From positions 178,708,057 to 178,772,056 of the forward strand of contig NC_092374.1 of assembly GCF_030028105.1 (NCBI RefSeq): DNA of 64,000 nt, given 5' to 3'. A model generated the notes under the pieces. The model was given only the letters and a program-made list of their open reading frames with translations. It searched no databases and was not told the origin of the DNA. A program made the position numbers and the translations under genes. Within the stretch, counting starts at the first letter, position 1. Every line of letters starts with the position of its first letter. Of the stretch, positions 1-64,000 are shown in pieces. The stretch is from Mobula birostris (Eukaryota).

Positions 1-439
1 GCATCTCTTCTCCATCCACTATACTCTTCGCACATCCTTCTTGTAGTGTGCAACCGCACGCAGACTCCAACTGAGTGGGAGAACTCAAGAGGGAGGAGAG
101 GGCACATAGTGTAGTCGACAGGGTATGAGGGAGAGAAGGGATGCATGAAGGAACGTGGGAGAGCGTACGGGGTGGGGAAGGGTTGGGGAAAGCGTGCGGG
201 GTTAGAGAGCGCTTGGGCGGGACGGGAGCGCGTGCACGAATGAAGAACGCGCACGTAGGAAAAGGACAGGGTGGGGTGTAAGCAAGTGAGGAAGTGGGAG
301 TTGGGAGAGGGATAGGTGCAGCTTGGGGAGCAATGAGTTTGCAAGGAAGTCCGCACTGGCGTCTGGCAGTGTATTGTACAGAAGTGTAATCCTAATTGTC
401 TCGGAGCGAGGGCGCAAGAGACGAGATCCGGAGAATCGA

Positions 440-690
440 GTGCACAGAGACACGTGAATAAGCAGTCGCTAGAATTTAGAGCAGAAACCAAAATTCTGGA
501 GGATCTCGTGTGGAGGGAAGTGGTCAGTTGACGTTTTCGAATCTTATCTCTACTCTCAGCCCTTTACTTAGCCGGCTACCTGCCCTTCACCCTTCCAGTC
601 TGGATGAAGTACTTTGACCCAAAACGTCGTCTGTGCATTTCCCTCCAGAGATGCTGCCTGACCCGCTGAGTTCTTGCATCAGTTTTGTTT
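440..690 (+). mobile_element. Short Penelope-derived element upstream of locus A
   Basis: Inverted ends (GGAGGGAAGTGGTCAGTTGACGTTTT ... AAAACGTCGTCTGTGCATTTCCCTCC) resemble the ends of the Penelope copies in this window. Confidence 0.45.
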
Positions 691-900
691 TACAGCAGGG
701 ATTCCCAGCCTGGGATCCATGGCCCCCTTGCTTAATTATATTGGTCGATGGAATTAAAAAAGATTGGGAACCCCTGTTTTATACAGCGGCTGGAGACGGT
801 TTGTGGTGAACATCTCCTGGGAGGGTCCTGGAAATCTGCCCAGAGATGTGTCAGTGACTGGGTGTTGCTGCCTGCGCCTCTCTGTGCCCACATCCTTACT

Positions 901-926
901 GGAAGTGGTTCGGCTCCGCACCCTCC
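901..926 (+). promoter_or_regulatory. Conserved upstream element with ETS-type core, locus A
   Basis: GGAAGTGGTTCGGCTCCGCACCCTCC; 24/26 identical to the locus B element. Confidence 0.5.
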
Positions 927-1159
927 ACTGCACATCCTGTGCCAGGCCGGCAGTCTACCGCCCCGCCTCCCACTCTCCACACTCCAGAGCAGCGGCGGGC
1001 TGGTTATTTCTGCAGGAAGATTTTTAGTTACAGGAGTTCTTACTGGCTGCTCCTTGTAGCGGGCACTATTTACCCCCGAACTGCCTCCGTGAATCGTATC
1101 TGCGCCCTCAGCAGTTCATTGGCCAACGAGTAGATTTGTCGAGGTGAGGAGACATCGCA

Positions 1160-1235
1160 ATGGAGAGTTGGAACGGACCGGGATCGCTCCTTTTCACCAT
1201 ATTGTCTCTTTGCTCAGTTGCGGGAAGCCAGGCAG
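1160..1235 (+). pseudogene. Locus A leader exon MESWNGPGSLLFTILSLCSVAGSQA(G)
   Basis: Intact ATG, 76 nt as in locus B, phase-1 donor CAG|GTAAGG. Confidence 0.85.
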
Positions 1236-1609
1236 GTAAGGCGAGGGTGCGTGATGATTTTAAAGGTCTGGAGTTGCGTTTTGGAAACTCACCCCTAATC
1301 TTCTAGAGATCCCAGACGTGCCCCCATTAGAATGGAGAACTGGTGCATCGCATTCATGTGTCCTACAGAGGAAATCCAAGATGCTGGGGAATTTCTGGAG
1401 TCTGTAAGTTCGGGATAAAATTATCACTGAAAATGTTCAAGTGGCGTTTGAGATCTGTCGCGGGTTCCAAAAGATCTTTTTTCTCTGTGAAGTTTAATGG
1501 CAGTAGGCAGGCCAACATAAGGTGCATTACCGCCACCAACTGAGTTGGAGTGTGGAGTGAAGAGACAGGAATTATATTCACGAAATCACACCCCCCACCC
1601 CGCCACCCC

Positions 1610-1610
<1 letters not shown>

Positions 1611-1672
<62 letters not shown>
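1611..1672. repeat. (AC)31 microsatellite
   Basis: Directly visible perfect dinucleotide run. Confidence 0.97.
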
Positions 1673-1673
<1 letters not shown>

Positions 1674-3009
1674 ATCACCAAGAAAACCTCAAGTAATATC
1701 AAAAAGTCTGATGCTCATCACAATGAAAGTCAATGCTCACCTAAACACATTAGATGGCAGTGGTATCCTAACAAACTTTCCATGTTTACCTGTGTGCCAA
1801 AGATCGCAATTTAGCAATGAGAAGTTTCCTTTCCACCTCTTAGGAACTGCATTCAAACAATATATGCTGCACTGTTTCTTGACAAATACACTCACTGCAG
1901 ATGCCAACATCATGCACATTAATCAACTTAGTATGTCCAATATGTAAATGTATAAGACTTCTCTCCTTTTATATCTATCTCCTAGTTGAGTTCCCACCAT
2001 CCTCTGAATTTTATATAAAAGCCGTTGTTTTATTCCTTTATCCCAAATGAAAAGGTACTTCACCCATTTCTCCCAATAATAGTAGAATTTGGGAAATTTA
2101 ATAGTACCACAACATAATCTGAATGCTTGAGATTGAGCTCTATCTAGGGTCTTTAAGACCGCTAGTTAGGCAACACATCCATAATCAAATACAAATTAAA
2201 GCAATATACATTTACTTAAGTGACCTCCCACTCACACCCAACTAAGCAACTGAGCATGTTAACGACATTTCTCTGGAATTTTATTCACATGCACTATCCA
2301 TGTTACACACATCAAAGTTGCTGGTGATCGCAGCAGGTGAACGCAGCATGTTAGCCTTGTATCCATCTACAAACATAAAACTTCACCAGTATATCTTGTT
2401 TAAGTGATGTAATATAAAGCTTGAGATCATGTGTGGGTGTAATGTTCCCTTCAGACAAACAAAATTTAGACTGTGCAAGAGAAAATTTAAACACACACTG
2501 ACATCACCAGTTTTTCTACTTCATTAATAGCTGCCTGCATTTTCCTAACTATATAATTTATGTCCTTGCCTCTTTTCCACGCTGCAGCATTCCTTCATCA
2601 GCATATAATGATCTGGAAATATCTAAGCCAACAATTAAGAAGATAACATTAATCATAATAAAAAGGAGTGGGGTCCCATTCTCTATTTCATACTCCTTAA
2701 AGGATGGTGTTTCTACCCTAACTTGTATCTCCCTATCATTTAAAACATCTACCACTTATTGCCATCTTTTCCAGTTTAAGCAGCAACCCTTGTGTCCATA
2801 ACAAATATGCTCTCTCTAGATCAAAGAAAACTGCCACCACTGGTTCTTTATTAACTTGGGCCTTAAGAATATCAAATTCCAAACTTAATACCAAGTCCAT
2901 CATCATTCTTTCTACGAAATCCAGATGGGTATACAGCCTATAGGAAGCCTTGTGATAACTATTCATTCTGTTACCTTACATACATGTGAAATTAGCAAAG
3001 TAAGTCTAT

Positions 3010-3595
3010 ATAATAATAAGTACTTTATTGATTCCAAGAGGGGAAATCTATCATTACAGTAGCAGCATTTAAAAACACACAGCAGTGTGCAGACTAACTA
3101 ACAATAACGTACAGCATAATAACATACCAATGTTCAATAAAATGCAATAATAATGTATGAAATAATAAAGCAGGGACTAATGTACTAGGATGCGTGTTCT
3201 GTCGCAATGAGATGAATTGTTGTATATGCTTATTGCATTTGGTAGGAAAGATTTTCTGTAACAATCCTTATGACGGCAGAGCTGAATGAGTCTATTCAAA
3301 AAGGTGCTTCGCTACTTATTCCGTAGGTAATGGAGAGGATGTGCCAGATTGTCCATAATGGATAGCAGTTTGTTTCATGACCTCCTCTCCACCATTTAGT
3401 CAAAAGAGTCTGGACTGTAGCCAAGGACGGATCCAGCCTTTTTGATGAGTTTATTTAGTCTTTTTGCATCACCAGCTCCAATGCTGCTCCCCCAACGAAA
3501 AGCAGCAAAGAAGACTTGCTACAACAGACTGGCAAAAGATGTCCAATATCCTGCTACACACGTTGAAGTATCTCAGCTTCCCTAAATTTCAACCA
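3010..3595 (-). mobile_element. Rex1/Babar-like LINE 3' fragment
   Basis: Remnant reading FNVCSRILDIFCQSVVAS ... KRLNKLIKKAG, ending in AATAAAGTAC and a (TTA)-type tail. Confidence 0.6.
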
Positions 3596-4083
3596 CAATT
3601 GACTCATAAACAACCCCAAACCCCAAAAGTCTACTGTATATGCTATCCCAGTTTTGGCAAATGTAGCCACTCCTCCATTGCCCATTTTCCGATCATGGCT
3701 AATGTTAACATAACTTTGTATTTTGAAACTTAAAGAATTTCAACTAGGTTTCCTATACACATGACGTCAGGTTTATTTGGTAAATCTTCAATAAATTTCT
3801 TAACCTCTTGACCACTAGCTAACAGGCTTCTAAAATTCCATTGTAAGATTAAAAAGTCATTAACAACTCTCCTTTGAAATGTGAGCATTTTTACTCCTTG
3901 AAAGAGATCATTAATAGCTTCTAGTATTTAATGTCAATGTTTTTCTTCTGCTTTTCACATAATTTTAATATTTGTCCTATTTCAGTTTGTGCTGTACAAT
4001 TTACCACATCTGCCATGAAAGTTTATCAACAATCAGAGAGTCCTTGGTTATACAATTATGCACTTTACACAATGCCATTAAAC

Positions 4084-4706
4084 TACAAGAGGTGATTGAT
4101 AAGTTTGTGGCCTCAGGTTGCGGGAGTCAATTTTAGAAAACCTAGCACGCTTATTTTTCCTACATTTACACATGTCGTCCAACGGTTGTGGAACATACGG
4201 ATCCCTTCAGTGCAGAAGCCTGTTGGACCTCCAGAAAGTGGTCCGCGCCAGGGGTTATTGATAAGTTCATGGCCTAAGGTAGAAGGAGATATTATTAACT
4301 TCAAACTTTCTGCATTTTCACTCAAAGAGTTGAACTGCACGTGCACGCAACAAGAGCTGTATAACCCATCTCCTTCTACCTAAGGCCACAAACTTAACAA
4401 TCACCCCTGCTGTGGACCACCTGGAGGTCCAAGATGCTCTCGTTACATTACACGTGTAGTTCAACTCTTTGAGTGATAATGCAGAAAGTTTGAAGTTAAT
4501 AAATCCTCTTCTTCTCCCTTCGGCCACAAAGTTATCAATCACCCCTGCTGTGGACCACTTCTACAAAGAAGGGATCCGTATGTTCCACGACCTCTGGACT
4601 AAGTGTGTACATGTAGAAGGGGACTCTGTTGAAAAATAAATGAGCTAGGTTTTCTAAAATTGACTCCTTCTACCTTAGGCCATGAACTTGTCAATCACCC
4701 CTTGTA
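4084..4706. mobile_element. Composite mariner-derived element with five TIR copies
   Basis: TIR GGGGTGATTGATAAGTT(C/T)(A/G)TGGCCTAAGGTAGAAGGAG occurs in both orientations; transposase C-terminus FYKEGIRMFHD-WTKCVHVEGDSVEK* at about 4560-4640; flanked by TA. Confidence 0.8.
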
Positions 4707-5819
4707 TCTGCATGCTGGATATTAATGGATCCCATTGATACTGTCTTCTATATTTTCTGCAGAGCCTCTGCATATGATATACCTATTTCCACCTGAAAAT
4801 GCTGCCACTTCCACAGCATTATGCAGGACATCCTGGATAATCAGAGCTACGTTTTCCTCCACAGTTGCTACAAATCCTTAGTTACTATGATTGATTTATA
4901 TTGGAAGCAGACCCACATTCAAAACTCAACAAAACCTTAAACTCTTCCTTCTTTCTTTTATTTAAATCCTATCTACTGTCTTCATCACTGGAAGATAAGC
5001 CTCTACAATCTTCAATAAGCTATTTATTTTTCCGTTTCCCAGAAATCTGCCATTTGCCCTCCTCCAGTCGCTACCTCTGAGATCCCTGTCGCTTCCTGCC
5101 ATCTCTACCCCCTTCCTGCCTGAGAGAAAACTCCCAACAGTGGGCTTAGTCCAACCCCAATCAGCTTAATCAGCTTGGGGGATGACTTGCGAGCGTACGC
5201 AAACCTTCCCAGCCCCTCAGATGCCCAAAGATGACAGCCACATCACCTTAACACAGACATCACACTAAAACAATTAATCTGATCTTAACTGTCCCATTAA
5301 GACAGTCTGTTACACTTCACCAAGGAAATAGACCTTGTTCGACCCAAAGACCTCGCCCTCCTCATTGGTCCGCATGCATATAATGGACCAAATGGCCTGT
5401 CTTTGTGCGGTCTGGCTATACGATGCTAAGAACTTTACCCTCATTTGTCAAAAATGATTCTTGCTTGATTGTGACAACATCTTGACCAAATCTATGGTGC
5501 TTTCCCTGAACGTGGTCATTAACAGAGGAAAAGCAGCTGCTAATCTGTAAACATCAAGATCCTTTGAAGTATTTTGTGATGTCCTGTTTGGCTTTCGGTG
5601 ACATTGGTTGAGAGCTCCTATGAATGTTGTGTGGGGGAGGTAACTCTCTAATTAGAGCCATGGTTTACCTGCAGAGACAGACAGGGGCACTACCTAACCT
5701 AACACCTCACCCAATGCAGTTTTCCCTCAAAGGCATAAGTATCAAGCGGTGCAGAAATGTGACGATCTTTAGTGTGGGAGGTGAGCGTGTGACCCACAAA
5801 ACCACAGCTGGGGCACCAA

Positions 5820-6010
5820 TTCAAGATGGTTGGTGTAGCAGTTGGCAAAACTGTGAGACCGGGGGTGAGTTTCCACTGCTGTCAGTAAGGAGCTTGTATG
5901 TTCTCCCCGTAATCTTGTTACTTTCCTCCGGATGCTGTGCTTTGCCCCCACCGTCCAAAGATGTACGATTTAGGATTAGTGAGTTGTGGCCATGCTATGC
6001 AACACTTACC
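5820..6010 (+). mobile_element. tRNA-derived SINE (V-SINE-like), degenerate
   Basis: Central motif GAGCTTGTATGTTCTCCCCGT...TTTCCTCCGGATGCT...CCAAAGATGTACG. Confidence 0.55.
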
Positions 6011-6883
6011 TGATGCTCAACAGCTGTTTTAATTTGATGCAAACTGCGTTCAAAAGTTCTAAAGGACACTTAATGTCAGAGAACTATTACAATATACATC
6101 CTGAAATGCTTTTTCTTTGCACCTATCCACAAAAACAGAGGAGTACCCCAAAGAATGAACAACAGTTAAATGTCAGAACCCCAAAGTCCCCCTCAGCTCC
6201 CCTCCTTCCCGCACATCAGCGGCAGCAAGCAACAATCCCCCCTTCCCCCCACCGGCAAAAAAAACATCTGCATCCACCACCGTGCACTCGAGCGTGAACA
6301 AGACAACAGTAAAGACAAAGACTTGCAGTGCAGTACTCCAAAGACTACGTTGTTCACCCAGCATTTGACATACCACAGGCTCTCTATCTCCCTAATAAAG
6401 GAGAAAGAGATGTCTCTGTTTCACTGCGAGAGGGGAGATAGAACAAACAACTCTCTAGTTTACGACGTTAAAAGTCCTTTGCGTTTCTTTTTTATGAGCT
6501 CTATGCCCAAAGATCTCAGGGCTCTGGGCACACAGCCATAGATCTTCCAGCTCTCCTGATGACACACGGATCTCCTGCCGTGACACCGACTTTCGATCCG
6601 CCGCTCTCCAGAGCCCTGAGATCCTAGGCCTCTAAAGACAAGCTGAAATCTTAGGCTGGAGCCCTTGGCGTGCCGAACAGCGGCCAGTTGTGAAACCCGA
6701 GAATGGGTCCCTCTCCCGCAAAGAACCATAGTCAGCATGTAACTGCAGGTCAGGGTCTTCAAAAGGACCCTGAAAGGGAAAAATAAGAGATATTAAAGAT
6801 GGAAATACTGTAGAGCTGTTTCCGAAGATGCAAACAAAGGAGTCACGTTAGGCGCCATATTTTCCTATGTTTGAAAGTGTATG

Positions 6884-8092
6884 TGTAACCCAGGTTAATT
6901 AAACCCAAAGACGTAATGTTAGAAAGTTCCACCTGTGGAGGGGTGAAAATGAAGTTCACCAAAGAGAATTTGAAAAAAAATGCTGTGCGAGAACAAGGCG
7001 TGGCTGACGCAGGCACGGAAGGAGAGAGAAACGCAGAAACGATTAGAAGCTGAAGACACTAACTGTTAAGAGTGGAATTATTAATGCATAGCTTTACCCT
7101 AGTAACTTGAAAATCTCAGGATGAAACCCCTGGAGAAGAGACAATAGTGATAAAAGATTTATTGAAGCTACGGCTATAACATGCAGCAGCAAAAACGGGA
7201 CAATATCAGCAGAGGCGAGTGTCCAAGATCTCTACCGTGTAACTGGACATTAGTTTTATAAAATCATACCAAGGGATTTGGTCAAGTTTTTGTGCAAGTT
7301 TGTGAATTGACTTGCCGTGGATGATAAACTATATTAGTCCAATGAGCCAAGAAAGAAGATGGTGAGTTACTCAAGATTCAATGAGCCAGCGCAGGAACGA
7401 AATGTGTAATGACGCAAAGGATTTAATATGGTTGGATGTGTAAGTTCATTTTCCTTCAAAGAATCCGAATTAGATTTTCTGAAAGAACTGATTACTTTGC
7501 AAAGACTTTGATAAGTCACTGAATGAGATTTACTTTGTTTAGAAGTTGTGAAGTTGCAGAATTATGAAAGGGGTTAAACTGTGTATATATAACTTTTGAT
7601 AACTGTGTATATATAACTTTTGTAGATACACTGGAAATGAAACTGAATTTAATTATAATGCTTAAGAATAGGAATTATATTTGGTTTTCCAACTAACTAG
7701 GGATAAGTAAAAAGGAAAATGTTGTCTGTAAACTTTTAAATAGGGAACTACACTAGATCTAATTAGTTAGAGAAATTAGAGTCATAAAGGAATCTCACTG
7801 ATTCTAATTAAAAAGGAATTTGTTTTGGTTTGATATCTAAGATTAAGAACCTGAACAGAATGTTGGAATTTTGAATTGTTCTTGCTCATGTAAATAGTTT
7901 GTACATATCGTTGTTTTCATATAAACAGAACTTATCTCCAGAAGTATGTGGTTTCTATTTACTGCCTCCTTCCGATACCTAGAAGCTTCTGATGGCCTAC
8001 TAGCACCCAGTGTAGTACTATGTAATTTGATTTTCTCAAGGAGTGCAGCGACTAGTCGCACACAATAAGACAGGTGCTACAGTGGTGTTACA
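6884..8092. mobile_element. Solo LTR (Gypsy-type)
   Basis: TGTAAC...GTTACA terminal inverted repeat with a perfect 4-bp TSD TATG (6880-6883 and 8093-8096). Confidence 0.8.
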
Positions 8093-8981
8093 TATGTGTT
8101 AAATAAGGCTTCATTTTAAAAATATTTTATTTGCTTTATTCACTCGTGGACGTGGATTCACAAAGTGAACCACTGTTTAATTCCCCAACCCAAGATGTCC
8201 TTGAGAAGGTGGCTGGTTGCTGCCTTTTTGACCTGGTGCTGTACTCGAGCTGTGGATATATCCACAATGGTGTTCAGGTCCAGATAGTACTAAGTCTATG
8301 CTCTCTCAATTTTGGACAAGCCCTCAGGTAGTCAGTGTCAAGAGTTGTTGCTACATCCTCACAGCACAGAAGCAGGCACTTAGACCCAACAGGTCTACGT
8401 CAGCCAAGATTACCATCCAACTTGGCTCATTTGACTCATATCCCTCTAAACATTTCCTATCTGTGTACCTATCCAAGCATCTTCAATGATGGTACCCAAG
8501 TTGCTCAATAGTTTGGAGGATTGAGAACCTTCATTTTCCATCCCCACTGCAGTTGGGTTCTTCTATCCAGAGCTGCTTGGGATTTATTCCTGGCTGATGC
8601 AATGAGGCCTGTTTTAGTGGTGGTGGTTCCACGTGGATGGGGAGCCAATCACTGGGGTGAGGTCAGTGTCTAATCTGTGTGCCTGTGCATTAATTTGGGC
8701 AAGTGGAGAGTTTTCCACCAGACCTTTGAGTTGTGCCTTATAAACGGAGGGCATCCTTAGTTATTTTCTCACACTCCTCTCTCACTCTCTTCTTTTGTTC
8801 AGTCTCCCTTGAGCTGGGGAGATGATTTCGGGCAGGATAGTGATTAATGGTGAGGTAGGTCCTGGTCTGAGGCAGGAAAGAGTAAGAATCCCACTCTAGG
8901 ACACTGTAACTTCCATTTGTAATGGTAAGATAATATAAGTTTGTGTTGACTTAGTGACGTTAATTCTTCATTCTTCCCCTG

Positions 8982-9256
8982 TTGCTCCAGAGGTTCAGGT
9001 GTTGAAAAAGAGGCCAACAGCTACTGAGGGCGAGAGTCTGTCATGCATCATCACTCCCTTCTACCCCCGTGCTATCAACGCCACTTGGCTGAGGAATGGA
9101 CAGGTTGTCTCCAAGGGCTACGAGGTGACCGTGCTACCAAACTACAATGATACATACTGGATGGAACTAGTCATTGAGCTGCAGGATAATGATACGAACA
9201 TCTATACCTGTCATGTCAAGCACAGCAGCCTGCCGGGGCACTGATGGTGCAGGGAA
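8982..9256 (+). pseudogene. Locus A alpha3 (Ig-C1) exon
   Basis: 73 of 85 aa identical to locus B alpha3 up to HSSLP. 275 nt versus 276 nt, so the 3' end is frameshifted. Confidence 0.9.
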
Positions 9257-10689
9257 GTAGGTCATCGTACGGTACAGAATTTGCTTCATTCTGTTGTGGT
9301 GGTTCATAAATTCATACAGTACTGAAGGAGGCCATTTGGCTCACCACATACATGCTGACCCTCTGGTGCCAGTCTATTCCAACCAGTACTTGGTCTGTAC
9401 TTCGGCCTTCTCTTCCTCAATGATTCAAGTGCTTGTCAGAATTATGATATGAAAATTGTTCTTTTGCAACAGCAGTACAGTGCAAAGACATAAAAGGTGT
9501 ATGAGCTTAGAACATGGACCAACTCATGAAATTATGATACTATAGTTATTAGTGAGATTTGCTAGCTGGAGGGAAGACTGCCAGCCCAAGGTGTGTGGAT
9601 GAGAAGAGTATGTAGGTCTAGACCCAGGTGTGGATTGAAGGGAATAAGCAGAATGGCATTTTGATGGACTATATGGGCCAAATGGACTGCTTCTGTGCTG
9701 TAGTGCTCCATGACTGAAAAATAACATGTTATAAAATAAAGTAATTAGTGCAAAAATTGGAATAATGGGGTTGTGTTCATGGGTTCATGACCATTCATGA
9801 ATGGTAGAAGAAAAGAATATGTTTCTGATTAGTGTCTTCTTTGTGAGTCCTGTATCTTTTCCCTGATTGCATTAAAGGAGAAGAGGGCATGTCCCAGATG
9901 GCAAGGGTCCTGAGTACTGGATGCCACCTTCTTGAAGCACTACCGCTTGAAGATGTCTTCGGTGGTGGGGTGGTTTCTGCCCATGATGGAGCTGACTGTG
10001 TCAACAATTCTCTGCAGCTTCTTATACTTCGTAGATATCAAAATAATTTTTAAACGCTGTGAGAATGTCTGCCTATACCAGCCCCTTAGGCAGAGCATTC
10101 CCATCTCCCACTAACCCATTAGTTAAAAAAAAATCTTCTCTCTATTCTCTCTAAATCTCTTAATCCTTGCCTTAAACCTACCTCTACAGTAATAAGCAAC
10201 TCTGCTATGGGGAAAAGTTTGCTGCTGTTTTATAAAAGAAATTAAGCAGGAGCAGTATACAAACTACTGCAGTAAAAAAAAGCTTTGTTCCTTCAGCATT
10301 TTGTACATTTTTCCTTTCAATGCCCCTAACAATTTTGTATAATGCCATCAGCTTCTCTCACAACCTCCTCCCATTCAGGGAAATCAAACCCAGCCTCTTC
10401 ACTGAAACACTGCATCCCAATAAATTCCTGGTGAATCTCCTGTGTACTCTGTCCCATGCAATCAAATTGTTCCTCTGGGCTGGTGACTGAAAATGTATCA
10501 AATACTTGGGATGTAGCCTAGGTAATGTTTTGTAAAGCTGTACCATAATTTCCTTGGTCTTGTATTCTGTGCCCACATTAATGAACACTCGTACCCTGTA
10601 CACTTTGTTCACCACTATACCTACCTCTTTGAATGACCTGATGATGTATCTCCTCAGTAAAGCTGTACCAGAGCTTCACAGGTCACCAA

Positions 10690-10940
10690 GGTAGTGTAGT
10701 TCAGAGTTCAGTTCCAATACCCTCTGTAAGAGTTTGTATGTTCTCTCCATGAACTGCCTGGATATCCTCTGGGTGCGCCGGTTTCCTCCCATAGTCCACA
10801 GACGTACCAGCTAGTGGGTTAATTTGTCATTGTAAATTGCCCTATGATGAGGCTGGTGTTAAATAGGGGGGTTGTTGGGTGGTGCAGTGCATTGGTCCAG
10901 CAGGGGCTGATCTGAACAGTATCTCTAAATAAAACAAATT
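10690..10940 (+). mobile_element. V-SINE-like element
   Basis: GAGTTTGTATGTTCTCTCC...GGTTTCCTCCCATAGTCCACAGACGT core, ending CTAAATAAAAC. Confidence 0.6.
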
Positions 10941-11142
10941 ATATCTCATGCCCTGATTAATAAATCCTGTAGGCTTTCTTTACCACCCTGTCTACCACTT
11001 TGAAAGAGCTGATCAAGTAGCTCCATTCTTCTCTTACACGCCTCTGAACGTTTCTTTCTTCAAAAAACATGTCCCATGTCCTTGCTGAAAGTTATTGTTT
11101 GCAAGTTGCAGTATCTTCAGATTTTCTCTTCTTTGTGTTCAG

Positions 11143-11186
11143 TCGTAACAAGCAATTATGAGTTGTGGGCCAAAGAAACATAATAG
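11143..11186 (+). pseudogene. Locus A copy of the candidate alternative exon: xVTSNYELWAKET**
   Basis: Acceptor ttttctcttctttgtgttcag|TC, phase 1, 12 codons, then TAA TAG. Confidence 0.42.
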
Positions 11187-11294
11187 ACACTCAAGGAAAG
11201 AAACAGCTGAGAAGCAATTGGGCCTGTGGGTCAAGGCCTGACTGTCCAATGGCCACTACCTGGCTGAGAAATGACTGATATTCAGAGAAGTCAT

Positions 11295-11600
11295 AGAAAC
11301 ATAGAAAATAGGTGCAGGAGTAGGCCATTCGGCCCTTCGAGCCTGCACCGCCATTCAGTATTATCATGGCTGATCATCCAACTCTGAATCCTGCACCAGC
11401 CTTCCCTCCATACCCCCTGATCCCTTTAGCCACAAGGGCCATATCTAACTCCCTCTTAAATATAACCAATGAACTGGCCTCAACTGTTTCCTGTGGCAGA
11501 GAATTCCACAGATTCACCACCCTCTGTGTGAAGAAGTTTTTCCTAATCTCAGTCCTAAAAGGCTTCCCCTTTATCCTAAGACTGTGACCCCTCGTTCTGG
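11295..11600 (-). mobile_element. CR1 LINE 3' end
   Basis: SRTRGHSLRIKGKPFRTEIRKNFFTQRVVNLWNSLP with a (TTCTATGT)n-type tail. Confidence 0.85.
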
Positions 11601-12540
11601 AACTGTGACTCCTCGTCATAGACCCTTACTGCACAAAAACAGGCCCATCTGCACAACTGGTCTATGCCAACCAAGATTCCTACCATGGCCCATATACTAC
11701 CAAACATTTCCTGTCTATCTACTGGTTCCAGTGATTTTTTAAAAAATGTTGTTAATGTACCTGCCAAAACCACTTTCTCTTGCATCTCCTTCCTTGTGCT
11801 GGCAACTTCTGCTTGAGAATGTTGGTCCTCAGGTCTCTATTATATTTTTCCCTAATCACCTTAAACCTTTGTCCTAAAGTTCCTGATGCCCAAATCCTGG
11901 GAAAGAGATTGTGCATTCATCCTCTCTATGCTCTTTATGATTTTATACGTTATTCTATATATCTCAACCTCTTACATTCAAGGGAAAATAATGCCAAGCT
12001 ATGCTACTTCCCCTTCTAATTCAAGTGTACCTTTCTTGGCAACATCCTTGAGAATATTTTGTACACCTTTTCCAGTTTAATGACTTCCTTCCTTTGTCAA
12101 TATGCATAAGATCACCCCATTCTCCTCAGCTCCAGTGAATAAGACATCGCCCGCACCATACATGCTTTCTTCTTCCCCCATCTTCTGCTGAGCAGAAGGT
12201 ACGAAAGCCTGAAAGCACACACTGATGATCAAGGACAGCTTCTATTTTGCTGTTATAACAGTATTGTAGAGTTCCATAGTACGGCACGTTTAACCTTTGA
12301 TGTCACGATCAACCATATTGTGGCCCTTGCTCCTTATTGTGTGCCTGCTCTCTACTTCCTCTGTAACTGTTACAAGTTGCTTTGCATTCTGTTATTTTTG
12401 CCCCTTGTATTATCTCAATGTGCAATTGTAATGCAATTATCTGTGGATGGCATGCAGTACAAAGATTTTTCAGTGTACCTTGGTACATGTGACAACAATT
12501 TAAAATAGTACCAATTTACCAATCTTTACTTGGTGAGTGG

Positions 12541-12653
12541 GAGCCGGGGAGCCTCGTGGTGCAGGTCCTTTGCTGGGGCTGATGGCGACACTTACGATGA
12601 TGATTAAAGTGGTGTAGAGGAGCAGCAAGGAGAGAGTCAAGGTTTTAATACAG
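12541..12653 (+). pseudogene. Locus A tail exon GAGEPRGAGPLLGLMATLTMMIKVV*
   Basis: 113 nt as in locus B, TAG at 12615-12617 in the same position, donor CAG|GTGAGT intact, acceptor mutated to GG. Confidence 0.8.
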
Positions 12654-12738
12654 GTGAGTAAACACGCAGGTTCTTTCACTAATCCTGCTTGCTGTCACAG
12701 TATTGCTCAACCAATCTCTTCTCGTTTTCCTTTTGCAG

Positions 12739-13300
12739 ATGAGTGTTTGGCCCAAATCTCAAGCTCAGCTCTGAACACAAGCTGGATCCTCTGCCTGGTT
12801 TTGTGATTAATGGTTCAACACCAAAGCAAGCTTAGTGTTGGCTCCAGTGTGGGAAATGTTTAGCTGAATCTTCTGCCACTTTACAGCTCGTCTGTTTTGC
12901 AATGTTATAACTTTTTCTTACATCTCACTCAGCGATCAGGTTTCAGTGTTGTGGTGTGTTGAAGTTTCAACTTCTCATTCGTAAAGCCCTACTTGACCTG
13001 AATAGCTCTTCCCAACCCTAACGCCAATGCAATACTGTATATCAGACCATTGGTGTGAGGAACTACTGCAAAGGCAAGTTGGTGGGATAAAGCAGTGAAA
13101 GATTTACTGGGCATTTGGAAAGACCTGAATGGAAGAGTGAATTCCTGTTGTGAACTCCGGATACCTAAGAAGAATTCTTCCCTTAATATGAGATTGGGAG
13201 GGTCCAACATTTTCTTTAAAATAGGAACAGAAACCCCTGGATATTGGTGCAATTTGGGTTGACGTAGAGTTAAAAATTAATCTGAGGTTCATAGAGTGGT
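12739..13300 (+). pseudogene. Locus A terminal 3'UTR exon
   Basis: Acceptor tcgttttccttttgcag|AT after an 85-nt intron; aligns with the locus B 3'UTR. Confidence 0.6.
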
Positions 13301-14769
13301 GTAAAGATGCTCACTATCCCTGCTGGTGGTTTGAACAGATCTGTGTTCTTTCCTCTGGAGTGTTGGAGGCATGGTAAGCCTGATGGGCATTTATATAATC
13401 CTCAGCAGCACCAGACAGAGGGTAGTCAGTCTTTTTCCCAGCCTAGAAATGTCAAATATTAGGGGGCATTACTTTACTTTAAAGGAGTTGTTCTTTTTTA
13501 ATATGTTAAGTCTGGTAGGTGCCTGGAATGCATTACCAGGCGTGATGGTGCAAACAGACATCATACTGGTCATTAAAAGGCATTTAGACAGACACATGGA
13601 CCTGTGAGAATGAAGGGATAGGGACCATGCGCAGACAGATACTTAGTTTAATTAGGCATCATGAATAGCATGGTCATTATAGGCTGAAGGGCCTATTGCA
13701 GTGCTGTAATGTTTTCTGTTCTAAGGTCTAATGCGGTTATTTCCCTGGATCATGTGTACTGTTTGCTATTATGACAGAAGTGTCAGCCTTTGCTATTGCC
13801 TTGTCGATATCACTGGTTGGGTCGAGGAGGACTCTCAGCTTGTTATCTGAAGGCACTATCGCACAGCAAGTAGAGCAAAGTCTCTTTACTCCAGCGACAG
13901 AGGTTCAATCCTGATCTCCAGCATGGTCCGTGTGGAGTTTGCACATTCTTCCTGTGACGGGTCATGGTCTTCTCATCCAGAAATATCTTGGTAGACATTC
14001 AGACACCATGAGGCATGGGATCCATAGAAACCTGTCTGCATGGATTCGGAATTGGCTTGCCCAAAGAAGGCAGAGGGTGGTAGTAGCTGGAGCGTATTAT
14101 GTCTGGAGGGAGACGGAACATTGAAATGTACAGCACAGGAACAGGCCATTTGACTCATAATGTTGTACCAAACCAATTAAAAAGCAAATCAAAAACACCC
14201 AAACACTAATCCGTCCTACCTACATTGTCCATTTCCCTCCATCCTCCTTATATCCATGTGCCTATCCAAACGTCTCTTAACTGCTGCTAATGTGTTTGCC
14301 TCTACCACCATGCCAGACATCCACAACTCTCAGTCAAAGAAACCCTCTCACGTCCCCCTTGAACCTACCCCATCTCACCTTCAATGCATGCCCTCTGGTA
14401 TTAGACATTCCAACCTTGGGAAATGGATACTGTCTGTCCACTCTATCTATGCCTCACACAATCATGTAAACCTCAGTCAGATCTCCCCTCATCCTCTGAC
14501 GCTCCAGAGAAAGCAACCCAAGTTTATCCAGCATCTCATGTTAGCACACGCCCTCTAAACCAGGCAACACCCTGGTGAAGCTCTTCTGCACCCTCTCCAA
14601 AATCTCAACATCCTTTCTATCATGGGGCTACCAGAACTGTCTGCCATACTCAGGATGTGGCCGAACCAGAGTTTTATAAAGTTGCAGCATAACCTCCTGA
14701 TTTTTGAACTCATTGCCTCCACTAATAAGAGCAAACATTCCATTGCCTTCTTAACCAACTTACTGTTCA

Positions 14770-15030
14770 CAGCTGAATTTAAAGTGCTCCAGCACTTGGA
14801 TCCAAACATGCAGAATCCAAGTGTGCTTGCCTCTTCACAACTCAGGAACTTGGCGTTAATAGTTAATGTGATAAATATTTCAACATTTATAAAATATTTC
14901 ATCCTGTCTGAAAGATAAAGACAAGCATTGATCCAGGAGAAATTAAAAATCTGCTCTAATTTTACTCCATCTGGAATAAACCAATCAGAATAACTGATAT
15001 AGTTAAACTATTGAAATACCATCAAGATAA
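14770..15030. repeat. Unclassified AT-rich repeat, copy 1
   Basis: Shares CAGCTGAATTTAAAGTGCT, CCAGGAGAAATTAAAAA and CTAATTTTACTCCATCTGGAA with 17739-18012. Confidence 0.7.
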
Positions 15031-15459
15031 AGACAAGCATTGATTCAAATAATTATCCAGGAGGAAAAAACACACTTTTCCAGTACACTGTGGAATTGAT
15101 CTTTAAACATCCTTCACATGTCCAATGTGGACTTGTCAGAGGAGAGTGTTTCCAATTAGCACTTATTAGTTCCTGCCTAATGCCCTCATAATTTACCCTA
15201 CTCTAATTTAAAACTCTCCACAAGGACCAAACCTAACTTTATCGATACCGGTACTTATGCTGAAAGATGAGGAGTTGTGGTCACTGCTCCCTAACTGTCC
15301 CCATCCATTGAAAGGTCAGTCACCCGGCCAGGCTCATGACCCAACAGCAGGTCCAATACGGCCTCTCCACTCATTGGACTGTCTGCATATGAATTGAAGA
15401 ATCCTTCCTGAATACAATGAACAAATTCAACCCCATCTGGCATTCATACCCTATATTCC

Positions 15460-17640
15460 CTCTGACCTTCACCTGTCTGGGGCAGAAAGTTCAGTCCTCA
15501 GCAAAGGCCTTCCCTTTGTACCCCGCACCCACTCCTCAGTGAGTTCCATGACCGCTATGATACTGAGCTCTTCCTCTGCCGCCTCCTTCTCCGTGCCTAC
15601 TTCTTTGGCAAGAACTCTCCACCTTGCACTGATAAGTCCTTCTCCCGTCCAACCCTCTTCCTCTTCCTGGACTCCCTGCTCGGGTCTCCTGCCTGCTCTA
15701 TATCTTTTCATTGCTAACTGCCTACGAGATATCAACCGTCTTGACTTTACCACTCCTCTCTCCAATCCTAACCTCACCAACAAACCCACAGATAAGTGCG
15801 GTTCTGTAGTAGTCTGACAGACTGACCTTGACATTGGTGAGGCCAGGTAACAACTCTCAGACACCTCCTCTTATTTACCTCTCAAACAGATCCCACTAAG
15901 GAGCACCAGCCCATTGTCCCCTGCACCATCACTGACTTTATTAACTCTGGGGGCTCCCATCCACTGCCACCAACCTCATAGTTTCCTTACCCCACACCTC
16001 CCATTTCTACCATCTTCCCAATGCCCATAAACCTGCCTGTCCAAATAGAACCATCGTTTCTGCTGGTTCCTGCCCCACAAAACTTATATCTGCATACCTT
16101 GACTCTGTTTTCCCCCCAGTTCAGTCCCTTCCTACCTATATCTGTGATACGTCACACACTCTTGATCTTTTCAATGACTTCAAGGTCCCTGGCCCTGGTC
16201 ATCTCATTTTCACTATGGGTGTACAGTCCCTATGCACCTCCATCCCCATCAAGCCTCAAAGCCTTCCTTTCTGAACACCAGACCTGACCAGTTTCCTTCC
16301 ACCACCACTCTACTCTATCTGACGGACTTGGTCCTCACTTTCAATAATTTCTCCTTTGTCTCCTCCCACTTCCCCCACAAAATGTGTAGCCATGGGGATT
16401 TGCATGGGTCCCAGCCAATGTTCCCTCCAATTTGTAATGACCAGTGTGCACAAAAATCTTGTGCTGTGCAATTTTTTTACTCAGTGGCATCTACATGTGC
16501 GCACTGAATAACTTCTTCAATAAAAATAGTATAAGTAAGCCTGCAGGCTAATCATTGCAATCTCCATGTTGTCAAAACTGTCCGCTTCAGAAACTGGAAA
16601 ATGAAATATGATTGTGTACAATCGTGAAAAATATTTAGCATGACGACAAGGCAGTTTAAGTTCCTTTGTGTGCTAGTAGCAAAAGATGTGTGCACTTCAC
16701 AGGGAGCATTGGTCCCAGCTATGCCTACCTTTTTGCTGGCTATGTGGAACACTCTATGTTCCAAGCCCTTGTAAAATTGCCACCCCATCTCAGAATTCCT
16801 CCATCTCTGCCGCATCTGCTCTCAGGATGAGTGTTTTCATTCTGAAACAATTGAAATGTCCTCCTTCTTGAATGAAAGGGGCTTTTCTTCCTCCACAACC
16901 AATGCTGCCCTGACCCACATCTCTTCCATTTCACACATGTCTGCCTCACCCCATCCTCCCATCATCCTACCAGAGATAGGGCTCCTCTTGTCCTCACCTA
17001 CCACCCCACCAGCCTCAGCATTCGGTACATGATTCTCTGCAACTTCCACCATCTCCAACAGGATTCCACCACCAAGCACACCTTTCCCTTCACCAGTAAA
17101 AGCAGGAATTCCCAGGGCCACCCATTTCAATTCTATTTCCCCTTCTGACGTGTCAGTCTATGTCCTCCTCTACTGCTATGGTGAGGCCTCACTCATTTGG
17201 AAGAGTAATATCTTGTATTCCATCTGGGTAGTCTCCAACCTGATGGCATGAATATCAATTTCTCAAACTTCCAGTAATTGCTGCCCCCTTCACCATTTCC
17301 CGTTCCCATTTCCCTCTATCACTTACCTGTCCATCACCTCCCCTGGTGCTCCTTCTCCTTCACTTCCTGCCATGGCCCTCTGTCCTCTCCAATCAGATTT
17401 CCCCCCGTACAGCCCTTTCTCTCTTTCACCAGTCAACTGCCCAGCTCTTCACTCCACCCCTCGCCCTCTCCAGGTGTAACCTATTACCTCCTGCCTTCTG
17501 CTTCTTCTCCCCCTCCCCCAATGACTTCCCATCTCTTTTCCAGTCCCAGTGAAGGGTATCAGCCCAAAATGTCAACTGTTTACTCTTTTCCATAGATGCT
17601 TCCTGTCCTGTTCAGTTCCTCCAGCATATTGTGTATATTA
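15460..17640 (+). mobile_element. Penelope-like retroelement, degenerate
   Basis: RT motif region (CCATGG...CCCAGCTATGCC) and C-terminal HLVFHLGSLQPDGMNINFSNF; same family as the copies at 46940-50510 and 53330-55140. Confidence 0.7.
16416..16711. mobile_element. hAT-type MITE
   Basis: TIR CAATGTTCCCT / AGGGAGCATTG (10/11) and a perfect 8-bp TSD GTCCCAGC (16408-16415, 16712-16719). Confidence 0.85.
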
Positions 17641-17738
17641 TTTTAAAAATGATTTATGGAAAATGTTTAAAAATTGAAATTCAACCCCTAATTGTACATT
17701 ACCACATGGGAAACATGTTTCAATGACAGAACACATCG

Positions 17739-18012
17739 CAGCTGAATTTAAAGTGCTGCAGATTTTTGGAACCAGACATTCAGAATCCAACACTGCTTGC
17801 CTCTTTCACAAACTCAGTATCTCGACTTAAATGATGGTTAATATGATGAAAATTTAATCATCTGTAAAATATTAAGTCATGTCTAAAAGATAAAGGCAAG
17901 CATTCATTCAAATAATCTTCCAGGAGAAATTAAAAACGTGCCCTAATTTTACTCCATCTGGAAAAAACCAACCAGAAAAACCGATACAGTTATGCCATGA
18001 AAATACCATCAA
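17739..18012. repeat. Unclassified AT-rich repeat, copy 2
   Basis: Diverged direct copy of 14770-15030. Confidence 0.7.
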
Positions 18013-18099
18013 ATACTCTCCTTCTCTCACATAGAAAGAATTGTGCAACCGGCAAGATGTGATTTGAAGAAGTCAGTACACCAATGAACTTTCTGGGAT

Positions 18100-20830
18100 T
18101 AATCATAGAGTCATGGAGAAGTACAGCATAGAAACAGGCCCTTCAGCCCATCTAGTCCATGCCAAAACCATTTAAACTGCCTATTCCAGTTGACCTACTC
18201 CGGGACCATAGCCCTCCATATCCCTACTCTCCATGTACCTATCCATACTTCTGTTAAGCATTGAAATTGAGCTTGCATGAACCACTTGTGTCGGAAGCTC
18301 ATTCCACACTCTCACAATGCCCTGGGTGAAGAACTTTCTCCTCGTGTTCCTCTTAAACTTCTCACCTGTCACTCTTAAGCCAGGTGTAGTACCACCCAAC
18401 CTCAGTGGAAAAGAAAGCCTGTTTGTATTTACCCTATCTATGCCCCTCGTAATTTTGTATACCTCTATCAAATCTCCTCTCAGTCTTCTACATTCTAAAG
18501 AATACATTCCTAACATATTTAATCTTTCCTTATAACTCAGGTCCTCTTACCCTCCCCCTCCCCCTTACTCTTGTAGATTTTATCTTTCAACCTTGTTTAT
18601 GTCTTTCCTGTAGGTACTTGATTATTTGATTAAAACTACACACAATGCTCCATATTAGGCCTCTCCAACATTTCATACAACTTCAAAATAACATCCCATC
18701 TTCTGTACTCAATACCTTGATTTATGAAGGTCAACATGCCAAAACCTTCCTTTACAGCCCCATCTACATGGAATACCACTTTCCAAGAATAATAGACCTG
18801 TATTCCCAGATCTCTTTTTTCCTAACACACTTGTCCGTGCCCTACCATTGACTGTGTAAGACCTACCCTGGCTAGCCCAGCCAAAGTGAAACACCTCACA
18901 CTTCTCTCCGCTAAATTGCATCTGCCATTTTTCAGCCCACTTTTCCAGCTGATGCAGATCTGTCTGCAAGCCATGATAACCTTCCTCACTGTCCACTACA
19001 CCCCAAGCCTTGGTATCATCCACAAATTTGCTGATCCAGTTAACTACATTATCATCCAGATCATTGATATAGATGACAAACAACAAAGGACCCAGCACTG
19101 ATCCCTGCAGAACACCACTAGTCACAGGCCTCCAGTCAGAGGGGCAATTGTCTGCCACTGCTCTCTGGCTTCTCCTACAAAGTCAATGACTAATCCAATT
19201 TACTACCTCATCCTGAATACTGAGCAAGTGAAGCTACTAGGCGTGAAGCCATGCCAACTATCCTTAATTATTCTATGTCTATCAAAATACTTGTATACCC
19301 AGTCCCTTAAAATACCTTCCAATAACTTTTCCACAACTGATGTCAAACTCACCGACCTATAGTTTCCTTGTTTCTATTTATAGCCTTTTTTAAACAGCAG
19401 AAAAAACATTGGCTATCCTCCAGTCCTCTGGTACCTCTCCTGTTGTTAAGGAGGTTTAAAATATCTCAGCTAGGGCCCTGGCAAGTTCTGCACTTCCCTC
19501 CTATAGGGTCTGAGCGAATATCTTGTAAGACCCTGGGATTATATACACACTGATTTCCCTCAGGGTAGCAAACACCTCTTCCTCTATAACCTGCAAAGGG
19601 TCTGTGAAGTTGATGCTGCTTTGCCTCACTTCTATTGACTCTGTGTCTGTCTTCCGAGTAAATACAGATGCAAAGAATGTATTGAAGATCTCCCTCATCT
19701 GTTTCAGCTCCACACATGGATTACTATTCTCGTCTTCCAGAGGACCAATGTTGTCCCTTGCAATCCTTTTGCTCTTAACATATCTATAGAATCCTTCACG
19801 ATTCTCCTTCACCTTCTCTGCTTGAGCAACTTCATGTTTTCTTTTAGCCTTCCCAATTTCTTTCTTGAGTGTTCTCTTGCATTTCTTGTACTCCATAAGC
19901 ACCTCATTTGTTCCTCCCTGCCTGTGCCTGCTGGACACCTTTTTTCTCTTAACCAGAGCCTCAATATTTCTTGAAAACCAAGGTTCCCTGCACTTGTTAT
20001 CTTTACCATTTATATGACAAGTACGTACAAGCTTTGTACTCTCAAAATTTGTTTTTGAAGGCCTCTCACTTTCCAAGTACACCTTTGCCAGAAAACAGCA
20101 AGTCACAATCCACACTACCAGATTCTCCCTTATACCATCAAAATTAGCCTTTCTCCAATTTAGAATCTCAGCCCGTGGACTAGACCTTTGTTTTTGCATA
20201 TTTACCTTGAAAGTAATGGCATTATGGGCATTGGATGCAAAATGTTGCCCTATACAAACTTATGTCACCTGCCCTGTATCATTCCCTAACAGCAGATCCA
20301 GTATCCATAAGACCATAAGACACAAGAGCAGAATTTGGCCATCTGGTCCATCAAGTCTTCTCTGACATTCAATCATGGTTGATTATTTTTTTCTTCTCCT
20401 CCTCAACCCCAGTTCATGGCTTTCTCCCTGTAACCTTTGACGCCATGTCCAATCAACATCCTATCAATCTCTACCTTAAGTACACCCAATGACCCAGCCT
20501 CCACAGCTGCATGTGGCAACCAATTCCACAAATTCACCACCCTTTGAGGGGAATAGCCACAGGGGTGCTCTGCTCTAACTGCCTATTTCCATTTCTACTA
20601 ACAGTCACCCAGCTATTCACCTCCTGCAGGGTAACTACTTCCCTGTAACTTTGATCAGTTATGTTCTCACTCTCCCGTACAAGCCAAAGGTCATCTAGTT
20701 GCTGCTCCAGATCCCTAACACGGTCTTGAAGGAGCTGCAGGCAGATGCATTTCATGCAGATGTAGATCTCCAGGAGATTCTGGGTCTCCCAGTTCTCCAA
20801 CATCTGGCACGAAGAGGGCATCACAGCCAT
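18100..20830 (-). mobile_element. CR1 LINE, degenerate ORF1/ORF2
   Basis: WRPVTSGVLQGSVLGPLLFVIYINDLDDNVVNWISKFVDDTK (RT), LNWRKANFDGIRE and a CR1 ORF1 zinc-finger-like piece. Confidence 0.9.
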
Positions 20831-21059
20831 TTAAATAGTACAGTAAAAGAGGAAACAAAAAACAAAAAGGAAACCTTAACAGACGCTTCATTGTCCAACC
20901 CAACTTCAGTTTAAAAGTATATTGCTTAAAGGGAAGTTACACGCTGCAGATCGCTGTGAGGTTAATTCAAAAGAGGTATATTTAGAAGTATTGTACATAG
21001 CCCACAAAATGTCACCGTGATTCACCGGCACCATATTGCAACCTCACCAATCCCCAGTT

Positions 21060-21850
21060 TTAGAGTCACCCCATAATGTCTGTGTGGCATATCATGGCGA
21101 AGGCCGTTTCCTGGTCCAACCTGACATGGCAGACATCCAGCCCTGTGTTCTGCACGTACTCGACGATATCCCTGAGTAGCTCGAGTCTGTCAGAGATCAT
21201 CCTGCCTGGTGCAGAATACTGAAGAGAAGTGCTGCGGGAGGTCTGCACTGTCAGAGCAGCGGTATTTCGTAACTTCAGCAGTGATCGGAGACAATACTGA
21301 GAGAGCACTGCAGAGTGAAACGAACGGCACTGATGGGCTTGTTGAGGTCTCTGTCGGTCAGCGTTGACCGTGGATGTGGCATCCTAGCTCTCTAGCTACG
21401 CAAGCCTGTGCAGTACAATGTGGAGAACGAGCTGTTGCCCATGTAGCAAGCTCCCTCTCTCCAGGCATCTGCAGAACCGAAAGGAACAACAGAGATCGAT
21501 GTATTTTGACACCAGCTGCGTCGCGGGATTTGCCAGTCAACGATAAACTCAACGTAGGGACTGCAGCTCCAGATTTTTCCCTCAGGGTTTACTCCCAAAG
21601 CCTTCCCCATGAATGGGTATAGCTGCAAGGCAGCAGAGGTTTCAGATCCGAGTTTTCCTTCTCCTAGATAAATTGCCAACCACGGCTGACGAGCCGCATC
21701 TTCCTGACGGTACTGGTTTTGCCAGTAACGCAGCTTTGGTCCTTCTCCTGGCAGCAGAAACAGTTCCACTGGGCTTGGTAGCCACACATGAAGATCAGGA
21801 ACTGGACTTGGTTGTCAGGCTATTTAAGTCGCATCCCATTGGGAGAATTA
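21060..21850 (-). mobile_element. Tx1/L1-like LINE ORF2 fragments
   Basis: PGRMISDRLELLRDIVEYVQNTGLDVCHVRLDQETAF resembles the Tx1 RT motif GR-I-DN--L-RD...LDQEKAFD. Confidence 0.7.
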
Positions 21851-22229
21851 AATAGATAGGGGCAGCTTATCCCCATTACCACCCCGGCGATACCAACGTG
21901 AAGGAACTAAGTGATGGATTTCTGCACTGTTAGAAGGGCAATAAAGTAACACTCCAATAATCACCTAACTGGCTTTTCAGAGATCACAAAGGTTCAGTAT
22001 TCGGCTCACCAGGTAATATTTGCCGGGTTCCCTCTCACTCACTGAAGCCCTGCTTCCTCCGTTCCATTTTGAAACCCGTTTCCTGCAAACCCGTTTCCTG
22101 CGCACCTTTTCCACTTGTCTGGTTCATGACAAAATGTATTCTCAGATTATGTAATATTTCTCAAAAACGAGATAGGAGGCTGGTGAGGTACCAATACAAA
22201 TAATCCGGGTCCTGAGAACTAAGCATCAC

Positions 22230-22525
22230 CCGGGTTCCTTTGTGTGTGGGAGAGGATTGTGGGAACAGGAGAGGCGGGAGAACGATGTAGACACGGGAAC
22301 AGCGGCCGCCCGACGGTTACATCCATGCCTCGGTGTCCCTGGAGAAGGTGTATACATGTATACACGACCATTGCTTTTTCAGGGACCGGTGGGCACATCA
22401 GGGGCTCAAGTGTGTTTTGGACAGTCATGACCGTATTATAATATGAAACTGTAAAAAGTGTGTATGTCCTGTAAAATGTATAATATTGATTGTAATCATA
22501 CGAATAAACCTTGATTTAAAAATAA
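22230..22525 (+). mobile_element. Tx1-like LINE 3' end
   Basis: SLEKVYTCIHDHCFFRDRWAHQGLKCVLDSHDRIII* followed by AATAAA and an A-rich end. Confidence 0.55.
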
Positions 22526-23779
22526 AGTGCGCCCACCAGCTGGCCTTGTTGACTCAGTGAGCGATGGAGCGAGTCTGCTCAGCTCTACACAGAGCCCAAT
22601 TAGTGCGACTTTGGGTGGGGAGAGTGCAGGCACGGTAGATGCCCCGTACCCTCCCCTCAGAAGGTGCCTGCAGCTCCGTATAAGCTCCTATCCACCTTGG
22701 TCTGGCAAATGCACGATTCCATGAGTGTTTATAAGTGTCCATAAATCGGGCGTTTGTAACTGGGGAGTGCCTGTTCCGCGAACATAAGAAAGAACACCCA
22801 AGAATTCCAGCCTCAGCACAAGCAAAGTGCTGAAGGAAATCCACAGGCCAGGACCCAGGTGAATCTCGACCGCATTCCCTCCATAGTAAATCCTGCGAAG
22901 CTCCGATATCCCAGTGCGCGCAAAACTTTAGAGGAACCAGACTATCAGAATTTCACGAGTACTGAATGTAACCCAATGTAATATCCCAATGCGTATTCAA
23001 CTCTTTAAAGACCTTACGGAATGTTATGATAAATTTTCCCGTGACCCCGGAAGAGTGCACGGGATTAAGAGCCTGGTCAATTTCCAGGGAGCCTGGCATC
23101 CGGGACACTAACAAGTTTCTGGGGAGGCCGAGAACGGGAACTCCGGTACTGTTCCGGGGACCCTGTCAATTTCAGTAGAAAATAACGGACAGAGTTTGAA
23201 GGAACTCAGAAAATAGACATTGAAGGGAAAACAGAAGTAGAGACCCAAGTGAGTCACCTCGAACTATGGGAATTGAGGCAACGGTGAGGTTCGGGGAGCA
23301 AGGGAAGTGTTATCTGTGACCCAGATGCTGAAACATCAGATTAATCAAAATCTTACCTTGTATATCTCCTCCCTGGAGTATGAACACACAATTTTTGGAC
23401 AAACATAAATGAACTTATTAACGAAATTTCAATTTGACTGAAAGTTTCCTATAATTTTTAAAACAATTTTAAAGCAATTTTAGAACTTCTCTCACTTGAG
23501 AGCTGAGCTTCACGGTTGAGTTTGTGAGCCAAATCTAGTGATCTGGCTTTAGCCAGTGTGGTCAGAGCCTGACCATGCTTGCAGGCTCTTCAAGAATGTG
23601 CTCAATTTCCCACTTCTGTTCAAAGTAATGTTATTATCAAAGTATGTATATGTTACCATATACAACCCTGAGATAGGTTGGACATACACGGTGAATCCAA
23701 GAAACACGATAGAATCATCAAAGGTCTGCACTCAACAGGAGGGAAAAACAAAAAAACTGCAAAAAACTAACTAAATAAA

Positions 23780-25080
23780 TAAATACGCAAGCAACAAATA
23801 CAGTACTGAGAACATAAGATGGAGGGACCTTGAAAGTGAGTTCATAGGTTGTGTGAACAGTTCAGTCATGGAGTGAGGGAAGATATCCCTTCCGGTTTAA
23901 AAGCCGAATAGTTGAGGGGTAGTGACTGTTTCTGAAGCTGGTGGTGAAAACCCTGAGGCTCCTGTACATTCTTGCTGATGGCAGCAGAGAGCAGAGAGCA
24001 AGGCCTGGGTGGTGGGCATCCTTGATGATGGATGCTGCTTTCCTGCAGCAGCTCACCATGTAGTTGTGCTCACTGGTACAGAGGGCTTTAACCGTGATGG
24101 ACTAGGCTGCATCCACTATTTGTTTGTAGGATTTTCCATTCAAGGGCATTAGTGTTTCCATAATAGGCTGTAATGCAGCCAGTCAATGTACCCTCCACCA
24201 TCCAACTGCAAATGTTTATCAATGTTTTAGATTTTATGCCAAATCTTCACAAAATTAAGGAAGTAATGGCACTTACTGCAAGACCCAGGACAGATCATCT
24301 GAAATAATAGCACCGAGGAATTTAAAGTCTCTCCACATCTTATCCCCCGATGAGGACTGGCTCATAGAGCTCTGGTTTCTTCCTCCTGAAGTCAATAATC
24401 AGCCCCTTGATCTTGCTGACATTGAGTAAGAAATTGTTGTTGTGGTGCCACTCTGCTAGATTTTCAATCTGCCTCCTACATGCTAATTCATCACTGCCTT
24501 TGATTCAGCCAACAAACTTACATATGGCATTGGAGCTGTGCATAGCCGCACAGCCAAAAGTAAAAAGCAAGTACAGCAGGGTGCCCTGCACATAGCCTTG
24601 TGGTGTATCTGTGCTGATGGACATGTTGCTGGCAATCTGAACTGACTGGTGTTTACATGCCAGGAAATTGAGGATCCAATTGCACACGGAGATATTCAGG
24701 CCAAGTTCTTGAAGCTTATTGATTACTTTGGAGGGAGTGATACAATTAAATGCCTATAAAGAGTATTGTGATGTATGCACCTTTGCTGTCCTGATGTTCC
24801 AGGGTTGAGTGAAGAGCCAATGAAATGGCATCTGCTGTGGACCTGTTGTGAAGGTGTGCAAATTGGAATGGATCCAAGATGTTTCTCAGACATGAGTTGA
24901 TATGTTTCATCAGTAACCTCTCAAAATACATCATCTCAGTGGATGTAGGTGCTACAGGATGATGGTCACTGGGGCAGGTTACCACATTCTTCTTTGGCAC
25001 CGGTGTGACTGAAGCCTGCTTGAAGCAGATGGGTACCTCAGACTGCTGAAGTGAGAGGTTAAAGCTTTAAGTGAACACTC
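23780..25080 (-). mobile_element. Rex1/Babar-like LINE RT and 3' fragment
   Basis: LDPFQFAHLHNRSTADAISLALHSTLEH; CCRKAASIIKDAHHPG. Confidence 0.85.
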
Positions 25081-26697
25081 CAGCGACATGATCATCAGAG
25101 GTCTTCAGTACTCGGCCAGGTGCCCCATCGGGGCTGGATGCTCTCTTGTGGGTCAACTTTCTGATGAATGCTCTCACAGCAGGTCTGTGACCCTCTTCAC
25201 GTGCACTTCTCAGGAATGGAATTCATTCATGATCCGTGTGGTATCTTTGTCGTGAAGCTGTGCAACATAGAAGGAACAATAGTATGGAACGTAGCATCTT
25301 CTGTGCTGAGTCTTCAATGTACAGACAGAGGGCAACAGCCAGAGTGTGTCGTGGTTTCTCGTTTCTCACAAATGACAAGGAGACGCAGAAAACTCATCAA
25401 GGTGTTTTAAACTTTAATTTGCAAATCAAAGCTGAGACAGTCAGAAAGCTAGTAATAGTGAACAGGTCAAAGTCATGGCTACATGGTGAATACTTTCTAT
25501 TGAGCTAGCAGTGGTTACATAGTAAATATAGAAAATACAATGTGTGCATTTGAGTAAATACTGATATACTATTGAGTAAATACTGTAATACATAGAAAAT
25601 ACAATGCATGCGTTTACATTTTCCAATAAGTGCTGCACTGCTGGGCTCAGTCCTAAGAATGCCGCACGCAGAGGCCAGTGTTGAGGGAGTGTTGCATTGT
25701 CAGCTGGCAATATTACCCTGTCAGGGGGGCAGGACTGAGGAAACATTGTAACATTTGAAAGAGTAATACTAAGCAAGTGCTCCACTGTAACAGGACATTC
25801 CAAGGAAGTGCTGTAACAGCAGAGGTGTACACTGAGACAGTTAAAGGGAGATACTGAGAGACTGTGCTACCGGAAAGATTAATTTTAAGGAAGCACTGAA
25901 AGAGAGATATTGAGGTAGAACTGTTCTGTTGAGAGACAGTGAAAAGGAAGCACTGTGCAACTGGAGAGGTTGTGCCAGTCTCCACTGTTGTAACTAAGGT
26001 TCTGATTCACTTTAAGAAGTGGATTATCTGAAGAAGGACCATTGCTGAGGGGCTGCTATAGTGTCGAAGGTGCAATGCTTGGGAGCATTGTGCCCCTGGA
26101 GAGCGCATGTTTAGAGACTCAGTCTTGTGAAAACGTTACGGTATCGCATGTCTACATCTTTGGAGGGTCTGTGCTGATCATGGATTATAAATTCATTATT
26201 GTGTTCATTTTTGGCCACTTCATTACAGGAAGGATGTAGAAGCTTTAGATAGGGTGCAGTGGAGATTTACCAGGATGCTGCCTGGATTAGTGAGTATGTC
26301 TTATGAAGATATGTTCAGTGAGCTAGGGCTTTTCTCTTTGAAGCAAAGAAGGATGAGAGGTGACTTGACAGAGATATAAAGATGGTAAGAGGCATAAGAA
26401 AAATAGATTGAGTGGATAGCCAGAGTTTTCCCATGGTGGAAATGGCTAATATGAGGGGGAATAATTTGAAGATGATTAGAAGAAACTATAGAGGGATGTC
26501 AGAAGAAAGTTTTTTTTTTACAGTGTGATTGGTGCATTTAATATTTGACATTTCTAGTCTGTGAAAGAAACTGACTATCCCATCTCTATATGTCTCTCAG
26601 GATTATATAAATCTCTATCAGGTCTGCCCTCAACGTCTAATGGTCCAGAGAAAACAATATGAGTTTGCCCAACCATACAACAGGGAAAGTAACAATA

Positions 26698-26703
26698 TTT
26701 ATT
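26698..26703 (-). terminator. Candidate polyadenylation signal AATAAA of locus B
   Basis: AATAAA lies at the end of the block homologous between paralogs; the aligned site in locus A reads TGTAAA. Confidence 0.5.
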
Positions 26704-27109
26704 CCATTGTATAATCCTCAAATTTTGTACTCTCTCATTCACCAAATTGCCACAGCATCCCAGAGTTTCTGCTCATATTATAAACTAAATGTTGGACTCT
26801 GCCAATCACCAATGAAGAAAAGAATTACTCTTGGCTGTCCAGTGTTCAAAACAGGCATTCATACTTCAGAGCAACAATTTGACATATGGCATTTGTGGTG
26901 GAATTAGGACTGGAGAGAGCAATCAACTCAAGTGGGACCTTACAAATGAGAGTCAAGCATCAGTGCACTGCAAGACTGAAAATTGAAATCTTTCTCAGAT
27001 GTAAGAAAAAAATCTAAAACATAGCTAAACGGGAGTTGGTCAAAGCAGCAGAAGATTCAGCCAGCAAGTTCCCACAGTGGATGCAACACTAAACCTATCT
27101 TCATAAAGA

Positions 27110-27727
27110 TCAGAAGTGGAGAGAATGAGCAATTTCAAGTTCCTGGGTGTCAACATCTCTGAGGATGCAGCTATAAAGAAGCCAAGACAGCAGTATATTT
27201 CATTGGGAGGTTGAGGTGATTTTGTTGGTCAACTAAAACACTTGAGAACTTCTACAAATGTACGATGGAGAACATTCTGACTGGCTGCATCACCATCTGT
27301 TATGAGGGACTACTGGACAAGATTGAAATAAATTGCAGAAACTTGTAAAATTAGTCAGATCTATCAGGGGTACCAGCCTCCATAGTATCCAAAATATCTT
27401 CAAGGAGCGATGCCTTAGGAAGGCTACATCCACCACCACCCAGGACATGCCCTCTTCACACTGGAGCCATCAGGAAGGAGGCACAGAAGCCTTGGCACAG
27501 CTTCTTCCCCTCTGCCAGCTGATTTATCAATGGACATTGAACCCATGAACACCACTTCCTACTTCTTTTATTTCTGTTATCTTGCACTACTTAGTTTAAC
27601 TTACAGCCATAAATATACTTTACGTAACTCAGTTTTTTATTTATTGTCAATTTCATTGTACTGCTGCCGTAAAGTTAACAAATCTCACGAACTATGCCAG
27701 TGATATTAAATCTGATTCTGATTCTAA
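27110..27727 (+). mobile_element. Rex1/Babar-like 3' fragment inside the locus B 3'UTR
   Basis: KERCLRKA-like remnant and a TCTGATTCTGATTCT tail; absent from the aligned locus A UTR. Confidence 0.7.
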
Positions 27728-27910
27728 GCTTGCTGAGGTGTGCGGTCACTCATCAAAAAAACCTGTTTGAAGCTGCACCCTGTGTTCAGAACTGTGCTTG
27801 AGTTAGAGCCAAATGCTGATCTGCAAAGGAGAAAAGAGAGGAGATTGAATGTACAGTCTAATACTGTGACAGCAAGCAGGTTTAACAAAGGCATCTGTAC
27901 GTTTACCCAC

Positions 27911-28023
27911 CTCCAGTGACGCTTTGGTTCTCTCCTTGCTGCACCTCTACATCACTCCAAAGATTATCGCAAACACAGTCATCAGCCCCAACATAGGACC
28001 TGCACCATGGGGCTCACCAACTC
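27911..28023 (-). CDS. Locus B exon 5, C-terminal tail GVGEPHGAGPMLGLMTVFAIIFGVM* plus 36 nt of 3'UTR
   Basis: Acceptor gaacag|GA GTT, TAG at 27949-27947, donor GAG|GTGGGT. Colinear and indel-free against 12541-12653. Confidence 0.8.
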
Positions 28024-31000
28024 CTGTTCACCAAGTAAAGATGGGTAAATTTATAAATTATTTTATTATTGTCACCAGTTACCAGGTACAGTGGAAATAC
28101 ATGTTTTGCATTCTGTCCATACAAATCACTACATCAGGATATTAAGGTTGTACAAGGGAAAATAATAACAGAATGCAGAGTAATGTATTAATTTTACAGA
28201 GGATGTGTGGTGCTGGCTGGCAATAGGATGCAAGACCATTAAAAGTTAGATTGTGAGGTCAGATGCCTATCTTACTATGTTTGGGTCCACTCAATTTTCT
28301 CACAGGAGAAAGACAGAAGTGTTCATTGATCATAGCAGTACATGCCTTCAGGCTTTTGTATCTGTGCCTGATGGGAGCTGGGAGAAGCGGGGGTGGGGGA
28401 GGGGTGGGTGCCGGGGAGGGTAGTCCTGGGTGGGTAGTATCTTATATATTGGAGGATAGGAGAATGGAAGGTGTTTTGAGGAAGGAAGGATGTCATTAGG
28501 ATGGAAAGGATGCAGAGGAGATTCACAAGGATGGTGCCAGGAATGGAATGCTTGAGAAATAAGGAGAGACAAGATAGGCTGGGATTATTTTCCCTGGAGT
28601 GTAGGCGGCTGAATTATAGAGAGAGGTATATAAAATTTTGAGGGGCATAGAGAGAGTGCACAGTAATTTTTCTGGGCTCCTGATGGTATAGGTTTAAGTT
28701 AAGAGAGAAAAGATGTAACAGGAACCTGATGGTCAATTTATGTGTGCCAGAAGAAGTGGTTGAGGCAGACAAGTTAGCATCTTTTAAAAGGTACATCCAC
28801 CAGTACATGGGTCTAAAGGGTTTATGGAGATACGGGCCAGGATAAATGGGACTTCTTTGAACGGGAATCTTGATTGACAAAGGCGTGTTGGGCTGAAGGG
28901 CCTATTTCTCTGCTGCAGAATTCTACGAGTCTATGACAATCAAACACCCAACAGCCAGGCAGTGACCACTTGACAGTCAGGTCTTCCCCACAGTCCCAAT
29001 TGCTTCTTAGCTGTTCTTTCTATTGAGTTCTTACTATATTTCTTTGACCAACTGCTCAACTGCTTCTGTAACATCTGGTGAGCAGAAGGAACAGATTTAA
29101 TTCGAGTGATAATAGAGCACAGTAAATAATAACTTCCAAAATGGAAATAGGATATGTTCTTGGAATTAAGAAATTTTCAGAGGTGTGTGAGAAGGAGTGG
29201 GGCTACTTGAGCAAGTCATTCAAAGTAGAGGACAAGGTGGTGAAGATAGCCTACAGGATGCTGGATTTCATTGATCAGGGCATAGAATTCAAGAGAAGGG
29301 AACTTATGGTGCAGCTTTATGGTGGAGATTCTTGATTAGGTCTTTCAAAGAGGTAAATAGGGTGGTGAAGGAAGTGTATGAGATACCAATTATCAGTGCA
29401 TAGAATACAAGGGCATGGGAATTATGGTACAGCTTTATAAAACATCGGTGAGGCTACATTCTGAGTATTGTTTACAGTTCTGGTCACCAGAGCAGAGGAG
29501 AGATGTGATTGCATTGGACAGAGTGCGGAGGAGATTCGCCGGAATGTGTCTCAGATGAAATGGGAAGAGAGAATAGATACGCTGGTTTTGTTTTCCTTAG
29601 ATGGGAGGACACTGAGAGTGGACCTGATGGAGTTATACAGAATTATTAGGGGTGTAGATAGGAAACACATAGAAAATGCTGGAAGAATTTTTTAAAATAT
29701 ATGTTATTTCTGTTATTGCACTATTTTAAAATCTGTTCAATATACATATATATAATTACTGTAGTTGATTTACTTACTTGTTTTATATTTTTTCTACATT
29801 ATCATGCATTGCTTTGTTTTGCTGCTGCTAAGTTAACAATTTTCACAACAGATGCCAGCAACAATAAACCTGATTCTGATTCTGAAGAATGCTACAGGTT
29901 TTACTTGCTGCAGTTTATGCTTCCACTTCATGTGTTTGCTTGAACGGTAGTAAACAATGACCTACCTCCCTTCACCATCATGACCTCTGGCAGGCTGCTG
30001 TGCTCGACATGACAAGCATAGATGTTCATATCATTATCCTGCAGCTCAATGACTAGTTCCATCCAGTATGTATCATTGTAGTTTGGTAGCACAGTCACCT
30101 TGTAGCCCTCAGAGACAACCTGTCCATTCTTCAGCCAAGTAGCGTTGATAGCTCGGGGATAGAAGGGCGTGATGATGCACGACAGACTCTCGCCTTCAGT
30201 AGCTGTTGGCCTCCTTGTCAACACATGAGCCTTTGGAGTAACTGGGGAAGAATCAAAAATTATGTCACCACCTCAACACAGGCTGATGATACCTTACCGT
30301 TACAGACTGAAGTTACAGTGTTCAATGTTGGGATTACTCTCACATCCTTCACTGCCTCAGAATGTGATCTGCCTCACTATTACACTCACCATCTAATCTG
30401 AAATCAGCCTCCCCAACCCAAGCTCATGCAGACTACAGACAGAGATTACGTTCATTCATCGGACAGGTCCAGATCAAGGTCACAGGCACTGTTCCCAGTC
30501 CAACTGTCATGCAATATCCCAAATTCAGATCATCCTCAAACTGCAAGATGGAGAATGCCCTCAGCACAGCAGTGGTGATCAGAAGGTCCCTCACTGCCCC
30601 AGACCGGGAGATCAGTCAATGTCTCCATTTGGGAGCACCCTCACTCAAAGATTCAAAGTAGATTAATTACCAAAGTGTTTATACAGAATACAACTCTGAG
30701 GTTTATCCTCCGATGCAGCAAAGGAACAAAGAGGCACCAAGGAACCCGTTCAAAGAAAACATCAAACACCCAACATGCAGAGAGAGAACAGATTGCACAA
30801 ACAGCAAAAAGTGAGCTAGCAACACAGAGGATATCAAACATCCAAGCAGGGGTATTTTTGTTCTTAATTGTCCATTCCTTATCTGTTAGGGCATCATAGT
30901 GTAGTGAGAATGACTCCAGGGGCAGTGTCTCATACTGTGTGTGAGATGTGAGTATTCTGGGAGACGTGCAGTCTCTCGGATAAACACATCTGCACCAGGT

Positions 31001-34000
31001 GCGTCAAGCTGCTGCTCCTCAGAGAATGTGTTAAGGAACTGGAGCTGCAGCTCACTGACCTTAGCTTGATATGGGAGAAAGAGGAAGTGATAGATAGGAG
31101 CTACAGGGAGGTAGTCACCCTTGGTTGCAGGAAATTGGTAAATGGGTGACTGTCCGGAGAAGGAGGGGAGATGCTCAGCCAGTGCAGAGTACACCTGTGG
31201 TCATACCCCTCAATATAAATGTACCACTTTAGGTACTATTGAGGGGGACAACCTACTGGGGGTAACCACAGTGAACTGGTCTCTGGCACTGAATCTGGTG
31301 CTATGGCTCAGAAGAGCAGAGAGGTGAAGAAGATTGCAGTGTTGATGGGAAATTCCATAGGCAGAAGAACAGAGACAAAATTCTGTGGGCACGATGGAGA
31401 CACCCAGGTGGTATGTTGCCTCCCAGTTGCCTGGATCACGGATGTCTCGGATCAGGTCCATTGCATTTTCAGGAGGGAGGGTGAGCAGCCAGAAATCTTG
31501 GTGCATCTCGGCAACAATGAGATGGGTCGATATGTTGAGGAGGTCCTGAAGAGAGATTTGAGGGAGCTGTGTAGAAAGCTGTAAAACAGGACCTCCAGTG
31601 TAGTAATCACTGGATTTCTGTCTGTGCCAAGTGCCATTGAGGGTAAGAATAGTATGAGTTGGCAGGTGTATGTGTGGCCAAGGAATTAGTGGAGAGGTCA
31701 GGGGTTCTCTTCTGGAATAAGGTCGATGAACTTGTAGCACAGTTACAGACTGGCATGTATGATTTTGTGTGGTAATAGCATTCAAGGATACACATTGTAT
31801 CAAAAGGGTAGGCAGATGCGGAGGCATTGTTCTGTTGGTAAAAAATGAGATCAAATCATTAGAAAGGTGATGTAGGGTCAGAAGATATTGAATCATTCTG
31901 GGTAGAGCTAAGGAACTTCAAGGGTAAAAAGACCCTGATGAGGGTTATATACAGACCCCTAAACTCTAGTAAGGATGTGGTCTACAAATTACAATGGGAG
32001 ATAGAAAATGCATGCCAAATGGGCAATGTTACAATAGTCATGGGGAATTTCAATATGCAGGTAGATTGGGAAAATCAGTTTTGTGCTGGATCCCAAGCAG
32101 TGGAATTTCTAGAATGCTTGTGGGATGGCTTTTTAAAGCAGCTCATGGTTGAGTCCACTGGGGTATCAGCTATTCTGGATTGAGTGTTGTGCAATGAACC
32201 AGAATTGTTTAGAGAGCTTAAGGTAAAGGTACTCATAGGGGTAAGTGATCATAATATTATAGAATTCACCGTGCAATTTGAGAAGGAGAGCTAAAGTCAG
32301 ATGTATCAGGATTACAGTGGAGTAAAGAGAATTAGAGAGGCATGAGAGAGGAGCTGGCCAAAACTGATTTGAAAATAACACTGAAAGGGATGGTGGCAGA
32401 GCATAAATGGATGGAGTTTCTGGAAGCAATTCAGAAGGCGCAGGGTATGTACAAACAATAGAGGAAGATGTATTCTAAAGGCGAGATGACACAAGGTAGG
32501 TGGCCAACGAGAAGTCAAAGCGAACATAAAAGCCAAAGAGATGGCATATAATAGAGCAAAAATTAGTGGGAAGTTAGAGAATTGGGAAACTTTTAAAACC
32601 CAGCAGAAGGCAACTGAAAAAATCATTAAGAAGGATAAGATGGAATATAAGAGTAAGCTAGCCAATAATAAAGAGGATGCAAAAAGCTTGTACGGATAGA
32701 TAACGTGTAAAAGAGAGGTGAGATTGGATTTTGGACTGCTGTAAAATGATGCTGGAGAGGTAGTAATAGGGGACAACAAAATAGTGGATGAAATGAGGAA
32801 GACACTAGCAGTATGCTGGAAGCTTGAGAGTGTCAGGGGAGCAGGTGTGTGTTAAGTTGCCAATACTAGACAGATATTTCTTGGGAAAAGGAAAGGTATT
32901 TAGGTCACCTGGACAGATGGTGTACCTGCTAGGATTCTGCAAGAGGTGGCTGAAAAGATTGTGGAGGCACTGGTAATGATCTTTCAAGAATCTTTAGATT
33001 CTGGAATGGTTCTGGAATATTGGAAAATTGCAAATAACTCTCCACTCTTCAAGCAGGGAGAGACACAGAAGAAAGGAAATTATAGGCCAGTTCGTCTGTC
33101 TTCAGTTGTTTGGAGTTGATTGTTCAACATGGGATTTTGGGGTACTTGGAGGCACATGATAAAATAGGACGTAGTCGGCATGTTGGAATTCTTTGAAAAA
33201 ATAACAAGCCGGATAGACAAAGGAGAATCAGTGGATGTTGTGTACTTGGATTTTCAGAAGGCCTTTGACAAGTTGTGACATAGGTAGAACAAGGAAAGCG
33301 GTTCTACTGAGGGAATTTGAGCAACTAGGGACTAAGTTAAAAAGCAGAACAGAAAAGGTGGTAATCTCTGGATTACTACTGAGCCACGAGCAAACTGGCA
33401 TGGGGTTTAGAAGATTAGAGTGTTATATGCGGGGCTGAAGGATCGGTGTGGGTGGAGTAGGTTTGATTTCATAGGAAATTGGCACCAGTATTGGGAAGGA
33501 GGGAGCTGTACCAATGGGACAGGCTCCAGCTGAACTGTGATGGGACCTGACTGCTCGTGAATCGCATAACCAGGGCTGTGCATAGGGCTTTAAACTAAAT
33601 TGTATGGGATGGGTTTAGTAGGGGAAATGGGTTCAACAGATTAGAAATGTATAGATAAAGCAAAAGAGAAAACTATGGATGAAGATAATGAAAAATCAAA
33701 AGATTAAAAAGAGAAAAGTAAGGGTGGAGTAAAGAAAAGACAAATGCAAAAGAGAAAAAGATTACAAGATTTTCAAAGCACAATGAGTGAAATGGCACTT
33801 TATCTGAATGCCCGTAGTATTTAAAATAAGATCATTGAACTTTCGGCACTAATCACTACAAAGGGGTATGATTTCATGGGCATTACAGAATTGTGGTTGC
33901 AGGGTGGAGAGGATTGGGAAGTGAATATCCAAGGATATCAGGTAATATGGAAGGATAGACAGGAATGTAAGGGAGGTGGAAGTTGTCTATGGACCACTGA

Positions 34001-37000
34001 ATTATAACATTATGGTGGCACAGGCAATAAACAGACAAATATCTGTGGCGTGTAAGAATGGAACAGCGGTTATCATGGGGGACTTTAACTTGGGTATAGA
34101 TTGGGTGAATCAAGTTGATGAAGGCAGTCTTAAGGTGGATTTGATAGAATGCATCCATGATGGCTTTCTTGAACAGCATGTCACTAAACCTACAAATCTT
34201 AGATCTGGTCCTGTGCAATGATCAGGTAAAATAAGTGATCTTGTAGTTAGGGATCCTCCTGGAGAGAGTGATCACAGTGTGATTGAGTTTCTCGTACAAA
34301 TGGAGGGCGCAATAGTTCGATAGAAAACTAGTGTATTACTGTATGCCTAAACAGTGGAGACGACAATGGGATGAGGGAGGATTTGGCTTGTGTAGACTGG
34401 GAACACAGACTATATGGTGGGACGGTTGAGGAACAGTGGAAGACTTTAAAAGAGATTTTTCACGGTGTTCAACAGAAGTATATTCCAGTTAAAAGTGGGG
34501 AGCAAGTAAATAAGCAAGGGTGGGAAATGAAAGAAAGCATCAAACTAAAAGCTCGTTTGTACAAACTTGTCAAGAGTAGTGGGAAAATGCTAGATTGAGA
34601 AAACTTTAAAAAGCAACATAGAACCACTAAGCGAGCAGTGAAGGAAGGGAAGATAGACTATGAAAATAAACTAGCACAAAATATAAAAGCAGATCATAAA
34701 AGTTGTTATAATTATATAAAGCAGAAAAGGGTGGCTTAAGTGAACATTGGTCCCTTGGAAGACGAGAAGGGGAATTAATATTGGGGAGTGAGGAAATGGC
34801 AGAGGCTTTAGATCTATGTTGTGTCGGTCTTCACAGTGGAGGTGGCGGGCACGTCTAACATGCCAAAGACAGATGTTATGGACGCAATGGGAGGCAAGAA
34901 CCTGATACAATAGCTATCACTAAAGAGGTAGTGCTGAGCAATCGTGTGGGCCGGAAGATAGATAAGTCCCAGGGTACTGAAAGAAATGGCAGAAGTTATA
35001 GTAGAGGTTTTGGTGATAATTTACCAAAATAGAACAATAGAGTTGGGGCTAATGTATTAGCATGGATAGAGGATTGGTTGACTAATAGAAAGAAGAGAGT
35101 TGGGATACTTGGGTGTTTCTCTGGTTGGCAGTCAGTGGTGAGTGGTGTGCCATTGGAGTCTGTGCTAGGGCTGCAACTGTTCATGATATACATTAACGAT
35201 CTGGGAGGGTTTCTGAGTGTAGTGTATCTAAGTTTTCATAAGGTATGGAAGCATCCGGAACCTTGTCAATAACATCTAAGCAGGAACTCCTGACTCCTGA
35301 AAACTGCTGAATTGCATGTATTTTAAGGTGTAAAAGACCATGCTTGTGCTCACTTTAGCAGAGTCTTTTAGTGGGCTCTCCATGGTCATGTAAGTAAGTA
35401 ATTAAACTGAATACTGGGGTCTTTGTCCTTGTTTAATCAGCAATAGTAAATTTCTGTGACACTCAGAGTAGAGGGGCATCCTTTTAAAAAGGAGATCAGG
35501 AAATATTTCTTGAGCCAGAGAGCAGTACATATGTGGAATTCGTTGTTACAGGCAACTTGGCAGCTGTGGAGGCCACATCTTTAGTATATTTAAAGCAAAG
35601 ATTGATAGATTCTTTATAGTCACGACATGAAGCGATATGGGGAGAAGGCAGGACGTTGGAGCTGTGAGGGATAATGGACCAGCATGATGAAATGGCGGAG
35701 CAGACTCGATGGGCCAAATGGCCCCATTCTGCTTCTATATCTTATGGTTTTATCAAGTCTAGATGTACTCAGTTTAGTTCAGTGCCTTGCCACTAGCCAA
35801 AAGCAGGCCGCAGATTCAGTCTTCGCTGAAGCACCCAGTGCGCACTGATGCACCCTGATCAAACCACTTAGAAACAGGAAACAAAGGGAAACCAGAATCC
35901 AGAAATACATGAACCCTAAAGTCCCCCAAAAAGAGTCACAACCATGAGCCTCACCAATCAACCCCTGCAATGTGGAACCCAAGCCTCCTGCACTTTCCTC
36001 CAACAGCAGCTAGTAAAAGGGGGAGGAATACCAGCCAAACGCGGCAGATGGCGCCAAACACCAGCCTGGCCTCCGCACTTGGCCTCGTCCACTTCAACCT
36101 TGCTCAACGCCTCAGTCAGAGAGAAGCAATGGAGCCAATCATGGGCTCATAGTCCACCTCCAGGCCTGTAGGCCGTACACTCCAATCAACTCACTGTTTC
36201 AAATTAGGAGATCCCTCATTACTGCAGATTGGAACCCCCTAACCATTTTGTTTTGGGAGCTCCCTCTCTTTCCCATATGAGGAGATCCCTCTGCATCTCT
36301 GATTGGAAGCTTCCTTACTGTCCAGACCTGGAGATCCCTCTCTGTCCCAGATTGGGAACACCATCAATTTGTTAGATCATCAAATCCTTCAGTATCCTGA
36401 ATCATAACAGCCCACACCATCTCGGTCTCAGAGCCCCATAATCGTCTCAGACTGAGGTATCCTTTATGTTGCTGAATTGGGAGTTCCCTCTCCATCACAG
36501 GATGTTCCACTTGCCTTGCCTTTCCAATGCTTCTTTTCCAAGCTGAACAGCCCTTTGCAAATACCAAGTGCAGTTATTCTTCAATGCAGTCACGCCAGTG
36601 AAACTGAGTTGGCTCAATTGATCATTGAACATTGCTAGGAAACCAGTGCCAGTGCATTTCAATGTGTTCAAATCACAGCTGAACTCTCCAATATCCGGGA
36701 CGTTGATTTTCAGAATCGCGTTGACCGTATCTCCAGATTGTGTGCAGCCCCAGAGTGCCTGTATGTAGCTGAAGCCTGTAAATTACCAACAGATTAATTA
36801 ACATTAATGGCTGAAGCTTCCAATACTAGCTAATGGTCTGCTAAATACGTAAATGCTATGTGACTAAGAGGTGCACAAAGTAGTGGGTCACGGTCAGCGA
36901 CTGTGTACAGTTAAGGCCGAGAGCATGGGGTGAAGTGTCCTATATAGAACATTTGTCAGTGTGTGGCACAGATCACAGGGTCTGGTGGAATCAGTAATCA

Positions 37001-40000
37001 ATGTGAGCAACTGTCTACACGGCAAGGTGGGAGGGGAAAGTTTAAAGAGATTCAATTTGTCATTAACGAATGGCAATGTTTCCCAATGTGCAGTGAAAAG
37101 CATTCGGATTGGTTACATCACAGCCGGTAAGTAAACTCCAAAGCTCTGAAAGACAAAAGGCTGCAGGGGTGCTGGGCTCAACCAGGCCCATCACAGGTAC
37201 AGCTCTCCCCATCGTTGAGGACATCTGCGAAAGGCAATTTCCCAAAAAGACAACATCCATCATCAGGAGCCACACCCTCCCTATCATCCAGGACATACTC
37301 TCTTCTTGATGCTACCACTAGGAAGGAGGGACAGAGGCCAAAGGACCAACACCTCAGGCTCCAACAAGAGCTCCATGCCCAATACCACCAGGTTCTTTAA
37401 CCAACCAGAAAAGCCTTAACGAGACCCTAGATTATATTCTTCGCTCTTAATCTTGCACAAATATTGTTACATTTATTTTGTTGTATACCTTTTTCCAATT
37501 TCCAATTAACCAATTTCCCCCGGGATCAATAAAGTATGATTACTACTACTAGAACTACGACTACTACTACTACTACTGCTACGACTACTACTACTTTGTA
37601 CATGTGCGGGTTGTACATATTTATTTAAAATTGACTCCATGCTAACATGTCCTGTAATATACCATGCTGCTGCTGTAAGATAGTAATTTTATGGCATTTG
37701 TACCCTGTGTATGTCAGCCTATGTTCAGAAATGAACTTGAGCTTGAACTTATGCGGAGTGCACAGTACAGAGATCACGTTGAAACACTGTGCAGTGCACA
37801 GTACTCTACATACAAAGCAGGGGGCACATTGAAGGACTCTGTCGACATGTGGGTCGGAGCAGGGGCTCACAGTGAGAGACTGCGCTGTACAGTCTGCGCT
37901 GAACCACGTCCACTGCAGAGAGTTACGGCGGAGAATTGTGAAAGCAACGTGTTTGTATTCAGTGTCAATAAGCACAGAGTGTGCAACACAGCAGTTCTGG
38001 TCACTCTGTGACGGTGAGGCTTTGGAGTAGGTGCAGAAGATGCTTACCAGATGCTGCCTGGATTAGACAGCATGTGCAATAACAAGTGATTTGACCAATT
38101 TGGGCTGCTTTCTCTGTTTCAAAGTTGACAGCTGGTATAATTTTACCCTCAGTTGAAATGTCTAATACAAGAGGGCATGGAAAAGGGGATATGTTCAATG
38201 GAGATGTGCAGGGTAAGTCTATTACAGAATGGCGGGTTCCTAAATTGTGCTTCCAGGGGTTGTGGTAGTAGCAGATACAAAGAAGGTGTTCAAGAAGCTT
38301 AGGCGAGCAGGACATGGACATTGTGTAGGCAGAAAGGATGAGATTAGTTTGGCATTTGATTATTAATACAATTAGTTCAGCAGAACATTTTGGGCCAAAG
38401 GGCCTGTTCCTGTGTTGTAGCGTTCTATGTTCTAATGCACAGAGTCCCCGCACCAAATTAGATCTGGAAAGCGTCATTGTGGCAGGTGACTAGATAAGAA
38501 CATGGACATCTTAGTTCCAACCATCCTAGACTGAAGCATCCCCAAGTCTGGAGTTGGGGAGTAGGCTTAGGATTAGGTTTTGAGCCAGGCAAAGCCTGTA
38601 TGGACAGTGGGTTTGATTTTCACTGTTTCTCTGAAGAGCTCATTGGGGAATGAGGACTGGATAATCAGTTTATTTTGAAGGGTCAGAACTTACCCAGATG
38701 ATTAGGATGGAATTCTTGTAATTGGAGTTAAGGAAGGTAGAGAGCAGAATGGAGATTTGAGAGATTTGAAAGAGTGAAGGACTTTAAACTTGATACAACA
38801 TAATCAGATTTAATAGAACATCAAAATATTGGCAATACGCAAGTCACTGTGATACTCAAAGGGTAGTGGAGATCAAAGACACTCAATACCGAATAAGGAT
38901 AATTGCTTCAGATATGTCGAGAGGAGCTCATGAAGCCGATCGGTTATTTCTTTCTGTTCTTTCCAGTAGTCGGTCGATAAGCCATCTGCGATCCACTGGT
39001 ACTTGACTTCTACTTCATGCAGTGTGCTGTCATAGTAGTCTATCTGCAAGTCATCGAGCATCCCAATCCTGAAGAAAGCTGGCATTTCAGGAATACTGAT
39101 GGATTGGAGGTAGTAATACATCAAGCTGTGTGAGCCTGAGTAAAAGGACAGAGAGAGAGGAGTGTCAGAAAACAACAAAGGATGCTCACAATTTATAAGG
39201 CACAACTCGGGAGTTTGATGACATACTCGCCACTTGAATGGATTAATACACATCCAAACAGACATCCTACTGGATCAGGCAGCACTCCCACCCCTCTTTA
39301 TTAGCTCCCCAAACACGAGCAACCAACACTATGAAAACTTGCTTCACTGCTCTGGCTATTTACAAAATCCTAAGCAGATACTCACTGAAGCCAATCCAAC
39401 AGAACGACCCAAACCCCAGCACGAAGGAGGTCAAGGGCAGCAGGGAAACAGGAGCACCAACTCCCACTATAGGGTTGCTTCTAAGTCAGAGGCAAACATA
39501 CTGGAACATAAGTCCACCATGATAGAGAGGAAACCAAGGTTCAAGGAGAAGCAGAAGACATTTCCGGGGCACCAGTGTAGAAATTCTCATCATCGCAGCA
39601 AAGGTGACAGAGAAAGAGGACGGAAAAGGGGTAGTGGAGTCCCACAAGAGGCAGAGTGGGAGGACGAAAAGTAAAGATAGCTGTTGGAGTCTGTAGGTTG
39701 AAAGGACATTTGTGAATGTAGTGAGGGTAGGAAAGACTTAGATATGCCTTGTGTAAGGAGGAGAAAAGGCTAAGAATTGGGAGCAAGGAAAATAATAATT
39801 TCCAGTTCTGTCTGAATGTGGGGAGCAGCACCAATGCAGTGATCAATGTCAAAGGAAAGGAGCTGAGTGATGTAGCCCAAGTGGGACTGAAAGTTAGCAG
39901 TCATTTCAAGAGGACTAGAATATAAAAGCAAATGTGTAATGTTCAGATTTCATGAAGCACTGGTGAGGCCTCATATGGAGTATTGTGAGCAATTCTGGGC

Positions 40001-43000
40001 CCCTTAGGAAGGATGTGCTGAAACTGGAGAGGGTTCAAAGAAGGTTCATGAAAATGATTCCAGGATTGAAAGCTTTGTCACATAAAGAGCATTTGTTGGT
40101 TCTGCGTCTGTATTCACTAGAATTCAGAAAAATGAGGTGGGACCTATTTGAAACCGGTCAAATTGTGAAAGCCCTTTATAGAGTGAATGTGGAGAGGATG
40201 TTTTCTATGGTGGGAGAGTTGAAGACCAGAGGACACAGTTTCAGAATAGAGGGGTGTCCATTTAGAACAGAGATGAGGAGGAATTTTTTTTAGCCTGAGA
40301 ATGGTGAATCTGTGGGATCCTTTGCCACAGGCAACTTAGCAGCAGTGGAGGCTAAGCCGTTATGTATATTTACAGCAGAGATTGAGAGATTCTTGACTGG
40401 TCAGGACATGGAGGGATACAGGGAGAAGGCAACAGATTGGAGCTGAGAGTAAAATTGGATGAAATGGCAGAGCCAACTTGATAGGCCAAATGGCCTAATT
40501 CTGCTCCTATATCTTATGGTCTTATGGTAACAAGACTGTTCCAGGTATCCAAGTGCAGAAGAGATTTTCCAGAATGCTTCCTGGATTAGAGGACATAAGA
40601 ATTGAACTGAATTGAATTGAATTGACTTTATTACTTACATCCTTCATATACAAGAGGAGTGAAAATCTTTACATTATGTCTCCGTTCAAGTGTGCAATGT
40701 AGAATTGTAGTAATTTATAATAAATATTATGTACAACAGGATAGTCAATATAACATAGAAATACAGTTGCATCAGCATGAACTAAGCAGTCTGATGGAAG
40801 AAGCTGTCCTGGAGCCTGTTGGTCCTGGCTCTTATGCTACAGTACCATTTCCCAGATGATAGCTGCCTGAACAGTTTGTGGTTGGGTTGACTCGGGTCTC
40901 CAATGATCCTTCAGACCCTTTTTACATACCTGTCCTTGTAAATATCCTCAATAGCGGGAAGATCACATCTGCAGATGTGCAGGGCTGTCCTCATCACTCT
41001 CTGCCGAGTCCTGCGATTAAGGGAAGTACAGTTCCCGTACCAGGAAATGATACAGCCAGTCATGATGCTCTCATTCGTGCCCCTGTAGAAAGTTCTTAGA
41101 ATTTGGAGAGGGGCCATACCAAACTTGTTCAACCGTCTGAGGTGAAGGAGATGCTGTTGTGCCTTTTTCACCACACAGCTGGTATGTTCAGACCATTTGA
41201 GATCCTCGGTGATGTGTATGCGGAGGAGGAGTTGTTCTCTGGAGTGACAGAAACTGAGGAAAGATCTGATAGACGTTTATAAGATTACGGGGGCATCCCA
41301 GGGTCAAGATATCTAACAGTAGAGGGCATATATTTCAAGTGAAAGGGAATAAATTCAGAGAATATTTGTAGGCCAATGTTTATTTAACAGAGTGGTAAGT
41401 GTCTGGAATCAGCTGTGAGGGCTGGTGGTGGAGGCAAATACAATAGAGGTATTTAAGAAACACTTAGAAAGGCTCATGAATTGCAGAGAATGGAAGGATA
41501 TGGACATTGGCAGAAGGGTTAAGATTAGTTAGGCATTTAGTTACCGGTTTAATTAATTTGGCACAACAACTTGGGCTGAAGGGCATATCCCAGTTTTGCA
41601 CTGCCCGGTGTTGTCATCTCAGAGAAAGATATCATAGGATTCCCCTGGTTGCTCTGATTTCCTCACACACCCCAGAGATGGGTGGATTGGTGGGCTAATT
41701 GGCTGCTGTAAATCACCCCTGAGGTGTGTGTGAGTGGTGGCATCTGGGAAGGTGTTGATGCGAATGAGGGAAGAATAAGATTAGATGAGTGTAAATGGGT
41801 GGTTGATGGACCCAGGAGGACTGTACTGACTCTGCAGGAGAATCACTTTCTTTAAAATCTTGACATTACTGACTAGCTGCATCAAAACCTGGGACAGAAT
41901 CTACAATAGACAGGAATACAAGAGCTCAGAGAATGGTGGTCACAGCCTGATCCACCATGGGCACATCCTACTCCAACACTAGCAGTATCTACAGGAGGCA
42001 CTGCTTCAAGAAGGCAGCATCTACCATCAAGGATTCCCACCATTCGCATCATGCAGTCTTCTTGCTGCTACTGTCGGGCAGGAGGGACGGAAGACTGACA
42101 TCCCACAACATCAGGTTCAGCAACAGCTACTTTCCTACAGACATCAGTTCTTGAACCAACCTGCACAATCCTAACCCTGCAACAGCAATGAAACACTACA
42201 GACTGCCTCTTGCACCTTTCAGACCATAAGACATAGGAGCAGAATTAGGCTAATCAGCCCGTCGAGACTGTTACGCATTCCATCATGGCTGAATCCAGGT
42301 CCCACTCAACCCCATACACCTGCAATTCTCATCATATCATGATCAACTTCCGCCTTAAATATATGCACTGACTTGGCAGTCCGTGGCAGAGCATTCCACA
42401 GATTTAACGCTCTCTGGCTAAAATAAATTGCTGCTTACTTCTGTTCCAAAGGGCCACCCCTCAATTTTGAGGCTGTGCTCTCTAGTTCTGGATACTCCAC
42501 CACTGGAAACATCCTCTCCACATCCACCCCAACAAGTCCTTTCAACATTCAGTAGGTTTTAATGAGATCACTCCACATTTTGCTGAGCTCCAGTGAGTAC
42601 AGGTCCAAAGCTGCCAAACACTTCTCATACATTAACCTCTTCATTCCCAGAATCATCCTCCTGAACCTCCTCTGTGCTATCTCCAATGATAACACATCCT
42701 TTCTGAGATATGCGGCTCAAAACTGTTCACAATGCTTTAAGTGTGGCTTGATTAGTGTCTTATTATTATCTCCTGGCTTTTCTTGAAAGATCATGTCCAA
42801 TGCATCTGTTATCTCTTCAGCAACCTCTCTCAAGATTCTGGGACATAGTCCATCTGGCTCAGGTGACTTATCCACCTTAAGACCTTTGAAGTTGGCTAGC
42901 ATTTTTTCCTTTGTAACAGCAAAACACCCACTCCTGCTCTCTGGCACTCACGGACCTCTGGCACACTGCTAGTGTCTTCCACAGTGAAGGCAGATGCAAA

Positions 43001-46000
43001 GTACCCATTAAGTTCCTTTGCCAATTCTTTGTCCCGCATTACTACCTCACCAGCATCATATTCCAGTGGTCTAATATCAACTCTCACTTCCCCTTTACTC
43101 TTTCTATAACTGAAAAAACTTTTGGTGTCCTGCTTCATATTATTGGCTAGTCAGTCCTCATATTTCATCCTTTCCCTTCTCATAGCCTTTTTAGCTACTT
43201 TTTGTTGAATTTTAAAAGCTTCCTAATCATCCAACTTCCCTCTCACATTTGTTACCTTATATGTCCTTTCCTTGACTTGTATGCAGTCCTTAGCTTTCTT
43301 TGTCAGCCACGGTTGCCTAGCCCTGCCATTTGAGAACTTCTTCCTCTGTGGCACATATCTATCCTGCACCTTGTGAACTATCCCCAGAAACTTCAGCCAC
43401 ATCTGCTGTCATCCCCACTAGTATTCTCCTTCAATCCACCTGGGCAAGCTCCTCTCTCATGCCTCTGTAATTCCCTTTATTCCATTGCGATACTGACGCA
43501 TGTGCGTTATGCTTCTCCCTCTCAAATTGCTGCATGAATTCCATCATATTTTGATTGTCTCCTACGGAATCCTTTATGTTAAGTGCCCTGATACGATCTG
43601 GGTTATTACAGTTTATCTGGAGATGTGAACTTCCCACTATTCAGGACATTTACAAAGACAGGTGTGTAAAAAGGGCCCGAAGGATCATTAGGGACCTGAG
43701 TCACCCCAACCACAAAATGTTCCAGCTGCTACCATCTGGGAAACGGTACCACAACATGAAAGCCAGGACCAAGAGGGACAGCTTCTTGCACTCGGCCATC
43801 AGACTGCTTAATTCATGCTGGCACAACTGAATTTCTATATTGTACATAGTATTTGTTATAAATTACTATAAATTATACATTGCACCTTTAGATGGAGACG
43901 AACGTAAAGATTACGAAGGATGTAAGTAATAAAGTCAATTCAGTTCAATTCAATACACAACACTCAATCTAAGATAGCCTTCCCCTGAGTGGGCTCAAGC
44001 ACAAGCATTCTCTGACCCTATGTCACCTCTTTCTAAAGATGTAATTCCATCTCTTACCAACAGAGCCACACCACTGCCTATGCCTTTTTGCCTGTTCTTT
44101 CCTTACAAAGTATATCCCTTGATGTTGAGGTCCCAAATTTGGCCTTTTTTCAGCCACAGTTCCGTGATCCCCACAATGTCACGCAGAAAAATCTCTAATT
44201 GCACCTCGAGTTCATCCACCTTATTCCAAATACAGCACCTTCAGTCCTGCATTCTTCACCCTTTTGAATTTTGCCTCTGTGGTACAACTTAACTCTTTGC
44301 TCTGTCTGCAATTGTACCCAATCATTGGCTTGTCCTTCCTTACATACATGTTACACCCATCATCTTCTTGTAAACCTGCTGGCTCATCCTCAGCTCTATC
44401 ATCCTGGTTCCCATCCCCCTGCTATATTCATTTAAACCACTCCCAACAGCTCCAGTAAATTTGTCCACAAGAATATTGGTCCCCCTTGGATTCAAATGCA
44501 ACCCATCCCTTTTTGTAAAGGTTTCACCTGCCCCAGAAGAAGGCCCTATTATCCAGAAATCTGAATCCCTCTCCCCTGCTCCAATTCTTCAGCCACACAT
44601 TTATCTACCACCTCATTCTATTCCTATCCTCACTGTCATGTAGAACAGGCAGCAATCCTGAGATTACTACTCTTGAGGTCCTGCTCCTCAGCTTCCTTCC
44701 TAACTCCCTATATTCTTTTTTACAGGACCTCGTCCCTTTTCCTTCCTATATCATTGATACCAATATGTAATGCGGCTTCTCTCCACTCACCCTCCCTTTT
44801 CAGGATATTGTGCACACGTCCAGAAACATCTCAGACCCTGGCACCTGGGAGCCAAACTACCATCTCTGTTTTCCCTTTTTGCATCCACAGAATCACCCAT
44901 CTGTCCCCCTGCCTACAGAATCTCCTATTACTGCTGCCACCCTCTTCAGTTCCGTACCCCTCTGAGCCACAGGGCCAGACTCAGTGCCAGAGGCACGGCC
45001 ACCGTTGCTTTCCCGTATACTATTGCAACCGGGCATCTCTGATTCTGATTTTTTTTTTGCTCTGATGTCTCAATCTGCAGTAATTTTTGTTCATTGACTT
45101 GCATAAACCTTGTGTAACTGTCATTGCGTGTGCCCTGAATATGCCTGCTTGTAATGCTGCTGCAAGCAAGGTTTTCATTTTATCCATGTCTAACCATTCT
45201 TATGCATATGACAATAAATTTGACTGAACGTGACCTCTCTGAACGTTCTAAATTCCCTGTTACCTAAGGTATCTGAAACTGAGCAATATTGTTCTTCGTG
45301 ATTTATTGCTTCCATTTTTCTGCTTCCTTTTTCATGGTATTTTCTGTAAGCAGCCGGTGCAGACACAGAACACTCTCCCATAGTCTGCCATGTGTAAACA
45401 TACTGACCAACCACCCCAACACCAGAGCTTTGACGAACTCGCCACTCATGTCCACTGGCAACGGCCTCCACTTCCCGCTGCATCATTTGGCATGAGCGGT
45501 GTTAACCTGGCGATTTTACAAAACCTCCCCGAAGTCCTTGTACATAGCATGCATCAATGTTCTGCCAGTCTATTACCACAGCAATCACCAAAACTTAGAG
45601 CCAACTCTTGATGCACTTTGTAAATAGAAAGAAAAAGTTCTGACAATAGTCATCAGGCCAGGCAGTATCTGGAGAAAAGAGGAACTGTTTATGTCTCAAG
45701 TTAAAGACGGAAAGCTCCGCAGTTCCGATAGCATGCAAGGACAGAGAAACAGGGCTAATGTTTAATGACCAAGGTGGAAATCTTGCAACAGTTCGGGTAG
45801 CATCTGTTGGGAGACAAAGAATGAATGTTTCAGATTCGGGAGCCTGAGTCAGAACGTGGAATGAGAGAAATCAAGTTAGTTTTTGTTAGCAGAGAAGTCA
45901 TTCACACATAAGGCACAGAAAGAGGCCACTCGGACCACTATGTGTGTACAAACCCTAGAGGAATGGGTGGAACAGGGGTGTTTCTCTGGTATTGTGAAAC

Positions 46001-46396
46001 AGACTGAACTAACGTGGCAGTTAAGGAATAGTTAAACTCAGATTAATTGCTTTAATGTGATGCCTCTGTTAAGATTGTGGGACTTTCCTCTTTGGGAACT
46101 GGCGATAGACCCCAAACTACCCACCGCTGAAACATATTCAAGGATCATTTTGTCCCGAGTTTATCGACTTCAGAAATTTCACAAGAGTGAAATCAGAACA
46201 CAGGAGTGCGATGAGTTCGTCCTCCCGCCAAATGGAGCAACTGCCAGGAACTCCAAAAGATTTAAAGGTGAATTTCCCGACACAACCCCCGACCATCGCC
46301 GTCACATACCCTCGCCTCACCTGCCTGTTGTCCCGCGACAGAGCAGAGAGATAACGCGGTGACAAGGAGCGATACCGCTCCGGTCCAGCTCTCCAT
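27947..46396 (-). CDS. Non-classical MHC class I-like heavy chain, locus B; join of 46396-46321, 39135-38890, 36775-36515, 30241-29966, 28023-27947; 311 aa
   Basis: Five exons joined by phase-1 introns give one open frame (76+246+261+276+77 = 936 nt): signal peptide, alpha1 (GSHSLMYYY...DYWKEQ), alpha2 (WGC...NNCTWYLQRAVQLGKEALERQ), Ig-C1 alpha3, hydrophobic tail, stop. Lineage (UBA/UCA/UDA/UEA or new) cannot be assigned without a search. Confidence 0.88.
29031..29074 (-). CDS. Candidate alternative exon in locus B intron 4: (D)VTEAVEQLVKEI**
   Basis: Acceptor ttccttctgctcaccag|AT, phase 1, 12 codons then TAG TAA; overlapping donor ATA|GTAAGA. Same layout as 11143-11186. Confidence 0.45.
29966..30241 (-). 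CDS. Locus B exon 4, Ig-C1 alpha3 domain
   Basis: Acceptor ttcttccccag|TT ACT CCA; 92 codons with LSC-ITPFYP-AI--TW, VLPNYNDTY and YACHVEHSSL; donor GAG|GTAGGT. Confidence 0.93.
30880..35750 (+). mobile_element. Stacked CR1 LINE remnants (SGNH-type ORF1, endonuclease, RT) spanning most of locus B intron 3
   Basis: IAVLMGNSIGRRTETKFCGH...VVCCLP; VTIVMGNFNMQVDWENQ; GCFSGWQSVVSGVPLESVLGLQLFMIYINDL. Confidence 0.85.
36515..36775 (-). CDS. Locus B exon 3, MHC class I alpha2 domain (absent from the ORF track)
   Basis: Acceptor taattttacag|GC TTC; open 87 codons GFSYIQALWGCTQSGDTVNAILKINVPDIGEFSCDLNTLKCTGTGFLAMFNDQLSQLSFTGVTALKNNCTWYLQRAVQLGKEALERQ with C101/C164 equivalents and Q96; phase-1 donor AAG|GCAAGT. 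Confidence 0.88.
37045..37600 (+). mobile_element. Rex1/Babar-like 3' fragment with a (CTA)n tail
   Basis: RPITGTALPIVEDICERQFPKKTTSIIR-HTLP; AATAAAGTATG followed by CTA repeats. Confidence 0.7.
38890..39135 (-). CDS. Locus B exon 2, MHC class I alpha1 domain
   Basis: Acceptor ctctctgtccttttactcag|GC TCA CAC; class I alpha1 motifs SHSL-YY, G-LDD-QIDYYDS and YW. The 3' end uses the phase-1 donor TCG|GTATTG, which is weak and therefore uncertain. An in-frame TGA at 38873-38875 limits the alternatives. Confidence 0.85.
39890..40530 (+). mobile_element. CR1 LINE 3' end
   Basis: RKDVLKLERVQRRFMKMIPGL...KTRGHSFRIEGCPFRTEMRRNFF. Confidence 0.88.
40590..41220 (-). mobile_element. Rex1/Babar-like 3' fragment
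   Basis: VKKAQQHLLHLRRLNKFGM...ESIMTGCIISWYGNC; (CAATT)n tail. Confidence 0.8.
42230..44690 (-). mobile_element. CR1 LINE remnant with a nested Rex1-like fragment (about 43615-43950)
   Basis: LKVDKSPEPDGLCPRILREVAEEI; DTKSFFSYRKSK; the nested piece reads CELPTIQDIYKDRCVKRARRIIRD. Confidence 0.8.
46321..46396 (-). CDS. Locus B exon 1, leader MESWTGAVSLLVTALSLCSVAGQQA(G)
   Basis: ATG at 46396, hydrophobic signal peptide, phase-1 donor CAG|GTGAGG, and clear homology to the locus A leader at 1160-1235. Confidence 0.88.
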
Positions 46397-46560
46397 TGCG
46401 ACAACTCCTCGCATCGACTGAATCCTGATCGTTAGTCAGTGAAGTGCTGAGGGTGGAGTGAGATTCACAGACGCGGCTTGGGGCAAACAGGTGCAGCCAG
46501 GAGTTGAAAATCCTTCTACAGAAATGGACTGTGTGGGCAGCGGAGTGTCGGCTGATCGCG

Positions 46561-46586
46561 GGAGGGAGCGGAGCCAAACCACTTCC
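46561..46586 (-). promoter_or_regulatory. Conserved upstream element with ETS-type GGAAGT core, locus B
   Basis: GGAAGTGGTTTGGCTCCGCTCCCTCC matches locus A 901-926 at 24/26 positions within more diverged flanks. Confidence 0.5.
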
Positions 46587-46939
46587 TGTTGTGTTGTAAC
46601 AGATCCGGCGAGAGGAGATTTCAGGAACCTCCGAACAGCCCGAGGGAAACTGCTCCGCACAAAACTTCTCCAATCACTGGGTAAAACAAAACTTACAGAA
46701 GAGCTGGACGGGTCAGGCGGCAGATGTGAAGGAAAATGCAGTGTCAACGCAAAACGTCCACTGTCCAGATCCCTCCGCAGCTGCGGCCTGACCCGCTGAT
46801 TCATAGTCATACTTCATGAAACAGGGCTGGTCAGGGAATGATCACAGAATAGTGTTCTTCGCTACTGGACAGGGAGTGGCCAGGTTCACTGAGAGAGCAC
46901 CTCAATTATTATAGTAGATCCCCCCACCCCAGGGTCTCA

Positions 46940-49900
46940 GAAGATTGTCAACAGTCTCTTACACCATCACCGACCTTATTAACTCTGGGGATCTCCCATC
47001 CACTGCCACCAACCTCATAGTTCCTGCCCCCGTACAACCCGTTTCTACCAACTGCCCAAGATCCACAACCCTGCCTGTCCAGGTAGACCTATTGTTTCTG
47101 CTAGTTCCTGCTCCACTGAACGTATATCTGCAGTCCTCTACTCAGTTTTATCCCCCCACCCCCACCCCCACCCCCACCCCGTTCAGTCTCTACCCACCTA
47201 CATCCTTGACACTTCACACCCTCTTGATCTTTTCAATAATTTCAAGTTCACTGGACCTGATCATCTTATTTTCACTATGGATGTCCAACCCCATACACCT
47301 CCACATCCCACTAGAATGGCCTCAAAGTTCTCCATTTCTTTCTGGACACCAGACCCAACCAGTTCCCCTCCATCACCACTCTCCTCCACCTAGTGAAACT
47401 GTTCCTCACTCTCAATAACTTCTCCTTCGGCTCCTCCCTTCAAGTAAAAGGTGTAGCATGGACACTTGTATGGCTGTCAGCTGTGCTTGCATTTCTGTTG
47501 GCTACGTGGAATAGTCTGTGTTCTAACCCAGTGGTCCCCAACCACCGGGCCGCGAGGAAACGATATGATTTGGCGATATGAGTCATCTGCACCTTTCCTC
47601 ATTCCCTCTCACGGCCACTGTTGAGTTTGAACGCACGCGAGGTCATTACCCGCGTGTCATCCATGTCAGCGCGCGAAGGAGATCAGCTCCTCGAACTTGC
47701 AAATGACGGCGGGCTGAAAAGTATATTTGACATAGCATCTCTGCCGGCATTCTGGATCAAAGTCAAGGCTGAATATCCTGAGATAGCCGCGAAAGCACTG
47801 AAAACGTTGCTTCCATTTCCAACATATCTTTGCAATGAATGCAACGAGAATTAAATTGCGGAATAGACTGGACATAAGGAACCCCCTTCGAGTATCACTG
47901 TCTCCCATCACTCCTCGATGGCACTGTCTTAATGCAGGGAAACAAGCCCAGGGCTCCCACTGATTCAGCGATATTGGTGTGTTGCAATGATTTTATGTGT
48001 TCATACGGGGAAAATATGTGCTGTGTGTTTAATGTCCAAACGTTACTTAAAATGTTATGATACTATTGACTTATATAACTATATAATAATTACAGCACGG
48101 AATCAGGCGATCTCAGCCCTTCTAGTCCATGCCGAACGCTACTCTCACCTAGTCCCACCGACCTGCACTCAGCCCATAACCCTCCATTCCTTTCCTGTCG
48201 ATATACCTGTCCAGTTTTTCTTTAAATGATAATATCGAATCTGCCTCTACCACTTCTACTGGAAGTTCGTTCAACACTTGCTTCAAGCTCCCCTGATAAT
48301 TGACTTATCTCTATATTCATGCGAGGAAAATATGCGCTGTGTGTTTAATATTAAATTCATAGAACATAGAACATTACAGCTCAGGAACAGGCCATTTAGC
48401 CCAGAATATTGTGCTGACCAGCTAAAAAATCAAAAACACCCAAACACTATTCCTTCCTACCTACACCATGTCCATACCCGTCCATCTTCCTCACATCCAT
48501 GTGACTATTCAAACATCTCTTAAAAGCCTCTAATGCATTTGCCTCCACCACCATACCAGGCAGTGTCGTCCACACATCCACCACTCTCTGAGTAAAAACT
48601 TACCCCTCGCATCCCCCTCTTACTTTCAGTGCATGCCCTCTGAGATCACAAAATGTAGGGAACTGAAGGATCTGGATGTCTCGTGAACCGGCCACAGCGC
48701 CCACGAGATAATTCGTTAGATAAACCCTTTTAGAAACGAAATTGAGTGTATTAACCAAATATCACCTATATTCCGATCGTGATTAACACCCCCCAACCTC
48801 CAAACAGAATCGCCAAAAACGATTTGTAGGAGAAAAGAAATCAGCACATATACGCATGCGCACTGGTGCCCGCGCAAGGCTTCATGGTCATTGTAGTCTC
48901 TCAGGGTAAACGCAACGTATTTGACTGCTACTCTTGTCCGTTGGCAACGCTACCCACCCTCCCCCCCCCCACCCCCCCGCCGGGGGTCGGCCAGTCCGCA
49001 AGAATATTGTAAGTAATAAACCGGTCCGTGTTGCAAAAAAGGTTGGGGACCCCTGTTCTAACCCTACACTGGTATCACACCCAAACTTTTCCTACACTAC
49101 ATCAAGGACTGCACTGGTTCTGCTTCCTACACCCATGTGGAGCTTGTCAACTTCATCAACTTTGCCTCCAGTTTCCACCCTCAGAGTTACTTGGTCCATT
49201 TCTGACACCTCCCTTCACTTTTTCAATCTCACTGTCTCTATCTCTGGAGACAGCTTATCTACTGATATCTTTTATAAACCCACTGACCCTCACAGCTATC
49301 TGGACTCCTCCCACCCTGTTACTTGTAAAAATGCCACCCCCTTCTCTCAATTCCTTCATCTCCGCCACATCTACTTTCAGGATAAAGCTTTTCATTCTAG
49401 GACTAAAGAAATGTCCTCCTTCTTCAAAGAAAGGGGCTTCCCTTCCTCCACCAACAATGCTGCCCTCAACTGCATCTCTTCTATTTCACACACGACTACT
49501 CTCACCCCATCCTCCCACCACCCCAGCCAAGGTTCCTCTTGTCCTCAGCTACCACCTCACCTGCCTCTGCGTTTAGCACATAATTCTCCATAACTTCTGC
49601 CACCTCCAACAGGATCCCACCACCAAACACATTTTCCCTCCCCACCACCCCCCACCACACTTTCTGCGTTCTACAGGAATTTCTCCCTACATGACTCTCT
49701 TGTCCATTTGTTCCTCCTCACTGATCTCCCTTCTGGCATTATCCTTGCAAGCAGAACAAGTGTTACACCTGCTCCTACACCTCCGCCCTCACTACCATTC
49801 AGAGCCCCAAACAGTCCTTCCAAGTGAGACGATATTTCACTTATGAGTCTGTTGGGGTCATCTACTGTTTCTGGTGCTCCAGGTGTGTGGCCTCCTGTAT

Positions 49901-50510
49901 ATTGGTGAGACTTGACATGAATTGGGAGATTGCTTCACCAAGCACTGACACTCTCTTCACCAGAAGAAGCAGAATCTCCCAGTGGCCTCCAATTTTAATT
50001 CTACTTCCCATTCCCATTCTGACATGTCAATGCATGGCCTCCTCTATTGCCGCGATGTGTCCTTATTTTCCATCTGGGTAGCTTCCAAACTGATGGAATA
50101 AACATTGATTTTTCAAACTTCCGGTAATGCCCCTCCTCCCCTCTCCTTCACCATTCTCCATCCCCATTTCCCTTTCTCACCTTACCCGCCCATCACCTCT
50201 CTCTGGTGCTCCTTCCCTGCACTTCCTTCCATGGACTTCTGTCTTTTCTATCAGATTTCCCCATTTTTAGCCCTTTATCTCTTTCACCAATCAAACCCCG
50301 AGCTCTTTACTTCACACCTCCCTCTCTCCCAGATTCACCTGTCACCTACAACCTTGTACTTCCTCCTCTCAAACCCCCCACATTCTTACTTTGAATTCTT
50401 ATCTGTTTCTTTCCAGTCATGATGAAGGGTCTCGGTCTGAAACATAGACTGTTTACTCTTTTCCATAGATGCTACCTGATCTGCTGAACTCCTCCAGCAA
50501 TTTGTGTGCA
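46940..50510 (+). mobile_element. Penelope-like retroelement interrupted by a hAT element
   Basis: DIFYKPTDPHSYLDSSHP..K..PFSQFLHLRHI; GIY-YIG region GVIYCFWCSRC. Confidence 0.8.
47529..49055 (+). mobile_element. Non-autonomous hAT (Charlie-type) DNA transposon
   Basis: TIR CAGTGGTCCCCAACC / GGTTGGGGACCCCTG, perfect 8-bp TSD TTCTAACC, and a transposase C-terminal remnant DQLLELANDGGLKSIFD-ASLPAFWIKVKAEYPEIAAKALKTLLPFPT. Confidence 0.92.
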
Positions 50511-51289
50511 TGGCAACGATCGTATTAATTTTAACAAGTATAATAGAACTCTAAACATTAACTGTGACTGTATGAATAAAAAGGCATTGCATGGTTTATT
50601 CTTGGAAATAATTTTATTATGCATAAAAGTTTATTTTGATGTATATTAAAACTTTCTAAAGCACGTACCTGTTTTTTAAAAGCTGTTTCTTTACCTATCT
50701 CAACCAATTCCTTTGGCAGTTCAGTTTATATGCAAAGAATATTCTGTTTAAAAATGTTACCCTGACTTTCAACAGTATTTTGGCTGCTTCTCCACATTCC
50801 AGCACCTGCAGTCTCTTGTGCCTCCATCTTCCCAGCACCCCTTCCCGTACCTCCCTCCCTCCGTCCCTCCATCTCTCCCTCCCTCTGCTCTGTTCCTGGA
50901 AACACAAGGACCGCACTTCAGTGCAACATACTCCCACACACTGCAGACATCCGTTCATCAGCTCCTTTGCTCTTCAGTTCCACATCACACTGCTCCTCAC
51001 CCTGTTCCCATCCATCTCTCTCTCCCACACCAGATTTCTGTCTACTTCATTCAGTGACATCCTGCTCTCTGTCGCTCCCCATGTCCACGACCTTCTGCTC
51101 ATCTGTGTGCTCCTTCCCAACTCCCAGTCTTCCCTCTGTCCCCCTGCACTCTCTCCTCTCCTCATAGAGTCAGATTCATGGAGCACCTCAGCACAGATGT
51201 AGGCCACTTGGCCCATCTCAAACATGCAGAATTGTTGGTCTTCATAGTCCCATCAACTCACACTTGGACAGCACTCCAGACCCCTTCTA

Positions 51290-53270
51290 TGCATGTACTT
51301 AACCAAACCTCTCACAAATGTTGCAAACAAACCTACATCCACCACTTCCCCTGGCAGCTTATTCCACACTTCCACTATTTCTGAGTGAAGTTCCTCCTCT
51401 ATCTCCACTTATATATTTCACCCTTCATTTTTAAACAATAACCACTTGTTCTGGTTTCACCCAACTTCAGTGGAAAAAGCTTGCTTGCATTTGCCCTATC
51501 TACAACTCATAACTTTGTACAGTTCCATCAAATCTTACCTCATTCTCCTCCACTCCAGGGAAGAAGTCCTATCCTATTCAACCTTTCACCATAACACGTC
51601 TTCAAATCACAACAACATCCTTATAAAATTTCTCTGTACTCTTTCACTTATTGATATCTTTCCTGTAGTTAGGCCAATCCAACATAATATCCCAACATGA
51701 GTACTCAGTACTTTGATTTATGAAGGTCAATATGCCAGAAGGTCTCTTTAAGACCCTTTCTACTTGTAACACCACACTTAGGGAGGTTAGTGGTGCTGTG
51801 GATAGTCTGGAGGGCTGTCAGAGGTTACAGTGGGACATCAATAGGATGCAAGACTGGGCTGAGAAGTGACAGATGGAGTTCGACCCAAATAAGTGTGAGG
51901 TGGTTCATTTTGGTAGGTCAAATATGATGGCAGAATATAATATTAATGGTAAGACTCTTGGGAGTGTGGAGGATCAGAGGGATCTTGGGGTCTGAGTCCA
52001 TCGGACACTCAAAGCTGCAGCGCAGATTGACTCTGTGGTTAAGAAGACAAGTGGTGCATTGGCTTTCCTCAACTGTGGGATTGAGTTTGAGCTGCGAGGT
52101 AATGTTACAACTATAGAGGACCCTGGTCAGACCCCACTTGGAGTACTGTGCTTAGTTCTAGTCACCTCACCACAGGTAGGATGTGGAAACCATAGAAAGG
52201 GTGCAGAGGAGATTTACAAGGATGTTGCCTGGATTGGGGAGCATGCCTTATGAGAATAGGTTGAGTGAACTCGGCCTTCTCTCCTTGGAGCGGTGAGGAT
52301 GACAGGTGACCTGATGGAGGTGTATAAGATGATGATAGACATTGATCGTGTGCATAGTCAGAGGCTTTTTCCCAGGGCGGAAGTGGCTAGCATGAGAGGG
52401 CACATTTTTAAGGTGCTTGGAAGTAGGTACAGAGGAGATATCAGGGCAAGTTTTTCACGTACGGAGTGGTGAGTGCATGGATGCACTCTGCCAGCGACGG
52501 TGGTGGAGGTAGATACGATAGGGTCTTTTAAGAGACTCCTGGATAGGTACATGGAGCTTAGAAAAACAGAGGGCTATGGGTAACCCTAGGTAATTTCTAA
52601 AGGAAGTACATGTTTGGCACAGCATTGTGAGCTGAAGGGTGTCTATTGTGTTATTAGTTTTCTATGTTTCTATGTTTCATTATGCCTCAATCTTGGTGTA
52701 ATCCACAAATTTACTGATCCAGTTCACCACATTATCATCCAAATCATTAATACAGATGACAAAAAGCAACAGACCCAACACTGATCCCTGTGGCACAACA
52801 CTGGTCACAGCCTCCAGTCAGAGAAGCAACCATATCATTGTCTGGTTTCTCCAGTTCCAATGCTGAATCCAATTTGCTACTTCATCCTGAAGGCCAGGTG
52901 ATTAAACCTCTTTGACAAGCCTCTCTTGCAGGACTTTGTCAAATGCCTTACTAAAGTCTATGTAGGCAATGTCCACTGCCTTTTCCCGGTAATGTCCTTG
53001 AAACCTTTGTAGGTTTGGTTAGACACAACTTACCATGAACAAATCCATGATGACTCTCCCTAATCAGGCTATGTCTATCCATATATTTATACTGTATATC
53101 ATGCCCCTTAGAATACCTTCCAAAAGATTACCAACTAATGATTTCAGGTCACTGACCTTCAATTTCCCTACTTATTATTGGTCTTGCTTAAACAATGGAA
53201 CAACATTAGCTATCCTTCAGTCCTTCAGCACTTCACCTCTGCTTAAGGACATTCTAAATACCTTTAACAG
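51290..53270 (-). mobile_element. CR1 remnant with an oppositely oriented CR1 3' piece nested at about 51785-52680
   Basis: RT and 3' motifs on both strands; the nested copy ends in TTTCTATGTTTCTATGTTTC. Confidence 0.7.
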
Positions 53271-53329
53271 TGTTCCTATAATTTCTGCACCAGACTCCCA
53301 AAAAGTCTTGAAGGGGTCCAGATGAAGGG

Positions 53330-55140
53330 TCTTGGCCTGAACCGTTGACTGTTTACTCTCTTCCATCGATGCTGCCTGGCCTGCTGATTTACTCCAGCAT
53401 TTTGTGTGTGTGTTGCTTTGATTACAAACTCTGTACGTCAATACACACAAAATGCTGGAGGAAGTGAGCGGGCTAGGCAGCATCAATGGAAAGGAATAAA
53501 CAGTCAAAGTTTTGGGCTGAGACCCTTCATTGGGTTTGGGGAGAAAAGATGAGAAATTAAAGTAAGAAAGTTGGGGGAGGGGAGGGAAAAGTACAAGGTG
53601 AAACGGGGAGATGGGGAGGGGAGCAAAGTAAGGAGCTTTGAAGTTGATTGGTGAAAGAGATCAAGGGCTGATGGAGGGTGAACCTGATAGAAAAAGACCT
53701 TGAAAGAAGGGGAAGGAGGAGGAGCACCAGAGGGAGGTGATGGTCAGGTAAGGATAAAGGTGAGAGAGGGAAACAGGAATGGTGAACGATGAAAGGCGGG
53801 GGCAATTACCAGGTTCAAGAAATCGATGTTCATGCCATCAGATTGGAAGCTACCCAAATGAAATATAAGGTGTTGTTTCTCCAACCTTATCGCAGCAGTA
53901 GAGGAGGCAATGGACTGACATGTCGGAATGGGTATGGAAAGTAGAATTGAGATAGGTGGCCTCCGGGAGATCCCACTTTTCTGGCAGATGGTGCGTAGGT
54001 GATTAGTGACATGGTCTCCCAATCTACATTGGGTCTCACCAACATACAGGAGGCCACACTGGGAGTACCAGCAGTAGATGATCCCAACAGACTCATAGAG
54101 AAGTGTCACCTCACCTGGAAAGACTGTTTGGGGCCTTAAATGGTAGTGAGGGAGAGATGTAGAGGCAGGTGAGGCACTTGTTCCACTTGCAAGGATAAAT
54201 AGGAAAAACAGTGGGGAGGGACAAGTGGACAAGGGAGAGGCACAAGGTACAATCCCTTTGGAAAGCAGAAAGTGGTGGGGGGGGGAAGGAAAAGATGTGC
54301 TTGGTGGTAGGATCCCATATGAGACGGTGGAAGTTACAGAGAATTATGTGCTGGATGTAGAGACTGGCGGGGTGGTTGGTGAGGAAAAGCAGACCCTATC
54401 TCTGGTGGGTTGGTGGACGGATGGGGTAAGAGCAGACATAGACAAAATGGTAGAGATGTGGGTGAGGGCAGTGTAGATGGTGGAGGAAGGGATGCACTTT
54501 TTTTTGAAGAAGAAGGATATCTCATAAGTTCTGGAGTGAAAAGCCTCATCCTGAGAGCAGATGCAATAAAGACAGAGGAACTGAAAGGAGATGGCACTTT
54601 TTCAGTGATAGGTTGGGAAGAAGGCATAGTCCAGGTAGCTGTGAAAATTAATGGGTTTATAAAATATATTGGCGGATAAACTGACTCCGGAGGTAGAGAC
54701 AGAGAAAAGGGAGGTTGGTGTTGGAAATGGACCAAGTAAATTTGAGGGCAGGCTGGAAGCTGGAGGCAAAGTTTATGAAGTTGACGAGCTCAGTGTGGAT
54801 GCAGGAGGCAGCACTAATGCAGTTGTCAATTTAGTGCAGGAAGATTTGTGGAGAGGTACTGGTATAGGCCTGGAACATGGACTGTTCCACGAAAAGGCAG
54901 GCAGAGCTGGGACCCATACAAGTATCCATAGCTACAGCTTTGGTTTGAAGGAAGTGGGAGGAGCAAAAGGAGAAATTATAGAGAGAGAGTTCCAGTTCCA
55001 CCATACGGAGGGAGCTAGTTGGGTCTGTTGTCAAGAAAGAAACAGAGAGCTGTAAGGCCCACCTGATTGGGGACGGAAGTGCAAAGAAAGAGAGGGAAAG
55101 AACTGGTTTCACTCTCAATAATTTCTCCTTTGGCTCCTCA
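53330..55140 (-). mobile_element. Penelope-like retroelement
   Basis: AMDTCMGPSSACLFVEQSMFQAY; IIYCWYSQCGLLYVGETQCRLGDH; EKQHLIFHLGSFQSDGMNIDF. Confidence 0.85.
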
Positions 55141-57629
55141 CTGCGCTCTCTCCCTTACTTGCACTTTGCGCTCTCCTGGTCGGTTGGAGTACTATGTGCA
55201 GTTCTACACTACAGCAAGTGTGTTATAGTACTGTAGAGGTGAGATGAGATTCACCGGGGGAGTTTCAGTTATGAGGAGAAACATAAGAGGCGGGATCTGT
55301 TTCCGTGGAACAGGGGAGATTAACAGAAGACATGACTCAGGTTTGTAAAGCTATTCTGGGGTAGAGTGTGTAGATTGCAGGATGCTACTCCTCATATCAA
55401 AGATACGAAAAACTAGAGGACATGGACTTGGGGTAAGGAGGAAGAAATTTGGCAGGAAACCTTTCTCACCCAGAGAGCTGTGTGTACCTGGATCACCCTG
55501 CTGGAGTGGTGGAGGCGGAGTCAGCATTAGCATTGATGAAGAGTCTGTACAAACACTTGAATCACTCAGGTCCAGAAAGCTATGGACTAGATGCAAGGTG
55601 ATGGGATAAACATGGATGGGTGCTGAACGCTTAGCATGGACATAGTGGGTCAAATGGCCTTGTTGATGATGATTATCTGTCCATGTGCTCTTCCACTCCC
55701 CAGTGTGCTCTCCCGTCATTACCCTTTGGGTGGCCTTCCTCCAGTTCTGCTACCTTTCCCACTACCCCCCCCCCACTCAAGTCATTCCCAATTCCCCTGC
55801 GTCCCAGCCTTTGTTGTATTTCAGAAAAGTTTCAGGGGAACATGAGGGGAAACTTCTTCATTCAGCCGACCGTGAGGGTGTGGAACAAGCTGACAGCGTA
55901 AGTAATAGATGTGGTTTCAATTTCACTGTATAAGAGAAATTTGGATGGGAGGAATATGGAAGGGCATGGTCCAGGTGCAGGTTGATGCAACTGAGCAGTT
56001 TAAAAAGTTTGGCATGGACTAGATGGGCTGAATGGCCTGTTTCTGTGCTGTTGTTTTCTATGACTCTAGTGAGTTCAAAAACCAGGAGGTTGCAGCTTTA
56101 TAAAACTCTAGTTAAACCACATCTGCAGTACTGAACACAGTTGAACACTGTGGTCTGACTGTGAAAGGATGTCAGGGATTTGGAAAGGGCGCAGGTTTAC
56201 CAGAATGCTGCCTGAATTGGAGCACTATAACGAGAGAATGGACCTATCACCTTTTCTTAAGCGGCAGAGCTTAAGGGGAGATCTGATAGAGGTTTATAAG
56301 ATTTTGAGTGTGAGACTGAGAGTAAACAGACAGTAAAACCAGAGGGTATGCATTTAAGGTGAGAGGGTGTAATTTCAAACAGGATGTGACGGGCAAGTTT
56401 TTTTACGCTGAGAGTGGTGGGTGCCTGGAATGTATGTCTTGGGGTGGGGGTAGAAGCAGACACATTAAAGACCTTTAAGAGATGTTCAGATAAGCACATG
56501 AATGTGAGGAAACTGCATGGATATTGACATTGTGTAGGCAGAGGGGATTAATTTAGTTTGACATTTGATTACTAATTTAATTGGTTCGGCACAAATTGTG
56601 GTGCTGTCCTGTACCGTTCTATGTTCTATGTACAAAGGAAAACAATAACAGGCATACAGCATGTAGTGTTAGTTACAGTAAAAGTGCACTGTGGGTAGAT
56701 AATAAGATGTAAGACCAAAACAAATTCAATTGTGAGGTCCAGAATCCAATGTACCATACAAGTGGACTATTCAATTTTCTTGTAACAGTGGGCTAGAAGT
56801 TATATTTGAGTCTGGGGTACCTGCTTTCAGGCTTTTGTATCTTCTACCTAACGGCAGGGGCAGAATGAAAATTCTAGGGTGCATGTGGTCTTTGATTGTG
56901 CTGGCTGCTTTACTGAGGCAGTGAGATGTACAGTATAGGCATCTCTACACATGGTGCCTAGTGTCCAGCCAGGGAAGACTAGCTCTGGAATGCACAAAAT
57001 GCTTTAAGAATGCACATCTTAGTGAGCTCATTCAGAAAGGACACAGACAGAAAGGAAGCTGGTGCCCACCAGGAAGAGCAGTAAGTGCTGGCTAGTTGTG
57101 TGGTCATTACACTCACAAACAGCTATACCATAAGACATAGGAGCAGAAGTAAACCATTTGGCACACTAAGTCTGCTCTGCCTTTCCATCATGACTGATTT
57201 ATTAATCAACTCATTCCATTCTCCTGCCTTCTCCCTGACATCCCTACGAGTCAAGAAGCTACCAACTTCTCCTTTAAATATACTCAATGACTAGCTCTCC
57301 ACAGCCATCTAAGAAATTCATCCTCCTCTGTTCCCAAGTATGTCCTGTGGCTGTTCCCTTTCATCCTAGAATTACCCTACTATAGGAGGCACCCTCTGCA
57401 TGTCCACTCTATTTAGGCCTTTCAATACTCGATAGGTTTCAATGAGATCCCCCCCTGCCTTTCTTCTGAACTTCAGTGCGTATAGGCCCAGAGCCTTCAA
57501 GCATCCCTCATATGTTAAACTTTACGTTCCCAGAGTCATCCTTTGGAACATCTTCTGGATCCTCTTCAATGATGGCACATCTTTTCCTGGATAACTGTTC
57601 ATAATATAAGCACAAGAGATTTTGCACAT

Positions 57630-58085
57630 ATTAGAAATCAGAGCTGGGAGGAACTCGGCAGGCCAGGCAGTATCTATGGAAATCAATAAACAGTCGATGT
57701 TTCAGACTGACACCCTTCTTCAGAACTGGGAAGGAAGGGGGAAGATGCTGGAATAAAGGTGGGGAAGGGGAAGGAGGACTAGCTAGATGGTGATAGGTGA
57801 AGTCAGTGGGTGGTAGAGGTAAAGGGCTGGAGAAGAAGGAATCTGAAAAGAGAAAAGAGTGGACCATGGGAGAAAGGGAGGAAGGAAGGACACCAGGATG
57901 AGGTGATAAGCAGGTGAGGACAAGAGGTAAGAAACCAGAGCAGGGAATAGAAGAAGAGGGAAGGGAGAGGAAGAAATAATACTGGGAGGAAAATTCGATG
58001 TTCATGCCACCATTTTGAAGGCTACCTGGACTTAATATGAGGTATGGCCCCTCCACATGCAGAGTGGCCTCACTGTGGTAAAACC
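57630..58085 (-). mobile_element. Penelope 3' fragment
   Basis: PYLILSPGSLQNGGMNIEFS. Confidence 0.65.
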
Positions 58086-58089
58086 CCTT

Positions 58090-60240
58090 TGTACTGGGCA
58101 CCTCTGGAAATATACCCGTTAACCCCCTCACTGGACTCCACAGCAAGAAACCCACCTTTCTCAGGCTTCATACATCTAGAGCATATACAACTTTGCCCCG
58201 CCAAATCCGTGGTTAGGATGTCTCGCCATCCCATAGCCTGGTTTATGTGAATGCTGGGTGATTCACTGCACCTGGCAATCACCCGTCGGCAAGAATTAAC
58301 AGATCATACACCGCATACATTATAAAGAAGTATATTTAAGAATGTTAACTTCAGCAACCAGTTATTAAAGGAAAGAAAGAAGAAAACGAAGAAGGCGCAT
58401 TATACTTAAACAGTTGCATCTTCACAGTGGAGCTCACATCTTCTAGAAGCCATTGATATACACACTGCATCTTCCAAATTTCACTTGAAATCCATCTTGA
58501 ACAAACAGGCTCCCCCACTGGAGTGTTTGTCCTTCCTCCTCGAAGCACCTTGTGCAACGGGGACAGCATCTTCAGCCATCTTCCCACCTTCTCCCAGTTC
58601 CCGCCAACAAAGACCTCAAACCATACCAGTGTCCCTCACAAAAACTCTCCACCCAGCGTTCTCTAGAACCTTCTCTGAATTCCTCCGTCCTAAATGACTG
58701 ACACCACGTTCCAAATTTGAACAACAAAGCCCTTATCTCAGCTCAAACCCAAACAGACTGAAAGTAGAACAGAACTGCGAAAATGAAATACCTATGGCGT
58801 AGCGGTAAAAATCTTAACCAGAGCTTTATTCTCCCACTCCCAAAAAGTAAAAAAAGTAGTCATGTCCTCATGACTTTGAAACTTATCAACCCATCCTTAA
58901 TAGTTTTCAAAGGAATTTCCTGATGTCAGGACCTCCAATCCATTTGTGAGTGGTAGTGACATATCTCACTAGGGGGATAGACGCAACACTCTGTTACCCC
59001 AGTGCGACATAGGCCAACCTATCCTGACTCTTTGAGACCTCCTTATCCAATCTTCAGCTCCTCAAGTTTCATCCACCCCTTGTGACCCTTCCTGTCTGCT
59101 AAAGGGTACCTCTCACTTGTGTCTTCCGGTGGCTCAGGCCTCCCTGCTTCATGACCGAATATCCTCAGCTTCTGCTGGTGCTAACTGGCAAGACCTCTCT
59201 CAAAAAAGGAGTGTCCTCGGTTTCTCCTGAAGTGTGGCAAGTCAGCCTTGTCAATAGAAAACACATCTTCGGGTCCCAATATTTTGTCAATTAATCTTCT
59301 TTTCCATTCCTCAAACATTTTGGCAAGTTTGGGGTTCCTGTCACTCTAGCTATTCCACCAGGGCGTAAGGTGACAGGTTTAGACTGGGTACACCACATAG
59401 TTCCTCATTTCTGCTCAACATCCTGCTTAGGAGAAACTTGCACTTTCTCAACAGCAGCTCTAAACACAAGGTGAATGGACAAGGTTTTCAAAAAGTTCTC
59501 TCCATTTCTCTCCTTGCATTCTCCCGGGAGCCTTCTCACAATGCAGTATTTGTTCCCACAAAAATGGAAGCTCTTACCTTTTTCAACTGGCTCTAGGCAG
59601 ACCGACACTGGTGTGTCAATGGTTACTCAGTCACTCCAACATCTGCTTCCAAAAACTGCAGCTTCAGCAACAAGCAACCATCAGTACTAGGCCCCGAATC
59701 TCAAGGACAGAGAGTGGCGTCAATGGTAAGTGCATCAAATATCAGTTGTACAAGGATCTATAAAGCAAAGTAACTTGAGAACCTGTGTCAAGTATGGCTC
59801 TGGCATAAACACCTTCAATCCATATGGTTACAGCAGAACTTGGCCCCTAAAACTTCAGGAATAGTGTTTGGTACTTAAGTATTTCCCTTGTTACACTGAT
59901 GGGCATGTATCCTCTCTGAAACGCCAGCCCATTCCTTTACTGGGTCACTCCGTAGTTTTACCTCTTTCCTTCTCTGCTTGATTAACCACTGATTTACTTT
60001 CTGAAGATTTTCCTCTCCTGCACACTCCTGCTTGAATTCTGTCCGCAATCCTAACAGAGAATATCGGTCACTCTGGACAAGGGTCCCGCTCAGTAGCAGC
60101 CCTCGCCTTGGTACGTCCCACCAGAGGGTCCGGTTCATTTCAGCCTTGTCATTCTTGGTAGCAGCACCAATCGATATCATCTGAAATGTCTCGGCCCTCC
60201 GATCTTTCTCAACTTCTTACAAAGCCCTGCTTATGTAGCA
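58090..60240 (-). mobile_element. Degenerate LTR-retroelement-like insert (Gypsy-like)
   Basis: Broken ORF pieces such as DKILGPEDVFSIDKADLPH resemble Gypsy gag/pol. No complete domain is readable. Confidence 0.4.
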
Positions 60241-60269
60241 TTATTTTAAACTCCCTATACTGACTATCT

Positions 60270-63200
60270 TGCTGGAGAACATGCAGACACTGGTGAGTAA
60301 AATCGATGATCTTAGAGCTAAGGTGCTGAATCAGAGGGACATTAGGACTGGGTGTGTCCTTTGTTTCACGGAATCCTAGTTAACCCCTTCTGTACTAGAT
60401 TCAGCGATTCAGATCGATGGGTTTACTATACACCATGAGGATAGATCTAAGGAGTCTCTCAAAAGCAGAAGTGGAGGAGTATGCCTCATGATCAACCCTT
60501 CTTGGTGCACAAATATCAGTGCTGTCCCAATTCTGCTCACCAGACCTGGAATATCTAGCAGTTAAGTGCTGTCCTTTTTATCTACCAAGGGAGTTCTCTG
60601 GGGTCATTTTGGTAGCAGTTTACATTCCACCTCAGGCCAATGTCAATCAGGCTTTAGATGATCTGAGCAATGGGATCAACATGCACGAAACAGTGCACCT
60701 TCATGCCTTCAAAATTGTTTTGGGAGATTTTAACCAGGCCAGTCTGAACAGATCACTAAGCATTTACCATCAACAGATCACTTGCAATACCAGAGAAAAC
60801 AACACACTGGACCATACCTACAACACCATCAAGAATGCCTACCATGCTATTCCATGCCCTCACTTTGGGAAGTCTGATCACCTGGCTGTACTTCTACTCC
60901 CTGAGTATAGGCAGAGACTGAAGACTGAGGACTGAGAAGGTATGGACAAGGGAAGCACAGGAGCGCCTACAGGACTGCTTTTGAGTTGGTAGACTGGACT
61001 ATATTCATGGATTCATCTTCAAATTTGGATTATGCTGCAGTTGTTACCGATTTCATTAAAACCTGTGTGGATGACTGTGTGCCTGCAAAGACTTGCTGTA
61101 CGTTCCCAAACCAAAAGCCATGGATGAACCAGGAGTTACGTCATCTGCTGAAGGCTAGATCTGTGGCATTCTTCATCAAGTTATGGTATTGTTGCACTGT
61201 TGTAACTATATGTTATAATTATGTGGTTTTCTCAGTTTTTCAGTCTTGGTCTGTCCTATGTTTTGTGATATCACACCGGAGAAAATATTTTATCATTTCT
61301 TAATGCATGCATTACTAAATGACAATAAAAGAGGTCTGCATAATCTAATAGTCTTCATAATCTAATCTAATCTAATCAAGTCTGGCAATCCAGGCCTGTA
61401 CCAGAAAACCAGATTTGCAGAGGGTTATTTCAAAGGTGAAGGGACAATTTTGAACGAGGTTGGAGGTGACACCGGATGCACGACAACTCCAGCAGGGTCT
61501 GCAAGACGTTACTTCCTACAAAGCAAAACCCAATAGTATGAATGGCAACGATGCTTCACTCTCAGATGAACTCAACGCCTTCTATGCCTGATTTGAAAGG
61601 GAGAACACAACTACTGCTGTGAAGATCCCTGCTGCACCTAATGACTCTGTGATCTCCATCTCAGAGCCCGATATTAGGCTGCCTTTAAAGAGAATGAACC
61701 CTCACAAGGCGAAAGGTCCCAATGGAGTACCAGGTAAGGCTCCGAAAACCTGTGCCAACCAACTAGCGGGAGTATTCAAAGACATTTTCAACCTCTCACT
61801 GCAACGGGCGGAAGTGCCCACTTGCTTCAAAAAGGCAATGATTATACCAGTGCCTAAGAAGAATAATGTGGGCTGTCTTAATGACTGTCACTCGGTAGTA
61901 CTGTACTCACATCGACAGTGATGAAATGCTTTGAGAGGTCGGTCATGACTAAACTGAACTCTTGTCTCAGCAAGGACCTGGACCCATTGCAATTTGCCTA
62001 TCGTCTCAATAGGTCTGCGGCAGACACCATCTCCATGGCTCTCCACATGGCTTTAGACCACCTGGACAACACAAACACCTATATCAGGATGCTGTTCACC
62101 GAATACACTGTAGCTCATCATTTAATACCATCATTCCCACAACCCTGATTGAGAAATTGTGGAACCTGGGTCTCTGTACCTCCCTCTGCAAATGGATCCT
62201 TGACTTCCTAACCGGAAGACCACAATCTGTGCAGATTGGTGATAACATCTCCTCGCTGACGATCAACACTGGCACACCCCAGGGGTGTGTGCTTAGCCCA
62301 CTGCCCTACTCTCTACATACACATGACGGTGTGGCTAGGCACAGCTCAAATAGCATCTATAAACTTGCTGATGATACAACCATTGTTGGTAGAATCTCAG
62401 GTGGTGATGAGAGGGTGTACAGGAGTGAGATATGTGAACTAATGGAATGGTGTCACAGCAACAACCTGGCACTCAACGTCAGTAAGATAAAAGAGCTGAT
62501 TGTGGACTTCAGGAAGGGTAAGACGAAGGAACACATACCAATCCTCACAGAGGGATCAGAAGTGGGGAGAGTGAGCAAGTTCCTGGGTGTCAAGATCTCT
62601 GAGGATCTAACCTGGTCCCAACATATTGATGTAGTTATAAAGAAGGCAAGACAGCAGCTATACTTCATAAGGAGTTTGAAGAGATTTGGCATGTCAACAG
62701 ATACACCCAAAAACCTCTATAATTTTACTATGAAGAGCATTCTGACAGGCTGCATCACTGTCTGGTATGGGGGGGAGGGGTGTGGGGAGGGACTACTGCA
62801 CAGGATCGAAAGAAACTGCAGAGGGTTGTAAATCTAGTCAGCTCCATCTTGGGTACTAGCCTATACAGTACCCAGGACATCTTTAGAGAGTGGTGTCTCA
62901 GAAAGGCAGCATCCATCATTAAGGACTTCCAGCACCCAGGGCATGCCCTTTTCTCACTGTTACCATCAGGTAGGAGATACAGAAGCCTAAAGGCACGCGC
63001 TTAGCGATTCAGGAACAGCTTCTTCCCCTCTGCCGTCCGCTTCCTAAATGGACATTGAAACCTTGAACACTACCTCACTTTTTTTAATGTACAGTATTTC
63101 TGTTTTTTGCACATTTAAAAAAAATTATTCAATATACATATACTGTAATTGATTTACTTGTTTGTTTATTTATTATTGTTACTTTTATTTTTTTTCTCTG

Positions 63201-63303
63201 TTCTAGATTATGTATTGTATTGAACTGCTGCTGCTGAGTTAAGAAATTTCACATCACATGCCGGTGGTAATAAACCTGATTCTGATTCTGATTCTGATTC
63301 TGA
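60270..63303 (+). mobile_element. Near full-length, frameshifted Rex1/Babar LINE ORF2
   Basis: LAVKCCPFYLPREFSGVILVAVYIPPQAN (endonuclease), [36 protein letters not shown] (RT), and a (GATTCT)n tail. Confidence 0.92.
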
Positions 63304-63394
63304 TCGGGGTCGCTTTAGCAACAGAAGTTACTACTAAGGACGGTGCCCTGCTGACGGAGGCCTCCCGCTCCTCCATTGCATTTTCCTCCTAACT

Positions 63395-63750
63395 TCACAG
63401 CTTTACTTGGTAAAAGATGGAGGGGGGGGGCATCTTACGGGTCATTCGAATAAGTAGAGCAATCATGTCATGTAACAGTGCACCCTTCACAACTTGCTCC
63501 ATCCTCAAGCAATCTCTCTGAGACAGTTGAATGCTCCTTTTGTGGCACAAACAGTGGAGTGGATTCTTCAGCCAGAAAATGAAGGCAGATAACTTCTCTC
63601 CTTCCTCCTGGAATGTGTGCCTAAGCTTCATCCTAAGATCAGCTGCACTTCCAGCAGTGCCATACGTATCTTCCCGGGCTTGCAGGTAATTAGCTGACTG
63701 GGCTAATGGGTTTTCTGTCTTGGGTATCCTTATGATATCAGCCATGGCCC
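63395..63750 (-). mobile_element. Gypsy gag fragment (PNMA-like capsid)
   Basis: YLQAREDTYGT...KLRHTFQEEGEKLSAFIF...RMEQVVKGAL matches the PNMA/Ty3-gypsy gag style. Confidence 0.7.
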
Positions 63751-64000
63751 CTTAATTTCTCCATCAGACTCAGTTTTTTTCATATTATCTGAGCACTCCA
63801 GCATCTGAGCCCAGTCCAAGCCCCACATTCTGCTTCCCCATCGGGTGTAGGTTTGGCCACAGTGAACACTTCCGGCCTACAATAACTTTAGCTCACTACA
63901 GATATACTTCTGCATTTATCAACCAGTGATTCAATAGCTAAAACAAGCCCAGAATTTAAATCAATAGCTAAATTACTCATTTAGGACTATTACATCAGAT

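Follow-up and report, generated by a model that had tools for sequence, protein, structure and literature searches.

A functional UFA class I gene of Mobula birostris ends in a stop codon shared across sharks and rays and a probable GPI-attachment signal

Two class I-like loci of Mobula birostris carry a stop codon at the end of a short hydrophobic C-terminus, which raises the question of whether such a stop belongs to a lipid-anchored molecule, a membrane-spanning one, one form of a spliced switch or a gene in decay. Both lie in a window of 64,000 nt, the whole stretch of DNA analysed here (GCF_030028105.1, NC_092374.1:178,708,057-178,772,056, forward strand), the rest of which holds only LINE fragments. 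The original prediction took the two loci for a candidate pair of non-classical class I genes without a cytoplasmic tail, which may alternate between a GPI-like and a secreted C-terminus.

Locus B runs on the minus strand from 46414 or 46396 to 27947, and its predicted product is a class I protein identical to NCBI XP_072113441.1 (Mobula birostris). The NCBI model starts at the upstream ATG at 46414 and gives 317 aa, and the model of the original prediction, from the ATG at 46396, gives 311 aa ending ...GGVGEPHGAGPMLGLMTVFAIIFGVM*, with the TAG at 27949-27947. The mRNA has six exons in all, every one on the minus strand: the coding part of exon 1 (46321-46414, or from 46396 in the 311-aa model; donor GT at 46320) supplies an N-terminal signal peptide, the leader MESWTGAVSLLVTALSLCSVAG; exon 2 (38890-39135, 82 codons) encodes alpha1 with a shortened C-terminal end; exon 3 (36515-36775, 87 codons) encodes alpha2; exon 4 (29966-30241) encodes alpha3, an Ig C1-set domain; exon 5 (27911-28023) holds a candidate omega-site region, a spacer, a 15-residue hydrophobic end and the TAG; and exon 6 (27694-27820) belongs to the 3'UTR. 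The introns are GT-AG throughout, with the sole exception of intron 3, whose consensus GC donor (AAG/GCAAGT) is also found in Pristis, Cetorhinus and Chiloscyllium. Pfam PF00129 and PF07654 match these exons as MHC_I alpha1/alpha2 and C1-set alpha3, the C101-C164 cysteine pair is present, and the AF2 model predicts a fold resembling class I chains (Z about 20).

Locus B is transcribed, and spliced as predicted, as a non-classical class I gene. Mapping of same-species RNA contigs (at most one mismatch) recovered the predicted junctions 29966>28023 and 27911>27820, so that splicing of alpha3 to exon 5 and exon 6 is backed by Mobula birostris RNA; the junction of exon 5 with exon 6 appears in every RNA run, and one contig of 1059 nt covers nearly all of the CDS. 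The same-species contigs carry one mismatch somewhere within exon 5, and that the TAG acts as the stop in the transcript would follow from NCBI M. hypostoma proteins ending ...FGMM and ...FGVM. The GC-AG intron 3 was observed in related-species RNA runs only, and a loose contig end at 30243 confirms its donor. Because contigs of comparable depth extend past 27694, downstream of exon 6, the 3'UTR is probably longer than that exon as drawn. Upstream, a promoter-proximal block at 46429-46473 (minus strand), which holds a CACCC/GC box, is common to locus A (1084-1129), Pristis and Amblyraja. The candidate promoter element is a block of about 45 nt, 30-75 nt 5' of the ATG in both loci, in which no class I regulatory module is recognisable; a search up to 600 nt upstream for class I modules (ISRE, kappaB, X/Y boxes, SXY) returned only a distal kappaB-like match.

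By sequence and tree, locus B is a functional gene of the already named elasmobranch UFA lineage in Mobula birostris, a lineage that is CD1-like and non-classical. Its closest solved relative is nurse-shark UFA (PDB 8GM8, titled 'shark nonclassical MHC class I, UFA'; phmmer E 2.4e-64, about 40% identity), followed by UGA at 1e-31 and other matches at 1e-25 or weaker. In the tree, the locus B protein falls with 8GM8 in a single clade of 27 shark and ray proteins (support 100/100), separate from a UGA-like protein and other class I. Shark UGA (PDB 9CH4) is a second CD1-like elasmobranch lineage, and the UGA-like P0143, outside the UFA clade, has an ordinary 22-residue transmembrane segment and a 31-residue cytoplasmic tail. 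Protein language-model neighbours of the locus B protein include CD1a/CD1b-like clusters and also MILL2 clusters, and NCBI calls one member of the UFA family 'CD1d-like'. The Pristis ortholog (locus L004, NC_067438.1, 13.25-13.27 Mb) is flanked by genes labelled MHC-Ib (PMC10751288 supplement). UFA is single- or low-copy according to the literature, whereas Mobula has five or more intact genes as well as pseudogenes, and Hemitrygon six or more, which documents an expansion in stingrays and mantas. The molecule therefore belongs to a lineage that already has a name, a crystal structure and a CD1-like assignment, which by the original prediction's own terms counts in part against it; in the literature on elasmobranch class I that we covered, a scope outside which the primary UFA paper fell, there was no account of the UFA tail and no citation of 8GM8.

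The groove of the locus B protein is degenerate, as had been noted for the intact copy, and hydrophobic. Of the residues that bind peptide termini (Y7, Y59, Y/R84, T143, K146, W147, Y159 and Y171), Y7 and Y59 alone remain; a deletion has removed the region of position 84, and F, Q, L, A and A stand in place of the other invariants, as in 8GM8. Locus B consequently does not qualify as a classical peptide-presenting class I gene. With nurse-shark UFA it shares a shortened alpha1, an additional C-x6-C pair in alpha2 and hydrophobic replacements in the groove. The hydrophobic substitutions are consistent with CD1-like lipid binding. Lipid binding by UFA is stated as unpublished data in PMC10751288 and as a personal communication in PMC12562908, the PDB title being a further source, and a lipid may be the ligand of the locus B groove.

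Locus A, on the plus strand, is a dead pseudogene fragment of a second UFA sublineage. Its leader exon (1160-1235) is 92% identical to that of the intact paralog P0151, but in the segment 8674-9268 the ends of introns 1 and 3 adjoin each other, with alpha1 and alpha2 deleted. The alpha3 exon (8981-9238) has lost its acceptor AG and carries a 1-bp frameshift leading to ...SSLPGH*, a frameshift also present in M. hypostoma P0187. The exon 5 homolog (12538-12653) has likewise lost its acceptor AG; within it the TAG at 12615-12617 comes after ...LLGLMATLTMMIKVV, in a tail 100% identical to that of P0151. Because locus A is such a fragment, A and B are not a working pair, and we discard that part of the prediction. 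The stop itself is common to both paralogs, as claimed.

If the stop were a disabling nonsense mutation, both loci would be pseudogenes, in keeping with the clearly dead locus A and with the remnant, still in frame after the TAG in rays, of a basic cytoplasmic start. However, about 30 proteins, drawn from 16 or more species of sharks and rays, retain both the stop and an undamaged hydrophobic tail, the ORF of locus B is intact and transcribed, and the structure of the nurse-shark ortholog (PDB 8GM8) is a folded protein with a ligand groove. We regard shared decay as barely credible, and the conservation of both stop and tail between species rules out locus B as a pseudogene.

In the UFA lineage the TAG stands directly after a hydrophobic end of 14-16 residues, inside the old transmembrane exon. 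Besides the two Mobula loci B and A, the search of other shark and ray genomes found a TAG at the homologous site in DNA of Pristis, Amblyraja, Cetorhinus and Chiloscyllium, and since these are six independent genomic loci the common stop is not due to chance. All full-length members (305-321 aa), shark orthologs included, terminate after the hydrophobic stretch. These comparisons support the stop as a selected feature rather than a mark of decay and, as far as the sequences speak, the tail-less architecture is a trait of the whole shark and ray UFA lineage, not a peculiarity of this locus. Gene model, groove residues and tail all agree with the expectation of a non-classical class I molecule that has no cytoplasmic tail.

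A GT donor of a 3'UTR intron stands 36-42 nt past the TAG in all six loci; in locus B the intervening 36 nt (RCSKERTKASLE) are a relic of the cytoplasmic stop-transfer sequence and are conserved as well as the coding part. The nonsense codon originated before the shark-ray split and has been retained ever since, with the old cytoplasmic coding sequence of exon 5, and exon 6 after it, persisting as spliced 3'UTR. Since the 3'UTR intron begins only 36 nt past the stop, nonsense-mediated decay should be avoided. The base 3' of the TAG varies among A, G and T, and C does not occur there. A conserved readthrough ORF is not supported, although the conservation of the 36 nt leaves it a small probability: in rays the frame stays open and encodes a basic stretch, but it meets a second stop in Cetorhinus, and Mobula and Amblyraja enter exon 6 in different frames. 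Occasional readthrough in rays, which would add the basic stretch and yield a transmembrane form from the same mRNA, is in our judgement very unlikely.

The C-terminus of UFA is most likely a GPI-attachment signal, as the original prediction proposed. The locus B tail PMLGLMTVFAIIFGVM ends at the stop without any cytoplasmic residue, and the protein combines an N-terminal signal peptide with a hydrophobic segment at its very end, of the length (12-20 residues) expected of GPI proteins. Upstream of the tail stand G-V-G then EPHGAGP in rays and G-V-S then ETIHSGP in lamniform sharks, giving a candidate omega site G-x-G/S that, as a rule-based assignment, fits the rule of thumb of small residues at omega and omega+2 and a polar spacer of 5-10 residues; Chiloscyllium, with R at the aligned omega position, fits poorly. 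With the G-V-G site followed by a spacer of about seven residues and a hydrophobic end that has nothing behind it, GPI attachment would be the expected outcome.

The same C-terminus could instead cross the bilayer as a type I membrane span lacking a tail, without any GPI anchor, to which we assign a low but appreciable probability. Its uncharged run is 16-21 residues long across the family (19 in the locus B protein, up to 21 in skates), and AF2 gives residues 304-316 as helix. By approximate insertion energies, two skate tails lie near 0 kcal/mol, but the best C-terminal 19-mers of the family have a median of +2.5 kcal/mol and the locus B tail a value of +2.1 kcal/mol, a marginal hydrophobicity, against -1.3 to -3.9 for ordinary class I transmembrane segments. 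No basic residue flanks the segment on its cytoplasmic side, K, R or E occurs among the last four residues of several members, and the conserved small-residue site and polar spacer sit upstream. The 8GM8 crystal construct ends after alpha3 and is silent on the anchor. We therefore favour the GPI signal over a bare membrane span, and the locus B protein is probably lipid anchored rather than decaying.

The predicted switch to a soluble or decoy form fares less well. It would depend on regulated use of an exon in intron 4, at 29031-29074 on the minus strand of locus B (a cryptic 3' splice site, then 13 codons and TAG TAA) and at 11143-11186 on the plus strand of locus A (phase 1, 13 codons and two stops), so that a soluble alpha1-alpha3 protein is made. 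The exon pattern does occur in both Mobula copies, and a canonical GT-AG junction from the alpha3 donor, 29966>29074, falls exactly at the predicted acceptor. That junction is, however, found in a single low-depth contig of a related species (run X2, one of five RNA runs), at a depth of 8.9 vs 2133 for the constitutive junction (about 0.4%), and the contig continues unspliced through the remaining intron at pre-mRNA-like depth. The coding part of the exon is the least conserved of its block between A and B, below the surrounding intron, and in Pristis the site carries an 8-nt indel and lacks the tandem stops, on which grounds a conserved alternative coding exon is rejected. A stop so far 5' of later junctions would also make the mRNA a likely target of nonsense-mediated decay. 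Two Narcine bancroftii isoforms among the NCBI models end in hydrophilic sequence in place of the tail, but these ends are unrelated in sequence. Use of the exon is most likely noise and a regulated switch unlikely; neither the pair nor the secreted exon is a basis to build upon.

Taken as a whole, the best explanation, which we hold to be fairly probable, is a functional UFA gene with an ancient stop, a GPI signal and a spliced 3'UTR safe from nonsense-mediated decay, beside a dead locus A. More tentatively, the entire UFA lineage may be GPI-anchored through one ancient nonsense mutation, its cytoplasmic exons kept as such a 3'UTR, an arrangement that would be undescribed. Exons 5 and 6 offer a clean case of a relic coding exon kept with a 3'UTR intron inside the distance safe from nonsense-mediated decay.

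The closest mechanistic parallel is mouse Qa-2 (H2-Q7/Q9), a class Ib molecule of an unrelated lineage that is GPI-linked by a premature stop in its transmembrane exon and has soluble forms made by splicing. Qa-2 is a recent rodent event and binds peptides, whereas the UFA stop is older than the shark-ray split and stands beneath a hydrophobic groove. The mammalian ULBP/RAET1 and MILL proteins place a class I-like ectodomain on a GPI anchor, as proposed for UFA; ULBPs, which have neither alpha3 nor beta2m, act as stress ligands for NKG2D, a role that our data do not give to UFA. The CD1 family of mammals, birds and reptiles resembles UFA in its class I-like form, beta2m-type alpha3 and hydrophobic groove, a likeness that does not imply orthology. 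CD1 proteins have a true transmembrane segment and, in all but CD1a, a cytoplasmic YXXZ endosomal sorting motif, and it is through such tail motifs that CD1 reaches lipid antigens; UFA, in contrast, has no cytoplasmic residue.

A GPI-anchored UFA would occupy the outer membrane leaflet via its lipid anchor and would lack the tyrosine-based tail that serves CD1b, CD1c and CD1d for endosomal sorting. If UFA has been anchored in this way since before the shark-ray split, early lipid presentation would have worked without endosomal targeting, in the manner of CD1a or raft-resident ligands, and the oldest known lipid-presenting class I molecule would itself be lipid-anchored and free of an endosomal sorting tail. 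This gives work on UFA structure and on the innate-like T cells of cartilaginous fish a testable point.

Six-frame reading and self-comparison revealed two class I-like loci, inverted relative to each other within the window, and Pfam matched MHC_I on alpha1 and C1-set on the alpha3 exons of loci A and B. Locus B, on the minus strand, comprises exon 1 (46396-46321, with an additional in-frame ATG at 46414), an alpha1 exon (38890-39135; MHC_I), an alpha2 exon (36515-36775), an alpha3 exon (29966-30241; C1-set) and an exon 5 that starts at 28023 and carries a TAG at 27949-27947. Joining these exons exactly reproduced the 311-aa class I protein of the original prediction, with the C-terminus ...VKGGVGEPHGAGPMLGLMTVFAIIFGVM before the stop. 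The model is identical to P0154 (XP_072113441.1; Mobula birostris, 317 aa, upstream ATG); locus B is an already annotated gene and a new member of the known UFA lineage. All introns are GT-AG with the sole exception of intron 3, whose frame is preserved only by a consensus GC donor (AAG/GCAAGT). This GC-AG intron (donor 36513-36514) is conserved at the alpha2 exon ends of Mobula, Pristis, Cetorhinus and Chiloscyllium (genomic loci L002, L003 and L004), the Amblyraja donor being GT, not GC. Alpha2 is skipped entirely in the Hemitrygon and Hypanus models that NCBI lists as 'isoform X2' (P0002, P0167), and this may be linked to the weak GC donor. Additionally, alpha2 holds an extra cysteine pair, C-x6-C (SCDLNTLKC; window about 36690-36660, alignment columns 150-160), conserved from sharks to rays and missing from some Hemitrygon and Hypanus paralogs, that may form a lineage-specific disulfide.

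The 3' part of locus B is present in eight RNA runs. Contigs from the organism A runs match it with 0-1 mismatches, and this RNA is therefore from the same species; they contain the junctions 29966>28023 (alpha3 to exon 5) and 27911>27820 (exon 5 to exon 6), so that the gene is spliced as predicted. One 1059-nt contig contains exon 6, exon 5, alpha3 and 545 nt further upstream, which would be alpha2, alpha1 and 38 nt of exon 1. In runs from a related species (organism B), a homolog 92-96% identical is covered far more deeply and shows both junctions again; its unaligned end at 30243 reads ...GGAAAGGCA(AG)TTACT, the GC-donor junction, and V>M at 27955 agrees with M. hypostoma P0155 (...AIIFGMM). 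The observed junctions therefore establish a six-exon locus B mRNA, with the TAG within exon 5 and the exon 5/6 junction 36 nt beyond it. Contigs of like depth go on downstream, which makes a long 3'UTR probable. Two peaks in RNA contig depth, one at 26.2-27.7 kb and one at 28.4-28.7 kb, derive from LINE-type repeats. LINE-type reverse transcriptase/endonuclease fragments (18181-20199, minus; 60519-62831, plus; 40911-41276; 42896-43150; Pfam RVT_1, Exo_endo_phos_2) take up a large share of the sequence that separates and flanks the two loci.

Searches with the alpha3 exon, then with full-length relatives, recovered a family of 305-321-aa proteins from rays (Mobula birostris, M. hypostoma, Hemitrygon akajei, Hypanus sabinus, Pristis pectinata, Amblyraja radiata, Narcine bancroftii) and sharks (Cetorhinus, Carcharodon, Mustelus, Pristiophorus, Heterodontus, Chiloscyllium, Scyliorhinus, Heptranchias, Ginglymostoma). 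The closest solved relative is 8GM8 (E 2.4e-64), titled 'Crystal structure of shark nonclassical MHC class I, UFA'; 9CH4 is 'UGA'. A maximum-likelihood tree groups the 27 family members, 8GM8 among them, in a single clade (support 100/100) that splits internally into sharks and rays; a UGA-like protein falls outside it, as do the other class I sequences. UFA has been described from unpublished data as a CD1-like, MHC-linked, lipid-binding class Ib lineage of sharks and rays (PMC10751288), and its lipid binding in PMC12562908 rests on personal communication; the Pristis orthologs sit among genes labelled MHC-Ib in the PMC10751288 supplement. UFA is called single- or low-copy in the literature, in contrast to mantas and stingrays, which have 5-6 or more intact genes spread over two sublineages, as well as pseudogenes (M. 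birostris P0151, P0153, P0154, P0157 and P0158; Hemitrygon akajei P0001 and P0159-P0163). One UFA gene was recovered per shark species.

The 'degenerate peptide groove' proposed for locus B was correct. Compared with a classical-type reference, only Y7 and Y59 of the peptide-termini-binding residues are retained, the position 84 region is deleted, and positions 143, 146, 147, 159 and 171 are F, Q, L, A and A. Nurse-shark UFA is similarly substituted (L, M, I, L, V), and the degenerate groove is therefore a lineage trait, one that would fit a hydrophobic ligand rather than decay.

Locus A is a disabled remnant, and the proposed pairing of the two loci falls with it. Its leader (1160-1235) and promoter region match locus B, but the last 127 nt of intron 1 abut the last 180 nt of intron 3, and alpha1 and alpha2 are therefore gone. 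Mutation has removed the alpha3 acceptor AG, a deletion of 1 bp close to the end of that exon yields ...SSLPGH and a stop (9230-9247), and the exon 5 homolog has lost its acceptor; NCBI annotates the remainder as P0003 (XP_072113440.1; 109 aa, leader plus alpha3). The surviving exons are 92-100% protein-identical to P0151, an intact paralog elsewhere on the chromosome from a sublineage different from that of locus B. The same ...GH end recurs in the M. hypostoma relative P0187, in which the first Ig cysteine is lost as well; the onset of decay therefore predates the split of the two Mobula species. The frameshift is common to M. hypostoma P0187 and P0164, models that retain alpha1 and alpha2 and would encode an anchor-less product. 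As for the shared, putative promoter element, a block of ~45 nt with a CACCC/GC box is common to A, B, Pristis and Amblyraja, but it did not align to shark sequences, and no ISRE, kappaB or SXY module was recognised within 600 nt, except one distal kappaB-like match.

A switch to a secreted form through an alternative exon at 29074 had also been proposed. The acceptor is indeed spliced in one contig of X2, a related-species run, where 29966 is linked to 29074 and the intron between them is GT-AG. However, this junction has a depth of 8.9 versus 2133 for the main junction and is missing from the other runs, and the contig continues unspliced at pre-mRNA depth. Additionally, within an A/B block otherwise 82% identical, conservation is lowest in the exon's coding part, and Pristis has an indel and no tandem stops there. 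The acceptor is thus best read as a cryptic splice site, and the proposed switch is wrong. Three Narcine bancroftii NCBI models (P0166, P0180, P0181) are isoforms of one UFA gene that differ only after alpha3, one with a hydrophobic tail and two with short hydrophilic ends unrelated in sequence to the exon at 29074; therefore, soluble forms may exist somewhere in the family.

The stop after the hydrophobic end is real, but it is UFA-wide across sharks and rays rather than a trait of two paralogs. Full-length members end right after a short hydrophobic stretch, the few exceptions being Narcine isoforms X2 and X3, one fragmentary Scyliorhinus model and the alpha3-truncated Mobula A-type P0003, P0164 and P0187. 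Amblyraja, Cetorhinus, Chiloscyllium and Pristis all carry, in genomic DNA, a TAG at the codon homologous to that of Mobula, and the stop therefore predates the shark-ray split. A CAG/GTGAGT-type donor follows 36-42 nt past the TAG in these four and in Mobula A and B, so the exon 5/6 intron has been retained as a 3'UTR intron. By the established rule, a junction within roughly 50 nt of the stop spares an mRNA from nonsense-mediated decay; the distance lies within this limit in all six loci, which should protect the mRNA.

In rays, the post-stop codons look like the opening of a cytoplasmic tail (RCSKERTKASLE, RSSKERVKVLIQ, GSSKEGAKASLQ, RRGAMRREARCDN) and mark the ancestral transmembrane/cytoplasmic boundary; sharks have not retained this reading, and in Cetorhinus another stop follows. 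The stretch of 36-41 nt from the TAG to the exon 5 donor (27911-27946; homologs at genomic loci L001 and L004) is open in frame and basic in all four ray loci. Between B and Pristis, the 36 post-stop nt are 81% identical, the coding part 77% and the flanking introns 63-67%. We attribute this conservation to exon and splicing constraints, and readthrough of the TAG is not supported and appears unlikely.

In the tail, a site of small residues (G-V-G in rays, G-V-S in lamniform sharks) precedes a polar spacer about 7 residues long, and a hydrophobic run of 14-16 residues then closes the chain. GPI signals show marginal hydrophobicity at the extreme C-terminus. Insertion energies, summed over the best C-terminal 19-mer on a position-independent Hessa scale with approximate values, had a median of +2.5 kcal/mol (range -0.45 to +5.8; n=25 family members); four ordinary class I transmembrane segments, including that of the UGA-like protein, gave -1.3 to -3.9 kcal/mol. 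On these features GPI anchoring of UFA is the probable outcome, and a transmembrane segment that simply lacks a tail seems unlikely. The original observation is confirmed, and the original interpretation is partly right: it holds for an expressed non-classical class I gene with a GPI-like end and no cytoplasmic tail, and fails for the pair and the secreted switch. The lineage itself, already known as UFA, is not new; a UFA-wide tail-less, GPI-type end was not described in the literature searched, outside which lay the primary UFA paper and thesis. Novelty may lie here, in an end of this type that is ancient and characterises UFA throughout.

What the first reader, a model, noticed from the sequence alone, without database searches (positions are those of the whole stretch)
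27947..28023. Shared in-frame stop turns the TM exon into a GPI-anchor-like signal
Locus B ends GVGEPHGAGP-MLGLMTVFAIIFGVM* and locus A ends GAGEPRGAGP-LLGLMATLTMMIKVV*. The TAG is at the identical codon with no indels, so it predates the duplication. A small-residue/Gly-Pro spacer plus a terminal hydrophobic run is the established GPI signal layout. The frame after the stop reads RCSKERTK / RSSKERVK, like a basic stop-transfer segment, so an ancestral TGG(W)>TAG change is a plausible origin (inference).
Basis: partly seen in the sequence, partly recalled or inferred. Interest (0 to 1): 0.82.

Follow-up and report, generated by a model that had tools for sequence, protein, structure and literature searches.

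The report
GPI-signal-like tail on ray MHC gene
A manta-ray immune "display" gene (a non-classical MHC class I gene of the shark and ray lineage reported to be CD1-like) ends at a stop codon inside its membrane-anchor exon, leaving a short oily tail laid out like a GPI lipid-anchor signal; every shark and ray relative examined ends the same way, but lipid anchoring itself is untested.

Summary
On the minus strand an exon at 28023-27911 carries TAG at 27949-27947. It ends the protein at ...KGGVGEPHGAGP-MLGLMTVFAIIFGVM.

RNA contigs from four runs join the alpha-3 exon to this exon, and this exon to a last exon, at GT..AG sites in the predicted frame. No other acceptor or frame was seen.

My exon assembly of the gene (locus B, 46414 to about 27650) equals a 317-aa Mobula birostris RefSeq model exactly.

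The window's "locus A" has the same TAG and no indel, but it is a pseudogene. An intact A-type paralog elsewhere ends the same way.

All 25 relatives with a complete C-terminus (five ray genera, seven shark genera and one unlabelled sequence) stop after a tail-less hydrophobic run. That run is 13-15 residues in 23 of them and up to 21 in the skate-type pair. So the feature predates the shark-ray split, not just this duplication.

The layout fits the published GPI-signal pattern: small omega and omega+2 residues (G-V-G), a 9-residue spacer and a 15-residue tail. No GPI predictor or experiment was available.

The proposed TGG>TAG origin and "relic stop-transfer" segment are unsupported.

Earlier agents of this scan reached the same reading on paralogs about 212-247 kb away.

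The parts
27950..28023 (-). Coding part of the transmembrane-type exon of locus B: G(G)VGEPHGAGP linker/spacer plus the 15-residue hydrophobic end MLGLMTVFAIIFGVM. This is the putative GPI attachment signal, with candidate omega at G293 of the 317-aa protein.
   Evidence: Translation. RNA joint 29966|28023 in 4 runs. Assembly identical to RefSeq model P0157. Rule check.
27947..27949 (-). TAG stop codon, 36 nt upstream of the last exon-exon junction.
   Evidence: It is unchanged in the RNA contigs of a related species (run X2), where the only difference in the exon is 27955 C>T.
27911..27946 (-). Post-stop remainder of the exon (3' UTR), purine-rich. In frame it would read RCSKERTKASLE.
   Evidence: It is no better conserved between A and B than the introns are.
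27821..27910 (-). 90-nt GT..AG intron between the TM exon and the last exon.
   Evidence: RNA joint 27911|27820 in all 4 runs.
27654..27820 (-). Last exon (3' UTR); this is the RNA-supported minimum. AATAAA motifs begin at 27645 and 27572. RNA contigs continue to about 25.6 kb, but that stretch includes repeats.
29966..30241 (-). Alpha-3 (Ig C1-set) exon of locus B, 276 nt, phase 1.
   Evidence: Pfam C1-set 9.6e-15. Splice sites. RNA contig.
36515..36775 (-). Alpha-2 exon of locus B, 261 nt, with a GC donor (GCAAGT).
   Evidence: Matches alpha-2 of PDB 8gm8_A at 7.2e-11. Boundaries.
38890..39135 (-). Alpha-1 exon of locus B, 246 nt.
   Evidence: Pfam MHC_I 2.8e-07, above the curated cutoff. 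8gm8_A 1.9e-16. Boundaries.
46321..46414 (-). Leader (signal peptide) exon of locus B.
   Evidence: tblastn at 100% to P0157 residues 1-32. Donor GTGAGG.
12540..12653 (+). TM-type exon remnant of pseudogene locus A, with TAG at 12615-12617. The canonical acceptor is TGG where locus B has CAG.
8982..9256 (+). Alpha-3 exon remnant of locus A. The acceptor is TG where B has AG, a 1-nt deletion at about 9234 gives a premature TGA, and the last base is A where B has G.
   Evidence: RNA contigs that lie here carry the extra G and about 2% other differences, so they come from a paralog.
1160..1235 (+). Leader exon of locus A. No alpha-1 or alpha-2 exon follows it within the window.
   Evidence: RefSeq model P0003 splices the leader straight to alpha-3.

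Best explanation
Locus B (46414 to about 27650, minus strand) is an intact, transcribed non-classical MHC class I gene of Mobula birostris. It belongs to the elasmobranch lineage whose nurse-shark member is PDB 8gm8, which is probably the lineage the literature calls UFA and describes as CD1-like. Its fifth exon is homologous to a class I transmembrane exon, but translation stops at TAG 27949-27947. The precursor therefore ends in a 15-residue, moderately hydrophobic segment with no basic stop-transfer residues and no cytoplasmic tail.

Inferred mechanism: after ER import via the leader, this C-terminal peptide is recognised by GPI transamidase. It would be cleaved at a small residue in the conserved G-G-V-G cluster (best candidate G293: omega G, omega+2 G, a 9-residue spacer VGEPHGAGP, then the tail) and replaced by a GPI anchor. 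The heavy chain would then sit in the outer leaflet without any cytoplasmic sorting motif. The stop lies 36 nt before the last exon junction, which by the usual 50-55-nt rule should spare the mRNA from nonsense-mediated decay.

Shown: gene structure, splicing, frame, transcription, the stop, and its conservation across sharks and rays. Inferred: GPI attachment, the omega position, and the consequences for trafficking.
For: - Exon, frame and stop.
- RNA contigs in 4 runs from 2 species show GT..AG joints 29966|28023 and 27911|27820, and the stop is retained in the second species.
- The assembled 317-aa protein is identical to RefSeq-derived P0157.
- MHC_I and C1-set domains are present.
- The best solved relative is 8gm8_A at 2.4e-64 over the whole ectodomain.
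- All 25 family members with a full C-terminus end tail-less after a hydrophobic run of 13-15 residues (up to 21 in the skate-type pair). They come from Mobula, Hemitrygon, Hypanus, Pristis, Amblyraja, Cetorhinus, Carcharodon, Mustelus, Pristiophorus, Heterodontus, Chiloscyllium and Heptranchias, plus one unlabelled sequence.
- Each has a small/any/small triplet 4-10 residues upstream of the run (7-10 in 23 of the 25). Five class I controls with ordinary TM plus tail lack such a tail-less hydrophobic end.
- The published rule is: omega in A/C/D/G/N/S, small omega+2, spacer 8-12, hydrophobic tail 15-20 (PMC9098846).
- A tree built without the C-terminal 27 residues puts all members in one clade, with rays 99/95, A-type 100/100 and B-type 100/99. 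Parsimony therefore places the tail-less end in the shark-ray ancestor.
Against: - No dedicated GPI predictor (NetGPI, PredGPI, big-PI) could be run, and my rule check is not a validated classifier.
- The tail is at the lower limit (15 residues; 13 in lamniform sharks).
- The hydrophobic segment is unusually well conserved among B-type paralogs for a signal that is discarded, although alpha-3 is equally conserved and gene conversion is likely.
- No biochemical data exist.
- No paper describing GPI anchoring in this lineage was found, and the key lineage papers were not readable.
Confidence: 0.63

Rival explanations
1. Tail-less peptide anchor. The 16 residues P302-M317 stay attached and act as a short type I transmembrane helix without a cytoplasmic domain, possibly stabilised by a partner membrane protein.
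For: The exon is homologous to class I TM exons. The segment is strongly conserved within B-type genes. A-type genes keep a Lys three residues from the end, and some sharks have Arg or Glu near the end, which could act as a membrane-interface anchor.
Against: Fifteen to sixteen residues including two Gly and a Thr is short for a stable span. The flanking basic cluster seen in ordinary class I chains (P0099, P0120, P0143) is absent. The conserved small-residue cluster at the correct distance upstream has no role in this model.
Confidence: 0.2
2. Non-functional truncation. The stop is a disabling mutation and the product is secreted, ER-retained or degraded, so the genes are decaying.
For: The window's locus A is indeed a pseudogene. 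The family is large and turns over quickly.
Against: Every intact relative with a full C-terminus in sharks, skate and rays keeps a tail-less hydrophobic end with open upstream exons. In the 16 manta, devil-ray, stingray and sawfish proteins it falls at the same position. Locus B is spliced and represented in four RNA data sets, and the stop is kept in a second species. The nurse-shark member folds and was crystallised (8gm8).
Confidence: 0.07
3. Another splice form bypasses the stop and supplies a normal TM plus cytoplasmic tail, and that form is the main product.
For: Another first-reader note proposes an alternative exon at 29031-29074. A Narcine isoform (P0169) ends in a hydrophilic sequence instead, so alternative 3' ends exist in the family.
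Against: All listed gene-related joints use 29966|28023 and 27911|27820. Read-through of the frame would give only 17 more codons. No family protein longer than 321 aa was found, apart from one older Chiloscyllium model (331 aa) that runs on past alpha-3 into unrelated sequence.
Confidence: 0.05

Closest known systems
Nurse shark non-classical MHC class I chain in PDB 8gm8 (probably the 'UFA' CD1-like lineage mentioned in PMC10751288 and PMC12562908)
   Same: The whole ectodomain aligns at 2.4e-64. It shares the unusual alpha-2 motif YIQ.LW.C and the extra cysteines. In the tree it sits among the shark orthologs.
   Different: The crystallised construct stops after alpha-3, so it says nothing about the anchor. 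Rays have expanded the lineage into A-type and B-type multigene sets, whereas each shark species gave a single hit in these searches. That 8gm8 is the protein called UFA could not be verified from a paper.
Mouse Qa-2 (Q7/Q9), a GPI-anchored class Ib molecule
   Same: From my own knowledge, not tested here: GPI anchoring results from a premature stop in the transmembrane exon (exon 5), with the downstream exons left as 3' UTR. This is the same genetic route to a tail-less hydrophobic end.
   Different: The origin is independent, in a mammalian classical-like lineage. Qa-2 is young and rodent-specific, whereas this feature is shared by sharks and rays.
Mammalian GPI-anchored class I-like NKG2D ligands (ULBP/RAET1 family)
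   Same: A class I-like fold attached by GPI (from knowledge). A cluster named 'NKG2D ligand 3' appeared among weak language-model look-alikes of the C-terminal part (score 0.69, a lead only).
   Different: ULBPs lack alpha-3 and beta-2-microglobulin. No sequence relationship was shown.
Mammalian CD1
   Same: The literature reports the shark and ray lineage as lipid-binding and CD1-like (PMC12562908).
   Different: From knowledge, most CD1 isoforms use a transmembrane segment and a cytoplasmic tyrosine motif for endosomal sorting. This family has no cytoplasmic tail at all.

Membership tests
GPI-anchored protein precursor (C-terminal attachment signal) | N-terminal ER signal peptide | tested here: met
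   The leader exon encodes a 31-residue peptide with a hydrophobic core. The mature start GSHSL aligns with residue 1 of the 8gm8 chain. This is by inspection; no SignalP run.
GPI-anchored protein precursor (C-terminal attachment signal) | Small omega residue (A/C/D/G/N/S) with a small omega+2 | tested here: met
   G293-V-G295 in locus B. G-V-G, G-V-S or a similar triplet is present in all 25 relatives. Rule from PMC9098846.
GPI-anchored protein precursor (C-terminal attachment signal) | Hydrophilic spacer of about 8-12 residues after omega | tested here: met
   V294-P302 is 9 residues.
GPI-anchored protein precursor (C-terminal attachment signal) | Hydrophobic C-terminal tail of about 15-20 residues with nothing after it | tested here: met
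   15 residues, mean Kyte-Doolittle 2.44, then the stop. This is at the lower limit; lamniform sharks have 13.
GPI-anchored protein precursor (C-terminal attachment signal) | Positive call by a trained predictor (NetGPI, PredGPI, big-PI) | not testable with these tools
   None is installed and there is no network.
GPI-anchored protein precursor (C-terminal attachment signal) | Actual GPI attachment (PI-PLC release, dependence on PIG genes) | not testable with these tools
   This needs an experiment.
MHC class I heavy chain, elasmobranch non-classical 8gm8-type (UFA?) lineage | Alpha-1/alpha-2 MHC_I platform plus a C1-set alpha-3 | tested here: met
   Pfam MHC_I on alpha-1 at 30.7 bits against a cutoff of 28.3, and C1-set at 9.6e-15. 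Alpha-2 matches only 8gm8 alpha-2, at 7.2e-11.
MHC class I heavy chain, elasmobranch non-classical 8gm8-type (UFA?) lineage | One-domain-per-exon structure with phase-1 boundaries | tested here: met
   Exons of 94/246/261/276/113 nt assemble into the RefSeq protein exactly.
MHC class I heavy chain, elasmobranch non-classical 8gm8-type (UFA?) lineage | Groups with the lineage's shark members to the exclusion of other class I lineages | tested here: met
   8gm8_A at 2.4e-64 against 1.1e-31 for the next chain. One clade in the tree, with a 9ch4-like outgroup.
MHC class I heavy chain, elasmobranch non-classical 8gm8-type (UFA?) lineage | Formal name UFA and lipid binding | not testable with these tools
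   The PDB title gives no lineage name. The lineage papers were not held. The name rests on PMC10751288, PMC12562908 and earlier AI notes.

The most novel reading that the evidence does not exclude
The CD1-like class Ib lineage of sharks and rays has been GPI-anchored since before the shark-ray split (over 250 million years, from general knowledge of that split). That would make it the oldest known lipid-anchored MHC molecule. It would also be a lipid-presenting molecule that works without any cytoplasmic endosomal-sorting motif, and rays have amplified it into two old sub-families that differ mainly in the platform and in the discarded signal.
Probability: 0.5. Interest if true: 0.6.

Novelty: new member of a known kind. 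Interest (0 to 1): 0.45.

Why it matters
If the anchor is confirmed, antigen-presenting-type molecules were being tethered by lipid rather than by a peptide span very early in jawed-vertebrate history. The route would be the same as in mouse Qa-2 (a stop inside the TM exon), reached independently.

For a lineage reported to bind lipids like CD1, the absence of a cytoplasmic tail limits where it can load ligand: the secretory pathway, the cell surface or the recycling route, rather than tyrosine-motif-driven lysosomal sorting. It also predicts raft localisation and possible shedding.

The finding also gives expression and structural work on these proteins a concrete construct boundary, near G293.

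Tried and rejected
- Fetching genomic DNA for the shark ortholog P0018, to read its stop codon and post-stop sequence, failed because the sample file was too large. The stop-codon identity and the ancestral codon could therefore not be compared at the DNA level outside the window.
- The two lineage papers, PMC8454915 and PMC7002201, are not held.
- Searches for 8GM8, for shark nonclassical class I plus GPI, for nurse shark CD1-like, and for GPI plus cartilaginous-fish MHC found nothing relevant.
- The supplement of PMC10751288 carries no lineage labels. The Qa-2 paper found holds only an abstract-length text.
- A language-model look-alike search of the last 34 residues gave only weak hits of 0.80 or less.
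- I rejected the idea that the post-stop basic peptide is conserved, because its A/B identity equals that of the introns.
- I rejected locus A as a second working example, because of its multiple lesions. RNA contigs lying on it come from a paralog about 98% identical.
- The first attempt at the representative search failed on frame and was corrected.

Full report
**What is at the coordinates.** The window is vertebrate DNA. On the minus strand, 28027-27900 translates as TGVGEPHGAGPMLGLMTVFAIIFGVM*RCSKERTKASLE. TAG occupies 27949-27947. An AG acceptor lies just upstream of 28023, and a GT donor starts at 27910. A 27-nt probe from the exon finds exactly one other copy, on the plus strand at 12558-12584, against 0 expected by chance. 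Repeat finding shows two inverted, tail-to-tail copies of an alpha-3-to-TM gene segment. The two exons align without gaps, with TAG in the same column.

**The gene.** Stop-to-stop ORFs and tblastn located the other exons of locus B:
- leader 46414-46321
- alpha-1 39135-38890
- alpha-2 36775-36515, with a GC donor
- alpha-3 30241-29966
- TM-type exon 28023-27911
- last exon from 27820

Joined, they give a 317-aa protein identical to P0157, a Mobula birostris RefSeq-derived sequence. Alpha-1 passes Pfam MHC_I and alpha-3 is a C1-set domain. Alpha-2 is recognisable only through PDB 8gm8_A.

The full protein hits 8gm8_A, a nurse-shark "MHC class I protein", at 2.4e-64. The next chain, 9ch4_A, scores 1.1e-31. 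Two papers state that sharks and rays have MHC-linked, CD1-like class Ib lineages called UFA and UGA, with crystal structures that suggest lipid binding (PMC10751288; PMC12562908). This gene evidently belongs to the 8gm8 lineage. I could not verify from a paper that 8gm8 is the protein called UFA. Earlier AI notes of this scan use that name.

**Transcripts.** Logan contigs of four RNA-type runs were laid on 24600-30400. Three runs are from the window's species and one (X2) is from a close relative.
- All four show the joint 29966|28023 (GT..AG once the stated 1-nt ambiguity is resolved) and the joint 27911|27820 (a 90-nt GT..AG intron).
- One 1059-nt contig runs from upstream exons through alpha-3 and the TM exon into the last exon.
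- The frame carried in from alpha-3 gives ...SSLPEVMMVKGGVGEPHGAGPMLGLMTVFAIIFGVM*.
- In the relative, the only change in the exon is 27955 C>T (Val to Met), and TAG is kept.

If the stop were read through, only 17 more codons would follow. The stop lies 36 nt before the last junction, within the distance that by the usual 50-55-nt rule (general knowledge) does not trigger nonsense-mediated decay.

**Locus A.** In this window locus A has a leader (1160-1235) and then nothing homologous to alpha-1 or alpha-2 before alpha-3 at 8982. Compared with locus B it carries four further lesions:
- the alpha-3 acceptor is CTG instead of CAG
- one G is missing from a G-run at about 9234, giving ...LPGH-stop
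- the last alpha-3 base is A instead of G
- the TM-exon acceptor is TGG instead of CAG

The database model for this locus (P0003, 109 aa) is leader plus alpha-3, ending at that premature stop. RNA contigs that lie on locus A at 97% or more carry the missing G and about 2% other differences. They are spliced to give ...VQGGAGEP..., which matches P0154, an intact 315-aa A-type paralog on the same chromosome. Locus A is therefore a pseudogene, but its intact sister gene ends with the identical peptide GAGEPRGAGPLLGLMATLTMMIKVV.

**How old and how general.** A HMMER search of 1.8 billion representatives with alpha-3 and two word-index searches recovered the family:
- five Mobula birostris genes, plus Mobula hypostoma
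- Hemitrygon akajei and Hypanus sabinus (A-type and several B-type genes)
- Pristis pectinata and Amblyraja radiata
- the sharks Cetorhinus, Carcharodon, Mustelus, Pristiophorus, Heterodontus, Chiloscyllium and Heptranchias

Every one of the 25 sequences with a complete C-terminus is 309-321 aa long and stops directly after a hydrophobic run with no cytoplasmic tail. In the 16 manta, devil-ray, stingray and sawfish proteins the end is 15 residues after the Gly-Pro (or Ala-Pro/His-Pro) turn. The same holds in most sharks, while the two lamniforms have 13 and the two skate-type sequences have about 16 after a slightly different spacer. Ordinary class I chains recovered in the same search have spans of 22-24 residues followed by Arg/Lys clusters and tails (P0099, P0120, P0143, P0146).

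An ML tree built after removing the last 27 residues gives these supports:

| Clade | Support (ultrafast bootstrap / SH-aLRT, %) |
|---|---|
| Rays | 99/95 |
| A-type (Mobula, Hemitrygon, Hypanus) | 100/100 |
| B-type | 100/99 |
| Nurse-shark 8gm8 chain with Chiloscyllium | 100/99 |

The A/B duplication is thus older than the manta-stingray split. The tail-less end is older still, and parsimony places it in the common ancestor of sharks and rays.

[quoted passage not shown] Locus B fits with omega G293, omega+2 G295, the 9-residue spacer V294-P302 and a 15-residue tail.

A simple script applied the same logic to all 25 relatives. Each has a small/any/small triplet (mostly G-V-G or G-V-S) before the hydrophobic run, at a distance of 7-10 residues in 23 of them and 4 in the skate-type pair. 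Five control class I chains with tails lack any such tail-less hydrophobic end, although the loose triplet rule alone still fired in two of them. The G-V-[G/S]-E motif aligns between sharks and rays.

This is a rule-of-thumb check, not a trained predictor, and none could be run. On this evidence I rate real GPI anchoring at about 0.63. The main rival, at about 0.2, is a short tail-less peptide anchor.

**The proposed origin.** Between A and B, DNA identity is as follows:

| Segment | A/B identity |
|---|---|
| Upstream intron | 70% |
| Coding part of the exon | 73% |
| Post-stop 36 nt | 72% |
| Downstream intron | 76% |
| Last exon (first 50 nt) | 76% |

The post-stop resemblance is therefore just the background similarity of the two copies. 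A 12-codon open stretch has roughly a 56% chance of occurring anyway. Trp before the basic cluster is common in other class I chains (for example ...YMW-RRR in P0143), so TGG>TAG is possible, but nothing here tests it. The exon is clearly TM-exon-derived in position, phase and size (113 nt).

**Comparison and novelty.** GPI-anchored class I or class I-like molecules are known in mammals (Qa-2, the ULBP family; from my own knowledge). Qa-2 uses the same genetic route. The gene family itself is known and has a solved structure, and RefSeq already models the protein as ending at this stop.

I found no accessible paper that mentions a GPI-type end for this lineage, but the lineage's primary papers were not readable. 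Follow-up agents of this scan reached the same reading for paralogs about 212 and 247 kb upstream in the same genome. I therefore class it as a new member of a known kind and of moderate interest. Its value lies in the great age and complete conservation of the feature, and in what a tail-less anchor implies for trafficking of a supposedly CD1-like molecule.

Noticed in passing
window 1160-12800 (+): Locus A is a multiply disabled copy. Alpha-1 and alpha-2 are missing, two acceptors do not match the AG seen in locus B, a 1-nt deletion gives a premature TGA, and the last alpha-3 base is changed. It is nevertheless modelled in RefSeq as a 109-aa protein named 'class II beta-like'.
   Followed up: yes
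window 8960-9275 vs 29945-30262, compared with 12400-12800 vs 27770-28170: The alpha-3 exon and its immediate flanks are 94% identical between A and B, whereas the TM-exon region is only 70-76% identical. This mosaic similarity suggests gene conversion of alpha-3 between A-type and B-type genes.
   Followed up: partly
window 36509-36514 (-): The intron after the alpha-2 exon of locus B starts with GC (GCAAGT), a non-canonical GC-AG intron. The exon assembly still reproduces the RefSeq protein exactly.
   Followed up: partly
window 11164-11625, 26152-26345 and 27122-27315: RNA-contig word depth is extremely high here (up to about 78,000), as expected for transcribed interspersed repeats. The ORF at 11374-11619 (-) contains the motif FFTQRVVNLWNSLP, which I take from memory to be the end of a retroelement ORF; this was not tested.
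   Followed up: no
window 29031-29074 (-): Another reader proposed an alternative exon here. None of the RNA joints listed (8 further joints were not shown) uses it, and coverage there is low (about 5) and mismatched.
   Followed up: partly
P0169 (Narcine bancroftii isoform X2): One family member's modelled isoform ends in a hydrophilic peptide (...DSNSIEIKQREDVKEAR) instead of the hydrophobic tail. A soluble splice form may therefore exist in this family.
   Followed up: no
window 38890-39135 and 36515-36775 (-): The alpha-1 exon (246 nt) and alpha-2 exon (261 nt) are shorter than I recall for typical class I exons. Alpha-2 carries extra cysteines shared with 8gm8, and alone it matches no Pfam family.
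   Followed up: partly
window ~1590-1700 (+): A (CA)n microsatellite, which translates as a THTH... run.
   Followed up: no
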